Shown here: one piece after another, positions 1-64,000 of the stretch
Layout: every line of letters begins with the position of its first letter
Numbering within the stretch: the stretch's first letter is position 1
Assembly (NCBI RefSeq): GCF_037042905.1
Contig: NC_087262.1
Span: forward strand, 13,950,001-14,014,000
Length of the DNA stretch: 64,000 bases
Source: Lytechinus pictus
Lineage: Eukaryota
Reading direction: 5' to 3'
Position numbers and translations under genes: made by a program
The notes under the pieces: generated by a model
Databases searched by the model: none
What the model saw: the letters and a program-made list of their open reading frames with translations, nothing else
Told to the model about the DNA's origin: nothing

Positions 1-39
1 TTGCATGCATATAATATAGGCCTAGGCCTACATAAAAAA

Positions 40-1136
40 ACTAGAAATATCACTATCAGTGATTAATAATACTACCCCCGCCAGCAGCGCTCTACCTACA
101 TAAAAAATAATATCCCACTATAATAACCCCAAAAAGAAAAGAAAAAATGAAATATTTTGAAGTCTATCAGTTAGGGCAAAAACTATGCATCATCAGATAT
201 ATCAAAGAATGACATTTCACTGAGAATCCAATCAACAGTGCAACCTTCTTTTTTTTTAACTATTAGGCCTATATCTTGCACTTCTTCATATCACTATGGA
301 CCCATGCACCGAATTTCAAATCAATTGGTCAAAAAATGAGGGAGTAGTATGATCCACAAGATTTTTGCACCAATTTTATTTTAAAATGTTGTTGCCATGG
401 CAACGCAATTCTCGACTTTGACGAAAATTATATCTTGCACTTATATTTTATACACATCAATATGGACTTAATGTTCCAAATTTCAAATTAATTGGTCCTT
501 AACTGAGGGAGTAGTATGATCCACAAAAATTTTGCACAAATTTCATTCAAAAAATGCTGTTGCCATGGCAACACGATTCTCGACTCTGACGAAAAATATA
601 TCTTGAATTTTTATACATCATTATGGACCTATGTAAGCCTACTAGCCTAATTAAAAATTCAGGTCAATTGATCAAAAACTGAGGAAGGAGTTAGATCCAC
701 AAATTTTTTGCATGAATTTCATTCAAAAAATGATGTTGCCACGGCAACACAATTCTCAACTTTGATGAACAATATATCTTGCACTTCTATACATCATTAT
801 GGACCTATGTACATGTAGGCCTACTAAATTTCAGGTCAATTGATCAAAAACTGAGGGAGGAGTTAGATCCACAAGATTTTTGCATGAATTTCACTCAAAA
901 AATGCTGTTGCCATGGCAACGCATTTCCCGACTTTGACGAAAAATATATCTTGCACTTCTACATATCATTATGGACCCATGTATTAAATTTCAAGTCAAT
1001 TGATCAAAAACTGAGGGAGTTTGATCCACAAGATTCTGCAACGGACCGCCCGCCCGCCCGGCCACACGGTGATTCCTATATAGGGCCTAGGCCTACCCCC
1101 TTACAGTTACACACCTTGTGTGTGGCGGGGGTATAA
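40..1136. mobile_element. Non-autonomous Helentron/HINE-like element with an internal ~170-bp tandem array (~4.5 units, ~270-1040)
   Basis: Subterminal inverted repeat tacccccgcca (73-83) / tggcgggggta (1123-1133), CCGC microsatellite at ~1046, terminal hairpin, and repeated unit containing gttgccatggcaac and gatccacaa. Confidence 0.65.
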
Positions 1137-1682
1137 AAAATCAGTAGTAGGCCTAAGTTAGGCCTACTAGGCCTAGGCTATAGCTACCTTCAAGACAGTG
1201 AAGCCATAACTTAGGCATTCATTGAAAAAAAATTGAATATCAAATACTAAAGTTAGGACTAGGCCTAGGCCTAAACTAAGTTAGGGCCTAGGCTAGGCTA
1301 GGGCTAGGCCTTGATCTAGTCTAGCCTTGGCCTGGGTCAGGGCCCAGGCCTAGTATGAAATGAGGTTTGGAATAAAAATATGCTTCTTGACATTTTTGTG
1401 CATGAGATCGCTGAATACCTTAGCCTTCAGGGCCTATACAATCCACGCTTCATGAATATACTCGTAATGTAGATAGATCTAGGCCCCGCCGGGATCTAAC
1501 AGTTAGGCCTATAGCTAGGCCTACATGGGTCTGCCTTGTTTTGCCTTGCCTTGCTCAAGACGACTCGACATGCTATTGCTAACCATAACTTACTAGGCCT
1601 AGTAGGCCTAATACTAGTTAGATAGGCCTAACGTTAGACCTAAGGTAGGCCTAGCCTAGCCCAACTTCCAAGCCTAACTTAC

Positions 1683-1693
1683 TCGAGTTCCAT
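1683..1693 (-). CDS. Candidate first coding micro-exon (ATG GAA CTC GA|gtaagt) of a gene running off the left edge
   Basis: Consensus gtaagt donor with an ATG 11 nt upstream, downstream of a CpG-rich CRE-containing patch. No other exon is visible. Confidence 0.25.
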
Positions 1694-2129
1694 TTGCTGT
1701 CTTATGACTGAGACTGCTAGTGCTAGCCGCGAGACCAGGGCCAGGGCCAGGCCCAGGGGTGAACATCATAAAACAACATCAATTCCAGACTAATCATTGT
1801 GCAAACTGCATGCAGACTGTCGAATGCAGTAGGCTAAGGCTAAGCTACCGTACATCAATCATATTCATAACGTATGTGCATCGAGTAGCATCGCAGTGAT
1901 CGTACATGACATTTTGTGAGTTGCATTGACATTTTGTGAGTTGCATTTTGACCGAAAATCGTATGATGGCACTGTTGCAGATACAAGAAATTTGTTCAAG
2001 AGAATAGAGCATATTAATACATATAAAAATAAAACTACTTCACCGACAAAATCATGTAATATCTTACAGATTAAACTGGATAACTTACCGCGGTATACAC
2101 TCATGATATGGCGACTGATTTCAAATGAT

Positions 2130-2190
2130 CGTACCTGCGCTGCGCTAGCGCTAGCTGCGCGCGCGGCCGGCGCGGTGACGTCAGTCAACA
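2130..2190. promoter_or_regulatory. CpG-rich patch with palindromic CRE (TGACGTCA, 2176-2183)
   Basis: gcgcgcgcggccggcgcggTGACGTCAg in an AT-rich background. Confidence 0.4.
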
Positions 2191-2860
2191 AGTTTGACCA
2201 ATGAAATGTTTCATCGAAGACAACGTCATTTTGAAGAGAATACGTATCAAAAATTTTCAGCATCCACGTCATTTTGTCGGGGGGGGGGGGGGGGCACTCA
2301 ACTTTGGGTTTGGTAGGGATGTGCGGCCCCGGTTTCTGAAACGGGGGACAGGTATAACCGAGTTGACTCTGAAAAGGAGATCTATAACCGAAGTGACCTT
2401 AAAAGCAGTGGCGGCACCAGGATTTTTAAGGGGGGGGGCAAATAGGGGGCAAAACAAAATGTGGGGGGGGGGGCAATGCCGGACAAAAAAACCCTCCCTT
2501 TTCTTTTCTTTCTCATTTTCAACCCTTTAATTTTTCACTCCGAAAATTATTGGGGGCAACTTGGAGGGGGGGGCCGGGCAAAGCTTCTGACGGGGGGGGG
2601 GGGGGGTCAAATGCCGTTTGAAGTTGAGAGCTATTTTTTGTCAATTGCTCTGGAAGCAAAAAAATCTGAAATTTGCTTAAAATGGCCGGGGGTCTAGATA
2701 TTAAATTTCCCCCAAAAGGGATTAAGAATTTTCAAAAAGGGCTTGTGAACTAAATATTGTGCTTGAATTTATATGGGGTCTACGGAGCGGCAGGCAATTA
2801 AGGCGTGAAGAGGGTGTTTGCGGCGGCACATTTTTTAGGTCAGTACGTGCCCCGGGCATT

Positions 2861-3165
2861 TTGTCATTCAAAAGGGAACGATTCTCTATTTTCATTAAAT
2901 AGTCTTCTATTCAAAATATTTGACAAGGAAATCTTTTTGTTATTGTCATTCAAAATGAAACGATTCTTTTCATTTTAAATAGTTTTCTAATCATTTTGAA
3001 CAGTTTTCTATTCAAAATATTTGACAAGGAAATCTTTTTATCTTTGTCATTCAAAATGAAACGATTCTTTTTCATTTTGAACAGTTTTCTAATCATTTTG
3101 AATAGAAAACTATTCATTTTGAATAGTTTTCTATTCGAAAATATTTGACAAGGAAATCTTTTCAG
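2861..3165. repeat. Degenerate tandem repeat, ~80-110 bp unit, 3 copies
   Basis: ttgtcattcaaaatgaaacgattc...aaaatatttgacaaggaaatctttt recurs three times. Confidence 0.8.
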
Positions 3166-3764
3166 AATTTGAAGAGGTTATTTTAAGAGTGTAGGGCGAA
3201 CGCGGTAGCCCGTAGCGGACATTTGAGGGGAGCGGACGAGGGGAGACGCCCGCGTCCGCTCCCCTAGGACATGAGTGCCCGCGTCTATCCTAGGGTGTTT
3301 CCCTAGGATGTTCGGCCGTGCATTCTTGGTCGAAAGAGGAGGTCTGATTTGACACATTCGTTCAAGACTGCATGTGATTTTTATCTCATATCAAGCACAA
3401 GTTTTCGATAATTTATCGTGGATAAAATCTGTTTTGAAAATTACAAAGTTTTGGGTTGATAACTGGGATTTTAGGCTTTTCACCGAATTACTTTATTTGT
3501 GTTCGATTACACACTGGCATCAGCGTAAAGGGTCCTTTTCTATACATGTATATGAATATTCTCCCGTGGTGTCCGTTATTTCATTCACTGACATGGTTAG
3601 TCGTGATCGTAAATGAGTTTCTGACGAAGGAGCAGGTATTTGTCGATGTTGACCCTACATTCCAGAGGTCGTCCTAGAACTATTTACTCTATTCTTTCCC
3701 TACATGGTCATCCTTTTTTATATACCCTGACATGCCTTTCAGGCGCGGATCTACGAGATGCAGA

Positions 3765-4280
3765 TAAAAGGGAGAAGAAGAAAGCAAAAATGAAAGAAAA
3801 GGCGAAAATGAAGGGATGGATTGAAGACGAGAAGGAAAGAGATAAGAGAAATAGAAAAAGTGAGAGAAGGGGAAAGGGGAGAAAGAGAAAATAGAGCGGG
3901 GGGGGGGGGGGAGGAGAAAGAGGGAGAGGGGGTAAAGAAAAGAAATAAGGAAAAGGTGAAATGGAGAAGAAAACAGAGGGGATAAAAAAGGGAAGGTGAG
4001 GCAGAAAGAAAAGAAGGAAAAGGAGAAAAGGAAAATAGATTGAAAATCGAAGGGGAGAAGAAGAGACAAAGGAAGAAAAGGAAGGACAGAATGAGAAAGA
4101 GAGAATGATAAGGAGGGGGAAATTAAATAAAATGAAGAAGAGGAGACATAATAAAATGGAGTAAAAAAGCGAAAAAGGGAAGAGAAGGAAGGGCGCATGA
4201 AAAGGTAAGAAGTACAGGGGACAATAGAAGTGAGACTTAAGAAAAAGTAGAGGAAAAGAGAGAAAGTGGGAAGAAAAATT
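3765..4280. repeat. Purine (GA)-rich low-complexity tract
   Basis: Almost exclusively A/G; similar tracts at ~4470-4600 and 6400-6860. Confidence 0.85.
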
Positions 4281-4739
4281 TGGGAATTTGTCCAGATTTT
4301 CATGTCAGAAAATACGTTAGTAACTCGCATCTGCCCATTTTTACGCTGATGACAAGTATTGAACATTCTTGCGCTCAATCTTGTAATTATTTTCTCTCAC
4401 CATGCTCACAATTTCCTGCTCTCGTTGCATCAATTAAAAACTAATCTCGAATTAACATCCGCTCATTCAAGAAAGAAGAAAGAAAAATGAAAAAGGCAAA
4501 TAGGACGGGATGGAGGGAAAATGAGAAGGAAATAGAAAAAGTGAGAGAAGCAGAAGGGAGCGAAAAAACGAAGGGGAAAGGGGAGAAAGAGAAAATATAG
4601 GGGGCTTATTTTTTCATGGTAATATGGATACCATATAGTTCTGCAGTACTTAGTTATGAAACTTGTTTTACTCAGTAATGCTCACGCGTGATGATTAAAA
4701 GGATTTTCGACTATATAAAGGTGAACCGGGACGGGGCTT

Positions 4740-5110
4740 TCATTCTTTAACTTGGCTTGACTGACTCCTTTGTTCCCCCAAAAGAATTGTTAGGTTTGAT
4801 AGTTAGCGTTTGCGTGAGCACCCACCAAAACTCTTTACAAAAGAAAAGAATGGTTTGTATAGCTGCTCCATTCTTGCTTTGTCGGCAAGTGATAATTAAC
4901 TCGTTAAGTACCAATTCCACACACTACGTCATAGTAGCTTTCGAAAACATACTTTTACTAGGGTATGTGTTTAAACATTGAAGCTAAATGCGCTAGAAAT
5001 TTTTTAAATAGTTACATTATGTAAATAGCTTTTGTTGCTTTGCTCTGAAGCGCATTGAGCATTCAATCAAGATGGAAAGTGCGCTTTACAAATGCCATGT
5101 ATTATTATTT
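4740..5110 (+). mobile_element. Decayed L2/CR1-type LINE or SINE 3' tail
   Basis: aagcgcattgagcattc...gcgctttacaaatgccatgtattattatt tail motif. Confidence 0.4.
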
Positions 5111-8037
5111 TTAGCTGCCATATAACACTGAATTCTGTATTATACCAAGTTGTGACTTGGTTTTATCATTTCCAATTCATATAACAAAGTATATTTCTTC
5201 CTTCTTCTCATTTATTATTTCCACCACTTTCATCTCTTCCCAATTCGAATATATACCAATGTAACTTAAAAACCGCAATAGAGTGCAGGTAATGTAATCA
5301 GATGTTTTAGCAAAAAGATAAATCTGTTTCATCTGTTACATTTAAGTAAATTTATACTTTTATAGGGTGAGGGTTTTAGAGACCCGATTTGAACCGAAAT
5401 GAAAAGAACATCCTCATTTATTGTTGTTAACGCATCAACAAATTAATCCCCCCCCCCCCGTTTCTATGAACATCCTGTCATAAATTGGGAAGCGGATGTG
5501 ATCAAAGGAGATCAAAGGTGTGGGCGGGGAGCAAGACTCTACCAGACTGTTGACAATAACAAAAGAACCAAATAACAAATCGATGAGCACAACCAGTTTT
5601 GCTGGTGTTCGCTTTTTGCACGTCTACTTTGTATGATCTTAGTCATACTAGTATTCGTTTTCACGTACCTTTCATTCCCTTTATCAACGAATTGACGATC
5701 CCAATATTGACCGCATGTTTGTTTTAACATAATGAGAATTCGCAAATGCCCTTGATATTCATAATTCTGTTTTATTTTAAGTTTGTCATTAATGTTTGTT
5801 AAATTCACTCTGTTAATAACTTGTCAATTTCGATTTACAAAAAAAATCAAGTCTGCTTATTAATGTCTTTTGTCTATTTTAATTATTTTTTGTTGTTGAT
5901 ATGCCTTTCTTTCTTCTTTCCTGATTCCACCTTGTGCACCCCGTTAAAACTCAAGGAAGAATGTTTCAAATGTTTTCTAATTCTTACACTGTTCATAATA
6001 AGGAGATTGGATTAGGTGTAAAGTTCACGCTGAAGGGAGAGGAATGGGTACGTATGGAGAGAAAAAAAAACTTATCACAAAAGATAAAGAATTGATCTCC
6101 ATGACATTGAATCACAATTGTGTCCTATTTTTTTAAACAAGTTTGTATGATACATGTATGCCTCCCACGTAAGGCGTAAGGAAAATAAGTTTACCTAATG
6201 CATCAAATTAGATTAATTGATTAGATTCATTGCGGTAAATGAAAAACAGTAAATTCGATGTTTCAGCAAGGGTGACCAGATTTCACAAAATTAAATACGG
6301 GACAATCGACAAAGCACTATGTACCATCGGATCGACCGAGACAGGCCAAAAAATCAACAAAAAGGCTACACAATGTTAGACTTGTTAACAAAATATATTA
6401 AGAAAGGGGAAGGGAGGGTGATCGGAAGAAACAAAAGAGAAAAAAATGAGGAAACAAGAAATGAATTGAGAGGAAAGAAAAAAATAAGGAAAAATTAAAA
6501 GGAAAAAAGTTTGAATAAAAGGATGAAAGAAAGAATTAAAAGACAGATAACAGTTTCCGTCATTACTTGAAATGAATAAAGAAAGAAAGAATTAAAATAA
6601 AGGAACGGAAGATGAATAAATGTGTGAAAGAAAAAAACATAAGGAGAGAAAAGAGAAAAGTAAGAAAAATGGAGGAAATGAGAAAGAAAGAAAGAAAGAA
6701 AGAAAAATAATTTCTTCATTATTTGAAAGAAACAAAGACAGAAGAAAACATGAAGGAAGGAAGAAAGGAAAGAGGGAATAAGGGAAAAGAATTAAAAGGG
6801 AAAACAGAAATGAAAAAATGAAAGAAAAGGAAACAAATAACATCTAAAAAAAAAATCTAGAATAGATTCTGATCACGCTAGTTTAAAAATATAATGGTCT
6901 ATCACAACATAACCAAAGTACATGCACATGTAAACATAATGCAATGTACGTACCCTAGGGTACCCGAGGATAAGTGCGGGCACGGCCAATATTATATAGC
7001 ACGCATGAAACTGCGGGCGCGGCTAAACACCCTAGGGGGCTCCCCTTGAATACCCTCGGTTAGACGCAAAAGCCCCCTAGGGTGTTTGCGTGCTCGGGCG
7101 TGACGTTTCCTGCGGCCGGCACTGTAACTTAATTGATGATTTAATTTGTTTGTTTTGCTATTCCCTTAGCTATATTACTCTCTTGAATGAAACATTCCTC
7201 CTCTCTTGACGGGGAGGAATTAAAATAATATTTGTAAAGAAATGCACAAATTGACCATTTGAAATATTTTAGGAATGCTAAAGGTAATAGGTTTTAGCTA
7301 GAAATAAAATTATAGATGTAATTAATCATTCATACTTGAAAAAATTAATAGAGAATGTATTGCCGAATGCCTTCATGACAGTGAAGTCTCTGTCACAGAG
7401 GTTGATGATGAATCGAAATGACAGTTTCGTCCTGGACTCTGGACAAACGACATATTTGCAATTTTTCGTCAGCTCCGAAATATAGGACGGAACCACCGTT
7501 CTAGTTCACTAATTTCCGACAAAGACCTCCCAGTTGATCGTTGTGATTTGACTTGCATGTTCAATGCATTTCTGTGTTTTAGGATTCGTTCTGTGGTGCG
7601 GGGCAAAAACTCCTTATTCATTGATATAAACGCACACTTTTATGACTCTGAACCTTGGAAGCCATTACAAAAAAAAACAACTGTTACTTCCCTTAGTGAT
7701 TTCTGATAGGCAACATCATTCAAAGCAATAGCGAAATGAGACATACATTTTTAGGGGCAGAGCACCATATATGTATGGGGGAAATAATTTAGTTAACGAG
7801 CAAACAGAAAAGACTTTTCTAAGATTAAAATCTATTTTGAAAGATTCTGGCATAATATTCAGAACACAAAATCATATTTAACCCTTTTCCTTTCTTTTTT
7901 TCTTGGTTGTGGCACTCTTTGTGATGGTGTGGGGGGGGGGGGGCACTGCCTTTACTCATTCTATACGACATTTATTCAAAATTCAGTTAATACGGCAATG
8001 ATATCAAACAACACACCTTGGGTCCGTTTCATGAAAC

Positions 8038-8213
8038 CTGGGCGCCATTTCATAAAGTTGTTCGTAAGTTAAGAGCGACTTTAATAACGAATGGTATCCT
8101 TTCTTGTGGTAAATGGTATAATAAATTGGCGATGGTTTAGCACGTAAGAAATAATCACCAGTCGTACTTAAAGTCGCTCCTAACTTGCGAACAGCTTTAT
8201 GAAACAGCTCCCG
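8038..8213. mobile_element. MITE-like foldback element
   Basis: tttcataaagttgttcgtaagttaagagcgacttta is inverted against taaagtcgctcctaacttgcgaacagctttatgaaa. Confidence 0.7.
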
Positions 8214-8897
8214 GTTATAATAACACACCTTTGCAATAACAGTTTTAAGCTACTGAAATCATTCGATTTGATTGGCTGAAAGTGAGCTTGTTTTCGAAAA
8301 TTACGCCTTTGTTATTATAACAAACGGGACCCTGATGGGGAGCGTTTCACGAGATGTCTAGACATTTATTCTTCAAAGAATCATCCAATCCGATAGACTG
8401 AGAGCATAGATGTCAATGAATTATGATGACAAGATATTTCCAGAAAAGCTCCCCATGGAATTCATGAACTCGTCTATAAGGCTGATCAAAGTTTTGTTAT
8501 TTATATTCAGCTGTATGGCTGCGATCGTGCTGTTACCACAGTTTTGCTTCAAATTAAAGACAGTTACTTCTTCTTTTTTTCATTTTGATTTAGAATTAAT
8601 CGGCGATTGACTTCTGTCAGTCACTTGTAAAGGCATGTTCTAGATTTTTGTGCTCTTGTAAATAAAAAGATTTGAAATCTAACACGAAGTGCTGCAGTAT
8701 TTCTTTATTTTGTGGCTTACATTGGTTAATATGTATTATAACTCATATCATTTTATTTTCATTTCCTCCTATTAAAGTATCTTTATTTACTATCTATTTG
8801 CTATCTATTGTCCACGGCGGACTGCATTTGCATATTAATGAGTCAGAAAGAAGAGGATCGAGGGTATTTGAATTCCAGTTCATCATGATTTAGCCGT

Positions 8898-8970
8898 GAA
8901 CCAGAATAGCCCGGTGGTTTAGTCGCTGCCCGCAAAGCAGTAGATGGCAGGTTTGAATCCCACTGGTTCC
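8898..8970 (+). mobile_element. Degenerate tRNA-derived sequence (SINE head or pseudogene, GCA-like loop)
   Basis: gaaccag...tagcccggtggtt...ctgc-ccgcaaa-gcag...ggtttgaatccc..ctggttc; imperfect stems. Confidence 0.45.
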
Positions 8971-9659
8971 AATTTTTTCTGACTTATTAATTTCATTACA
9001 GATCGAGCATGCAATCTTAAACACATAGGAGTAATGCCGAAAATTTGTTTACAAATCAAAATTTTATTAGTTTATATTTATCAGTTATGCAAATTACTTT
9101 ATAATATCCACTCTCAAATTCCTTCTTTAACATGTTTAAAAAAGCCTTACATGTTTGTTGAATTAATTCGTCTTACACGAATTTTGTAAAACTACAGGCG
9201 GTAGGTTCCTATAGTAATTAAGCTTTAAGTTGGTTGAGATAAATCTTAAGACTTTGATTCACCAAATTTGATCATCATTGACACAGTTTGTTTTAAGGTG
9301 GTCAGAACGCGCAATACGATATTGATTTCATATTATATTTAGCAAATAACACTTACTGCACTATATACATGAGAAAACTGAAAAAGGGACGACACTTGCA
9401 AGCTATTTCCTGTCTTGACCTAATATTTCAAAAACAATAGTGATTCTCTTTTTTTCATGGCGCTAACGTCGGTGAAGTAGGCCCTATTTCTAAGAGCTTC
9501 AGAGATACGAAGGACGTGTTTACTTGGTTGGCTTTAAAATGTAAATCGCAAATGAACATGGAAACTCAACGCATGGTTTCTTAAGAGGTAGCGTTTAACC
9601 GATTAATCAACACTAGGCAGTTTTCGCATTTAATACGGAGACACTGTCTAGAACGCTTT

Positions 9660-9885
9660 GATTCCGTTGAAAATGCAATTAAAACCACAGTGGAGAGCCG
9701 AGAGGCTTTTGTCGAAAGTAGGTGGACTGGGACAGCAGATCATCCGAAGATTTGCACCGGACGAACAATTGTAATTATGTCGTTGTCCAGAGTTAAGAGC
9801 TTCCCATGCTGTCCTGGTCCACCAACTTTCGACAAGAGACCCTTAGCTCTCTATTGTAATTTGACTTGCATTTTCAAAGGAATTG
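9660..9885. mobile_element. Foldback MITE; a related, decayed, inverted copy lies at ~7400-7570
   Basis: ttccgttgaaaatgcaa...tgtcgaaagtaggtggac is inverted against gtccaccaactttcgaca...ttgcattttcaaaggaa. Confidence 0.6.
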
Positions 9886-11599
9886 GTGTGTTGTAGAGAG
9901 TGTTTTCGTAGTAAATGCGAAAAGTCCGGACTGTTTCTTACAAACCAACGTTTACCCATGCATCGTCACTGGATAGCGAGTTTGACCCAGAAAGTAATGC
10001 ACATCCAGAAGAAGGCCCACAGTGCGATATGTGTTTCAATCGATTTGTAATGACGGTGATTCTGCAGGATCTTCTTTTAAAAAGAACTTTCATATTTTGT
10101 GTTTGGGAAGAAGTTAAAAACAACGGATAGAAAACAGCTGTAACGCAACTGTGGTACGAACATTTTTTTTTCGTAGAACATTTTTCCGATTAATGGCATT
10201 GACTACAATGTACTCGTTAAAGTCAAGCGTACGATTAATAACTAACTTTCGTGTTACGTGATCCAGACTGACGAGAGCTATCGTGTTATTTCCAATAAAT
10301 TACATACCATCCGTCGGTTAGGAGTCGGTTTCGCCGATATCCGGAATACGAATTGGATAATCAATCTTCGGGGAGACGAGATTCTAGACGTTTCGGATTA
10401 ATTCAGATCTAGTGTGACATTCTAACGATGAAGTGATTCAGTCCGTACCGCATTGTTTATTAGTCAGCAACAAAACAATTTTTCTTTCATACGATTTTCC
10501 TCCGCAAATTTGTTGCGATGAATATTTATGATTCATATTTCTGATTTTCCTCAGATTTACGATGGGAGTAAACAAAATATGAGACATGATATTAGATTAG
10601 AGGAATATTTTTAATGAGAGAAAGTGAGAGAGAGAGAAAGAAAGAAAGAAAGAAAGCGAGCGAGCGGGTAAGACGAGAGGGGAGACTGAGGACGGGGATT
10701 GTGGGAGGGTGAATTTTTCATTTTTTCTTTATTATTTTTCTTTATATAAGCAAGGTGGAGAAATAGGGTTTGAATCGTGAAGAGTTTAGCCGTTAGGGCC
10801 TATATTCATACCTAACACCGTCAGTTTGAAAAAAAAATCGATTCCAAAGGCTTGCACTTCTATTTTACATATCTGAAAGATCTCTTTATTCATGAAAGAA
10901 AAAATCTATATCAAGTGAAAAAAATATTTATATTGGAATCAATCTCTATGCATCAGGGTATAGGAGAAAACAATGAATGTACCAAAATTAGACAGGGGTC
11001 AGGCAGGGTTGCGTTATAGTGACCAGACCTGTTCAATATTTATACGCCTAATGAATCATCTTAAAGAGAACTGGAGAAGGGGAGGAGATAAGGGTGGGTG
11101 ACCATGGAATCAATTATGATTTTGATTCTCTCTTATACCATCTACGTAAATGCTCCAGTTACACCGGTGAATCGACTCCAAACTGACCAATGGTATTCCA
11201 TTTGAAATTACGTAATAGCTTTGATCGGTTATGGAGTCTATTGCGATGGTGTGACTAGCATTGAGGAATACTCTTGAGAGACCACAGTCACGATATAAAT
11301 TAGTACACATGGTATAAAATAGAGGGAATTGCTTGGTGTAGTCTCCAAACATCTAAGGAGAGCAGTTAAATGTAAGTTGAAATATTGAAAGAACAGATCA
11401 TTACCACGTCAGCTTGATCACCGAATGAGAACGATGTGAGACCACAGTCACACATACGATACCGATTCCGAACTTGACAGATGATATGTCATTGGAAATA
11501 ACATGATAAATTTCATCGGTCTGGAGTTTGTTTCGCAGGTGTAACCATGGTTACTATATGGGTGAATTTATCGAACAGTCACACCAACGAAATAGACAC

Positions 11600-11762
11600 C
11601 AGGAGAGCGTTTCATCCACATTTTTGTCCGAAAAGTTATATCTTACAACTTTCTTTTAAATTTTGATGTCCTGAGAGACACTGTTACTATGGTAACCATC
11701 GGATATAACAGTACTTGTCGGAGAAAACGTCCGACAAGTCCTTTCATAAAACGCTCCCCAGA
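11600..11762. mobile_element. ~160-bp MITE family (also 16558-16710, 29369-29512, 33405-33560, 44552-44708; weaker at 19525-19650)
   Basis: TIR ggagcgtttcat/atgaaacgctcc and shared internal gttactatggtaac..tcggata. Confidence 0.75.
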
Positions 11763-13960
11763 TCGATCAAACTTTTGCGTTACATCAAATGGCAATTGAT
11801 CCATCGATTTGGAGTAGCGTGACTGTAGCATAAGGCACAGCATTGATGATGGGAGGTAGTGGGGAGGGATGTAATTGCCCCACTTGGTACCCCTTTGCTC
11901 TCCGGCCATGCACCCTCTACAGTGCGTCCCAAAAACAAACTGTACACTTTTGAAATGGCTGCCAAATAAAAAATATAGCATTTTGGGGAAAAAGACTTAC
12001 ATATATGGAAAGCCAATAAAGTCAACTTTCAAATGACACCAAAAAGTTGGAAAACTGTTCATGCTTGAGCGAGCACTGCCCACTGAAACAAAGGGTATGA
12101 AAATTAGGGTGGGCTGGAATTAGCCTTCCAATTTATGTCAGTTTTTAAGAGGCAAATCATTTCGAACTTGCAAAGTTAAGGGCGTTGTGATAAATTAATG
12201 ATCAACCGTGACCAGTTTTGGTTGCTTATGCAAATTTTTTAAATTATTAAATTGAACTTTAATGCATGAGTGAACACAAATTACACTTTTTGGGCAGCAT
12301 TTCAACTTTATCATGTGGATCTCAGCAATGTGTTCATGGGAGTCGGGAGAATAGGGGGTGAGATAGGACTTAAGTGGGAGAAGTAGGTTGATGGAATAAA
12401 GGTCAACAGAACATTCAGCCCCCGCCCCCTCCCTCTTTCCCGCCCTCCCCTCCTGTTGAGAGACTGATGGCTATTGTCATGTACGCGTGAAGTCCAGAGC
12501 GGAATGTTGATTTAATGATTAATTCTGAATTGGGGCATCAACTTTTTCCTATCAATCATTTCATCAACAATTTATCAGTAAATCAACTCATTCAATGTGC
12601 AATGTGATCAATCAAACATTCAGTTTTTTTTTCAATAAATTATTTCATTAGTCATCATAATAATTAAATTTCTTGGTAATAATTCAATAAAAAAGTGACC
12701 ATCAGCAACCGGTAACTTGGTAGCTAAGTTTTGAATAGGCTACAATCTAGGAAGTGAGACAGAGAGGGGGGGGGGGGGGGGCTGGGAAATGGGGGTGGAG
12801 AGGGGAGGGTACATATGACTTTTAATTTGTAAAAGGACAAAAAGCCTTTGCTAAATTATTATGATATTTGATGCATGAGTGAACAGGAATTGAAATTTTA
12901 GTGTAGCATATTCATCTTGTGGACCTCAGAAGTGTGTTCGTGAGAGTCAGAGTAATGTGATGGTACCTGTTACAAGCAAGAGGGCGAGCCTGTTAACATT
13001 ATGAATATTATAATATACTGATTGACATATTTTCGTTACATGTGCATCCATGGACATATATCGTCTATTCATGAAGCAGGGAAGGAAGACACCACTAAAT
13101 ATAAACACAGATGTGTGTAAAAAAATGTTTTGACGATTCAGTGCGATTCATTCTAGCAAGCAAGGTATATCGTTCTTGAACATGTTGGCTTGTCATTGTG
13201 CTTCAGTGAGCTAATAAAAATTCCATGCGCAGGGACATGTATGTTTATGTTGTAATATTCATTTTGTATATTTTCACCGTTACATTTTTTTGTCATCCGG
13301 AAGAAAAACAAACAAGCAGACAAATTCTAACAGACTAATAACATTTCAATTTTCTTGAAAACAAATCGCTTGAAACCATATTGAATGTAGACTGATGTAA
13401 GTGAGGATATAGTGGTTTACAAAAGAAGGTGAAATAGCGCCTCTTTTAATGCCAACTTATTTTTACAATATATATATATATTTTTTTTAATTGAAGTTGA
13501 AATTCGAGACAAGTAAGATTTAATATTAACCACTTTCAAAGTATAAAAGGTAAACACGATTAAAGACCTCGCATTATCTATATGTAGGTCATTATTTATT
13601 CATAATTCATATGGTTATTGGTGCAAAAAATTTCAATTCACATAGATATCATATTCAGTCATTCTATTTTATCTATTCACATTTTTGCTAATTTAATGTC
13701 TGTCTGATATCTAATTCGTTTTCATAATTATTTTGTATTACTTGATTGGTCAATTATTATTATTTTTTTAAACCCTTCCACAGGGGTCCTTTATTGAAAT
13801 CACTATAATACATATTTTTTTACAATACATGATTAAATAATTAACACAGTATATGACACACAAGTTGAATATGTACAATGCAATATTCCATGAAATTGTC
13901 GTAACATTTGTATAAAAAAAGCAAAATCAAAGTGCAAAGGAAAGAAAAAATCCATACAAG

Positions 13961-13992
<32 letters not shown>

Positions 13993-14090
13993 TGTAAAGA
14001 ATGGATGAAGAGAACAAAGGTAGGCGTAGCTTAAATCAAGGTTCCCCAGAGCTATCTACCCTTTGGAAAAATTGGTGATGCCGAAAAAAA

Positions 14091-14162
14091 TGTCTCTGCC
14101 GGGAATCGAACCCGGGCCCCCAGCTTTGAACGCCGGTGCCTTAACCACTAGACCACAGAGAC
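14091..14162 (-). tRNA. tRNA-like gene with UCA anticodon (opal-suppressor-like; possibly repeat-borne or a pseudogene)
   Basis: Full cloverleaf: GTCTCTG/CAGAGAC acceptor, GTCT/AGGC D stem, CCGGC-GTTCAAA-GCTGG anticodon arm, CCGGG-TTCGATT-CCCGG T arm. A and B boxes present, followed by T7. Confidence 0.6.
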
Positions 14163-14409
14163 GGGTTAGTGGCTAGGGCGACCCCGATCCGATTGACCGT
14201 CAGATAGACAGATTTTCGACACCATGCCAATTATAATTTCCTTTGTCGGGTGAAGGTGGGTTTTGAACAATGACAAGCCGCCATGCCTCAGCTGGATCAA
14301 AGCTATTGCTTCGATACAGTACACGTATGGGAGAATACATACAACTTTACACATACATATATATATATATATATATGTATTTTAGAATGATATCTGATAG
14401 ACTTAATGT

Positions 14410-15850
14410 AATAAAGTAAAAGATGACCACCTTTTTATGAATTTCTTTTCTTTCAGATTTGTTGTATATATATACTTTTCCATACCATAATAAGATTTTA
14501 TTTCAGACAAAATATGGTCGAAAACTGGAAGACAGTGTTTGCATTTTGCTGCAAAAATTTCTTTTCTAACGATTATAAAAATATAATTAAGAGCACCATT
14601 GTTGTTTCCGTAAAAACCGAATAGTTAATTCTGGTTTGAAATTTTGATATTCAAATTGTTACGAGAAAACCAAATTTCGAGTTGAGACCATATTTCGTTT
14701 GTGTGGGCACAAGAACAAAAAATATGCATAATAGTTTCTTCATAATTATAACAAAAGGTACATAAGTTATATGTAACCAATTTAAATCGTAACAAAGCAT
14801 CTTTCATATAAATAATTCTATTCACTATTTTGAACTGAAACCATCTCATGTTGACATCTGCAGTTGAATAAAAAGGTATTTGATAGTAGAACCTCCATAT
14901 CGTGTTGTCAAAGTCAAACGTCTGTTTCCATTTGATGAGACTTTTACAATCTTTCAACTTATACTTCAAAAAAATATTGTAAATGTGAGCACAACCTTTT
15001 TTTACTTTAATTATCAAAAATAGTGCTTCTGGAATAATAGGTTCCATAGCTTTTGGTATTACATGTTTATTGAAACCATATCGAATGGCGCTGCACAGGC
15101 CATAATATTGAAGAAAATTGACGTGTACATTGTATTTGCGTTGAAAATCAAAATATGAGAGAAATTTTCCATCTGTTCCCAAAATATCATTAACAAAACG
15201 CACCCCATTAGCACACCAAGACCTGAAAAATATTACATTATTATTCATTTTAATTTTTGGATTATTCCAAAGGGCTTGACAGGCAACGTCATCAACAATA
15301 AGGCGGGAAAGATCTGAAAAGGCCAACAATACCTGTGCCCAAAATGGGTTATTCATTGATATAGCAAGTGATTTATAATGCTCAGCCCCCATGAATAATT
15401 GAAAAGATGTATATGCTGCAGGCAAAAATGATTGAAACATGTGAAAAGTAAAATTTTCAGGACAAGAAATGAACCTTCTTATCCATGAAATTTTTAATGA
15501 TTTGGAATGGATAAAAACATCAGTCATCCTAACACCACCCTCACTATACGGTTGACACATTTGTTTCCTACTTATTTTATCAGGTTTGCCTTCCCATATA
15601 AAGTCGTAAAAACATCGGTGAATATCATTCATAATTTCTACTTTTGGTTCTGGAAAAGATAAAAACAAGTAATTCAATTTCGGTATAAATATAGATTTAA
15701 CAATGGTTACCCTCCCTAAGGGAGTCAAAGATCTTTTTCGCCATACCGCCATCTGACGTTTTATTTCTTTAAACTTTTCTTGATAATTGTAATCGACCAT
15801 TTTTGATAGTTCAACTGGAAAGTCTATACCTAGGTACCTAATTTTTACAA
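14410..15850 (-). mobile_element. 5'-truncated L1/Tx1-clade LINE, ORF2 C-terminal region (post-RT and zinc-binding CCHC)
   Basis: YLGI, LTPLGRVTIVKS, FIWEGK, EGG, LWNN, WFQFKI and CTFC..ETIMHIFCSC motifs. One in-frame TAA at 14625, after which the reading frame continues to KRW. Confidence 0.9.
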
Positions 15851-17989
15851 TATTATAAATTATAAGCGTAATAACAATAATGCGTCGATATATATTTTCA
15901 TAATTTGTATACATTTCGGATTTTTTTTCGCGTCATTGAATAATGAAACAACATACAATTTAGGAATGCCAAAACTTTCTTTAATCAGGTTTTGATGATG
16001 TAATAAAACAAAATCAAAGTATTTATTTCTTACTAAACATGCTAAAGATGAAGTAGATCCATGCGTTGCCTTAACATCACGTTAATTACTTTATTTTATG
16101 GTTTCTTGTAACCATTTATGTTTAAGGTCTACTGGTAAATGAATGTCACGTGTTTATAAAAAATAATGCGGTGTATGCGTCATTCTTGTCATTTAAATAT
16201 CTGCTTTTTTAATAATTGCTGATCATATGCATAAAGGGGAAAGGGCTGACGTATACAGCTTTATAATTAAACAAATCTATCAATATTCATTGTTACATCA
16301 CTCATTTATTGTAAAACCAATTAAATGAAATGAAACTTTAAATTTTGATGAGGAAATGTGATCAGTGATCGGCGAAATTGCAACTAGGTGACGCGTGACG
16401 TGTCTTGAAAAATCTCTTCAAATTTGCTCTGATCATGAAATGTTTATCAACTTTTCCTTTTCCCCGATTTTGATGAGGGGATAAATACATTCCGTTGTTG
16501 TTTTACCCCCTCTAGTGGTGAGGGATGTAACATGTTCTTGATTACAAATATGTTGATCAGGGGAGTGTTTCATCAACATTTTCATCCGACAAGTTGTCAT
16601 CTTTCTCTGATGTTGATTGGCTGAGAGGTACTGTTACTATGGTAACTGTCGGATAAAGTGGGACTTGTCGGATAAAACGTCCGACAAGTCCTTTCATGAA
16701 ACGCCCCCCATAGAGAACACAATGTTTCTTTAAATATTGGAGAAGCACCATAAAACATACACCATGAAACAACATAAACAAGAAAAATACTTTTTTTGTT
16801 TGCTTTATTCGAATAAATCAGCATTCCGGTTGCTCTCTCACATTCTGAAAAACTTATTGGGCAAAGTTGGTGCATGACATAACTGGAATGCATTTAATAT
16901 TCGTTTCTTTGACTCACACGATTTTTAATACGAGTGTGATGAATAATACGATTTGAGAGCGAGTGGAGTGAGCCAGATATACTCTACTATTAGTACAATC
17001 AGACAATGGGGTAATAAAATATGAGAGGATGTTGATAAGGTACACGATTTAATTTTCACATAACGGTTTTTCCACCTTTGACAGGAAGTAACATACATCC
17101 CATTACCAGTTGACAATTTCATTATGTTTAACGATGACTTGCAGTCATTCGATATTTATATACTACATGCAGCATAAAGTGAAAGTTGATTGATAAAACA
17201 TGGAGCCCTCTTGAAAGTGGTGTAACACAAACATCAAACTGTTGCCAACTGATGCCAACTTGACGAAACACCAACGAATCCGACTCTAAAGTTTCACCCA
17301 TTCAAATACTCGGGCACATTAAGGGATGACGCTGGATCTGGTTCTGCTAATGGCACCGAATTCGTATTAGTCGGTCTGATGGGTCCAGTGGCACAAAAGT
17401 TAGCGATTAATCTTACGCTTGATTTTCACGATTTGTTGCTCACTGTAGTCAATGTAATCAATCGTAAATAATTGTTGTACGATGATTACTTAGCTTTGTG
17501 TTACGGGGGGGGGGGGTGTTACTTGCCCCACTTGAGTCTGCTTTGCCGGTGTGACTTTACCATAAAACTCTCTTGATAAATGACGTAATATATATCAAGT
17601 ATCAAATGATGCAGGCCTACAAGGGTATGACAATGAATTAACTTTATAGAGCGTGGACGTTAGGGGAAGGGGGCAAGGGGCATATGCACATAACTCCGGA
17701 AAGTTTCAGAGGGCGGGTAAGGTTGTTGTTGTTTTTTTTCGAAGGAACATTTTGGTGGATGCATGAAGGGTCCACTGGAGTCAGAATATGGTAGGCATGG
17801 AATTTTCAGTCGGAATTCGCGTTCTTTGGTCTGAGCTGCTTGACTAAGAAGGAATTTGAGCCCCTTCCCATTAGAGATACTGATAAAAGGCATTTATATA
17901 GCGTCATGATCTAGAAAATTAATATTCGATTCCGAGGCACATTTTCATTATCATTCCAACGAACTGTTGTTTCAGCTGTTCATTGCTAA

Positions 17990-18142
17990 GCATAATCCCA
18001 CCAGGTACCCTTTCACCTCACCTGGGTTGAGGGCAGCACATTGTACATCAAACCCTTGCGGAAGACAATTACACCATGGCAAGGATTTGAACCCACGGCC
18101 CTCCATTCAAAGTCCGGAGACTAATCCACTTGGCCACAACGC
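17990..18142 (-). mobile_element. tRNA-derived SINE, same family as 40105-40373
   Basis: cacctcacctgggttgag...gaacccac...ctaatccacttggccacaacgc. Confidence 0.75.
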
Positions 18143-19134
18143 GACAATGCTGCTGTTACATCTGCATTTAAAATCGACTCCAGAGCAACGACAACTGTTT
18201 TGTTATTTTCAATGACATATCATCAGTCGGTTTGGAATCGGTTTCGTTGGTGTGAACACGACATCTTTTCTCATTCCCATCGTACGGAAGATTTAAAATG
18301 CCCGACTTGACAAGATGACGATATATTTTGTCTTGTCAATTCATGAAGATATAAGATTTCTCGCCATCTCGTCAAGTCGATGGCACTTTAAAGTTTCCGC
18401 ACTATCATTGTTCTCGTTGTATGCTTATAAAATATTATTTTACCCAATGATAAATTCCCGCGTGAGCAGAATTTCCGGTCATGAGGTCATAAACTACGAT
18501 GTTTTTTTAAAAAGTTCTGGCAGTGATACCTGATAATTGATCAATTAAGAAACTATAACAAAATATACTATGAAATGAGTTATACAATTTATAATTAGTG
18601 GCTTAATGAGGAGAATTTTGAGGGGCCAAAACATGGCATTATGTGCAAAAAATGACTGTTTTTTAATAAGAAATACAATTTTGTCTGAGAATATTCAGAA
18701 AATAATATCATATTTTACCCTCCCCTTTCCCTTACTCCTTATTTTCTTCTTCTATTTTCTTAATTCTTTGTCGTTAAACTTTTGGAGTTCAGTGCATTAA
18801 GCCCACCCCCCCCCCCTCTCCCATCTTTTCGCCAGTGAATATAAGGACATAGGTCCATTGTCATGTGCTTGTTCTGTCTGTAGGCCAACCTATTTTCGAT
18901 GCACTGCAGGCCAGTAAAAACTTCATTATTACCATGATTTCTCACAACCTTTTTGTATTCCCCCATGTTATAGAATTTTCTTGTAATTTTTCCTGGTTTT
19001 TATATACACATTTGTTTCTAAAACTTCTTTCCCCATGTTCTGTTTGCTTTCGTATTCACTTTTCACCATGACTTTTATCTTGTTATACATCAACTAATTA
19101 TTTTGTCTAGAGGAGAACCTAAATTCTTGTTCTG

Positions 19135-19340
19135 TTGGTTCTAATAACAATATTGATAATACTACTACTACTACTACTACTTTTAATACTAATAATAATG
19201 ATAATAGTAATAACAACAACAATGATAATAATGATAATAATAATAGTAATAATGACAATGATACTATTGATTATAATAACAATGATATTAATCGTAATAA
19301 TAATGATAATAACAATAACAATAATAATGACAATAAACAT
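19135..19340. repeat. (ATA/ACA/CTA)n trinucleotide microsatellite
   Basis: Direct inspection; explains the poly-Ile ORFs. Confidence 0.9.
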
Positions 19341-20546
19341 TGCTTATATAGCTTATAACACGGTGATATCATCATGTAATTATCACTGTCTTTGTTTTGT
19401 GTTTAAGGTTGATCTCGTTGTGCACATGGTTTCTTGCATGTAAAGATATACATAATAATTGCAATGCTCTATGTAATGTTTGAAGGGGGAAATTACATAT
19501 CAGATCCTATGTTATCTAGGTATAGGAAGCGCTTCATAACGCGTCGTTGTCAGTGACTTTCATTGACAAAGTTGCTCTCAGCCAATCAGAAACGAGAGTT
19601 TCAGTAACTTATTACAATTGTCAATGGCAAATCGCTTCATGAAACGTACGCTCATAGGAAACCGCGAAGTCAAAATGGCGCCCAGCATCCGGATACCAGA
19701 CATATCAGTTATTTGTTATTACCAACTAGCATTAACCTATACCAGTATTTTTTTTTCGGGGGGGGGGGGGGGCTGAGGTGCCCCTTAAAAATAGATCGAT
19801 CGTTTCTAGAATCATCATCATTGTTTTGTTTTGGGGTTGCTTTATTGTATAGACCAAGAAATAGATCAACAGCTACAAGAATGATAGCAATTGATAACAA
19901 TTTTGCCGGATTTAAGAGAATTTCAAAAGATAGGCCAATTAATCGCATCTCACTAAGTATTTCGCAGAACAGTTTTGAACGATTGTCTTGAGTTGAATTT
20001 CATCCAGATGATTCCCCGATGTTCTCCCAATTTTTTCTTCAGTATTTAGGCTCTGATGCTTTTTTCCGTGTCATCCCTGACTTCCAAACCAGTGATACAG
20101 ATTTATTAGAAGGCCCAAAAGAGTATACCAGACAAAAAACCCTCTCGGGAAGACAGATGGATTGCGAATGTACATGACTACTAATCTTAGAGGGAGGTAC
20201 ATGAGATATGGCTTTTCCTTCTGTCTCTATATTTCTTTCTCCTTTGCCTATTGGTGTAGCGTTTTCACATTTCATTGGCTTCTAGAATGCCAAAATAAGA
20301 CAATCCCCGATATGCGAGAGAATAGAGAACTATTTTACTGCAAAAATTGTGTAGGCCTACATAGAGGACAACGCTGACATTTTACTCCTTTGTTAAATTT
20401 ACAGTGTTCGTTCAACACCCATGAGTGTTACTTTAGCACTCTTGGTGTTACGTTCAATCTCTAGGGTGTAAAGTTAACAACTCAGAGTGTGGTCCTCGAG
20501 AAACACCAAATGGTGTCAGTTTAAGCACCGAAGCTTTTACAGCATA

Positions 20547-20839
20547 TCAGGTTAATAATCCACATGTAATGCCGGCGACCAATTTCAGCAGGGCGACTAG
20601 AATAATCTCTACCAAACCCGGGGTCGATGCTGCCTTCAGGAACTGCCGAAGCGTATCAAGCTGTGCCTTGCTCAGTTGTACCGGCTCCTTCGCCAGCTGA
20701 CCTCCTATCAGAACAAGCGATGCACACTGATATGTTGTAGGCTGTGTGTACAGGAAGGACGCCATCTTGGTAGAAAGTTTGTCCGAAGTGAGGTCATCTT
20801 CTGAAAAGTCGTGGGCGATGACGCCGACTTTGCTCTTAC
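20547..20839 (-). CDS. Array gene copy 1, coding exon 3 (GKSKVGVIAHDF...AGITCGLLT*); spliced product 197 aa with hydrophobic C-terminal tail
   Basis: ttttcatttacag|GT acceptor completes the Gly codon. 21+280+293=594 nt, in frame to TGA. Confidence 0.85.
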
Positions 20840-22814
20840 CTGTAAATGAAAACAAAATATAGAGATATTCTTATCAATCACTAGCAAATCGTCAATTTTC
20901 CTTCTGTTTTCTTCCTCTATACCCTACCTCAAGGCCAAACACTCTGGGTCAAATGAAGAGAATGAAAGGTCAAGTCCAATTTCTACCAAGAAGCCATTCA
21001 AACTGGCCCTTGCTGACAAGGTTCGACAGGCAGGCAGGGACCACCGGGCCTTGATGTCACGACCCAACACCAAGTTGAATTGTCAATCGAACATGATGCA
21101 TGGTGAGTTGGAGATAAATATTTGCAGGTACATAGGTGATCTTCCTTTCAGAGTATTATGGAAAAATAGCTGAACACCTATTAAGGGCGAAGTAAAACAA
21201 TTTGAGATCAATTTAACCCCAAATCGACTTAAAGGTGACATATCTTGTCCCAGTTAAATTTAAAAAATATATAGACTCACACCTCTCTTTCCGATATTCT
21301 TTAAAAACAAAACATGGGGGGACACCCACTGCCCCCTGTAACGCCGATAATGACGTAATTTGGTAATCACATGCAGTGGTTACCTCATAAACCGGATATT
21401 GGACCATGCAGACAGAACAAGAATTTTAGTTTCAACGCCATTAAATATTCTGACAAAGGAAACATACACTGTACCAAAGAATTAACTGAAATCAAATTTG
21501 TTACTTGTCCTTGTCCTTTCATATTTTATTGCAAAGTTATTTTGGACATTTCTCATGGTAAGCAGGACTAACAATATGAGCATAGTGACTGACTTGGCAA
21601 CTAGTGTAGCCCTGTACTCCGTAATACTCTTTTTATAGCTAAAATAATTGCAGCTCACTGTAGTTTCTGTGTAATTTATCTTCAATATTTGTTATGAAAT
21701 ATCATTGAATTGTCTTTGTTATTTTGAATATGTGATGTTTCTTCGATTGTATTTTTTTGTTGAACGGAAATGAATAAAATCTAAATCTAAATGTATGACA
21801 TTATGCAAGTACGTCGAGGTGCACACGTTTACATCCCCCACGTCCGCTGTAAGAAGTAGGTCGGGGTCGAGCTGAAAGGGGCATGCATGTGGTGACCCAA
21901 CATTGTTATTTTCAGTTAATTTAAATTAATGGGAGATGAGGAGGGAAAGAGATTATATATTACTACATCTTATTTTTATGGCTGATTGTCATTCAATCGT
22001 AGTAAAAGTAACATTGCTTCTCAGCCAATAAAAATCCCCGGTGAATTATCATGGTGGGTGAATTGCGTAGTGCCAATGTTGGTTACCATAAAGGCGGTGA
22101 TATAACGGACATTTTTGTTTAAAATGGGGAAAACAAGAAAAAGGGGAGTAAAATAAAATATAACAAAGAAGATTACAAATATAGTGCCCCGAGTTGTGAC
22201 AATCTGTATTACCCCTGTTAATAGATTTAGAAGAAGTCGTTTTCATCACAACAAAACAATAGTGAACCATACAGTTATTTACCTCCGGTGTTAAATTTGT
22301 GATATAACATCAATGGTGTTATCACAACACCCTTTATATTTGCTTCAAATCTCTTCGGTGTTATGATCAAAATCTAGGATTTCAACACAATAAAGGGTGT
22401 GGTCCTCTAGGGACGGCAACTAAGTGTCAATTGTACACCCAAGTGTTTAGGTTGATTCCCACTTTAAAATATTTTGGCGTCGCCACTGGTTTCCACCATC
22501 CAGTGATATAATGAACCAAAACATTTGAGGTGACGAGATTTGGCGTATCGGGCAAAATTAATTTTTTGAAATTCGAGTGAGCGAAGTGAGCGAGCAAACA
22601 TTTCTTCAAGTTTTCATTACAAAAAGAAAACAATTTTGTCACAGATCTTGAGATAATATTCTGAAAATATTGTCATATTTCACTCTTCTGTATTTCCTTT
22701 TCTTATTATTATTTATTTATTTATTATTATTATTATTTTTTTTTTTTTGGGGGGGGGGGGGCAAGCGCCCCCATCTGTACGCCACTCCAGTATCAATTAG
22801 ATGAAGATACTAAC

Positions 22815-23094
22815 CCAGGTGATTCTTAGCTCTTTTCAAGAAGCCATCGTAGAGAGAATCCGTGACATTGGTGATCGAAAATCGCCTGTTGTCGATGGAA
22901 TGACACAAGATCATAACATCAATCCCATCGAAATCAAACTTGTCAAGGTCACTGACGTTGTAGGGAAGCGACTCGTATCTCACATTCTCAACCAGGTCGC
23001 GCATTTCTCTGTTTATCTGTTGCTTCAGACCTTCAACATTTCGAGGCAGGCTACCACTGCATATGGCAACGCCCACTTTCTTTGTTGCTGGCGC
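22815..23094 (-). CDS. Array gene copy 1, coding exon 2 (APATKKVGVAICS...KRAKNHL-G); uncharacterised alpha/beta (TIR/SEFIR-like?) protein
   Basis: ORF 22810-23112 is paralogous to four other exons. Pyrimidine tract + aag acceptor; G|gttagt donor, phase 1. Confidence 0.85.
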
Positions 23095-23383
23095 CTTGTA
23101 AATCGAAGTCACATCGTGAAATGAAAAAAGGATAAAAAAAATTATATTAAAATTATAAATTCAAATATAGAAGAGGTAACAATAACAAAAATATATATCT
23201 CCCCGGCTTTCTTCTTCTTCTTCTTTTCCCTTCCCCTTTCTTTCTTTTTTCTTTTTTCTTTCTTTTTTTTTCTCTCTTTTTCTCTCTCTTTTCTTTTGTA
23301 CTGTTGCGCTTCGCGTCTTACCTCTTAGCGCGTTGTTTTTTACGCTTTGCGTTTTGCGCACTGCGTTTCTTGGTGCTGTTGAC

Positions 23384-24992
23384 CAACGAACGTAGAGGGC
23401 AGCAACACTTTGCAGTATTGCTTTTAGGAAGGTCCACTCCGCTCAGATTTTGTGACCATTTTCTCCCAGAGCACTTTTTTGGAAGATTGTAGAGTTGATT
23501 TTTTTTCGTTTGTTCAATTTTACTATTTATTATTGAAAATAAGACCTCCAAGAAAATATGTTAAATAATATTATTTTAGCATATTTGTATTTTTTAAAAA
23601 TTTTAAAACAAAAGGTAATCATGATTTTTGTAGTTTACATGGCAATAAAAATACATAGACTGATGACATTTGTGTTACCGTTCTTCTGCTTAATTTCGCT
23701 GCCCCTACCAACTCTACACAAGCTAACGCCAGAGCCAAGACCGTGATGTTCTGGTCTGGCCGCGCCGAAACTTCCCCGGTCACCTGTACCTCGGTGCGCG
23801 TACTGCGCTGCGTGAATGATAATGCTGACTGCACTGCACTGGCATGATAATCTCGACGCGACTCGACTTAGCTAGATATGGACTTGAAAGATATAGACTT
23901 GGTCTGTCATTGATGTGGCACTATGGCGGATGAGCAACGATAAATATTCAAGGTTAGAATTTTAATTTTCACTTAGAGTGTAGATTGTAGTCTGAAAATC
24001 TAAAATAATTATGCTATATCCACAAATCCAACCCACATTTTGCAATCCATCAGGCAAGATCGAATACGACCACTAAACAGCAAAGCCAAGTCCCAGACCC
24101 AGTCTAACGTTAGACATAATATTAGACAGCAATTATCTGGTTCATTATCGAGCTATGTATATTCCGACGGGTCTTGACTTGAGACGAACTATCAAGGGGC
24201 GAAGGTCTATGTCACATCTACTTTTTTCATTTCATAATTTTACAAAAATTTGTGTTAGCATATGCATGCAGCCCACCGTACCCTACCTCAGCACCGACCG
24301 GCCCGGGGCGCCGGCGCGGTCATGTCAGCCATGGCGCTTGTATAAGAGGCGGTGCTGGATTGTGTAGGCGCATTATGGTGCAGCGAAATTTAGATGAAGA
24401 CGTATCAACCTCACGTATACTTGTTATCATATTGATATGCAAAGTCATAAAACTGTTGTCACCACCATGTAATATTTTATGAAAAATACAGGAATAAGTA
24501 TTTCATATTTTTAAGCATGATATTTAATGTAAAAACATTTCAAGCAAAAATAATGATAAAGAGGAAATGAAAATAAATCAACTCTACAATTTACTAAAAA
24601 AGTGCTCTGAGAGGTTTTCGGTGGTCACAAAATGACTTGGCTAAATCCGGGTGAAATTAGCAGACTGGTTTATTTATGACAGAATTTAATCCTGTTTTAC
24701 TGAAGATGTACAAACAAATTGTGACAATAATTTAGTGATATATTATTTTAAGAATTTGGTACATTATTATTTAATTTTTTATATATTTTTTTGTTTTCAT
24801 TGTTTTAATCTACTATTGTCATAATCTATTAGTTTACCAATATTTTGCTGTCACTCCGTGAGTGTATTGTATCGGATCATGGTTTCGTTGGCATGACTAC
24901 CAAATTGCTCGCGCACTTCATTTGTATGCGCGTATCGAGTGGACCTTCCTAATAGCAACACGCTTGTGTGTTGCTGCCCTCTACGTTCGTTG
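23384..24992. mobile_element. 1.6-kb non-autonomous DNA transposon (hAT or P superfamily-like) in intron 1 of copy 1
   Basis: TIR caacgaacgtagagggcagcaacac...aggaaggtccactc at both ends; perfect 8-bp TSD CTGTTGAC (23376-23383 and 24993-25000). Confidence 0.9.
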
Positions 24993-25122
24993 CTGTTGAC
25001 TAATAAATTCATCATTTCCTGATGAAACCCTATGGGCGAAAATTTGATCAACTTTTCTATCTACGGTTGTTTTATTCACCTTGTATTTTGCTTTTTATTA
25101 CCACAACCGACGCAGGACCTTC

Positions 25123-25160
<38 letters not shown>

Positions 25161-25512
25161 GAGCACCACCGCAGGATCTGAATGTCTATGAATTTGCAAG
25201 TTAATTAAAAAGATGTAGACAGGAAGAAAAGGGAAGAAAATGACTTCTGAATAATGCAATTCTAAAAACCCGATTACTCAAATGAGAGGGCAAAAAAAGG
25301 TCGCAATTATTAGATTGTTTTATTCCCCCCCCCCCCGTCGCCCCCATCCATGGATAATAGAGAATGCTTATCAAACGCATAATAACTGGTATATTGGCAT
25401 TAACTGAGGAAAAAATGATGGTAATGATGGTAATAGACATCATACAACAATAAGGGAACATAAAAAAAATCATGAATATAATAGACAAATGAGGGTATAA
25501 GAATATGTCTAC

Positions 25513-25533
25513 CTTTACACTAGAAGAATCCAT
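25513..25533 (-). CDS. Array gene copy 1, coding exon 1 (MDSSSVK)
   Basis: ATG GAT TCT TCT AGT GTA AAG|gtagac. Upstream flank (25560-25640) is homologous to the flank of exon 1 in copies 2/3. Phase 0 joins exon 2 in frame. Confidence 0.7.
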
Positions 25534-27498
25534 TACTATTGCAATGTTTCCCGCGGATAACTAATCTCCTCTAAATGGAAGGTTGATATTTTAATTCTTC
25601 AGTGTAGATCCGGAATCCACGGGGAATCCATGATCGCAGCTACATACTGCACTCGAAATGACAAGCCAAAATGATTGTTGAGGTTTCAGGTAAGTTGGAG
25701 ATCACGGCCTTTTGGGGTCGAGCATGTGGTGTCACGTGCAGTAAATGGATATCATCTACGGATGTCAGGGACCCGGAAAGCGGGAGTGCAGGGGTGCTGA
25801 AACACCCTACAAGATTTTCAGGGGGGTACTGCGTATAGGCAGCACCCCATGAAAACCAGGTTGATAAAAACCCCAAAACAAAAAGGGTTATTGTTCCCAA
25901 ATGAGGAAGATTTAGAAGCAAAAGCCTCATCCTTTTTGCTTGTCAAATTCTTTCCTTACCAAAATTCTCATCACCTTGGAGTGACTTTTTTTTTTGGGGG
26001 GGGGGGAGGGCGAGGGAGGGGAAGAGGCTTGTATTTTTTTTAATCAAACCCTTAGCATCCCCTATTAAAAAACCGTTCTCAGCCAAGTCCGTAGCCGGGG
26101 GGGGGGGGGTTCGATCGAACCCCCCGCGCCAAATTTCCAAAAGTAATAATAAAAAAGGGAGAGAAACAGTTTATCGGGAACGAAATTCCAACAATTTTTG
26201 ACCGATGACCTTTTTTCCTTGTCATTTTTCAACAAAAATAGAATTGACCCCCCCCCAAATTGAAAACCATGGCTACGGGGTTGCCATGGCTCTGAACGGT
26301 ATCAACATGTGGACGGGTTCACGTTCATATATAGTCTGTTAGCAGATGGTCTATTCTCAGATCGCTTGCCCACTGGTCAGTTTGGTGAAGTTACCGTTTG
26401 GCCTAACCATGATCACAGTCTTGGTCTATCGTTTAGTCTAATGCCCAGAATGATATATTTTCAACTTCTTTTACTTACTATTCTTGCGTTTTATAACATT
26501 TTGTTCACGAACAGCTCTTCTTAATATTCAGACCGCGCACGGAGATTTTGTGATACTTTGGTGTCTGTACTCGAAGAGATCTTTTCAGACTCCTATAAGC
26601 TCAGATATATATTTTTAAAAAAGAAGAAATTTGAAGGGACAAAATATAAATTATGTTGTGTTAAACCAAGTTGATATTAGACGCAATTAGTAGGCCTACT
26701 GCCTCACTGGAATTTAAACAAAGTGGTAAAATTGCCAATGGCAATTAAACCAAACCACTGGCTGCTATTATTTCAAGCTTTCAGCTTACGATAGCTGGCC
26801 TCTGCATTTAAATTTGTTTGTAATTGTTTATATGAATTATGTCTATATCTGCTAAACTGTTTGTCACCTTTGTAATTTGATCATTATGTATGTTTGATGT
26901 TATATCATTGTTATAAATTTGCAATTTTGATTTATCAATAAATGCAGAAATACCTGCTTAAAAAATAATAATATACGAACTGTTGTAAACGATAAGTTGG
27001 ATGAGAAAAAAAGTAAAAACAAAATGGCCCTGAATATATAATGTTTCTACGATCTTTACACCGATCCGATTCTTTATTTCATTTTCATCCAAACATAATA
27101 CAAAGTAAATAAATCAGATACAAATTAACGAATCAACTTCAAAAGGCAATTCCTCCTTTCTTTCCTTTTTGCCTGGCCCACCAGAGGTGAAGGCGAGACT
27201 AAAGGCCTGTTCTTTCTGGCCGATGGACGCAAAACGTATTCATAAATCTAGAACACAGCGACGAGCAAAATTACGGGGATGCTTCTCCATTCGTCTTCAT
27301 CCGCTCCAAAAATGGACAAAAATTAGCGAAAGATTTGCGAAAGCATAACGAAAAATAACGAATATTGGTAGTATTAAGCGGGAATGTTAAACGGATGTTC
27401 ATCGGAATCCTATTCCTAGTGGATGAAATATGATGGAAGTGGATGGCAACTCCGAAGGGGTTATCGGGTGTTTTTATATACGAGATGCATACGCTTAA

Positions 27499-27790
27499 AG
27501 GCCTGATCCCACTGCCCGTCCCACTGGCCGAAGGACACAAAGTGTATTCATAACGGATACAGCGGACAAGCAAAATTTCGGGGTGACTCTATCCGTTTTC
27601 ATCCACTCCAAACAATGGACAAAATGCGCGAACAATGAAATCACAGTCGACGGATGCTCAATGGATATAGAGGGTATGAAACACGTATGCAAAGAGTACA
27701 CAACGGATACATTACGTATTCCAACGGATGGCAAGATTCCTTTCCGTTTTACATCCTCTCTGCATCCGTAAGTGCAGTGGGACCAAGCCT
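27499..27790. mobile_element. PIF/Harbinger-like MITE nested among related fragments (27220-28265)
   Basis: TIR aggcctgatcccactgc / gcagtgggaccaagcct flanked by TAA/TTA. Confidence 0.65.
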
Positions 27791-28318
27791 TTACATCCTT
27801 CCTATATTTACGCGCTACTAATGATGTAGGCCATATAGACGTTCCATGTTCCTTATCTTTCCTCTCCCTTTCCGTTGTTCAGTTGCAGTGGATATGAGTT
27901 CTGGAGAGATTGAAGAGCTCCATCATATTCCACTACTACTACTACTACTACGAGTTGCGAGGATGCCCCGAGGATACGGAGAGGATGCAGCGGACGTTTA
28001 CGGAAAATAACGGAAGATAACGTTCATGAGACGTTTGTTGCTCATTTATGTTGCGGATTTACATCGTACATGGCGGAAAGTTCATCCGTTTTAGCAGTTT
28101 TGTGCAGCTCAAAACTTTTTTGCAGGGAAGGACGCTCGATGGACAGATCGTATGCAACACGTATGCAATGAGTACACGATGGATGCATAGCTTTTTCCAA
28201 CGGATGGCAAGATTTTTTCTTTTTACATCCGCTTTGCATCCATAAGGGCAATGGGACTGGGTCTTTAAGGATCCAACTGAAATGTCGACCGTCCTTCACA
28301 AACATGACAAATAAATTT

Positions 28319-28815
28319 GCAACCGTAAGTCATTTTTCAACCAAACTTGGGTTATAGATGAACTTAAGGGACTTGCATGTTATGGTGCAGTCAGGGTCAC
28401 GTGGTAAGGTCAAAGGTCATTTTCAGGTCAACGTTAAATTTTAGGTGCAAAACTTTCTTATGACACAAAACTCTGCAACCATAAGTTCATTTTGAACTAA
28501 ATTTGGGTTGTAGAAATACTCAGGGGACCTGCATGTTATGGTGCAGTCGGAGGTCACATAGAAAGGTCAAAGGTCCTTTTGAGGTCAACCTTTAAGTTTA
28601 CCTGTAAGCCTCTCTATGAAACATAACTCTGCAACCGTAAGTCACTTTTCAACCAAACTTGGGTTGTACTATGTACTAAGGGGACCTGCATGTTATGGTG
28701 CAGTCGGAGGTCACATGGTAAGGTCAAAGGTTATTTTCAGGTCAACATTAAAGTTTAGGTCCAAGACTCTCTTATGACATAGTTCTGCAACCGTATCTCA
28801 CTTTTCAACCAAATT
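28319..28815. repeat. ~156-bp tandem repeat, ~3.2 units, probably the core of another HINE-like element
   Basis: gcaaccgtaagtcac...ggaggtcacatggtaaggtcaaaggtca repeated at ~28319, 28475, 28631 and 28787. Confidence 0.85.
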
Positions 28816-30365
28816 TAAAAAACTCTGTCCTCTTATTTTTGCCCTCTAAATAATAACCCCGTTATGACACTGCGTCTTCTTCTACACCCGCAAACACGTC
28901 ATTTAACCTTAACTCATGTAAAATATCAGTGCAATAATGCCATTTATATCAAAGGAGTGGAGTAGGTACAGGGGAATGTGAAAGAGAGTAGCATTTTATG
29001 AAATAGCCCTTCTCAAATTTCATTTTGTATTACATTCTAAACCAGATATTTCATAATTAATTTTCGACACAATGCTGTTGCGTGCGAGACACAATATTGC
29101 TAATGCCTTGTCTTTCGAGTTCCCCTGTTTCTCCTCCTTTTTATCAATCGATAAATCAAGGGGAAGTGGTCGCCCCTGACCCCCTTCATTTCATATGGCA
29201 CCGCCCTGAATACATGCTTATACAATCTGTCATGTGAACACACCCACTCTAGTCTAAATGAAAACAAAATTAAATCAGAAACTTATATGATAGCCATTTA
29301 ATTGTGAAATGAAACCGGTTGATCAGGCGATTCGTAAAATACATGTATTATGTATATATAATACAATCTTGGGAGCGTTTCATAAAATAACTTTTCGTAC
29401 CTCTTATCCGATAGTTACCATAGTAAATGGGATTTTCAACCAATCAGAATCAAGGAAAATTGTCAGATCTGACAACTTCTCAGGCAACAAATATTGATGA
29501 AACGCTATCCAAGATTACGCGTGAAGGACGCACACCACAACTGGGATCGGGCAATTTCGGGAATGCCCTTTAGACCAGTAAAATGACGTAATGGTTAGAA
29601 AAATATTCATATAAAATCAACGGTGCATATCTAAACAATTTTTTTTCATATGGGCATAGAGAGAGATTACTACTGGATCTGTTCAGTCCCATGGGAGAGC
29701 AGTAATTTGTCAATGCTTGATTTTTTTGGAACTTAATTAGTTGCCCAAGAAACCCTGTGAGCACGGTAACTGCAAAGGTCCATGCTGCAACCAAGTTTGC
29801 ATGTAGTCTTGGTTTGAGCCCCTGTAGCGCGAAAAAATGCTGCGAAACCCCTTTTCATATTTTTAGCGTCGGAAGGATATTGGATGAACTGCCAAATCAT
29901 AAAGGTTTGGATGGTGTCATTATTGAGACTTATTTTTAGCGATTTTTTCAAATCTCATTTTTAACACATGAGTTTTTTGGGAAATAGTTAGTGGTGTGTG
30001 ACCTGAACTTCCTACCTATTAAGAGACATCAGATGGCTCACAATCATTATTTCAAAAACATGAAATTGACTATCTATTTATGTCAGCGATAATAGCGCTA
30101 TGTATATAGATCATCAAAAGTTTTAAATCCTCTCATATAAAAAAATTCATTGTATAAATCAACCGCTTATTTAGTGTCCTGAAAATGCCATTGTGTGGAC
30201 GGTTTGATATAAAAACGTGTTTTTAGTCGTCATTTTTTTGCGAAAAAATGATAACAGCAATAACATTTTTTAATCATTATCCATGTGTAATTTTAAAAGG
30301 GATTGCATTTCATTTCGCATCCACCGAATAGTGTGTTTTTGTGGGTGTGTGTTGGGTGAGAAGTA

Positions 30366-30615
30366 CACTCTAAAATAATTGGGTAAAAACGCTTCGTGAG
30401 GGTAATTATGTGTCCAACCAACATTAGGCATTTCTTTGGGGCATTTTTATTTATCCAGTGTGATGAAAATTTTGCCCATTCTAAAGTAATTGCTGCTTAA
30501 TTTTTAACCTTACCAGACAATATGCTTCCCGCACTGGGTAAAATACGGCCCCAAATTGGTTGGACACATAATTACCCTCGTGCTGGTTAAAATTTTACCT
30601 AATATTTTTACAGTG
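30366..30615. mobile_element. CAC...GTG-ended MITE, mostly TA-flanked (related types at 37976-38259, 58719-58927, 60288-60984)
   Basis: ta-cactctaaaa ... ttttacagtg-ta with long internal inverted repeats. Confidence 0.75.
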
Positions 30616-32499
30616 TATATGTATTTTACTATACCTTTACGTATGTAAAGGTAGTGATATGATGTTAAAGTTCAGATAGAACGTAAGTCTATAAGGATAC
30701 AGTCAACATTGAATGGGATGAGATGCATCCAAACAATATTATTATTTCAGGGGTTATCATGTACCAACCCAGTCGCGTCAGCACACCCTAACACACACAC
30801 ACACCCACGCACTCACACACGTCCATCTCCAGCACACCCATACATTGTAATACAATTGTAAAGATGTTTAATAGTGTGTTGTTGTGGTTACTTAAGTAAT
30901 ATGCATGCCCCTAGCCTACTCTTCGTCTTCCATTCCTATACCAAGAACAAAAAGAACGATTAGGGAAAATATTTGTGTTAATCTACTGTCACCAAACTTT
31001 AGAATACTCTTTCAAAAGTATTACGCAATAAACTGACATTTCAGAGGTTAAAAAGAGCAGATAAAATGAATATTTTTTTTCAAAAATACATCACTCCTAA
31101 TATTCTTAGTATGAGGGCGCTCTCGTTCTCCCATATATAGGGGGTAGAAGTGTACAGATGCATTTTGTGGATTATATGCAGCGAAATTGAGGGGTGATCG
31201 TCTTTACTTAACCAAAAATAGACCGATCTTTACTTTAAGAGTAATATTTGGAGAAAAAAAATAAAATCCATAAAAGCAAGTTGAGTTACGGGCATTTTTT
31301 TTTATTTAATTCATTTTGATTCATTTGTATTCTGCATAACAATATAACACGATTTCATAAATATAACAAAGACATTTTAACAATAAATCAGGTGTATTAT
31401 TATATATCATTAAACATAAAATCACTTGTGGAATATGGATTGTCATTGTAAGCAAAAATGCTTGAAAATATGACAATTTGTTGATTCATAGCGTCGAAAG
31501 CCTCGGAGAGGTCCAGAAAATACCAACAATAAGAAATGCTTTGATACAAATTTAAAGGTAACTGGTATTTTGTACATTATGTGATTGACTTAGATCGATT
31601 GAAGTCAAGACTTTATTCCAGACACTGCTGGATAAGCAGAGGTCCATATAAACAAACAGTATAGTATACATCAAGACAGACATACAGAGATAAAACTAGA
31701 TTTAACAAAGAACAGATGATTATGTACTGATAGTAAAACACGGTATAAATTACTCTTTACAATATTAAATATAAAATGATCACACTAAAAAGATACTAGG
31801 AATAAAAGTTGACTACACAAAACAAAATGACAGGAATGTATGAAAAGTATAATGGAAATATTTACAAATGGCATAATGAGGTAACTTGTATCAACAAAAG
31901 ACAAACATATGTAACTTTTTTTTAGTAGATTGCGACTCATGACTCTGCCATTAAATAATACTAATACTTCCACAATTTTGATTTATATCTCGTACCATGG
32001 ACCCATTACGAATATGCTCGTACTGAGGGATCAAATTCATCACCTGAAGCAGTTAATAAGCCCTTATCCTTCCGCCAGTCAAAATATAGTTCCAAAGTTG
32101 GTGATATTTCTTCCCAATTTGGGAAAGGAAGTTCAGTAATTACCAAAAATAGAATCAGTGTTAGATGGACAATAATATTCACACACTTTGTCAATCAGCC
32201 ATATATAAATAATTAAAAAAAATTGTCAATGGGTTGGCTCAAATCATGGACCTATCCATGCTCAAATGAATATCTGTTGCCTTCCCGATGTTAATAGGCC
32301 CGTGCGACATCCAAAGTGTCATCTGTCAGTCTTCGCTACAGCCACATATGATATTGATTCAGTATCCACCATGCGAATATGCTCATCGTGCAAAAAAATG
32401 GAAACACATGAAAGAAGGGGAAGAGTTGTACATTTAATTGAAAGTTGGCGTGGATACCATATTTTGAATGATTTTAGAAGGTGGTAGACAAGAAGTATT

Positions 32500-32650
32500 G
32501 TGGTATTGTAGAAGTTTATTCCATAGGAATAGCCCAGCATACTGAAAAGACCGACCCCATGAGTTATGAGATTGTGTTCGAGCGAGTAAAGATGATCTGG
32601 CAGACTTAAGGTTCAAATAGGGATTGTATGGATTTATCAAGCTACACTTA
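32500..32650 (-). mobile_element. L2/CR1 LINE ORF2 C-terminal remnant in the 3' flank of copy 2
   Basis: Translation LKSARSSLL...WGRSFQYAGLFLWNKL resembles the G.RSF..A.P.LWN.LP motif. Confidence 0.55.
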
Positions 32651-32710
32651 ATTGTATTGAGGGTCAGTTCTGTTTGAGAGAACTCTTAATGATTGTTTTC
32701 ACAATGTGCT

Positions 32711-33066
32711 TTAATTTAACATATTCTCATATCTACGTCTTTTACAACAACAGAAAATGGAATATATACATCGTTCACAACAATCACATTGAATACAGCA
32801 GCAACAATTACTAAGTCTATTAAATGTAACGCCTACTCTTTCTGTCCAACTCATTTCCGCGCAGAGAAATCTCCCAAGTTCTTGATGTTGCTCGTGGCTC
32901 AGTTGTATTGGTTCATGCGACAGCTGACCTCCAATCAGAACAAGCGATGCACACTGGAATGTTGTAGGCTGGGTGTGGCGAAAGTTAGACATTACAAAAT
33001 GAAGTTTGTCCGGTGAAAGGTCCTTTTCGAGAAAGTCATGGACGATGACTCCCACTTTACTTTTTC
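32711..33066 (-). CDS. Array gene copy 2, coding exon 3; spliced product 232 aa with Cys-rich tail
   Basis: cttatgcag|GA acceptor. 21+322+356=699 nt, in frame to TAA. Tail CCCCIQCDCCERCIYSIFCCCKRRRYENMLN. Confidence 0.85.
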
Positions 33067-34360
33067 CTGCATAAGATGAATATTTATTATGATTATCTAA
33101 ACTGTTTAAGGTGCCCCAAAACAGAAGATAAATACAGTCGGTGAATGAGCTCCTAAAAGCTTTAGGGAATGAAGCCCTTGAATAGTTGATTGTCAGCGTT
33201 TTGGTGAAAATCTCTTTCTAAGTTTTGTTTCTTTTCCTTTATCAAACCAAGTATTACACGTCGAAACATTGACAATATTGGCCGTCCATCAAAGGGTCAA
33301 TTTTTCTCCCACATGGTATATTTGCTTCCAAAATATCAACAAGTGGAATATCCCTGGTAGTTTCGCCTGCATGGCACGATTCAATTGAGGACCAGAGGGC
33401 GTATCATGGAAGGTCTCGTCGGACATTTCATCTGACAGGTCCCGTTTCATCCGATCGTTATCATGGTTACAGTTCTTCTCAGCCAATTTAAAATCAAGGA
33501 AAGTTTTTAGATCTGACAATATATGTCGGACGATAAAATTAATGTTGATTAAACGCTTTGCAGATAGAAGCGTGCCCCGAGGGTCCACAATAACCATGGA
33601 CCCTACTACGAAGGGTCCATGCATTAAATTATTTACGTTTCGCGTTTTGGAATCAGAATCCCATCGCAATCCAAAGAGCAAAGGAGTCACCCCCCCCCCC
33701 CAGTATACAACCTCCTCTTTGCCCAACCCCTCCCCCCTTCCCCGGCGATAATAAGCCCAGTACAATCTATTTCTGCAAGTGGTCCCCCTTAAAATGAAAA
33801 CCGGATAGATGCCTTTGTCCTTGTTCAGACGCAGGCTGTTTTTTTCGGAGTTAGGTCGGAAGAAGGGACAAAAGAAATTGCGCAGTGCCCGTCTGGACAG
33901 AAGTCGTGGAAAGTTCCTTTACGACCTTCCTCCGACCGTGATACTCCAGATTTTTCCAGGAGTATCTCGCTATATCACGACTATAGCTGATGCGCGTAGA
34001 AGCTTAACTAGGAGTATCTGTGACCTCACGCCCTCGCGTTAAACTACCGGGTCAAATTGCCAACAGTTGATAACTTACAGCTCTATCTACTATTAGATTT
34101 CCCGCGGAACAATCGTATAAGGTCGTAGTACACGTACACCATGTACACTGCTACTACTTCCTGAAGTTACTCTGACCCTCCGTAATGGCCCCTGCAAAGG
34201 TCGTTGTAAACAAGCCAGAGTTTCTCTCGTGATCGGACTCGTAGACTATGGGTCGTAATAAGATAAATATCTTTGGAATTTTAATTGCTGCGTAATAAAA
34301 GTTTACTCCCACTTTATCGGAACCCACGTCTGAACATGACTTCTAAACAAAATTACGTAC

Positions 34361-34682
34361 CCAATTGCTTCATGGCTCTGTGAAGGAATCTATCATAAAG
34401 TGCACCTCCGACATCAGTTATTGAGAAACTTCTGTTTTCTATGGAGTGGCAGAGAAGAAGGACATCGACCCTCCTCAAGTCAAACTTGTCCATTTCATTG
34501 ATATTGTACGGCAGTGGTTCGAAGTTCACATTTTCAACGACATCCGTCATATTTTGTTCGATGTAATGAATAAGACCAGATACTTTTGAGTTTGCTTGCG
34601 AAAAGCCATGACAACATACGGTGACCTTCATCTTCCTTTTTACAGAGACAATGCAAATTGAATCAGATTTCTCTCGGGAGAA
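34361..34682 (-). CDS. Array gene copy 2, coding exon 2 (FSREKSD...RAMKQL-G)
   Basis: ttctatttcag| acceptor, G|gtacgt donor. Family motifs LPYN and CHSIENRSFSITDV..LYD. Confidence 0.85.
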
Positions 34683-35420
34683 CTGAAATAGAATAAGAGG
34701 TAATAACAGCAAGGGCGATCCATCAGATTAGGCGCCAAATAATTTTCTGGGGTGGCTTTATTTGAACCTCCTCTCTTGATCTAACATGACTACATCAGAT
34801 TCCTATTTGATGCCAAAAAGTGAAATAAATACTGATGTTTTATTATTACTATATAGGCATATATAATTTGATTATGAAGAATGAATTTAATTGGAATGGA
34901 ATTTAATTTACAACTTCAATGTTCTTGGCACGCAATCACTGCCTAGGCCGATGTTATTCTACTTAAAGCATGAGGAAGGAAATAAGCAAAACGTAATATC
35001 CGGTAAAATAGCAAAAATTGTTTTCATTATTACATATTACAATAGCATGAGAGTTTCCTCATCGTATCTCATGGTGCTGTTTTTGAAATGAATTTTGGTC
35101 TGGAAGAAACCATTTCTTTTAATTTAAGCGCATTAAAAACACATTTTTCGCTAATATGCCACTTGGGCGGGGTTTCTTTTCAAATTCGACAAGTTTAGTA
35201 ATTAACGCATGCTATCTTAGTTGATCGTAACTTATGAAAAAGCAATCAAAACTCATGTCTGGTTTTGCTATTGATTGAATATTGCTAGCTTAATAAAAGG
35301 AAGTGAAAGCTTTACCATTAGCGTTCTGTGTGCAATTTACATTTTTTTAAATTCTGATTATAAAAACAGAGCAAGGGATAATAATCAAACAGAGTAATGA
35401 GGATATAGAATTAGACCTAC

Positions 35421-35441
35421 TTGTACGGAAGTAGAAGCCAT
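35421..35441 (-). CDS. Array gene copy 2, coding exon 1 (MASTSVQ)
   Basis: ATG GCT TCT ACT TCC GTA CAA|gtaggt; identical in copy 3; in frame with exon 2. Confidence 0.7.
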
Positions 35442-36175
35442 GTCTCCTGCATCCTTTTGACAACAAAATGATCTCCTCAGAATGGAAAGGCTGAGCTTAT
35501 CAAGTCTTCAAATTAGATCTGGATCACATGATCGCAGATGATAATACACAAACCAAATGAAAAGCCAACATGTACACATGACTTATCATTTCGACTGCGT
35601 CCGTCATACGTCCAGGACTCGGGTCAAAGCCGAGAGTGAAGGAAGGAATCAGCTTGCGCGGCGGAAGGGTTGATGACTATATTAAATTCAAGGAAATATA
35701 TATGGAAGCAACAACAGAATTTGCATTTAAAAACTGAAAATGTATAAAACTTACTCGCATGATAAGTTAAAGAAAAAAAGAGGAAAATTTCTGGGCAACC
35801 CAAGGGATGCGGACATTTTTTCTTGGTCATTCGACGGGGCGGCGCAAGAGGGAGATAGGGGCGCGCGAACGGCTATATGATTTTCAAGTAGTATAAAAGA
35901 GGGAAGCGAAAAAATGTTCGTTATTATAAAAAAAATATTGTGTGAATTATTAGTCAATACTCGGATTTCAAAAATGATTTATTTTCTTTACTTTTTAAAA
36001 GTAACATGAATAAGCCTATTTGTAATGTTATACTGGACATAAACAGGATGAATTCTCTCTTCAAATTGGCCTACTCGCCCGAAAAGGCTGGCTTTTGGTG
36101 TTGCAACATCACGCTTTTTTAAATGTGTATCCAACAATTTTATTTTATTTCTTCAAACAAATCCTTCCTGTAGGA

Positions 36176-36563
36176 GCACTAGCGTACCTACGGGGTGGGG
36201 GGGAAGAGGGGGCAGTCTGCCCCCCCCCCCCTGACGAGCCACAACCCATGCAAAGGACGTATCCCTGCCCCCCCCCCCTGACGAGCTTGAAAGACCTTTT
36301 TTACCCACCCTGACGAGCTCGAAGACCTTTATTGCCCCCCTGACGAGCTTGGATTTTTTTTTTTTTTTTTTTTTGCTTGTCAAATTTTTTTCTGGTACGA
36401 AATCCTTCATTTGTGATTAAAGACCTTTTTTTTTTGCTTGTCAAATTTTTTCTGGTACGAAATCTTTCATTTGTGATTGAGGACCTTTTTTTTTTTTTTT
36501 GCTTGTCAAATTTTTTGGCGGACGGTTTTGCCCCCCCTGTGAAAAATCGTAGGAACGCCATTG
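36176..36563. mobile_element. MITE family with internal cccctgacgagc and cttgtcaaatttttt repeats (also 55664-55993; partial at 47541-47736)
   Basis: Termini cactagcgtacctacgg / cctaggtacgccactg; absent at the corresponding site in unit B (~47300). Confidence 0.8.
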
Positions 36564-38734
36564 TGTAAGAGTATACACAAGTATAACAAATATGTAATAA
36601 AAATGTGCCAGGATATGCATTGGAAAAAATTGTTTTATGATATCGAGAAAAGGATGGTGTAGCGAAGGAATATTGTCTGTGTGTACCACATAAACAGAAA
36701 AGGTATTAAGGGAAACTGATATTATTATAGGTGTATACTTTGAATTTTTCATAAGAATAGTAAGAATTTTCTTACAATGTTTTATGTGATTGCCTGAAGA
36801 AAAGCAGATGATGATGAAAAAAATATTTCGGGTTATTTATGTAACCATTAATAAGTTAATTGATTAATGAATGAATGAATTAATTAATTAATTAATTAAT
36901 TAATGGTAATTTACATTAATAATAATGATGTTAATTGTGAAATTAATATTTTTCATCAGTGCGAGATTATAAATAGTTTTTACGTCATTCTTATACCCGT
37001 TTCATTGAAATGAATTCAAATTAGCTTTTATAATCCGGTACCTATATAAATATATAAATGAAACAAAGTTTGACTATAAATACTATCCAAAGTTCTTTCT
37101 AAAGTTCCTTTCATGCTTTTCATGAAATATAGCAAGGCATTGCACGAAATTATGCACTACAGTTTGAGAGTAGATCGGATCGAATCGAATCGAATCGACA
37201 CCAGAAAAGAAATTGCCAATTCCTCCATGGCCTACTCGTGCACTCACCACATGGTCTACCTTCATTTAGTCTAAGGCCATTCCGTCCATCAACATTTCGT
37301 CTAACAACCAATTGGCCTATGGTTCAATCATCACTTCGTCTTATCACCAGTCCGTCCATGACCATTTCGTCTCATAACCAGTTGGTCTAATATTCGTTTT
37401 ATTTTCATTCATTTCGGCCAAATTTACACTTAGTCTAATAAAAACCATACACACCTTTTTTGTTTTCCGTACCTTTAATAACCTTTCCGCGACTTTTATG
37501 CCGGATTTGCACCTTCCGAAATACTAAATCCACCTAATATGTGGTATCTCTTTCATAATGGATTCTTCTTATATACCAAATGGGGCAACCATGTCGTAGT
37601 CGGCGAAACTAACCCCAGGCCGATCAAAACTATTACTTTACAAAGGCATCGGTCGGTTTCGTTGGGGGTACTGAAGCATTTTGGCACAGTCACACCGGCG
37701 AAAATTAACACCAAACCGAGTACAGATATTACGTTATTTCCAATGTCATACCATTGGTCGGTTTGGAGTTGGTTTCGTTGGTGTGACTGACGCATTTTGC
37801 TACAGTCACACTGATGAAATCGACTCCTAATCGATCAAATCTATTACGTTATTTCCAATGTCATATCATCGGTCGGTTTGGAGTCAGTTTCATTGGTGTA
37901 ACTGCGAAATGTTGAACTGGATGCTATACTATTTTAGGGAGTAATGTTTTTCTGTACAACTAATTCTAGAGAGTACACATTGTTAAAAAACCGTGATTTT
38001 ACAGAAAAAAGAGAAGATTTTGCAGAAAGCAATAACAGAATCATTCTGTAAATTCGTAAAACAGGATTTTTTCTGCAATTTAACAGATCAGGTCTGTTTA
38101 AAAAGGGGAAAAGGGTGTTTTATTAAATGAAATTTGTAAGATTCCATACACCAAATACCATTTCCTGTAAGATTACGCAATCTGGTAAGATTACAGGTGT
38201 TCTCGAGACTCTACTGCAGGAACTTCTTTTATTTTAAGGATTTGAATTTTCTAACAGTGCATGATTTTAATTCTAAGGGTGCATCTGTCACCCTCTCTAA
38301 CACGTTTAAATTTAAATTTCAGTGAAATATTTATTTTCTCCCGATTGACATTACGCAGGTTAGATCCTATTTCATAAAAAATGAACAAATCAATAGTACT
38401 AACATTAATATAACAATGAATGTAAATACATGTATATGTATGTAATTTATGTACATGGAAGGAGGCGTAAAAAACAGAAAGCAGCAGGTGCTTGTGTCTG
38501 GATACGCCTGAAAGAGTATACAACTAAACAACAAATACTAAAAGAAAGGGCTACGAGAAGGGAAATAAATAGAAGAGAAGAGAAGAAAAGTGCAAACATA
38601 AAGCACCGTTTTTAAAGAACAGTTTAAAATCGCACCAAACATCTTTAGATTGACCAAAACTATATAGCATGATTATCACAATAATGAATATTATTACATG
38701 GAATAATCCCGGCATTTATTGCAACCTTTGTGAT

Positions 38735-38897
38735 CTGGGTCCCGTAACACAAAGGTTAGCGATTGATCGCTAATTTCAAAGAACAATTCTGATTGGTTCA
38801 TAGTTAGTCTACTTAGCAAAATGCGCATTCAACGAGGATCTTGATTGGTCACTGGTATTTAGCGATTGATTGCAAACCTTCGTGTTATGGAGCCCTG
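38735..38897. mobile_element. MITE with CTG target duplication (Harbinger-like); relative at ~17380-17510
   Basis: gggtcccgtaacacaaaggtt / aaccttcgtgttatggagccc; empty site atctggttta at ~48871. Confidence 0.75.
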
Positions 38898-39792
38898 GTT
38901 TACTAATTTAGTAGACTTTTGTCAAAAGTACTACTTGTTATCAAGTATTCTGATGTTATTGGGGAGCAGTGGCGCAATGAGCCAAAAATTTTGAGTGGGC
39001 TAGATATTGCTTATCGGAAAAATAAATAAATAGTTGCGAGAGAGGAAAAAATCCCGAAATTTTTATTACAAAAATCAAATTTTTTGGATTTTGACATAAT
39101 ATTCATAAAATGTCTTATTTCACCCTTTTTTATTTTCTCTTTTTTGTCTTGGCCGAGAAAATTTTGGGGGGAAGCGCCCTTCCAAGTCCCTCCCCCCATC
39201 TGTACGCCACTGTTGGAAGGGAAAATTTCAAAGTTCGTCCTAGCACTCCTCTTTTGCAGCCCCTACTAGAAGACCTATAATTGTCATCATTTTATTCAGT
39301 CTAGCATATTTAAAGAATGGAACAACATCCTCTTCTTTATCAAAGTTCACTACAGATCAAGTTTTAAAAAATCTCTGAAAACTTACCTTTTTACTAAATA
39401 GTACTTGTCTTTTAATCTCTTTCGTACATGCATATATTGTCAGTATGTAGTCTGATGTGTTTGTAAACACTGTGATATAGCTTTACTATGGAGAGCGTAC
39501 TAACTGCTGGTTATTATTATCATCTTCATCATCATTCTTATTATTATTAATATTATTATTATCTTCATCACTATCGTCTTTAGATATGACAACATTACTA
39601 CAACTATCTACACGTATAGAGTAACGTTTGCTTTCCATAAGGTCATTTTTCATATTTCATTCGATTGAGATGGAGTATGACTCAGCTTTGGGGGTCTTTC
39701 GCCAAACATAAAGAGGATAAACGGGATGAACCCTTCTCCGATTTGAGCAAATTAATTTCCGTTTCAGATTTACCAATTATAACGGTTACAGC

Positions 39793-39872
39793 CCGATAGA
39801 CCGCGGGTCCGATAGACCGCGGGTCCGATAGTCCGCGGGTCCGATAGACCGCGGGTCCGATAGTCCGCGGGG
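39793..39872. repeat. GC-rich 16-bp minisatellite (ccgatag[a/t]ccgcgggt) x5
   Basis: Direct inspection. Confidence 0.95.
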
Positions 39873-40104
39873 TCTATGTCAAATGATATGACCTTCTAGA
39901 ATAGATAGCCCTTGTCAATCGCCCCTAAAAAACTACCCCCCCCCCCCGTGGACCGCATGTTATCGTCATATGTTCTAATTAATAATATGCGGATCCAGGG
40001 TGTGAGGGGCCCGGGGCCCACTATTAGCGGAGCAAAAAACAAAGAAAAAAGGGGAAAGAAAATGAAAAAATATGAAATGAGAGGAGAAAAGACAAGGAAT
40101 ATTT

Positions 40105-40373
40105 AATATAGGGTATTGATATTGCGCACATATCCACCTTGTTAGGTGCTCAAGGCAGTCCTATAATTACCCGGCTAAGCTAGGCGTTCATAGCGCACAC
40201 AGCTTTTTAAGGAATTACTTCCTACCGGTACCCATTTACCTCACCTGGGTTGAGTGCAGCACATTGTGGATCAGTTTCTTGCCGAAGGAAATTACGCCAT
40301 GGCTGGGATTCGAACCCAGCACGACCCTCTGTTTCAAAGTCCGAAGACTAATCCACTAGGCCACAACGCTCCA
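40105..40373 (-). mobile_element. tRNA-derived SINE (best copy in window)
   Basis: Minus strand: tggcctagtgg A box, gttcgaatccc B box, ctcaacccaggtgaggtaaatgggtacc central block, L2-like tail. Confidence 0.85.
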
Positions 40374-41487
40374 CGTATGAGAAGGAAGGCGAGTGAAACG
40401 AAACACGTATGCTCGTTGCTTCTCCGGAAATGGGGTCAATGTAGGGAAAATGTGGTATAGAATTATTCCCGACTTTTTCTTGAATTAAGGGAAAGTTTTC
40501 ACGGATAGTTTTTCGTGTCAAATCTCTAAGTAGGGTCTCGAATATAGTCCAGAAGCATGTGAAAAGGCGGTTATTTTGCTAACTCCTTTCAAAGGGGGCA
40601 ATAGGGAGTAATATTCATGCAGGTTCCCTTCAAAAATAAATTTTGACACGGCTTCCTCTAACAATTGGCGGTATCTCTTAGAATCAGGAACAAGTTTACG
40701 TATATGGTTCACACCCTGAATGTGGGGGGTCCACAAGTACACACGTCTCGCAGGCAATTACCCACACCCCTTCGCTCCTCAATCCGCCTTCTTTTCAATA
40801 TTAACTTATTTATTTTTAACTGGATAATGCAATAAGAGAAGCTAACGCCAATAACTGGATTGATATACACTCTGATTTCTTAACAAAACTAAACTCAAAG
40901 TTTTATTTTAAACAACCAACCAAATATCTAAAAACAGAGGCGTAGATAAATCTTTAGTACATGTTCATCAAGATAATCTTTGAACAAATGTTATACACAA
41001 ATCATATCAACTCAAATATTTAAGAAGTAACGAATGCAAACTATAAAGCATATATTGCTTGAGAATGAAACAATAAATAAACGAGGAAAAGACATAACGG
41101 ACAAGATATTTTGCATTCAAGAATATCAACTGAATGAGTTAAAGGTTCTGATTTGCTTTGAACACAATTTTTGAAAAGAAAAATAATAACGAACTAAGAA
41201 ATAAAGGCCCGAAATGGATATGGATTACAAAATTGCGAGCATGCCTTTTTGCTCAAAAACAAAGTGTATAAACTTAACAGGGGCAAAAAAATGATGGTTA
41301 AAAACGAATAGAAAGACAATTGTTCCAAATATCAGATACATGTCAAGAAACCAGCTTTGTCATAGTGCCGTTAGTCTCAGAGAAAAACAAGTATAGTTGA
41401 TATTGAGGGGGTGTATGGAGCAAGAATTTATTTCCTATGAAATTTGCTAATTTGTACACATTTCAAATAAAAACATGAATAAATAAA

Positions 41488-42957
41488 AATGGTATTAGCA
41501 CTATAAAGGTGTTGAAGCAAAACCAGCTTATACCAGACAGTATGAAAAAAAACATCGATTTGAATCAAAATGGTATTAGCAATAAGGTGTTGAAGCAAAA
41601 CCAGCTTACACCAGACAGTTTAAAAAAACAACATCGATTTGATTCAAAATGGTATTAGCACTAGGGTGTTGAAGCAAAACAAGCTTACACCAGACAGTTT
41701 AAAAAAACATCGATTTGATTCAAAATGGTATTAGCACTAAGGTGTTGAAGCAAAACCAGCTTACACCAGACAGTATAAAACAACATCGATTTGAATCAAA
41801 ATGGTATTAGCAATAAGGTGTTGAAGCAAAACCAGCTTACACCAGACAGTTTAAAAAACAACATCGATTTGATTCAAAATGGTATTAGCACTAGTGTGTT
41901 GAAGCAAAACAAGCTTACACCAGACAGTTTTAAAAAAACATCGATTTGATTCAAAATGGTATTAGCACTAAGGTGTTGAAGCAAAACCAGCTTACACCAG
42001 ACAGTATAAAAACAACATCGATTTAAATCAAAATGGTATTAGCAATAAGGTGTTTTAGCAAAACCAGCTTACACAAGACAGTATAAACACAACATCGATT
42101 TGATTCAAAATGGTATTAGCACTAAGGTGTTGGAGCAAAACAGGCTTACACCAGACAGTATAAAAACAACATCGATTTGAATCAAAATGGTATTAGCAAT
42201 AAGGTGTTGAAGCAAAACCAGCTTACACCAGACAGTATAAAACAACATCGATTTGAATCAAAATGGTATTAGCACTAAGGTGTTGAAGCAAAGCCAGCTT
42301 AGGCCTACACCAGACAGTATAAAAACAACATCGATTTGAATCAAAATGGTATTAGCACTAAGGTGTTGAAGCAAAACCAGCTTACACCAGACAGTATAAC
42401 ACAACATCGATTTGATTCAAAATGGTATTAGCACTAAGGTGTTGAAGCAAAACCAGCTTACACCAGACAGTATAAACATAACATCGATTTGATTCAAAAT
42501 GGTATTAGCACTAAGGTGTTGAAACAAAACCAGCTTACACCAGACAATATAAAAATACAATATCGATTTGAATCGAAATGGTATTAGCACTAAGGTGTTG
42601 TAGCAAAACCAGCTTACACCAGACAGTATAGAAACAACATCGATTTGAATGGAAATGGTATTAGCACTAAGGTGTTGAAGCAAAACCAGCTTATACCAGA
42701 CAGTATGAAAAAACATCGATTTGATTCAAAATGGTATTAGCACTAAGGTGTTGAAGCAAATCCAGCTTACACCAGACAGTATGAAAACAACATCGATTTG
42801 ATCCAAAATGGTATTAGCACTAAGGTGTTGAAGCAACACCAGCTTACACCAGACAGTATAAAAACAACATCGATTTGTATCAAAATTGTATTAGCAATAA
42901 GGTGTTGAAGCAAAACCAGTTTACACCAGACAGTATAAAAACAACATCGATTTGATT
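41488..42957. repeat. ~77-bp tandem satellite, ~19 units
   Basis: Unit aaatggtattagcactaaggtgttgaagcaaaaccagcttacaccagacagtataaaaacaacatcgatttgaatca. Confidence 0.95.
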
Positions 42958-43212
42958 CTGATTTGGACCGTGAGTTTTCTGTTGTGTGGTCATTTGACAA
43001 AACGAGTTTTTGGAGTGTTGAAAGAAAAATGAAAGCCCTTTTTTATATTAACAATATACTATACACGATTCTTCTCAGGTTACAAAAATAATGTCGAAAA
43101 GGGGAAGTCATCAACATAAAGTTAAACAGCATGCTATAATTTGATTTTTTTTACAGTATATCTGGATTTTGTGTGTGGTTAACATACATGGTATACTGAA
43201 TGCATACATTAA

Positions 43213-43826
43213 AGGACAAGTCCACCCCCAACCAAAAGTTGATTCGAATAAAGAGAGAAAAATCAAACACCATAACACTGAAAATTTCATCAAAATCGGA
43301 GGTAAAATAAGAAAGTTATGACATGAATGATATTTTAAAGATTCGCTTTATTTCACACAACAGTTATACTCACACCCTTGTCGGTATGCAAATGAGGAGA
43401 CTGATGACATCACCCACTTACTATTTCCTTTGTATTTTATTATGTGAAATATGAAATATTACAATTTTTCTCTATTGGCGTGTGAAACAACGATTTATTC
43501 ATCCATGAAAATGTGCAATTAGCATTGTTTAATACAATATTGGTTGAATCAAGTTGGTCCTTATTGTCAAATATGTAAGAAATTAAATATCTTATAATTC
43601 AAATAATAAAAAAAACAAAAGAAATTATGAGTGAGGGACATCGTCGACTGTCTCATTGGCACGCCACTGAGTTGTGCATATCACTGTTTTGTGAAAAATA
43701 AGCGAAAATTTAAAATGTCATAACTTTCTTATTTTACATCCGACTTTGATGAAACTTTCAGTATAATGCTTCCTTAATTTTTCTTTATTTATTCAAATCA
43801 ACATTTTTCTGGGGTGGATTTGACCT
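43213..43826. mobile_element. TTAA-targeting non-autonomous DNA transposon (Kolobok-like)
   Basis: ttaa-aggacaagtccacccc ... ggggtggatttgacct-ctaa with long subterminal inverted similarity. Confidence 0.75.
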
Positions 43827-43925
43827 CTAAGTGGAGTTGCTCTAGTTCACTTCCTCAATGATATGCCTTGATGATGTATGTTATAATGGCTCTCCAATAG
43901 CCAATTAGATTGATCTCCCCATTAT

Positions 43926-44212
43926 TCAATCACATTGAATACAGCAGCAACAATCACTAAGTCTATTAAATGTAACGCCTACTCTTTCTGTCCAACTCAT
44001 TTCCGCGCAGAGAAATCTCCCAAGTTCTTGATGTTGCTCGTGGCTCAGTTGTATTGGTTCATGCGACAGCTGACCTCCAATCAGAACAAGCGATGCACAC
44101 TGGAATGTTGTAGGCTGGGTGTGGCGAAAGTTAGACATTACAAAATGAAGTTTGTCCGGTGAAAGGTCCTTTTCGAGAAAGTCATGGACGATGACTCCCA
44201 CTTTACTTTTTC
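43926..44212 (-). CDS. Array gene copy 3, coding exon 3, 3'-truncated (ends CCCCIQCD*); spliced product 209 aa
   Basis: Near-identical to copy 2 until the duplication breakpoint at ~43927, where TGT becomes TGA. 21+322+287=630 nt. Confidence 0.75.
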
Positions 44213-45480
44213 CTGCATAAGATGAATATTTATTATGATTATCTAAAATGTTTAAGGTGCCCCAAAACAGAAGATAAATACAGTCGGTGAATGAGCTCCT
44301 AAAAAGCTTTAGAGAATGAAGCCCTTGAATAGTTGATTGTCAGCGTTTTGGTGAAAATCTCTTTCTAAGTTTTGTTTCTTTTCTTTTATCAAACCAAGTA
44401 TTACACGTCGAAACATTGACAATATTGGCCGTCCATCAAAGGGTCAATTTTTCTCCCACATGGTATATTTGCTTCCAAAATTTCAACAAGTGGAATATCC
44501 CTGGTAGTTTCGCCTGCATGGCACGATTCAATTGAGGACCAGAGGGCGTATCATGGAAGGTCTCGTCGGACATTTCATCTGACAGGTCCCGTTTCATCCG
44601 ATCGTTATCATGGTTACAGTTCTTCTCAGCCAATTTAAAATCAAGGAAAGTTTTTAGATCTGACAATATATGTCGGACGATAAAATTAATGTTGATTAAA
44701 CGCTTTGCAGAGAGAAGCGTGCCCCGAGGGTCCACATTAACCATGGACCCTACTACGAAGGGTCCATGCATTAAATTATTTACGTTTCGCGTTTTGGAAT
44801 CAGAATCCCATCGCAATCCAAAGAGCAAAGGAGTCACCCCCCCCCCCCCAAGTATACAACCTCCTCTTTGCCCAACCCCTCCCCCCTTCCCCGGCGATAA
44901 TAAGCCCAGTACAATCTATTTCTGCAAGTGGTCCCCCTTAAAATGAAAACCGGATAGATGCCTTTGTCCTTGTTCAGACGCAGGCTGTTTTTTTCGGAGT
45001 TAGGTCGGAAGAAGGGACAGAAGAAATTGCGCAGTGCCCGTCTGGACAGAAGTCGTGGTAAGTTCCTTTACGACCTTCCTCCGACCGAGATACTCCTGAT
45101 TTTTCCGGGAGTATCTTGTTATATCACGACTAGCTGATGCGCGTAGAAGCTTAACACCTCACGACCTCGCGTTAAACTACCGGGTCAAATTGCCAACAGT
45201 TGACAACAGCTCTATCTACTATTAGATTTCCCGCGGAACAATCGTATAAGGTCGTAGTACACGTACACTGCTACTACTTCCTGAAGTTACTCTGACCTTC
45301 CGTAATGGCCCCTGCAAAGGTCGTTGTAAACAAGCCAGAGTTTCTCTCGTGATTGGACTTGTTGACAATGGGTCGTAATAAGATAAATATCTTTGGAATT
45401 TTAATTGCTGCGTAATAAAAGTTTACTCCCACTTTATCGGAACCCACGTCTGAACATGACTTCTAAACAAAATTACGTAC

Positions 45481-45802
45481 CCAAATGTTTCATGGCTCTG
45501 TGAAGGAATCTATCATAAAGTGCACCTCCGACATCAGTTATTGAGAAACTTCTGTTTTCTATGGAGTGGCAGAGAAGAAGGACATCGAGCCTCCTCAAGT
45601 CAAACTTGTCCATTTCATTGATATTGTACGGCAGTGGTTCGAAGTTCACATTTTCAACGACATCCGTCATATTTTGTTCGATGTAATTAATAAGACCAGA
45701 TACTTTTGAGTTTGCTTGCGAAAAGCCATGACAACATACGGTGACCTTCACCTTCCTTTTTACAGAGACAATGCGAATTGAATCAGATTTCTCTCGGGAG
45801 AA
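45481..45802 (-). CDS. Array gene copy 3, coding exon 2
   Basis: 322 nt, 6 substitutions relative to copy 2 exon 2; splice sites intact. Confidence 0.8.
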
Positions 45803-46543
45803 CTGAAATAGAATAAGAGGTAAGCAGCAAGGGCGATCCATCAAATTAGCCGCCAAATAATTTTCTGGGGTGGCTTTATTTGAACCTCTCGATCTCTTGA
45901 TCTAACATGACTACATCAGATTCCTATTTGATGCCAAAAAGTGAAATAAATACTGATGTTTTATTATTACTATATAGGCATATATGATTTAATTATGACG
46001 AATGAATCTAATTGGAATGGAATTTAATTAACAACTTCAACGTTCTTCGCACGCAATCCCTGCCTAGGCCGATGTTATTCTGCTTGAAGCATGAGGAAGG
46101 AAATTAGCAAAACGTAATATCCGGTAAAATAGCAAAAATTGTTTTCATTATTACATTATACAATAGCATGAGAGTTTCCTCATAGTATCTCATGGTGCTG
46201 TTTTTAAAATGAATTCTGGTCTGGAAGAAACCATTTCTTTTAATTCAAGCGCATTAAAAACCCATTTTTCGCTAATATGCCACTTGGGCGGGGTTTCTTT
46301 TCAAATTAGCCAAGTTTAGTAATTAACGCATGCTATCTTAGTTGATTGTAATTTATGAAAAAGCAATCAAAACTCATGTCTGGTTTTGCTATTGATTGAA
46401 TATTGCTAGCTTAATAAAAGGAAATGAAAGCTTTACCCATTAGCGTTCTTTGTGCAATTTACAATTTTTTATAATTCTGATTCTAAAAACAGAGCAAGGG
46501 AAAATAATCAAACAGAGTAATGAGGATATAGAATTAGACCTAC

Positions 46544-46564
46544 TTGTACGGAAGTAGAAGCCAT
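46544..46564 (-). CDS. Array gene copy 3, coding exon 1 (MASTSVQ)
   Basis: Same micro-exon and gtaggt donor as copy 2. Confidence 0.65.
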
Positions 46565-49500
46565 GTTTCCTGCATCCTTTTGACAACAAAATGATCTCCT
46601 CAGAATGGAAAGGCTGAGCTTATCAAGTCTTCAAATTAGATCTGGATCACATGATCGCAGATGATAATACTCAAACCAAATGAAAAGCCAACATGTACAC
46701 ATGATTTATCATTTCGACTGCGTCCGTCGAACGTCCAGGACTCGGGTCAAAGGCCGAGAGTGAAGGAAGGAATCAGCTTGCGCGGCGGAAGGGTTGATGA
46801 CTATATTAAATTCAAGGAAATATATATGGAAGCAACAACAGAATTTGCATATCAAAACTGAAAATGTATAAAACTTACTCGCATGATAAGTTAAAGAAAA
46901 AAAGAGGAAAATTTCTGGGCAACCCAAGGGATGCGGGCATTTTTTCTTGGTCATTCGACGGGGCGGCGCAAGAGGGAGATAGGGGCGCGCGAACGCCTAT
47001 ATGATTTTTCAAGTAGTATAAAAAAGGGAAGGGAAAAAATGTTCATTATTATAAAAAAAATATTGTGTGAATTATTAGTCAATACTCGGATTTCAAAAAT
47101 GATTTATTTTCTTTACTTTTTAAAAGTAACATGAATAAGCCTATTTGTAATGTTATACTGGACATAAACAGGATGAATTCTCTCTTCAAATCGGCCTACT
47201 CGCCCGAAAAGGCTGGATTTTGGTGTTGCAACATCACCCTTTTTGAAATGTGTATCCAACAATTTTATTTTATTTCTTCAAACAAATCCTTCCTGTAGGA
47301 CAGTAGGAGTATACACAATTATACACAAGTATAAAAATATGTAATAAAAATGTGCCAGGATATGCATTGGAAAAAAAATTGTTTTATGATATCGAGAAAA
47401 GGATGGTGTAGCGAAGGAATATTGTCTGTGTGTACCACATAAACAGAAAAGGTATTAAGGGAAACTGATATTATTATAGGTGTATACTTTGAATTTTTCA
47501 TAAGAATAGTAAGAATTTTCTTACAATGTTTTATGTGATTGCCTGAAGACCTTTTTTGCCCCCCTGACGAGCTTGAAGACCTTTATTGCCCCCCTGACGA
47601 GCTTGAAGCTCTTTTTTTTTTTTCCTTGTCAAATCCTTCATTTGTGATTGAAGACCTTTTTTTTTTTTGCTTGTCAAATTTTTTGGCGGACGGTTTTGCC
47701 CCCCCCCCCCCTGTGAAAAATCCTAGGTACGCCACTGACTACAGTTTGAGAGTAGATCGGACTCTACAATGAATCGACACCAGAAAAGAAATCGCCAATT
47801 CCTCCATTGCCAACTCGTGCACTCACCACATGGTCTACCTACATTTAGTCTAAGGCCATTCCGTCCATCAACATTTCGTCTAACAACCATTTGGCCTATG
47901 GTTAAATCATCACTTCGTCTTATCCCCAGTCCGTCCATGACCATTTCGTCTCATAACCAGTTGGTCTAATATTGGTTTTATTTTCATTCATTTCGGCCAA
48001 ATTTACACTTAGTCTAATAAAAACCATACACACCTTTTTTGTTTTCCGTACCTTTCATACCCTTTCCGCGCCTTTTATTGGGGGATTGCACATTTCGAAA
48101 TATTAACTCCACCTACTATGTGACATCTTTCATTATGGATTCACCCTTACCAAATGGGGCAACAATGTCGCAGACGGCGAAACTAACCCAAGACCGATCA
48201 AAACTATTACTTTGCAAAGGCATCGGTCGGTTTCGTTGGTGGAACTAAAGCATTTTGCCACAGTAACATCGGCGAAAATTGACTCCACATCGATCAAATC
48301 TATTACGATATTTCCAATGTCATATCATCGGTCGGTTTGGAGTCAGTTTCATTTGTGTAACTGCGAAATATTGAACGGGATGCTATACTACTTTAGAGAG
48401 TAGTGTATCTTTGTACAACTAATTCTTGAAGGTACATGAGTGTAATTCTAAGGGTGCATCTGTGACCCTCTCTAACACGTTTAAATTTCAATTTTAGTGA
48501 AATGTTTATTTTCTCCCGATTGACATTACGCAAGTTAGATCCCAATTCATATAAAATGAACAAATCAACAGTAATGTAACAATGTATGTAATTTATTTAC
48601 ATGGAAGGAGGCGTAAAAATAGCACCATGTGCTTGTGTCGGGATACGCCTGTAAGAGTACAACTAAACAACAAATACCAAAAGAAAGGGCTACGAGAAGG
48701 GAAATAAATAGAAGAGATGAAAAGAAAAGTGCAAACATAAAGTACAGTTTTTAAAGAACAGCATAAAATTGCACCAAACATCTTTAGATTTACCAAAACT
48801 ATTGCATGATTATATTATATTATAAATATTATTAAATGGAATATTCCCTGCATTTATTGCAGCCTTTGTTATCTGGTTTACTGATTTCTTTTTTTTTTTT
48901 TGGGGGGGGGCAAGCGCCCTTCCAAGCCCCCCCCCCCCCCCCCCATTCGTACGCCACTGGTAGGAAGGGAAATTTCAAAGTTCGTCCTAGCACTCCTCTT
49001 TTGCAGCCCCTACTAGAAGACCTATAATTGTCATCATTTTATTTAGTCTAGCATTCCTAAAGAATTGAACAACATCCCCCTCCCTTCATCAAAGTACACT
49101 ACAGACATGACAGATCAATCTAAGAAATCTCTGAAAACTTACCTCTTTCTTTCTATCTACTTCGTACATGCATTTAAATGGTCATTATGTAGTCTGATGT
49201 GTTTGTAAACACTGTGACATAGTTTTACTATGGAAAGCGTACTAAATGCTGGTTATTATTATTATCATTATTATTAGTGCTATTATTATCATCAGCATCA
49301 TCATTATCGTCTTTAGATATGAACACATTACTACAACTATCTACATGTACACGTATAGAGCCACTTTTGCTTTCTATAAGGTCATATTTCATTCGATTGA
49401 GACGGAGTATGATCAGCTTTGGGGGTCTTTCGCCAAACATGAAGTTGATGAACGGGATGAACCCTTCTTCGATTTGATCTAATTAATGCCCGTTTCAGAT

Positions 49501-49779
49501 TTACCAAATTATAACATAGCACGATGAAGTCAAATATGTCATGAGAAACGGGCATAGTAGCATGACTATCGGAAACTTAATACATGTATATTAAAAATGG
49601 CCTAATTGATTTGAGTATAAACGTAAAATGAAGGAGCTTGCCGAAAAAAAGGCAAAGTTTGTCTAAACTGACGAAAAAAAAAGTACTAAATAAAATGAAA
49701 TGAGTTGAAAAGAATGTTTTTTCGGCGATATCTCGGTTTCTATCTCTCCCTATAAAAATTATATATCTTTTTTTAATTC

Positions 49780-50069
49780 TCAGTTCAGATATCCACATGT
49801 AATAAAGCACACAAGTCTGTAAAGCATCACTTGAATTCTTTCCGACCAAATCTGAGGTGTTGCCGAGCAGAACTGTCGCAGATCAGAGCGCTGTTCATTG
49901 GTCAATTCGACTAGATCATGTGACAGCTGACCTCCAATCAGAACAAGCGATGCACACTGGAACGTTGTAGGCTGGGTGTGGCGAAAAGTAGACATTTTAG
50001 AAGGAATATTGTCCTCTGAAAGGTGATTTTCTGAAAAGTCATGGACGATGACTCCTACCTTACCTTTTC
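49780..50069 (-). CDS. Array gene copy 4, coding exon 3 (GKGKVGVIVHDF...LVCFITCGYLN*); spliced product 204 aa
   Basis: cttttgtgcag|GA acceptor. 18+307+290=615 nt, in frame to TGA. Confidence 0.85.
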
Positions 50070-50157
50070 CTGCACAAAAGACGAAGTATAAGTCGTGTCA
50101 CTTTTTATGGTTTTGATTAAGTCATCACCATTCCATTTAATGATACTGATGAACAAC

Positions 50158-50683
50158 CCCGGGTGGGGGGTCACTCTCCACATGGACTGCTACCCATCCT
50201 AAATGGCGTAACCCATGAGAAAAGCCACCCTAAATGGCGTGAACAGGGAACTCCCCTAATTTGATACCCTAAGTGGCGTAAACATCAAAATCGATGTTAT
50301 ACCTGTGGGCGTGCAGTGCTGCCTAGTATAGAGCCGGGTGTAAGAGACTAATAGGACTGTACGGGTGGTAAATCAAGTGCTGCGCTGGCCGCCTCGGCGT
50401 GTGCGAAGATTATTTTGTATCCCTTAAAATCGCCCTTCATTGTGTTTATGACTTAGGTCTGCTCCCGGGTCTCCTCAAGTTTGCATCCCTAAATGGCGTG
50501 AAGAGAGAAAGAAAAGGCTACCCTAATAGGCGATTTACCAGCGTATGGTGCTGAAATGCAACCCTTTTTGCCAAAGACGTCGACACCGCCCGAGTGCCTG
50601 AAGTGGGACCCTTTTCGACGCTTTTCTGGACGCGGGTGCGTAGCAGGCCGTGTGGAGAGTGACCCCCCCCCCCCCCCCCCCCC
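50158..50683. mobile_element. MITE in intron 2 of copy 4
   Basis: TIR gggggtcactctccaca / tgtggagagtgaccccc; internal ccctaaatggcgt repeats. Confidence 0.75.
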
Positions 50684-51154
50684 GTGTGAACAACCTCTAA
50701 TGTTTATCATGAACCTTATCTTTCTAACGGAATGAATGTTTCTGTCAGTTGTAACAAATCTTTCTGCTTTCAAAATACCATACTCCAGAAAATCGCAACA
50801 CAAAATCATGCGAGAAAATATAAATATCTTACTTTCTTGATCGTTATTTTATCGGGGAATGCCACATGCCACAAAATAATTTCGTACGTAATATGTGAAT
50901 GTGGTTTTGGAAGAACCGACTTCTGGGGACGCTTTCTTACATAATACCCATCAACCGGGGACGTCCTACAACTGAGAGTGTGCTCGGTTCAGATAACCAT
51001 ACCGAAAAATTCCTCATCTCATTTCAATCAGCTAATGACAACGATTTGATTTTAATTCGAATTCGAATGTTAAGCATCCTACACACACGTCCCCACTTTG
51101 GCGGTAAAGGATAAAAGGGTCCCCTTATTGACATAAAACAAGAATATGTGTGTG

Positions 51155-52991
51155 TGTCACATTGAAAATGCATTTATTTTATGTTATTTATTTTCCTCAG
51201 CAAAGCTTGCTTATTTTTATCTAAGTTTCACTCCTAAGCCAGGTTGCTAAGAGACAAGGAGTAGATCTTATGCAAGAGTGAGTAGGAGATGAGAGAAGTG
51301 TGTGTGAGATTCTTTTTGCTAGAATTGAATTGAGATAATTTGCAAATCTATTGTGTGTTGTGTCCAGGGTGGTAGACTTGTATAGGTCCCTTTTAGTGAG
51401 CTCAGTGAGCCTTTTCTTTTTAACAGCTGCTTAAGATACCTTTGGGGGAATTGTAAAATTGGGAGGAGACCCCATTAGCTTTCCACTAGTTTTCTGGCAT
51501 TGCATCTTGGAGACTTTGTGTAACACACACCTATGCAATTTTGGGGCAGTCGCCATTTTAGCTGCCATCTTGATAATTTTTTAATTTCAACTTTAAACAG
51601 AAAAGCAGCCTTTCTTGTTTGATATTGGCTGGAACTTTTAGATACCTGTATGAGGTCATATTTAGCTGAATTTATGCTGTTATTGTATGCCTGTATTGAA
51701 GAAGCCATCGGTAAGTTAATCTGTGATTTCTTCTTAATTCTTTTATTAAAAAAAAAAAAAAAAAAAAGATTGAAAGACTTCAGAGATGATTTGAAATGTA
51801 GATGTAAATCTTTATAAACCTTATGAAACAGTTGAACACTTGTGAGGAAGGATAGGATGTCATTCTACAAGTTTATGTGACAGTGAATTCATACTTTATA
51901 AAATAATATTCTTGAATGTGATTTGACCCTCAGAGTAAATGTTCAAACAAGTTTTTATTAATTATAGTATGACATGAAAATAACCTCCAGTTGATGTTAC
52001 TGTTAGGATATATCGTAGAGAGATTCTTGGTTTTGTCTTTAATTTTAGATGGTTCTAAGATCGGGATATATTCCAAGACCGGATAATTTCCAGGATCGGG
52101 ACATTTCCCAAGACCGGGTCGCTTTGAAGACTGGTGAATTGTTTTAAGCTGAACATTATAAAGTGCTGACTCTGAAGGTTTTCGGTCAACATGTCACCTG
52201 ACAGATAAGTTGTAAAAAGCAGTGAGAGAGAAAGCAGGAGACGTTTCGTTAAATTTGAAACTAGAAAGCTTTCTAAATACCAGGAAGTCTTGCAAATTGA
52301 CATTTCAGAAAATAGACATTGATTATGAAGATGACCGAACATGAACAGTTTGATAGTGAGAAGAGTTTATTCGAATTTGAATCCGCGTAAGATATGATGT
52401 CGATTGACAGAGTTTTGAGCTAGAATTTAGGTGCATATTTTTTAAAGCTCAAGTTCAGGAGTTAGAAGGATTTTGAAATGTAATCACAAAAATGTTGTGA
52501 TAAGAGATACAAAGTGGTGAGAATGGAATTCTATGAAGGTGGATTAATGCAGGATCCTTTCATAGGAATTTTTGGTAGTCGTTATTGTGAAAACAAAATG
52601 AAACAAAGTTAAAGGTCTAATTGATATTTTTGGAGGTAATTTTGCAGGTGAAAATGTAATACATTGAACGTTGAAGTTGGTGATTAGATCGGTGCAGGAT
52701 CTCTTCAGTTATATTGGAGTTAGAGACAGATCGAGAGTTGAATGTTATAGCTTGGATCAATGCAGGATCCTTTGATTGTAAACTTGTGAATTAGAATACT
52801 TTTCAGAATACTTTATCATTTAGAGGTGTTACAGTTTTATTTCCCTTTTAAACTTCATACGTTGGACAATATTGAACTTCGAAGAGAGATGTTTTGATAT
52901 TGGAGTTTTGTATACTGAAATAAATTGTAAATTGTGATTTGGTACACATTGAGTTTTACTTGAATTTTATTTGGAGTCCGCCCATGTGACA
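51155..52991 (+). mobile_element. Putative 1.84-kb solo LTR in intron 2 of copy 4
   Basis: TGTCACAT...ATGTGACA termini, GTGTG on both sides (within a TG microsatellite), AATAAA at ~52919, no long ORF. Confidence 0.65.
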
Positions 52992-53068
52992 GTGTGTGAT
53001 GGGTGCGTGTGTTGTGTGTGCGTATGCGTGTTTGAAGTAGCTTGGAACTGGCTCTTAAAATACCATAC

Positions 53069-53375
53069 CAAAATATTTCTTAGCCCTTGGCAGGAATCTA
53101 TCATACAACGCATCTGTGACGTCAGTTATTGAGAATCGTCTGTTGTCTATGGAGTGGCAGAGTAGAAGGACATCGATTCCTCTCAAATCGAACTTGTCAA
53201 TGTCGCTGATGTTGTACGGGAGGGATCTAAATTCCACCTTTTCCACAACATCGGGTAACTTTTGTTGGATGTACTGGATAAGGCCCGATACATCTTCCAT
53301 CAAACTAGAACTGCATACAGTAACCTTCACTCTCCTTGTTGGTGGAACAAGACTAGTTGTTTCACCCTTCATTTT
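53069..53375 (-). CDS. Array gene copy 4, coding exon 2 (KMKGETTS...RAKKYF-G)
   Basis: tttcacaatag| acceptor, G|gtatgg donor; family motifs present. Confidence 0.85.
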
Positions 53376-55309
53376 CTATTGTGAAATGAAATAAAACGTA
53401 TTTGAGTCATGGGTGTAAGCAAATAACCTCATCGGGACAACACTTGGTCGAATATGCTTAACACGAATAACACTCAGCGTCGAGGGGTTCGAAATGCAAA
53501 TTATTGAAGGCCTCCCATAATTTTTCCCCAATTATTTATTCTTTAATGTAATAATTATGATAGGGGATCCACGCTCGACAAGCAATGCTTCTTAGCGGAT
53601 TCCCCTCATTTCCATTCAAGCTTTTGTAATAACATTTACCTGTAGTTGATTCGTAATTATGTTTGATTTTTATTTTATTATGTATTTGATGTATATGCTA
53701 CAAATGTAAATAAACTTGAAACTTGAATAGTCAAATTGTCCTGTCTTTTTTAAAAAGAATATTATTGCACCCCGTTGAGTAAGTACAAAGTCATGGTAGG
53801 AAAGTTGGCGGCACCAAGGTGGGTGAGCAAGGGGGAGCATTTGCCCTTCCAGTCAGGATCATCGCCCCCCCCCCCCCCGGTCGCAATTTTCAAAACTAAC
53901 AAAAAATGTATAGTAAATGCTGTCATGAGCATCCTACTCAAATTGTAAAGTGCGTTATAACAGCATTTTCACTGATCAAATTGTGAAAATTTCCCCATCT
54001 AGTGATGGTTAGCTCCCTAAAATATCAGTCATTTACATAAATCTTTCAGGTCATTAAATCAAATTCTAAATTTTGCTCGCGCTTTGCGCTCGCAATGGCT
54101 TTTGATTGAGATAAATAAATGATCTGTTTAAAAGGATAACATGGGGCTTAAAAATCCAGTGTTGATGTCAATATGCACGAATGATTCGAGGTTTCATTAT
54201 ATCTTTTTAGCGAGATACGCATCCAGCTCGTTCAAAGTGCTTAGTATCAACAATTTTCAGCTCACGCTACACGCTTGCATCAATTGTTTAATTAAATATA
54301 TACGTCCATTTATCATCTCAGTATATTAAAAGAATTCGCCTCACTCTTCACCTTATCATTATTTACTTGGTCGAAAAAAAAATCATTTTCAAAAGTCACT
54401 GCAAACAGTCCTTAACATTTCCGTTTTCAAGTCAGTAGGGCCTATATTAAATATGTTAATCCGCGCTTCGCGTTCGATTTTGTGAAACAGGCAAAATAGT
54501 TTTGCCCCCTCCCCAAATGTTCTTTTGCCCCATCTTGCGTCCTAGTTTAAAAAGTATGGTGCCGCCACTGGGTGTGGGCATTTCCGACCATGTATTTCAT
54601 TGACGAAAACTGTTTCATCCTTGTTTTCTGTGATAACGGGTCCCAAAGATCTTGATTTTTCACCAAAATATATATACATATTAATGATAATGATAATATT
54701 AATAATAGTAACATTTCTATAGCGCCTTTTCTTAGAAAAATACAAAGCGTATTACATATAGGCCTAAGGTATTGCAGTGAAACAAAACATATATATTATA
54801 GAACATTGATAAATCAATACTGGCAAGCAGGCATTAACGGATAAGATAATTAAAGGTTATAACCACAAACATGCATTAATAATTATGTAATTCGGGAGGT
54901 CGGGAACCACACAAAAAGACGTAAAAAGATGGAAGTTGTTGCTACCCTCAGTTGGCGCTCAACATTTAAAGGATAGAGCCTCGTCGATCTGGTGCTGCAC
55001 AGTGGCTGCCGGGCCCACGATCAATAATTTTTGGCAAAATGAATTTCAATTCTCACTTTTCTATTTCGAACAATAACATATGGATTTTCATTTTCACAAG
55101 GCTCTTGCAACAAGCTGACAAGTCTCGACTCGCCGTCCCGGCTCACCGTACATAACACTATCTCACCATGTTGCTCAGCAGATCAGTTATGAATCTTTAA
55201 TCATACAATTTGAACTCTATGCAAGCCGTACAGTATTATCTAAAAAATACAAAAAATAGAAATGTATTTAAACAAAACGTTTCAATGATATTAAGAAAAT
55301 AAAACTCAC

Positions 55310-55327
55310 CTGTCTTCTTGAAGCCAT
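55310..55327 (-). CDS. Array gene copy 4, coding exon 1 (MASRRQ)
   Basis: accATGG Kozak-like context, CAG|gtgagt consensus donor; same peptide in copy 5. Confidence 0.75.
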
Positions 55328-58300
55328 GGTTTGTGGGGTTAAGTGTGTGAAATTGATATTACCGGAGTTGCTATTATGTACATGCCGGATCACCTCGGGT
55401 GACATGGGATTGCCAGACTTTGTGCCTACTTAGCTGGTAATAATCTTTGTAATGTAAATAAATATCATGTTATCATTAGGTTTTTTCCTTGGATTTTATG
55501 GCACTTTATATTGTTGACACAATGTACTTACTAATATAGTAATAAACAAGTAACAAAGTATGGGCTACAGCAAAGGAGCACATTATGCATGTTATGGATA
55601 TTTCAATGTTAAAAATTGACAGATGACTTTGATTAATTTGTTTTACAAAGCAGTAGCATAATGGGCACTAGCGTACCTACGGGGGGGGGGGGCAGTCTGC
55701 CCCCTGACGAGTCACAACCCATGCAAGGGACGTATCCCTGCCCCCCCCCCTCCCCCCTGACATGAACCTGAAGACCTTCTTTTTTTTTTTTTTTTGCTTG
55801 TCAATTTTTTTTCTGGTACGAAATCCTATATTTGTGGTTGAAGACTTTTTTTTTTTGCTTGTAAATTTTTTTCTGGTACAAAATCCTATATTTGTGGTTA
55901 AAGACCCTTTTTTTTTTTTTTTTGCTTGTCAAATGTTTGGGCGGACGAATTTGCCCCCCCCCCCCCCTGTGGAAAATCCTAGGTACGCCACTGATAATGG
56001 GCCAAACATTTTGAGATGCACACTGTGACAGACGGGCCTTAATTTCTAATTTCATTTCTTTACTTTTATATCATTGTAATTCATTTTTTATCGATTGATT
56101 GCTCCATTAATTGATTTTTGGGGGGAGGGGTACAGCGCCCCAAACCCCCTTCCCGATGTATACGCCAATGCGATATAAGATTAAACGTTATGCTCAGTGC
56201 CATAGGTTGTGTACATGTATTATTGTCAATGTATACCATAAGCTAACTTTTCACACGCACTCTCACACCCACACAAACACACGAATTGTATTATGGAGGC
56301 AGATAACGTTATTCCTAGATAAAGATAAATAAGTAAAAACAACAACAAAAGTTAACTCTTTAAGTTGAACTGCAATTCCACACTTTTGGAGCTATAATAT
56401 CTTACCAAATATATTTAACAGAAAAGGTAATATTTTACCCTGTCATTGAGATAGGTCATCTCCCTTCCGGGGGATATTTTGAAATCTGATTTGCATTCTT
56501 TGTGTGTATCAAGAATAGCTGCAACTGTTGATGTCTTTGATTGGATAATATCTCGACAAGAACATCATTACAAAACGTAACCATGTTTGGTACGTATACT
56601 CCTTGAACTTAATATTTTTTATCTGAAGTTGTTTGATCTGTTTAACAAGGATGAAAGGATATCTAAATGTAGACAAAAATATTATATATATGCGCATGGT
56701 TTAAGTCTCCCTTTTGAATAGTGTTTTACCCCCAATGTTGTATACAGTCATTCATGTTCCGGTTGAATCTCACATTTGGAATCATCATCAGTATTTATTC
56801 TACAAATAATATAATAATATTGGCTGGACAACTTCAGTTATTATAAATATCAAAGAAAATGGGATATATAGAGACAAGAAGGCCGAAGGGAGGATGGGTA
56901 AACAAGAAGTATACAAAATGACTTGAATGACAGAGTATTTGTAACAAAGAAAAGCATTTTGGCGTGAATTACTTTCGATATACACTAAGAGTTTAAGTTT
57001 GCAGTCTTAATACAACACTGGAACACATTCTCGGTGCGATTTTACACCCAAAGTGGAAATAAGGTGCACCTTATAAGGTGCAATCTTTTGCATTCAAAAT
57101 TTCCAGAAAGAATGCACTACCTTTAAGGTGTATAATGTAGCTTATTGCACCCTTTAAGAAGTTTCTTAGAGGTGTGTAGGGTGCATATAATTGCACACTT
57201 TTCTTAGTGTGATAGCCTTCCAGACTTAACCTGTCAAGAAGTTGACCCGGCTGGCAGGTATCAGACCAAAAAAAAAATCCAAAAACTGGAACAACAACGG
57301 AATGAATAAAAGCTATTGCAACTTTCCCCCAATCTTGAGTTTCTTCTGCAAAATGCACCCTTCAGTGATCCACATTGTTTTTATCTTGACTTGAAAGTTG
57401 GAAAGTGAAACACATCAACCATTTCAGATCATGAAACATTTTATGACATTTGTAGGAAAATAATATCTATATTTAGATTACAAGTTGACAATGACGCATT
57501 CTCTCTGGAGTCTCTTGAGCAAATCTAAAACATATAAATTAAACGTAAATGCCAGTTGTGGTAACGATCTAAAATTGCTGCATATAATCAAATGGAACAA
57601 CCACCAAACTCTTTATCTGTATCGGAACAAAAAATATGTGCCAAATGGTACTAGTAAAAACCAAAATGTGCCATTGCTGAGAAATAGACAAAAGCCAGGA
57701 ATTCCACCCAAATGTCGGGTCTTTTTTTATAAGAAAAGGTGATACACTGCCCCACATGTGCTTATCTATGTTGGTGATCTCTAGTGTGGTCCCTTTTCAG
57801 TTTTAGGTTGCATGATTTTCCCAGAGTTGGATTTATGTATGTTAACCAGATCCAGATCATGTGATGACATTGACCTTGATTTTACATGCTTTTCCATGAA
57901 GTGCTTGCTGTAACTACATTTCTGTATCTCTAAGTTTAACACTTCTTTAAACAATGTTGATTTGGGGGAAAAAAAACAAAATGAATACCCCGTTTGCTTA
58001 AAGACATTGATAAGATATAAAAGTGAGTCATCCGCTTCATCATTTGCAATATTCTTTCAGAGCAATGGTGTTCATATATTGGAACCATCAATGGATGATA
58101 ACATTGTATATTTTGAATGCTTATGAATTGTACTTTTGCATATGAAAGAACTCTGACAATCACTCAACTTTGGATTTTTTTTTAAACGACATTGTTTATT
58201 TGTCAGTTATAAATTATATTGGCATGTACACGAAAATATTGACCAGCAGACAATTCTGGTGGGATTCGTTAACAATGAAGTGAAATTAAAATATCAAGTG

Positions 58301-61004
58301 CAAATTTCAAAAACATGCATACTCTACACAGAATCTAATTTATTGAAATGATTGCATGAAGATAAGAAATCCACTTGCAATGTATTATTTATTCTTTTTG
58401 ACCAGCAGATCTTGCTGAAATGTTTTGTGAAAAAATTCAAATTCAATACTATTACAAAGCTAAATAAAATACACACAAAAGAAAAATACAATACACAGAA
58501 TTATAATGATTGGAATGCATCAAGGTTGGAAAATATAATTGCAATATATAGTTCAGAAAAAAAAGTAATAGAAAAGAGAGAGACGGAGCAAGATAGAGGG
58601 CCAAAAAAATGGAATGTAGAATTTGAACATTGAGAGAGAAGTCAGAGAGCATAAGAAGATGAAAGGGGAAGAAGAGTGTTAATTTGATAACAAGAGCGAA
58701 AACAAACAAAAAACATTACACTCTAAAAAAGATTTACCCAATATTGGGTAAAACGGGAGCATGCATGTTGGTTAGGTGAAAAGATACCCAATATTTATTT
58801 TGTACATTTTACTCAATGTTGCGTTGGAATAGCCCAACATGGGTTTTTTTTTTTAAATACCCAGCAAACATGCGTGTTCCCTTTCTAACCAATATTGGGT
58901 AAAGTTTTACTCAGTGTTTTTAGAGTGTATAAATCCAATTCAAAACTACAAAGCCACATGAATAAATACTGTCATTTTTACACACTTTTTACAAAATTAA
59001 TTGAAATATTGAAGAGAACCGTTGTGATCAGTTTAAGGTTACATGCAAGAAAATAGGGATAACATTCTCAAGAATAGGTGGGTAGATGAGTATAAGCATG
59101 GAGCTATATAGCTCCATGGTATAATGTAGGAAACGACAAAGAGAGAGGGGGGTAGGAGGTTTACGCAACCGCCAATCGATTGGCTATTTTAACAAGACCT
59201 TTTACATGTTTTATGAGCGTACATAATTTCATTTATCAACGATCATCATCATCATAATCATCATCATCATCACGGGTACACAGCAACAGAACGAGAGTAC
59301 TATGTCGCTGTGGTCGGGTGCAGATGCGACATAGAGTAGCCTTAAAAATATCTCGGGCTTGCATTGAGGAAGTGGGTAAGGGTATGATCATTGCAGTCCC
59401 ATATATTATTTTTAGATTATTTATCTTACATAAAATTCTACATTTGAGAATGAATATTACTTAAGTTTCTTAAAATCATATACATGGGATTTCTACCAAA
59501 CTCACTAGGTTGTTGATTTCAGATGGGACTGTGAAGATTAAAATACGACCTTTAGTAGCCTCCACACCCCCTTGCTGTCTCTGTTATATATCCTACACCA
59601 GTTTTCATCTTAATACTACTAATAACAATAATAATGAAATAATGATAATAAAAATAACAATAATGATATTAGTAATAAAGCGTTTATGAGGCGCCGATTA
59701 TCTAGTTGCATATCCAATAGTAATAATAATAAAGATTGATTTATTAAGCGCATAATAGAAAGCTCTATGCACTTTGCAATGTAGGACAGATATTAACATA
59801 TGGGCGGAAATCCCAGAGGGGACGCGTCCCCCTACCATTTGGAAAGGGGGGGACACTATATCAAATGTCCCCACACTATTTTTGGTCTTTTATTATGGAA
59901 AAAAATACATTTAAAGTCGAAATAACACATGTAGGATCCTATCCACGAATTTCGCAATATATCGATAATATACCTTTTTTTCTTCTTTTTTGACTGTCAA
60001 ATATATTTTGGACAAAATGTCCCCCCCCCCCCACTAACCTTTGGGAAGAGATTTCCGCCCATGTCATAGTATGAAACAAAGTAATTGTAAGAATGCGTAA
60101 TAGCTAAAAGATATAAATTACTGATACAGTATGAAAATAAAATCAAGCATAATTAAATCAAAGTAAACAGGAGACATTCTGTCAAATAGCATGTAAATAT
60201 TCATCAATTATTGTAAAATTGAAATAAACTTTCAATGGCGCACTTTATTCCCCCGGATTTAGCTCCGGCTGCTAAAGTTGCTTGGTACACACTAAGAAAT
60301 TCCTGTTCAAATGGGGTGTACGATACGTGCGTACACCTCGCAAAACTGTTGTACACCCCTGTACTATTTGCGTGCACCCTACCAGTCTTGCTGATAGATG
60401 TATATGGTATAGATTAAGTTGATTTGTGATCGAAGATTACCCGAAATAACAATGCACTAACACATTTCACTTTACCTAAGTGGATCATTTTTTTAAATAT
60501 TTAATATTTATGTGATGATGATGATTGTTTCAAAAACACAATTAATTACGTATACATTTGGAGAAACAGTAAATAGAGCTATTATAGTTGAACCACAACT
60601 ATAAGCACAAGTCAAAATAAGAATCGGATCATATCGCTAGACACCTCATCCTCTCTCAGCGCTTCTCGCTGGCATAGCGGGAAGAATCTTGACTACTATC
60701 ATGACTATAGAACAAGGCGAGTTCGAGTCCCAACTAAGGTAACTAAAAAAATCGATAAAGAAAGTGAATGGACCGGAAGTCTCGACAATCTTTTTGTTAT
60801 GTTGGGTGGGGTACATTATGCACCCTGAAGGGTAGACGTGTACACCCTCTAAGGTGCAGATGGACACCCAAAATAGGGGTACACACTGTACACCCCTATT
60901 CGGGGTGTACGTGTGCACCGCTAGGGGTACTCTTATAGGGACAAGCCCTAGTGGTGCAAAATTGAACCCAAATTTCTTAGTGTGTACATTCAAGGAATTA
61001 ATCC

Positions 61005-61150
61005 TGCCGAGTACCAATTCACCTCACATGGGTTGAATGCAGCACGATTAGAGTAAATTTCTTGCTGAAGAAAATCTCGCCATGGTTGGGAATCGCACCA
61101 CGTCCCTCTGATTACAAAGACGAGAGTCGTAAACACTAGATCACGACGCC
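61005..61150 (-). mobile_element. tRNA-derived SINE fragment immediately 3' of the copy 5 stop codon
   Basis: cacctcacatgggttgaatgcagcac...cactagatcacgacgcc is homologous to the 40.3 kb copy. Confidence 0.7.
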
Positions 61151-61174
61151 CCCCGAAACTTTATAATGATTAGG

Positions 61175-61485
61175 CTATAACATATCATCATCGTCATTAT
61201 TCTCATCACCATCATCATCGTGGTTAGACAGGCACCGACATGTTCTGCGGAGCATTGCTTGAAACCTTTCCAAACGACTTGGATGTGATGCCAGGAAAAA
61301 CTGCCGAACATCATCAAGCTGTTTCTCGGTTAGCTCCACTTGATCACGTGACAGCTGACCTCCAGTCAAAACAAGCGATGCACACTTGAATGTCGTAGGC
61401 TGTTTGGAGCGAAAATTAGACATCTTATAATCTTTAAGATAATCTTCTGAAAAGTCATGGGCGATGACTCCTATCTTACATTTTC
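61175..61485 (-). CDS. Array gene copy 5, coding exon 3 (GKCKIGVIAHDF...DDDDML*); spliced product 213 aa with acidic tail
   Basis: tattttgcag|GA acceptor. 18+313+311=642 nt, in frame to TAG. Confidence 0.85.
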
Positions 61486-61699
61486 CTGCAAAATAGAGAA
61501 AGGAAGTATTAATTTTGATTTCGTTCTCCCTTTTTTTTTATCAATGGCTGAGGTTTGAGGGTATGAGAGCGCAAATATTTTGGCGATTAATACGAGTTCT
61601 TGATCGTCTAATTACAAAACGGTTTAATTAAGTGCAGGTATGTGTCTGAATTATAAGGTTGTATGAACTGACAGAGAATGGGCTCTTAAACTTACATAC

Positions 61700-62012
61700 C
61701 CAAATATTTCTTAGCCCGTGGCAGGAATCTGTCATACAACGCATCTGTGACGTCAGTTATTGAGAATCGTCTGTTGTCTATGGAGTGGCAAAGTAGAAGG
61801 ACATCGATTCCTCCAAAAACGAACTTGTCAATGTCGCTTATGTTGTACGGGAGGGATCTGAATTTCACCTTTTCCACAACATCGGAGAGGTTATGTTGGA
61901 TGTACTGGATAAGGCCTGATACAGTTTCCTCCAAACTGCAACTGCATACAGTCACCTTCGCCATGTTCACTCTCCTTGTTGGTGAAACAAGGTGAGCTGA
62001 TTCACCTTCCAT
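61700..62012 (-). CDS. Array gene copy 5, coding exon 2 (MEGESAHL...RAKKYL-G)
   Basis: tttcatcaag| acceptor, G|gtatgt donor; closely similar to copy 4 exon 2. Confidence 0.85.
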
Positions 62013-62138
62013 CTTGATGAAATTAAATATAAAACGAATGAGAATAAAACAGCACCTTTCACATGTCATAGACGGATCAAAAGGGGACAAGCTAAAGTCT
62101 ACATGTAGCTGACATAAATAATTTACACTTGTAGTTAA

Positions 62139-62711
62139 AGGAAAATGAATCCATTGGAACCAGATAGCTTGTACGATAACAGAAAAATCAAAGAAACGGA
62201 TCAACGAAAGTTTGAGAAAAATTAAATAGATAATAAGACAGTTATGATAATTTGAAGTCTAGATCATTGGTGTGAAGTATCATCCCATTGCCAATGCGAC
62301 AAGGATGTGTGATGTCACACGTGAGTAACTTTGCCATTACTTTTGTATATATTTCACTTAAACTGCCCTTTTTATCACATCTATCAGTAGATCCTGTATT
62401 TTTTCTATAGGAGGGCATGTAATACAGATTTTCAAAGAATACATTATGGCTACAAAGTTTGTATCACCATAAAAAAGAGCAAAAAAAAATGATTATTTTG
62501 GGGTATTTTTAGTTGCAATTGTTCACTTGTTACCTTAACACAATCTTTGTCGCACTGCCAATAGGAGGATCTCCATAGCATTAGTGATCGCAATATTCAA
62601 ATGCTCATAACTTTCTCATTATTTTTCAGATTTTTCTCAAACTTTCTTAGATCTTTTCATTTTATTTTTCTGTTTCCACACAAGCACTTGTTCCCAAAGT
62701 CTCATTCCCCT
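62139..62711. mobile_element. Kolobok-like TTAA element in intron 1 of copy 5
   Basis: ttaa-aggaaaatgaa...agcttgt..acagaaaaat versus atttttctgt...acaagc...tcattcccct-ttga. Confidence 0.6.
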
Positions 62712-63144
62712 TTGAACTTGGTCTAATCCAGCAACCAATTATTTTCGGATCATCTATACGGAACTCAGTCTAACCATGCATATTTTTCACAATTTTTCAC
62801 CATCAATTTATTTGTTATGAATATTAAAGACAATATCTATGAATATGCATTTATTTGTTTTATCTGTGGACTGAACTCCACGACCTAACAGTCATTAGTT
62901 ATACAAGTTATATGTCTTAAATGCCTTACTTGTATATAAGACGTGTATGAAAACTATTTTGAATACTATTAATATAGGCTTTCAAAAAAGGGATTTTTCG
63001 AAATGTTTTCAGCAACTTATAGTTCAGAATATATAACAAAATCTTTTTTGACCCCTTATTTTTCGCTATTATACTATAAATTTCAATCGTCTAAAATAAC
63101 AATATAAATCCAGAAAGTTTCCATATGAGCCGTCAGTAACTCAC

Positions 63145-63162
63145 CTGTCGTCTGGAAGCCAT
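63145..63162 (-). CDS. Array gene copy 5, coding exon 1 (MASRRQ)
   Basis: ATG GCT TCC AGA CGA CAG|gtgagt; upstream block shared with copy 4. Confidence 0.75.
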
Positions 63163-64000
63163 ATAGAGTATATCCTGTTTTTGTTGTGTGTATGCACGAT
63201 CATAATGGGTCCAAATGGGATTGCCAGATTTTGTGCCCGCTTCGTTATCACTGGCGGACAAATGGGGTGGGCTTGGGGGCATGCCCCCCCCCCCCCAAAA
63301 AAAAAAAAAAAAGGAGAAAAGGAATATTCCATGCACAACGCATCGATGCATGATCACATTAATGATAAGCATGATAAGAGGAGTGTGGCATAGTCCTTGC
63401 CTTTTGTGTGTGTGTATCAAACGAGTATTTACTATTCTTTGGAGTATTTACTTAATAACATCCAGTGAACATCAGACTAAAGCACTTGTTGATCTTTGGA
63501 CTTTCGTAAAATTGATATCTCAATATCTTGTTAAAAAGAAATAGGCGTATTGCAAATAACGTAAATTAGATTCGGCAGGAGAAACTGGTGATTTTTAGTT
63601 TAAATTCAAGCCTTATATAAGATTAAGATGTTGTTTGCATAAAGGCCGAGACTACTTCTCTCAAATTAGCATTTTAGCCATCAGAAACCACCGTCGGGCT
63701 AGGATTTGTCACCTTTTCTGGTTTAGACTGCTTTTATTTTTCAAAATTCACATGACCCATGTCTTTCATAATGACTGCGCCACAACTAATTTTTCCTAAT
63801 AGAGTACATCGGAAGATATAGCATGATCCCCGAACAAGCCGTGGAAGGATTAACAAATTTTTTTTTTTTTTTACAAAATGATGAATCCCAAGCGCGGGAA
63901 GTATGTCAAAATGAGCCAAAAAAGAGGGCACAGCGTGCATGGCAAATCTCTTAAATGTCCAGGGCGAGTGACAAAAAAAAAACCTCGTATAAAATGAAAA

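Follow-up and report, generated by a model that had tools for sequence, protein, structure and literature searches.

The 64,000-nucleotide stretch of Lytechinus pictus DNA analyzed here (the window) carries five intact, spliced genes from a tandem array of six or more duplicated paralogues, which belong to a previously undescribed protein family. We judge the chances to be about even that these proteins carry a membrane-tethered cytosolic α/β domain with a ligand-binding or catalytic role, the ligand and the activity both being predicted. For an immune role the sole hints are infrequent fusions with Death or AIG1 domains. At present this is a well-delimited orphan family with no demonstrated new mechanism.

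Five minus-strand paralogues of three exons each were rebuilt from the window, giving proteins of 197, 232, 209, 204 and 213 residues. All five genes have the same exon plan, with a 5' coding exon of 6–7 codons followed by exons of ~300 nt and ~300 nt. GT..AG borders are present at all introns; intron 1 is in phase 0 and intron 2 in phase 1, the latter splitting the domain between ...LG and K.K[VI]GVI.... These models reproduce the initial annotation in strand, shared intron phases, in-frame splicing and protein sizes. The five-gene tandem array that it described is correct for the window, where tblastn located exactly these five family loci, but the array is longer, with a sixth copy past the window end (G000 C18:14033114-14045078). 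RefSeq proteins, labelled "uncharacterized proteins", match genes A, C, D and E. The RefSeq model of gene D (197 residues) begins at an internal Met in exon 2. We predict an additional upstream exon for this gene because its peptide and GTGAG donor are identical to those of the RNA-confirmed exon 1 of gene E. The features are as follows.

25513..25533, minus strand: gene A (LOC129281453) coding exon 1, MDSSSVK; the N-terminus of P0134 agrees; GT donor
22815..23094, minus strand: gene A exon 2, β1–β3 with the HS, ITNV and LYD motifs; AG acceptor, GT donor
20547..20839, minus strand: gene A exon 3, β4–β5, helices and hydrophobic tail; 100% to P0134
35421..35441, minus strand: gene B coding exon 1, MASTSVQ
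34361..34682, minus strand: gene B exon 2, N-terminal half of the domain
32711..33066, minus strand: gene B exon 3, Cys-rich tail
46544..46564, minus strand: gene C (LOC129281465) coding exon 1, MASTSVQ
45481..45802, minus strand: gene C exon 2; 100% to P0013
43926..44212, minus strand: gene C exon 3, Cys-rich end CCCCIQCD
55310..55327, minus strand: gene D (LOC129281464) predicted coding exon 1, MASRRQ; absent from the RefSeq model
53069..53375, minus strand: gene D exon 2; query of the exhaustive protein search
49780..50069, minus strand: gene D exon 3, tail ...VCFITCGYLN
63145..63162, minus strand: gene E (LOC129281463) coding exon 1, MASRRQ; 63145 joined to 62012 in a run X5 contig
61700..62012, minus strand: gene E exon 2; spliced contig from run X1
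61175..61485, minus strand: gene E exon 3, Cys pair then acidic run; run X1 contig

Transcription is established for at least gene E. A 1111-nt transcript contig from run X1 contains the junction 61485/61700 with zero mismatches, spanning 60900-61484 and then 61699-62013, and a contig from run X5 contains the junction 62012/63145. Both gene E junctions are thus matched exactly by assembled spliced transcripts, the check proposed in the initial annotation. No reads fell on the gene E exons in the rRNA-depleted RNA-seq runs X9 and X10 (~6% of reads sampled). For gene D, run-index shares in the same studies were 0.16–0.27, from a source that could be exons or repeats.

The array is part of a large family. 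The Lytechinus pictus genome gave ~41 matches to the N-terminal exon and ~40 to the C-terminal exon, with clusters on C3, C9, C10, C12 and C18. In 1.84 billion proteins, an exhaustive search with gene D exon 2 found 97 cluster representatives; besides Lytechinus pictus, the family is present in other echinoids, in many anurans and in a single symbiotic bacterium, Endozoicomonas elysicola. The kinship with expanded amphibian families suggested in the initial annotation is real: dozens of frog proteins were found, with 2–6 tandem domains per chain, and multi-domain chains also occur in urchins. In the tree, L. variegatus and S. purpuratus orthologues interleave with the genes of the window. Core dN/dS values of 0.08–0.48 indicate purifying rather than diversifying selection. 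Local duplication and variable tails, both pointed out at the start, are present in the array; the breakpoint of the B/C duplication lies at 32781, and the gene B tail continues beyond it.

No Pfam model or solved structure represents the family, the best PDB-sequence profile match is at chance level (E 0.24), and a literature search by LOC identifiers and keywords returned no paper on it, so its description as uncharacterized holds. In a language-model atlas the matches were unnamed clusters, except for one chordate cluster automatically labelled 'Golgin'. In a scan of ~185,000 prokaryotic species (one genome per species), E. elysicola was the sole carrier. Among 63 Endozoicomonadaceae genomes a copy was found in one, in a low-GC island, and the other 62 were negative. 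A scan of metagenome contigs yielded no relatives; for a viral origin or carrier, a search of IMG/VR by pattern plus tblastn found none, and BFVD returned generic folds only. The E. elysicola copy is a candidate case of gene transfer from an animal to its symbiont, and a related bacterium already provides a documented example of this process, with apoptosis inhibitors (PMC11521996).

AlphaFold models the ~160-residue core as a five-stranded flavodoxin/CheY-like α/β domain (pLDDT 90.9), with strands at residues 15–21, 43–50, 68–74, 106–111 and 143–146. Each strand is followed by a helix or loop, strands 2 and 3 being joined mostly by loop, and the core is followed by a helical linker and a short, fast-changing tail. 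The five hydrophobic motifs singled out in the initial annotation correspond to β1–β5, and the flavodoxin-like layout suggested there is supported by the alternation of strands with helices. As a structural class the model is a flavodoxin-like, three-layer α/β/α fold of five β-α units, an assignment made independently of strand order, and every structure library searched returned flavodoxin-like, receiver and G-domain folds. A homodimer prediction for the core (residues 10–175, two copies) gave no answer (score 0.00).

Conservation was tabulated column by column for 127 copies of the domain, taken from urchins, frogs and the bacterium. The conserved positions are Ser/Thr21, His73-Ser/Thr74, Thr83-Asp/Asn84, Tyr90, Asp112, Gln134 and Gly148, which in the model lie at or just past the C-terminal ends of strands; those from His73 to Gln134 are nearly invariant. 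The polar members of this set are kept from urchins to frogs at ~20% overall identity. Judged from their secondary-structure positions, the conserved residues would form one polar pocket; they could also be structural.

Some tails resemble membrane anchors. The gene A tail is hydrophobic and transmembrane-like (Kyte-Doolittle mean of 2.45 for the top 17-residue window in the last 60 residues), and that of gene D is similar in kind and weaker. Gene B has 11 Cys among its final 35 residues. The gene E tail, a Cys pair and an acidic run, has no obvious membrane-binding character. Across 131 proteins a hydrophobic 17-mer is present in 22 and at least three terminal Cys in 18 others, and many members are without a clear anchor. 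In two genera the domain is fused C-terminal to PAP2 (P0058 in Lytechinus and P0044 in Diadema), placed after the final helix of this lipid phosphatase. Other, rare fusions are to Death, AIG1 GTPase and P2RX7_C domains, the Death match (21.8 bits) being slightly below the Pfam cut-off of 22.6. Some fusions may be artefacts of automatic gene models that merge neighbours.

In doubly wound α/β folds, ligand-binding or catalytic residues lie at the C-terminal ends of strands. The conserved residues at these ends, together with the anchor-like tails and the PAP2 fusion, lead us to propose that the domain is a small-ligand-binding or hydrolytic module at the cytosolic face of a membrane. A phosphate-bearing molecule would be a first guess for the ligand. 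The tails resemble tail anchors or sites of S-acylation, and their variation would determine which membrane is targeted. The weakest step of the proposal is a possible signalling or cell-death/defence context, suggested by the rare Death, AIG1 and P2RX7_C fusions and by birth-and-death evolution in clusters. A much broader version, which we regard as unlikely, would make the family a class of membrane-tethered enzymes or sensors with a His-Thr-Asp pocket in deuterostome cell-death or innate-immune signalling, spread among echinoids, anurans and Endozoicomonas by horizontal transfer, with the bacterial copy a host-mimicking effector.

The conserved set bears directly on whether the domain is instead a non-enzymatic scaffold or adaptor, acting through protein-protein contacts, in which these residues merely steady the long β3-α3 loop. 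Tandem domains within single chains in frogs and urchins, the coiled-coil and Death partners of some relatives and the lack of a match to any known catalytic signature are all as expected of a scaffold. The set is nevertheless polar (His, Ser/Thr, Thr, Asp/Asn, Tyr, Asp, Gln), sits where the topology of the fold places the ligand site, and persists across the urchin-frog divide, and we consider a scaffold unlikely. A degenerate pseudo-GTPase without a P-loop, related to IRG, GIMAP or Ras-like proteins and serving as a membrane-bound regulatory subunit with no new ligand, is distinctly unlikely. The GxxxxGK[ST], DxxG and [NT]KxD/NKxD motifs are missing in urchin-type, frog-type and bacterial sequences alike, and no G-domain Pfam match rose above threshold. 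There are five strands here rather than six. The link between helix 1 and strand 2 is only four residues, which implies a parallel β-α-β crossover in the model, as opposed to TRAFAC GTPases, in which strand 2 is antiparallel. Superposition likewise gave an rmsd of 2.6–3.0 Å for CheY-like domains versus 3–4 Å for GTPase-like folds.

The TIR/SEFIR-like identity entertained in the initial annotation, under which the proteins would be divergent innate-immune adaptors or NADases acting by oligomerization or NAD+ cleavage, is not specifically supported, and we hold it to be very unlikely. Pfam scans gave no TIR match (PF01582 or PF13676) at E<=10, none at E<=1 across 38 members, and no SEFIR match (PF08357). 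Alignment of the 127-domain profile with five L. pictus TIR domains by hhalign gave a probability of 0.07%, with sensitivity limited by the thin TIR alignment, and in the structure search TIR ranked 31st, below thirty structures of other families. The column table contains neither an invariant Glu nor an RDxxPG-type BB loop (the loop after strand 2 reads LPYN in urchins and YIS in frogs), and TIR domains have no counterpart of the conserved His/Thr/Asp set. Selection on the core is also not diversifying. A further reading is an ordinary FMN-binding redox protein of the flavodoxin, NrdI or FMN-reductase type. Such proteins are the best Foldseek matches in PDB and Swiss-Prot (E about 1e-4), one urchin member is automatically named 'Flavodoxin domain-containing protein' in UniProt, and one member matches Flavodoxin_5 at E 0.12 (13 bits versus a cut-off of 27). 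The structural matches, however, have TM-scores below 0.5 and 11–20% identity, no flavodoxin Pfam match is above threshold, and the loop after strand 1 reads [CF]-[ST]-[SR]-[SA] rather than the T/S-x-T-G-x-T phosphate loop of flavodoxins. The patchy, lineage-expanded distribution is also unlike that of a housekeeping redox protein, and we find this identity very unlikely.

Other candidates were rejected. The urchin segment C72-H-S-I-x-N-R78 resembles the C-X5-R signature of Cys-based phosphatases, an idea we dismissed because Cys72 and Arg78 are not kept in frog-type domains (about a quarter of the total), where they are replaced by Tyr and Gly, respectively. An SGNH/GDSL hydrolase would have a GDS block I after strand 1 and a DxxH block V near the C-terminus. 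The family does keep Ser/Thr21 at the first of these places but has neither block; the conserved His follows strand 3, and the TM-score is only 0.57. Two frog proteins show weak KAP_NTPase (22.2 bits) and AAA_16 matches over the domain, which we attribute to similarity of strand-helix pattern because the P-loop is absent.

Among the many echinoderm and amphibian genes listed only as 'uncharacterized LOC', the family would define a nameable domain, present in ~40 genes of a single urchin and in giant multi-domain proteins of frogs. Its fold is predicted with confidence, candidate functional residues are defined, and the proposed role of the tails in membrane targeting can be tested; the conserved putative pocket and the PAP2, Death, AIG1 and P2RX7_C fusions lead to concrete biochemical hypotheses.

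Among the closest known systems are CheY-like receivers (the CpaE N-terminal domain, 4dn6, and the response regulators 3cnb and 3snk). Where receivers end strand 3 with the phospho-acceptor Asp, this family has His73, and it lacks both the acidic pair that follows strand 1 and the Lys that follows strand 5; the receiver pocket positions correspond to Ser/Thr21, His73, Asp112 and Gly148. No match to Response_reg (PF00072) was found in the 38 members scanned. Unlike CheY-like receivers, the family is eukaryotic and has a membrane tail. Flavodoxin, NrdI and the SsuE/MsuE FMN reductases share the α/β/α sandwich and supply the best Foldseek matches, but their FMN-binding loops are missing here and no sequence match extends to the family level. 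From IRG proteins, GIMAP (AIG1) proteins, small GTPases and the pseudo-GTPase CENP-M the family is set apart by its lack of G motifs, the P-loop included, and by five strands that are apparently all parallel, and sequence similarity to them is undetectable. TIR domains belong to the same flavodoxin-like fold class and are of comparable size. In invertebrate immunity they, too, are found with Death-fold partners. They differ in their catalytic Glu and BB loop.

The window corresponds to positions 13950001–14014000 of contig C18 in the Lytechinus pictus assembly (G000), and tblastn with family proteins located exactly five family loci in it, spread from 20.5 to 63.2 kb and all minus-strand (genes A to E, from the lowest coordinate upward). 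Rebuilt from the sequence, each gene has three coding exons: exon 1 of 6–7 codons (MDSSSVK, MASTSVQ twice, MASRRQ twice), exon 2 of ~300 nt encoding strands 1–3, and exon 3 of ~300 nt encoding strands 4–5, two helices and the tail. GT..AG bounds 10/10 introns (intron 1 in phase 0, intron 2 in phase 1), and the models reproduce the sizes of 197, 232, 209, 204 and 213 aa proposed in the initial annotation. Four of the five genes are already in RefSeq as 'uncharacterized protein'.

Genes of the array, with RefSeq entries and C-terminal tails
Gene A, minus strand: LOC129281453; hydrophobic segment (Kyte-Doolittle mean 2.45 for the best 17-residue window of the last 60 aa)
Gene B, minus strand: 11 Cys within the last 35 aa
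Gene C, minus strand: LOC129281465; 6 Cys within the last 35 aa
Gene D, minus strand: LOC129281464; short, hydrophobic, Cys-containing end
Gene E, minus strand: LOC129281463; Cys pair followed by an acidic run

The initial annotation had called for the splice junctions to be checked, and for gene E both are reproduced in assembled reads. A 1111-nt contig from sequencing run X1 matches 60900–61484 and then 61699–62013 with zero mismatches, and a contig from run X5 joins 62012 to 63145 (exon 2 to exon 1); on the strand of gene E the two skipped intervals run GT..AG (CT..AC as read on the plus strand). The nature of run X1 is not stated in its record; it behaves as RNA, since depth over the introns is zero. 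Beyond 62013, at the exon 2 acceptor, the X1 contig continues for 29 letters found nowhere in the window, as opposed to the X5 join to 63145, which suggests an alternative first exon or promoter. The gene E exons gave zero signal in two rRNA-depleted RNA-seq runs, of which 6% of reads were sampled. Contig and read depth is very high at 62160–62663 (first intron of gene E) and 60984–61067 (just downstream of the gene); these stretches carry many variant letters and loose ends and look like dispersed, transcribed repeats.

Genes B and C are 96.6% identical over 3.4 kb, introns included, and are a very recent duplicate. Their homology stops at 32781/43927, the stop codon of gene C, so that gene B has a longer, Cys-rich tail: past the breakpoint (32711–32781) it gains 23 codons encoding a Cys- and Arg-rich end, which amounts to a tail swap brought about by the breakpoint itself. 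The B–C spacer contains a satellite (41486–42958; 77-bp unit, 19 copies, 91% matches, 309-bp higher-order period). For the other gene pairs, core dN/dS is 0.08–0.48 with dS from 0.26 to >1; the core is under purifying selection, and divergence is faster in the tails. In a maximum-likelihood tree, gene A groups with S. purpuratus LOC105445386 (support 97), and four L. variegatus genes join the rest, two of them with genes B and C (support 100) and two with genes D and E (support 98); these pairings indicate that the array is older than the Lytechinus/Strongylocentrotus split and that duplication is ongoing.

When the whole L. pictus assembly was searched with a profile in six frames, ~41 matches to the N-terminal exon and ~40 to the C-terminal exon appeared, all sharing one exon break, in clusters on contigs C3 (45.8 Mb and 74.0 Mb), C10 (19.3–19.4 Mb), C9, C12 and C18. 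One match to each exon lies on the strand of the array at C18:14033114–14045078, 19–31 kb past the window end, which brings the array to six members or more; these two matches are spaced ~11.4 kb apart and may represent one long-intron gene or two fragments. Elsewhere in the window, a 429-aa open frame at 14625–15914 (minus strand) may encode the C-terminal portion of ORF2 from a non-LTR retrotransposon.

Exhaustive phmmer with gene D exon 2 against 1.84 billion cluster representatives returned 97 matches at E<=1e-3 (69 at E<=1e-10). All named members are 'uncharacterized' proteins from two groups, echinoids (Lytechinus, Strongylocentrotus, Diadema) and anuran frogs (Xenopus, Bombina, Leptobrachium, Lithobates, Pyxicephalus, Ascaphus, Spea, Bufo and others), bearing out the amphibian link suggested in the initial annotation; many contain 2–6 tandem domain copies per chain. 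AlphaFold-DB cluster matches add further, weaker candidate look-alikes, listed with no organism. Searches of viral and metagenome data found no relatives. Among ~185,000 prokaryotic species genomes the sole carrier is Endozoicomonas elysicola DSM 22380 (5.57-Mb scaffold), with no copy in the other 62 genomes of the Endozoicomonadaceae (1/63). Its intronless gene (259 aa; 8001–8780 of region L002, JOJP01000001.1:1655218–1671997) lies in a 38–40% GC stretch between flanking genes of ~50% GC and adjoins a 1213-aa ORF without a Pfam domain. The protein keeps an amphipathic, hydrophobic C-terminal tail and has a ~50-aa polar N-terminal extension. Where frogs and echinoids part in the maximum-likelihood tree, it branches on the side of the echinoids. 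The single bacterial carrier, the low-GC stretch and this placement fit a single animal-to-symbiont transfer. A bacterium related to E. elysicola has acquired apoptosis inhibitors from its host (PMC11521996).

Neither single proteins nor all 38 rows of the family alignment matched Pfam, and single-sequence and profile queries gave zero matches to PDB sequences. An AlphaFold2 model from a 41-sequence alignment (pLDDT 90.9, pTM 0.83) has the flavodoxin-like layout read from the sequence in the initial annotation, and its five strands are the five hydrophobic motifs named there.

Elements of the AlphaFold2 model
Residues 15–21: beta1
Residues 25–38: alpha
Residues 43–50: beta2
Residues 55–58: short alpha
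Residues 68–74: beta3
Residues 75–92: long loop
Residues 93–101: alpha
Residues 106–111: beta4
Residues 123–140: alpha
Residues 143–146: beta5
Residues 159–170: alpha
Residues 176–193: tail helix

Structure searches with this model returned generic fold relatives only. The TIR/SEFIR suggestion of the initial annotation failed every test run: there was no profile match, no TIR motif and no structural preference for TIR, and hhalign against the TIR domains of L. pictus itself gave a probability of 0.07%. The results weigh neither for nor against the immune function suggested there. A pseudo-GTPase origin is a lesser rival. The link between helix 1 and strand 2 is only four residues and a helix or loop crosses over between strands 2 and 3, from which we infer a sheet that is all-parallel and of flavodoxin/CheY type, unlike a TRAFAC G domain. 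A flavoprotein role and a pure scaffold role are likewise lesser rivals to a ligand-binding or hydrolytic function. Among 127 complete domain copies (numbering of family protein P0003), the near-invariant positions are Ser/Thr21 (118/127), His73 (123/127), Ser/Thr74 (127/127), Thr83 (122/127), Asp/Asn84 (125/127), Tyr90 (125/127), Leu94 (122/127), Gly102 (125/127) and Asp112 (122/127), with Gln134 in 101/109 and Gly148 in 89/102 copies having a residue at the position. Every conserved polar residue is found either in the beta3–alpha3 loop or at, or immediately past, the C-terminal end of strand 1, 3, 4 or 5. Ligands of doubly wound alpha/beta folds bind at C-terminal strand ends, and by this general rule the residues would mark the predicted ligand-binding position. 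There are two domain subtypes, an urchin type that includes the bacterium (LPYN, LCHSxxNRRF, ITDV, [VI]HDF) and a frog type (ILYH[TS]xxxGRLNITDV, VVLDDL). A C-X5-R phosphatase reading was discarded because Cys72 and Arg78 are confined to one subtype.

Among 131 family members, 22 end in a transmembrane-like segment and 18 others in a Cys cluster. In Lytechinus and Diadema the domain also occurs C-terminal to a PAP2 lipid-phosphate phosphatase, an enzyme class with a cytosolic C-terminus; together with the tails, these fusions suggest that the domain sits at membranes on their cytosolic side. The other partners are cytosolic as well: Death in S. purpuratus (21.8 bits, just short of the 22.6 cut-off, and likewise called Death by UniProt), an AIG1 G domain, P2RX7_C in Bombina and kinesin motors in two Xenopus species. 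Some fusions may be gene-model mergers.

The five genes thus belong to a real, transcribed and selectively constrained multigene family whose members combine a flavodoxin-like fold, predicted with confidence, with a conserved constellation of polar residues and tails that vary but are of membrane type. We infer a membrane-tethered cytosolic module with a ligand-binding or hydrolytic function, possibly used in signalling. Chief among the family's strengths are a clear hypothesis at the level of residues, the unusual distribution over echinoids, anurans and a symbiont, and easy experimental entry points. Database and literature searches found no Pfam model, structure or paper on the family; its genes are annotated and unnamed, and it is an orphan domain family within a very common fold.

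Follow-up and report, generated by a model that had tools for sequence, protein, structure and literature searches.

The window, a 64,000-nucleotide stretch of the Lytechinus pictus genome, contains five paralogous three-exon genes on the minus strand, whose products have a core of ~155 aa in common and differ in their C-terminal tails. The best explanation overall, to which we assign a probability of about 0.6, is that these tails have diverged in place and act as membrane-association modules of graded strength. In RefSeq the genes are LOC129281453, -54, -65, -64 and -63 (copies 1 to 5), each annotated as "uncharacterized". The tandem array comprises six genes, the sixth lying 19 kb beyond the window, and it is part of a large family expanded in echinoids: at least 27 matches to exon 3, that is, at least 27 copies, are present in the L. 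pictus genome. The family proteins are ~200 aa long and lack a signal peptide. In the core, copies 2 and 3 are 98% identical and the older copies 57–79%; the common core reported in an earlier note on this DNA is real. All five tails stand on the minus strand as that note read them and at the places it gave, though the end of its span (61290) falls within the stretch that encodes the copy 5 tail; its term "exon 3" was apt, since a short exon 1 of 6–7 codons was found upstream in each gene. Canonical GT/AG splice sites occur at all copies, and RefSeq models with identical tails exist for copies 1 (P0173), 3 (P0166), 4 (P0176) and 5 (P0001), while the copy 2 tail is matched by an older model, P0172. 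The tails, which belong to the translated sequence of the terminal exon, are thus confirmed as an observation, and their interpretation as localisation variants is partly supported by the results below.

The copy 1 tail (30 aa, counted from the end of the last core helix; 20550–20639, stop 20549–20547; all gene parts given here are on the minus strand) is identical to that of LOC129281453 and ends in LVEIILVALLKLVAGITCGLLT (20615–20550). This end is, as had been proposed, a hydrophobic helix; it includes E and K and is followed by a Cys five residues from the terminus (..ITCGLLT). Exon 3 also encodes the second half of the alpha/beta domain (20640–20839, AG acceptor 20841–20840), exon 2 the first half (LCHSI..FSITNV; 22815–23094, from splice sites and translation), and the coding part of exon 1 (25513–25533) reads MDSSSVK before a GT donor, in agreement with P0173. 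Copy 4 (LOC129281464) has a 29-aa tail (49783–49869, stop 49782–49780) forming an amphipathic helix with three Cys and a terminal ITCGYLN; its last residues, VMLYRLVCFITCGYLN (49830–49783), are those given previously. Translation and splice sites place the core part of its exon 3 at 49870–50069; exon 2 lies at 53069–53375, P0176 reading MASRRQ-KMKGETT across the junction, and translation locates the exon 1 coding part (MASRRQ) at 55310–55327. The 40-aa tail of copy 5 (61178–61297, stop 61177–61175; 100% identical to LOC129281463) consists of a basic amphipathic helix (hydrophobic moment 0.63), CRC, an acidic tract of GAT-like repeats, codons (GAT)3 GGT GAT GAG AAT AAT GAC (GAT)3, and a final ML; both the CRC and the repeat-encoded tract had been recognised before. 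Its exon 3 core part (61298–61485) and exon 2 (61700–62012) were defined by translation and splice sites and the exon 1 coding part (MASRRQ, 63145–63162) by translation.

In copy 2 the 51-aa tail (32714–32866, stop 32713–32711) is supported by a contig from run X13 and by P0172. An amphipathic helix is followed by a string of 11 Cys within 21 residues, then by KRRR and YENMLN; the reported 11-Cys cluster and KRRR are therefore there, but KRRR is not terminal, standing six residues before the stop. The RNA evidence concerns copy 2 and comes from one public run (X13), whose kind is not on record. Its joints 33065|34360 and 34682|35421 have CT..AC ends, that is, GT..AG on the minus strand, and delimit the core part of exon 3 (32867–33066, joint 33065|34360 with the cut at +1), exon 2 (34361–34682, to which the X13 contig 34360–34682 essentially corresponds) and the exon 1 coding part (MASTSVQ, 35421–35441, also from translation). 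No joint interrupts a further contig (32264–32948), which covers the Cys tail and its stop and continues through the 3′ UTR. The copy 2 tail is thus transcribed, with exons 1, 2 and 3 spliced together, and removal of the tail by splicing out of exon 3, which had been raised as an objection, was not seen for copy 2, and the models that RefSeq gives for the remaining copies do not show it either.

Copy 3 (LOC129281465, P0166) has the copy 2 tail cut after the fifth Cys (..CCCCIQCD), which gives 28 aa (43929–44012). This tail and the core part of exon 3 (44013–44212) were delimited by comparison with copy 2, exon 2 (45481–45802) by translation and splice sites, and the exon 1 coding part (MASTSVQ, 46544–46564) by translation. 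Identity to copy 2 extends up to ..ATTCAATGTGATTG, beyond which the sequences are unrelated, and the TGA stop (43928–43926) spans the point where identity ends. The "cut-down" Cys cluster is accordingly genuine, five Cys and a stop, but the alignment marks it as a truncation at a rearrangement breakpoint rather than a designed variant. The duplicated segment carrying copy 2 (32781–39783) pairs with 43927–49515, which carries copy 3; over the gene, identity is mostly 95–100% (two short blocks 87–90%) to about 37977/48436, and further upstream it drops to 81–84%. Identity of 95–100% falls within the allelic diversity of sea urchins, and with proteins 98% identical and an N/D difference at 32809 polymorphic among runs, copies 2 and 3 might be two haplotypes of one gene, one with a structural variant, placed in tandem by the assembler. 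We regard this as unlikely, because the diverged upstream flanks fit an old duplication homogenised by gene conversion, the syntenic cluster of L. variegatus likewise has a c4-type gene followed by two tandem c2-type genes, both with full Cys tails, and in runs from the same organism some contigs follow copy 2 through 32781 while others leave it exactly there.

The tails had been described as interchangeable. Both DNA and protein alignments are collinear, and a swapped-module origin was rejected: the tails share a common origin, and each changed within its own gene instead of being traded between genes. A helix with W/L-x-E-R and the ITCG motif are shared in the alignments; copies 1 and 4 align at equal length with 14 of 28 aligned residues identical and ITCG in both, and their TGA stop is matched by A TGA G in copies 2 and 5, there in another frame. 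As the alignments indicate, the five tails go back to a single ancestor in which an amphipathic helix preceded a near-terminal Cys in the ITCG motif. After gene duplication, copy 1 acquired hydrophobic substitutions; in copies 2 and 5 a frame change led translation past the ancestral TGA into the former 3′ UTR; imperfect TGY repeats grew into the cysteine string with its basic flank (copy 2) and GAY repeats into the acidic tract (copy 5); and copy 3 lost its end by the truncating rearrangement.

The tails evolve faster than the core, for which dN/dS is 0.14–0.44, dN in the tail being roughly 2–4 times that in the core. When L. pictus is compared with L. variegatus, copy 1 is 87% identical in the tail and 94% in the core, and copy 2 is 74–76% and 79–88% identical, respectively, with the block CCERC-x-YS-x-FCC invariant. 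Every tail type is retained in L. variegatus, and the order of the genes is preserved there. The elevated tail dN could mean that the tails are fast-drifting, largely unconstrained appendages, their differences being neutral by-products of tandem duplication with no role in targeting. Triplet-repeat slippage and shifts of frame or stop are typical neutral processes, copy 3 is annotated as a gene despite losing most of its tail by rearrangement, and one L. variegatus model (P0006) stops before the Cys. Neutral drift of this kind has, in our estimate, a small chance of being correct: it is opposed by the survival of the tail types at 74–87% identity in a syntenic arrangement with an invariant Cys block, by the persistence of ITCG in the Strongylocentrotus purpuratus orthologue P0169 (..FITCGLT), by the Cys kept in 14 of 15 distinct non-TM tails (6–11% Cys overall; the paralogues are related, so these are not independent observations), and by relatives in which clear-cut TM and CaaX anchors take the place of these tails.

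Those relatives bear directly on membrane anchoring, which was assessed by simple hydropathy sums and motif reading. At the tail position, L. pictus relatives have strong TM helices (−5.6 and −4.5 kcal/mol), clusters of 6–9 Cys or polybasic ends with Cys, and Diadema members end in CCVIV and CCCHIL, CaaX boxes with upstream Cys. A single strongly hydrophobic C-terminal helix without a signal peptide was found in L. pictus L005/P0025, L012, L011 and L016; no obvious anchor was seen in the tails of family members L013–L015, L017, L018 and L020. In frog relatives of the domain, long coiled coils are present and an anchor is missing; attachment to membranes is therefore no inherent property of the domain. 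Judged from these sequences, family-wide anchoring by the tail is supported. It is in hydrophobicity, number of Cys and charge of the flanks that the tails vary, the very features on which attachment to a membrane depends, and most likely the strength of attachment would differ from copy to copy. Copy 1 is a borderline candidate for a transmembrane helix. The proposal of a tail anchor in this copy is weakened: its hydrophobicity approaches that of a TM helix marginally (summed biological-hydrophobicity score −0.4 kcal/mol, with a central Lys), the same segment scores +1.8 in the L. variegatus orthologue and +3.0 in a near-identical L. pictus model with Asp, and the closest relatives tolerate charged residues (E or D) there.

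Palmitoylation-only proteins depend on weak intrinsic membrane affinity, and palmitoylated Cys favour basic or hydrophobic surroundings or the neighbourhood of TM or prenyl anchors (PMC3010063). Similarly, the tail helix may confer weak, reversible affinity, and S-acylation of the adjacent Cys by DHHC-type enzymes would then trap the protein there. For each paralogue, the holding strength and the choice of membrane would depend on how many Cys can be acylated, on helix hydrophobicity and on flanking charge. The most stable hold is predicted for copy 2, in the manner of cysteine-string protein (CSP), which requires palmitoylation of its string to be targeted to membranes (PMC4447612). The hold of copies 1 and 4 would be intermediate, the former possibly inserting as a weak tail anchor, and that of copy 3 would be weakened. 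Owing to its acidic end, copy 5 would come off the membrane most readily or be subject to regulation: the 14 mostly acidic C-terminal residues should counteract anchoring by repulsion from acidic membranes. Its former assignment as soluble was a guess, however, as the strongly amphipathic basic helix and two Cys are retained.

The near-terminal Cys might instead be prenylated, or prenylated before palmitoylation. The Cys of copies 1 and 4 is at position −5 (CGLLT, CGYLN), a CaaaX pattern, P0169 ends in CGLT (CaaX), other L. pictus paralogues end in CML or CMQ (CaX), and shorter CaX and longer CaaaX sequences are reported prenylation substrates (PMC10541624, PMC11121372), in addition to the canonical boxes in Diadema. 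Nevertheless, we consider prenylation very unlikely: a canonical CaaX box is absent from all five window copies, the Cys of copies 2 and 5 are far from the C-terminus, and non-canonical motifs are inefficient and sequence-dependent, the present sequences not being among those tested. An AlphaFold model of the core (63 sequences, pLDDT 88) contains five beta-alpha units and, directly after the last core helix, an extra tail helix (residues 181–194) of lower confidence (60–75). This position would suit a structural or regulatory tail, with the helix packing on the core or oligomerising and the Cys clusters acting as a redox switch or binding a metal. Flavodoxin-like domains often perform redox chemistry, Cys-x-Cys and CC runs occur also in metal-binding proteins, and Zn, Cu or Fe-S, as in metallothionein, would be the candidates; metallothioneins, however, lack aromatic residues. 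We find such a role improbable, since Cys strings that are interspersed with I, F and Y and lead into KRRR have the composition of palmitoylated strings (PMC3010063), and paralogues with true TM helices or CaaX boxes in place of the tail fit anchoring rather than metal binding.

Known systems offer parallels for membrane association by the tail. Paralogues of the Ras/Rho small GTPases (H-, N- and K-Ras), with their hypervariable C-terminal regions, likewise combine a conserved alpha/beta core with variation mainly in the last 20–40 residues, where Cys lipidation sites (here predicted), polybasic runs and some CaaX boxes occur as in this family; combinations of these set membrane affinity and destination (PMC3010063). 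In contrast to Ras, the family has no P-loop or other G motif, its first strand being followed by C-S-x-S and not GxxxxGK[ST], its five-stranded sheet follows the flavodoxin/CheY pattern, the G domain having six strands, no match to the Ras Pfam family was found, and the window copies lack the canonical box. Copy 2 and its L. variegatus orthologues, with 9–11 Cys in about 22 residues, resemble CSP (DNAJC5), the string of which has 12–15 Cys (PMC4447612), and SNAP25, which makes its first membrane contact via a hydrophobic Cys-rich domain (PMC3010063): in copy 2 and its orthologues, hydrophobic residues are interspersed among the Cys, a basic run comes next, and there is no signal peptide. The copy 2 domain is unrelated to those proteins, without a DnaJ or SNARE domain, and the string, whose acylation is predicted, lies at the extreme C-terminus and has evolved recently from a short tail with one or two Cys. 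L005/P0025, L012, L011 and L016 are similar to tail-anchored proteins, the target organelle of which is decided by helix hydrophobicity and tail charge (PMC5450235), and to GIMAP GTPases, a mixture of anchored and soluble paralogues; however, only copy 1 in the window approaches TM hydrophobicity, marginally, and the family lacks an AIG1/GTPase motif.

The core is, on the model, a flavodoxin/CheY-like alpha/beta fold of unassigned activity, its five beta-alpha units being common to the three-layer flavodoxin-like, CheY-like and TIR folds. None of the 63 family members matched any Pfam family, and a profile search of PDB sequences gave nothing below E = 0.17. VIA-align Z scores were 9–11 against CheY receivers, small G domains and TIR domains, and TM scores in the ESM Atlas were 0.5–0.65 against flavodoxins; the best PDB matches in Foldseek include RhoA, weakly (TM about 0.4), and GIMAP7 is among the weak matches, so these fold matches do not discriminate between superfamilies. 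One S. purpuratus member is labelled "Flavodoxin domain-containing" in UniRef. The conserved core residues, LCHS, ITDV, HDF and Q, are specific to the family.

The five paralogous genes lie head to tail in the window, all on the minus strand, and a motif scan for the core signature LCHSI found five occurrences. Each gene showed two conserved coding blocks in stop-to-stop frames, joined in all copies by the same splice sites: the donor is G|GT and follows '..LG', and the acceptor is AG and precedes 'G-K-x-K-V/I-G-V'. Since a short exon 1 of 6-7 codons (MDSSSVK, MASTSVQ or MASRRQ, each followed by GT) was found 0.7-2.4 kb upstream of exon 2, the exon bearing the tail is exon 3, and the earlier note had named it correctly. 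The N-termini are hydrophilic (MDSSSVKAPATKK, MASTSVQFSREKSD, MASRRQ..), and by inspection a signal peptide is absent. The translated frames gave five different C-termini: a 22-residue hydrophobic stretch in copy 1; 11 Cys within 21 residues, then KRRR and YENMLN, in copy 2; the copy 2 tail stopping after five Cys in copy 3; ..VMLYRLVCFITCGYLN in copy 4; and, in copy 5, ..RRTCRC and then an acidic run whose codons are imperfect GAT repeats. The same terminal residues were present in current or earlier RefSeq models of copies 1 to 5 (P0173, P0172, P0166, P0176 and P0001, respectively), confirming the tails as they had been described from the sequence. The exon frame of copy 5 was 100% identical to RefSeq LOC129281463, and an exact-protein look-up returned no record for the proteins of copies 1 and 2. 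A separate 429-aa open frame (window 14625-15914, minus) resembles the C-terminal part of a retroelement polyprotein and is unrelated to the gene family.

Read contigs were inspected for copy 2, and the tails of copies 1, 3, 4 and 5 rest on gene models. In the public run X13, whose kind is not on record, the joints 33065|34360 and 34682|35421 matched the predicted exon boundaries of copy 2 exactly, and the skipped parts were CT..AC on the plus strand, that is, GT..AG on the minus strand. One 323-nt contig of this run corresponded essentially to exon 2, while a 684-nt contig ran from 32948 to 32264 without any joint, through the Cys string, the stop and approximately 450 nt of 3′ UTR. Transcripts that leave exon 3 by splicing ahead of the tail, which the earlier note had named as evidence against its reading, were not seen for copy 2. 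Run X13 also covers the introns of copy 2 at lower depth, so it is probably RNA containing pre-mRNA or DNA. Runs X1-X3, labelled 'RNA?' by guess, were rejected as expression evidence: they gave patchy coverage, with none over exon 2, and zero splice joints. A minor X13 joint (33065|35420, one contig) leads from exon 1 of copy 2 straight to exon 3; skipping the 322-nt exon 2 puts this form out of frame, and the domain would not be produced from it. The second introns of copies 2 and 3 share a 133-158-aa open frame without Pfam match (33289-33765 and 44436-44837, minus); it probably represents a repeated element and not a gene, since all runs show raised contig depth over part of it. Two segments upstream of copy 2, 36134-36724 and 37119-37512, had contig depths that ranged from hundreds up to tens of thousands in all runs; they represent high-copy interspersed repeats, the 31- and 60-bp tandem units of which recur at 47544-47617 and 55785-55918.

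The membrane-anchor features of the tails were scored by simple hydropathy sums, taking the minimum of the Hessa-scale values added up over 19 residues (kcal/mol), a transmembrane (TM) tail anchor being taken as a single C-terminal segment of about 19 residues or more with a predicted insertion energy of ≤0. The copy 1 tail, which had been put forward as a tail anchor in the earlier note, has a hydrophobic segment that extends to the last residue (in tail-anchored proteins the segment lies within ~30 residues of the C-terminus), but it is a borderline case, with a KD mean (19 aa) of 2.35, a score of −0.4 and a central Lys. Its relatives scored higher, the L. variegatus orthologue +1.8 (KD mean 2.06, Glu in the segment) and P0175, a near-identical L. 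pictus model, +3.0 (KD mean 2.07, Asp in the segment). On a helical wheel the charged and small residues of copy 1 fall on one face, and for this reason the tail is read as a very hydrophobic amphipathic helix with a Cys, which may insert weakly, rather than as a secure tail anchor. By their hydropathy sums copies 2-5 are not TM (scores +8 to +20). The tail of copy 4 is amphipathic (KD mean about 1.0, score +8, moment 0.40) and has three Cys on the helix; that of copy 2 is a cysteine string with a basic flank (KD mean 1.14, score +9.3), in which the Cys are intermixed with I, Y and F before KRRR; that of copy 5 is a basic, strongly amphipathic helix (KD mean −0.51, score about +20, moment 0.63) with two Cys, after which 14 mostly acidic residues follow.

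Published S-acylation sites have basic or hydrophobic neighbours and lie near TM or prenyl anchors, in proteins with weak membrane affinity before palmitoylation (PMC3010063). The features of the family tails fit this description, and Cys-rich ends of the palmitoylation type, with clustered cytosolic Cys next to hydrophobic or basic residues able to lend weak membrane affinity (PMC3010063), were found at the sequence level in copies 2, 4 and 5. The tail features also match the cysteine string of CSP (PMC4447612). A canonical CaaX end (Cys at −4, then two mostly aliphatic residues) occurs in none of the five window copies, their last Cys being at −5 (copies 1 and 4), −11 (copy 2), −2 (copy 3) and −19 (copy 5). 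In tail-anchored proteins the organelle is chosen by hydrophobicity and tail charge (PMC5450235), and by analogy tail differences of this kind could plausibly change the membrane destination.

The tails had been called interchangeable, which did not hold in the sense of exchanged modules. Those of copies 1 and 4 (30 and 29 aa) can be aligned residue for residue, sharing E, I, V, L, K/R, L, V and a terminal I-T-C-G-x-L-x, and the same helix, W/L-x-E-R-hydrophobic, opens all five tails. The S. purpuratus orthologues terminate in ..FITCGLT and ..FFTCNLLVNV. In the DNA alignment the stop TGA of copies 1 and 4 stands opposite 'A TGA G' of copies 2 and 5, which is read there in another frame (..Y-E-N.., ..D-E-N..); hence copies 2 and 5 owe their 'EN..ML(N)' ends to former 3′ UTR that indels further upstream shifted into frame. 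Short TGT/TGC runs make up the Cys string of copy 2, and GAT runs the acidic tract of copy 5, which suggests triplet slippage. We concluded from these alignments that the tail diversity arose by divergence in place, not by exchange.

The cut-down Cys cluster reported for copy 3 is present, but it is better described as a truncation at a rearrangement breakpoint. Copy 3 equals copy 2 up to ..ATTCAATGTGATTG, except for one A/G change (Asn to Asp), is unrelated beyond this junction, and its stop TGA is formed across it. Insertion of a transposon was considered as the cause; however, the remainder of the copy 2 tail with the 3′ UTR (30500-32783) is present only once in the window, so a simple insertion does not account for the loss, and truncation at a breakpoint is the preferred explanation. 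Directly downstream of the breakpoint lie a ~620-bp self-complementary foldback repeat (43209-43830) and then a 77-bp satellite (41486-42958; 19 copies, 91% match), both of which may have been involved in the rearrangement. Within the gene, the duplication that comprises copies 2 and 3 shows mostly 95-100% identity, falling to 87-90% in two short blocks, and further upstream it shows only 81-84%. Two genes of copy 2 type are found at the corresponding position in L. variegatus. An old duplication that gene conversion has kept homogeneous is the more probable reading, an assembly artefact the less probable one. At window 32809 (T/C, plus strand), the site of the Asn/Asp change, C also occurs in contigs that follow the copy 2 structure; consequently, the difference is polymorphic or converted and is not diagnostic of the copy.

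Among the older copies the cores are 57-79% identical, with dN/dS of 0.14-0.44, and the tails 20-46%. Tail dN is roughly 2-4 times core dN, while dS is saturated for most pairs, so no dN/dS value of the tails is reliable. In L. variegatus, 26 of the 30 residues of the copy 1 tail are identical (core 94%), and identity is 74-76% for the copy 2 tail (core 79-88%), in which the basic run and the block C-C-E-R-C-x-Y-S-x-F-C-C are conserved. At the syntenic locus this species has a tail of copy 4 type (..CFITCEYMN) followed by two full Cys-string tails. Every tail type is thus retained in this species, which counts against simple drift.

In the L. pictus genome at least 27 exon-3 matches are clustered on six chromosome-scale contigs, and 20 of these were retrieved and their tails read after the last core helix. 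Clear TM tail anchors stand at this position in the loci L005 (model P0025, −5.6 kcal/mol), L012 (−4.5 kcal/mol), L011 and L016, the last with a Pro/Thr-rich extension after the TM helix, and L019 has a multi-TM extension with several hydrophobic segments; all five loci are on contigs other than that of the window. Cys-cluster tails were found in L003 (6 Cys) and L004 (9 Cys and a basic run), and polybasic ends with Cys at −3 in L006-L009; a few of the 20 tails were without an obvious anchor. CaaX ends occur in relatives from other urchins, namely S. purpuratus P0169 (CGLT) and the Diadema antillarum / D. setosum proteins P0029 (CVIV) and P0030 (CHIL), the latter two with upstream Cys (..CNCCVIV, ..TCCCHIL), an arrangement of CaaX and preceding Cys known from palmitoylated Ras proteins. 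Cys was present in 14 of 15 distinct non-TM tails, an enrichment (binomial p about 1e-4) that is indicative only, paralogues being non-independent. The occurrence of anchors at the same position throughout the family provides the strongest argument for reading the tails as putative membrane anchors. Further members include L002 (G000:C18:14033102-14033395), 19 kb past the window end, a sixth array member with the tail ..RRFFHCLTCLLFE; a near-identical tail is found on another contig (L001, C5).

The best reading, to which we assign a probability of about 0.6, is a membrane-association tail diversified on a constant core, with lipidation and localisation predicted from sequence features. This part of the earlier interpretation is retained, while exchange is replaced by divergence in place, the tail-anchor call for copy 1 is weak and copy 3 is a truncation. 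A broader proposal is tentative and rather doubtful: the core would be an undescribed metazoan signalling or enzymatic domain without a Pfam family, present in echinoids and frogs and in dozens of urchin copies, which would be tethered at the cytosolic face of different membranes by every known class of C-terminal anchor. The anchors proposed in this one family would comprise the TM tail anchor, CaaX, non-canonical CaX/CaaaX, the cysteine string and polybasic plus Cys. In this proposal the tails would be a rapidly evolving address label like the Ras hypervariable region, new anchor types coming from triplet-repeat slippage and stop-codon shifts. As a principle, diversified membrane-association tails on a constant core are well established in Ras hypervariable regions, SNAP25/CSP proteins and GIMAPs; what is new is the family and the clarity with which the DNA shows the mutational routes. 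If the tails act as their sequences suggest, the cluster is a compact natural experiment on a soluble domain gaining, tuning and losing membrane anchors, in which, within 45 kb, one helix-plus-Cys ancestor gave a helix that is nearly TM, a cysteine string and a form with an acidic cap, by routes legible in the DNA (growth of TGY and GAY repeats, read-through of an old stop, a truncating breakpoint). If they are neutral, it is one more lineage-specific 'uncharacterized' gene cluster. Lytechinus pictus is readily handled in the laboratory, so that fusions of GFP to the tails and mutants of the Cys can be produced without difficulty.

The core itself was modelled by AlphaFold from a 63-sequence alignment (mean pLDDT 88, most of residues 23-176 above 92), which replaced an unusable first model from 9 sequences (pLDDT 54). 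It consists of five beta-alpha units and an extra, less confident tail helix at 181-194. Foldseek matched flavodoxins, FMN reductases and Rho GTPases weakly (TM about 0.4), VIA-align placed CheY receivers and G domains at Z 9-11 and TIR structures at Z 8.8-9.0, and the ESM Atlas indicated similarity to flavodoxins at the fold level (TM 0.5-0.65). These searches describe a generic three-layer alpha/beta fold and do not separate flavodoxin, CheY, G domain and TIR. Pfam gave no meaningful match with single exon frames, and among the 63 family members no recurring match at E ≤ 0.1 and none to Ras, Roc, Arf or TIR; a PDB sequence profile search returned nothing below E = 0.17. Ras-superfamily GTPases have the P-loop GxxxxGK[ST], DxxG and NKxD, whereas this family, as read from alignments A1 and A3, has V-C-S-x-S after strand 1 and no G motifs. 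The likeness to Flavodoxin_1 to _5 and FMN_red is likewise at the level of fold, without a profile match in the family, and the TIR domain, also without a profile match, was structurally no better than CheY receivers or G domains. A caspase-like catalytic His/Cys pair (LCHS .. QCAS) was discarded, since members from S. purpuratus and L. variegatus have Ser in place of the Cys. L80, H82, S83, I91, T92, V94, Y99, L103, V117 and D121 are at least 90% conserved in the 63-sequence alignment, and G111 and Q139 are invariant; these residues define the family's own signature. This conserved flavodoxin/CheY-like domain without a Pfam entry merits functional study for its invariant His-Ser, Thr-Asp and His-Asp motifs and its large echinoid copy number.

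A literature search with six LOC identifiers of the family returned no paper. A profile search of 1.84 billion representatives found 205 relatives of the domain, labelled uncharacterised or bearing automatic coiled-coil names; the nameable ones come from echinoids and anurans, and in the anuran proteins a long coiled coil without an anchor follows the domain. The Atlas clusters are chordate, cnidarian and echinoderm, and the closest also point to cnidarians. Pfam analysis of nine long relatives detected the incidental partners kinesin, P2RX7_C and a weak AAA_16. The anuran models (P0083, P0087, P0102, P0105, P0110, P0114 and P0131, together with P0066 of Xenopus laevis and P0063 of Bombina) are coiled coils of 650-1000 aa to which automatic annotation has given names like 'golgin A6-like' or 'CENP-E-like', and in single anuran models the domain is joined to a kinesin motor or a P2RX7 C-terminal domain.
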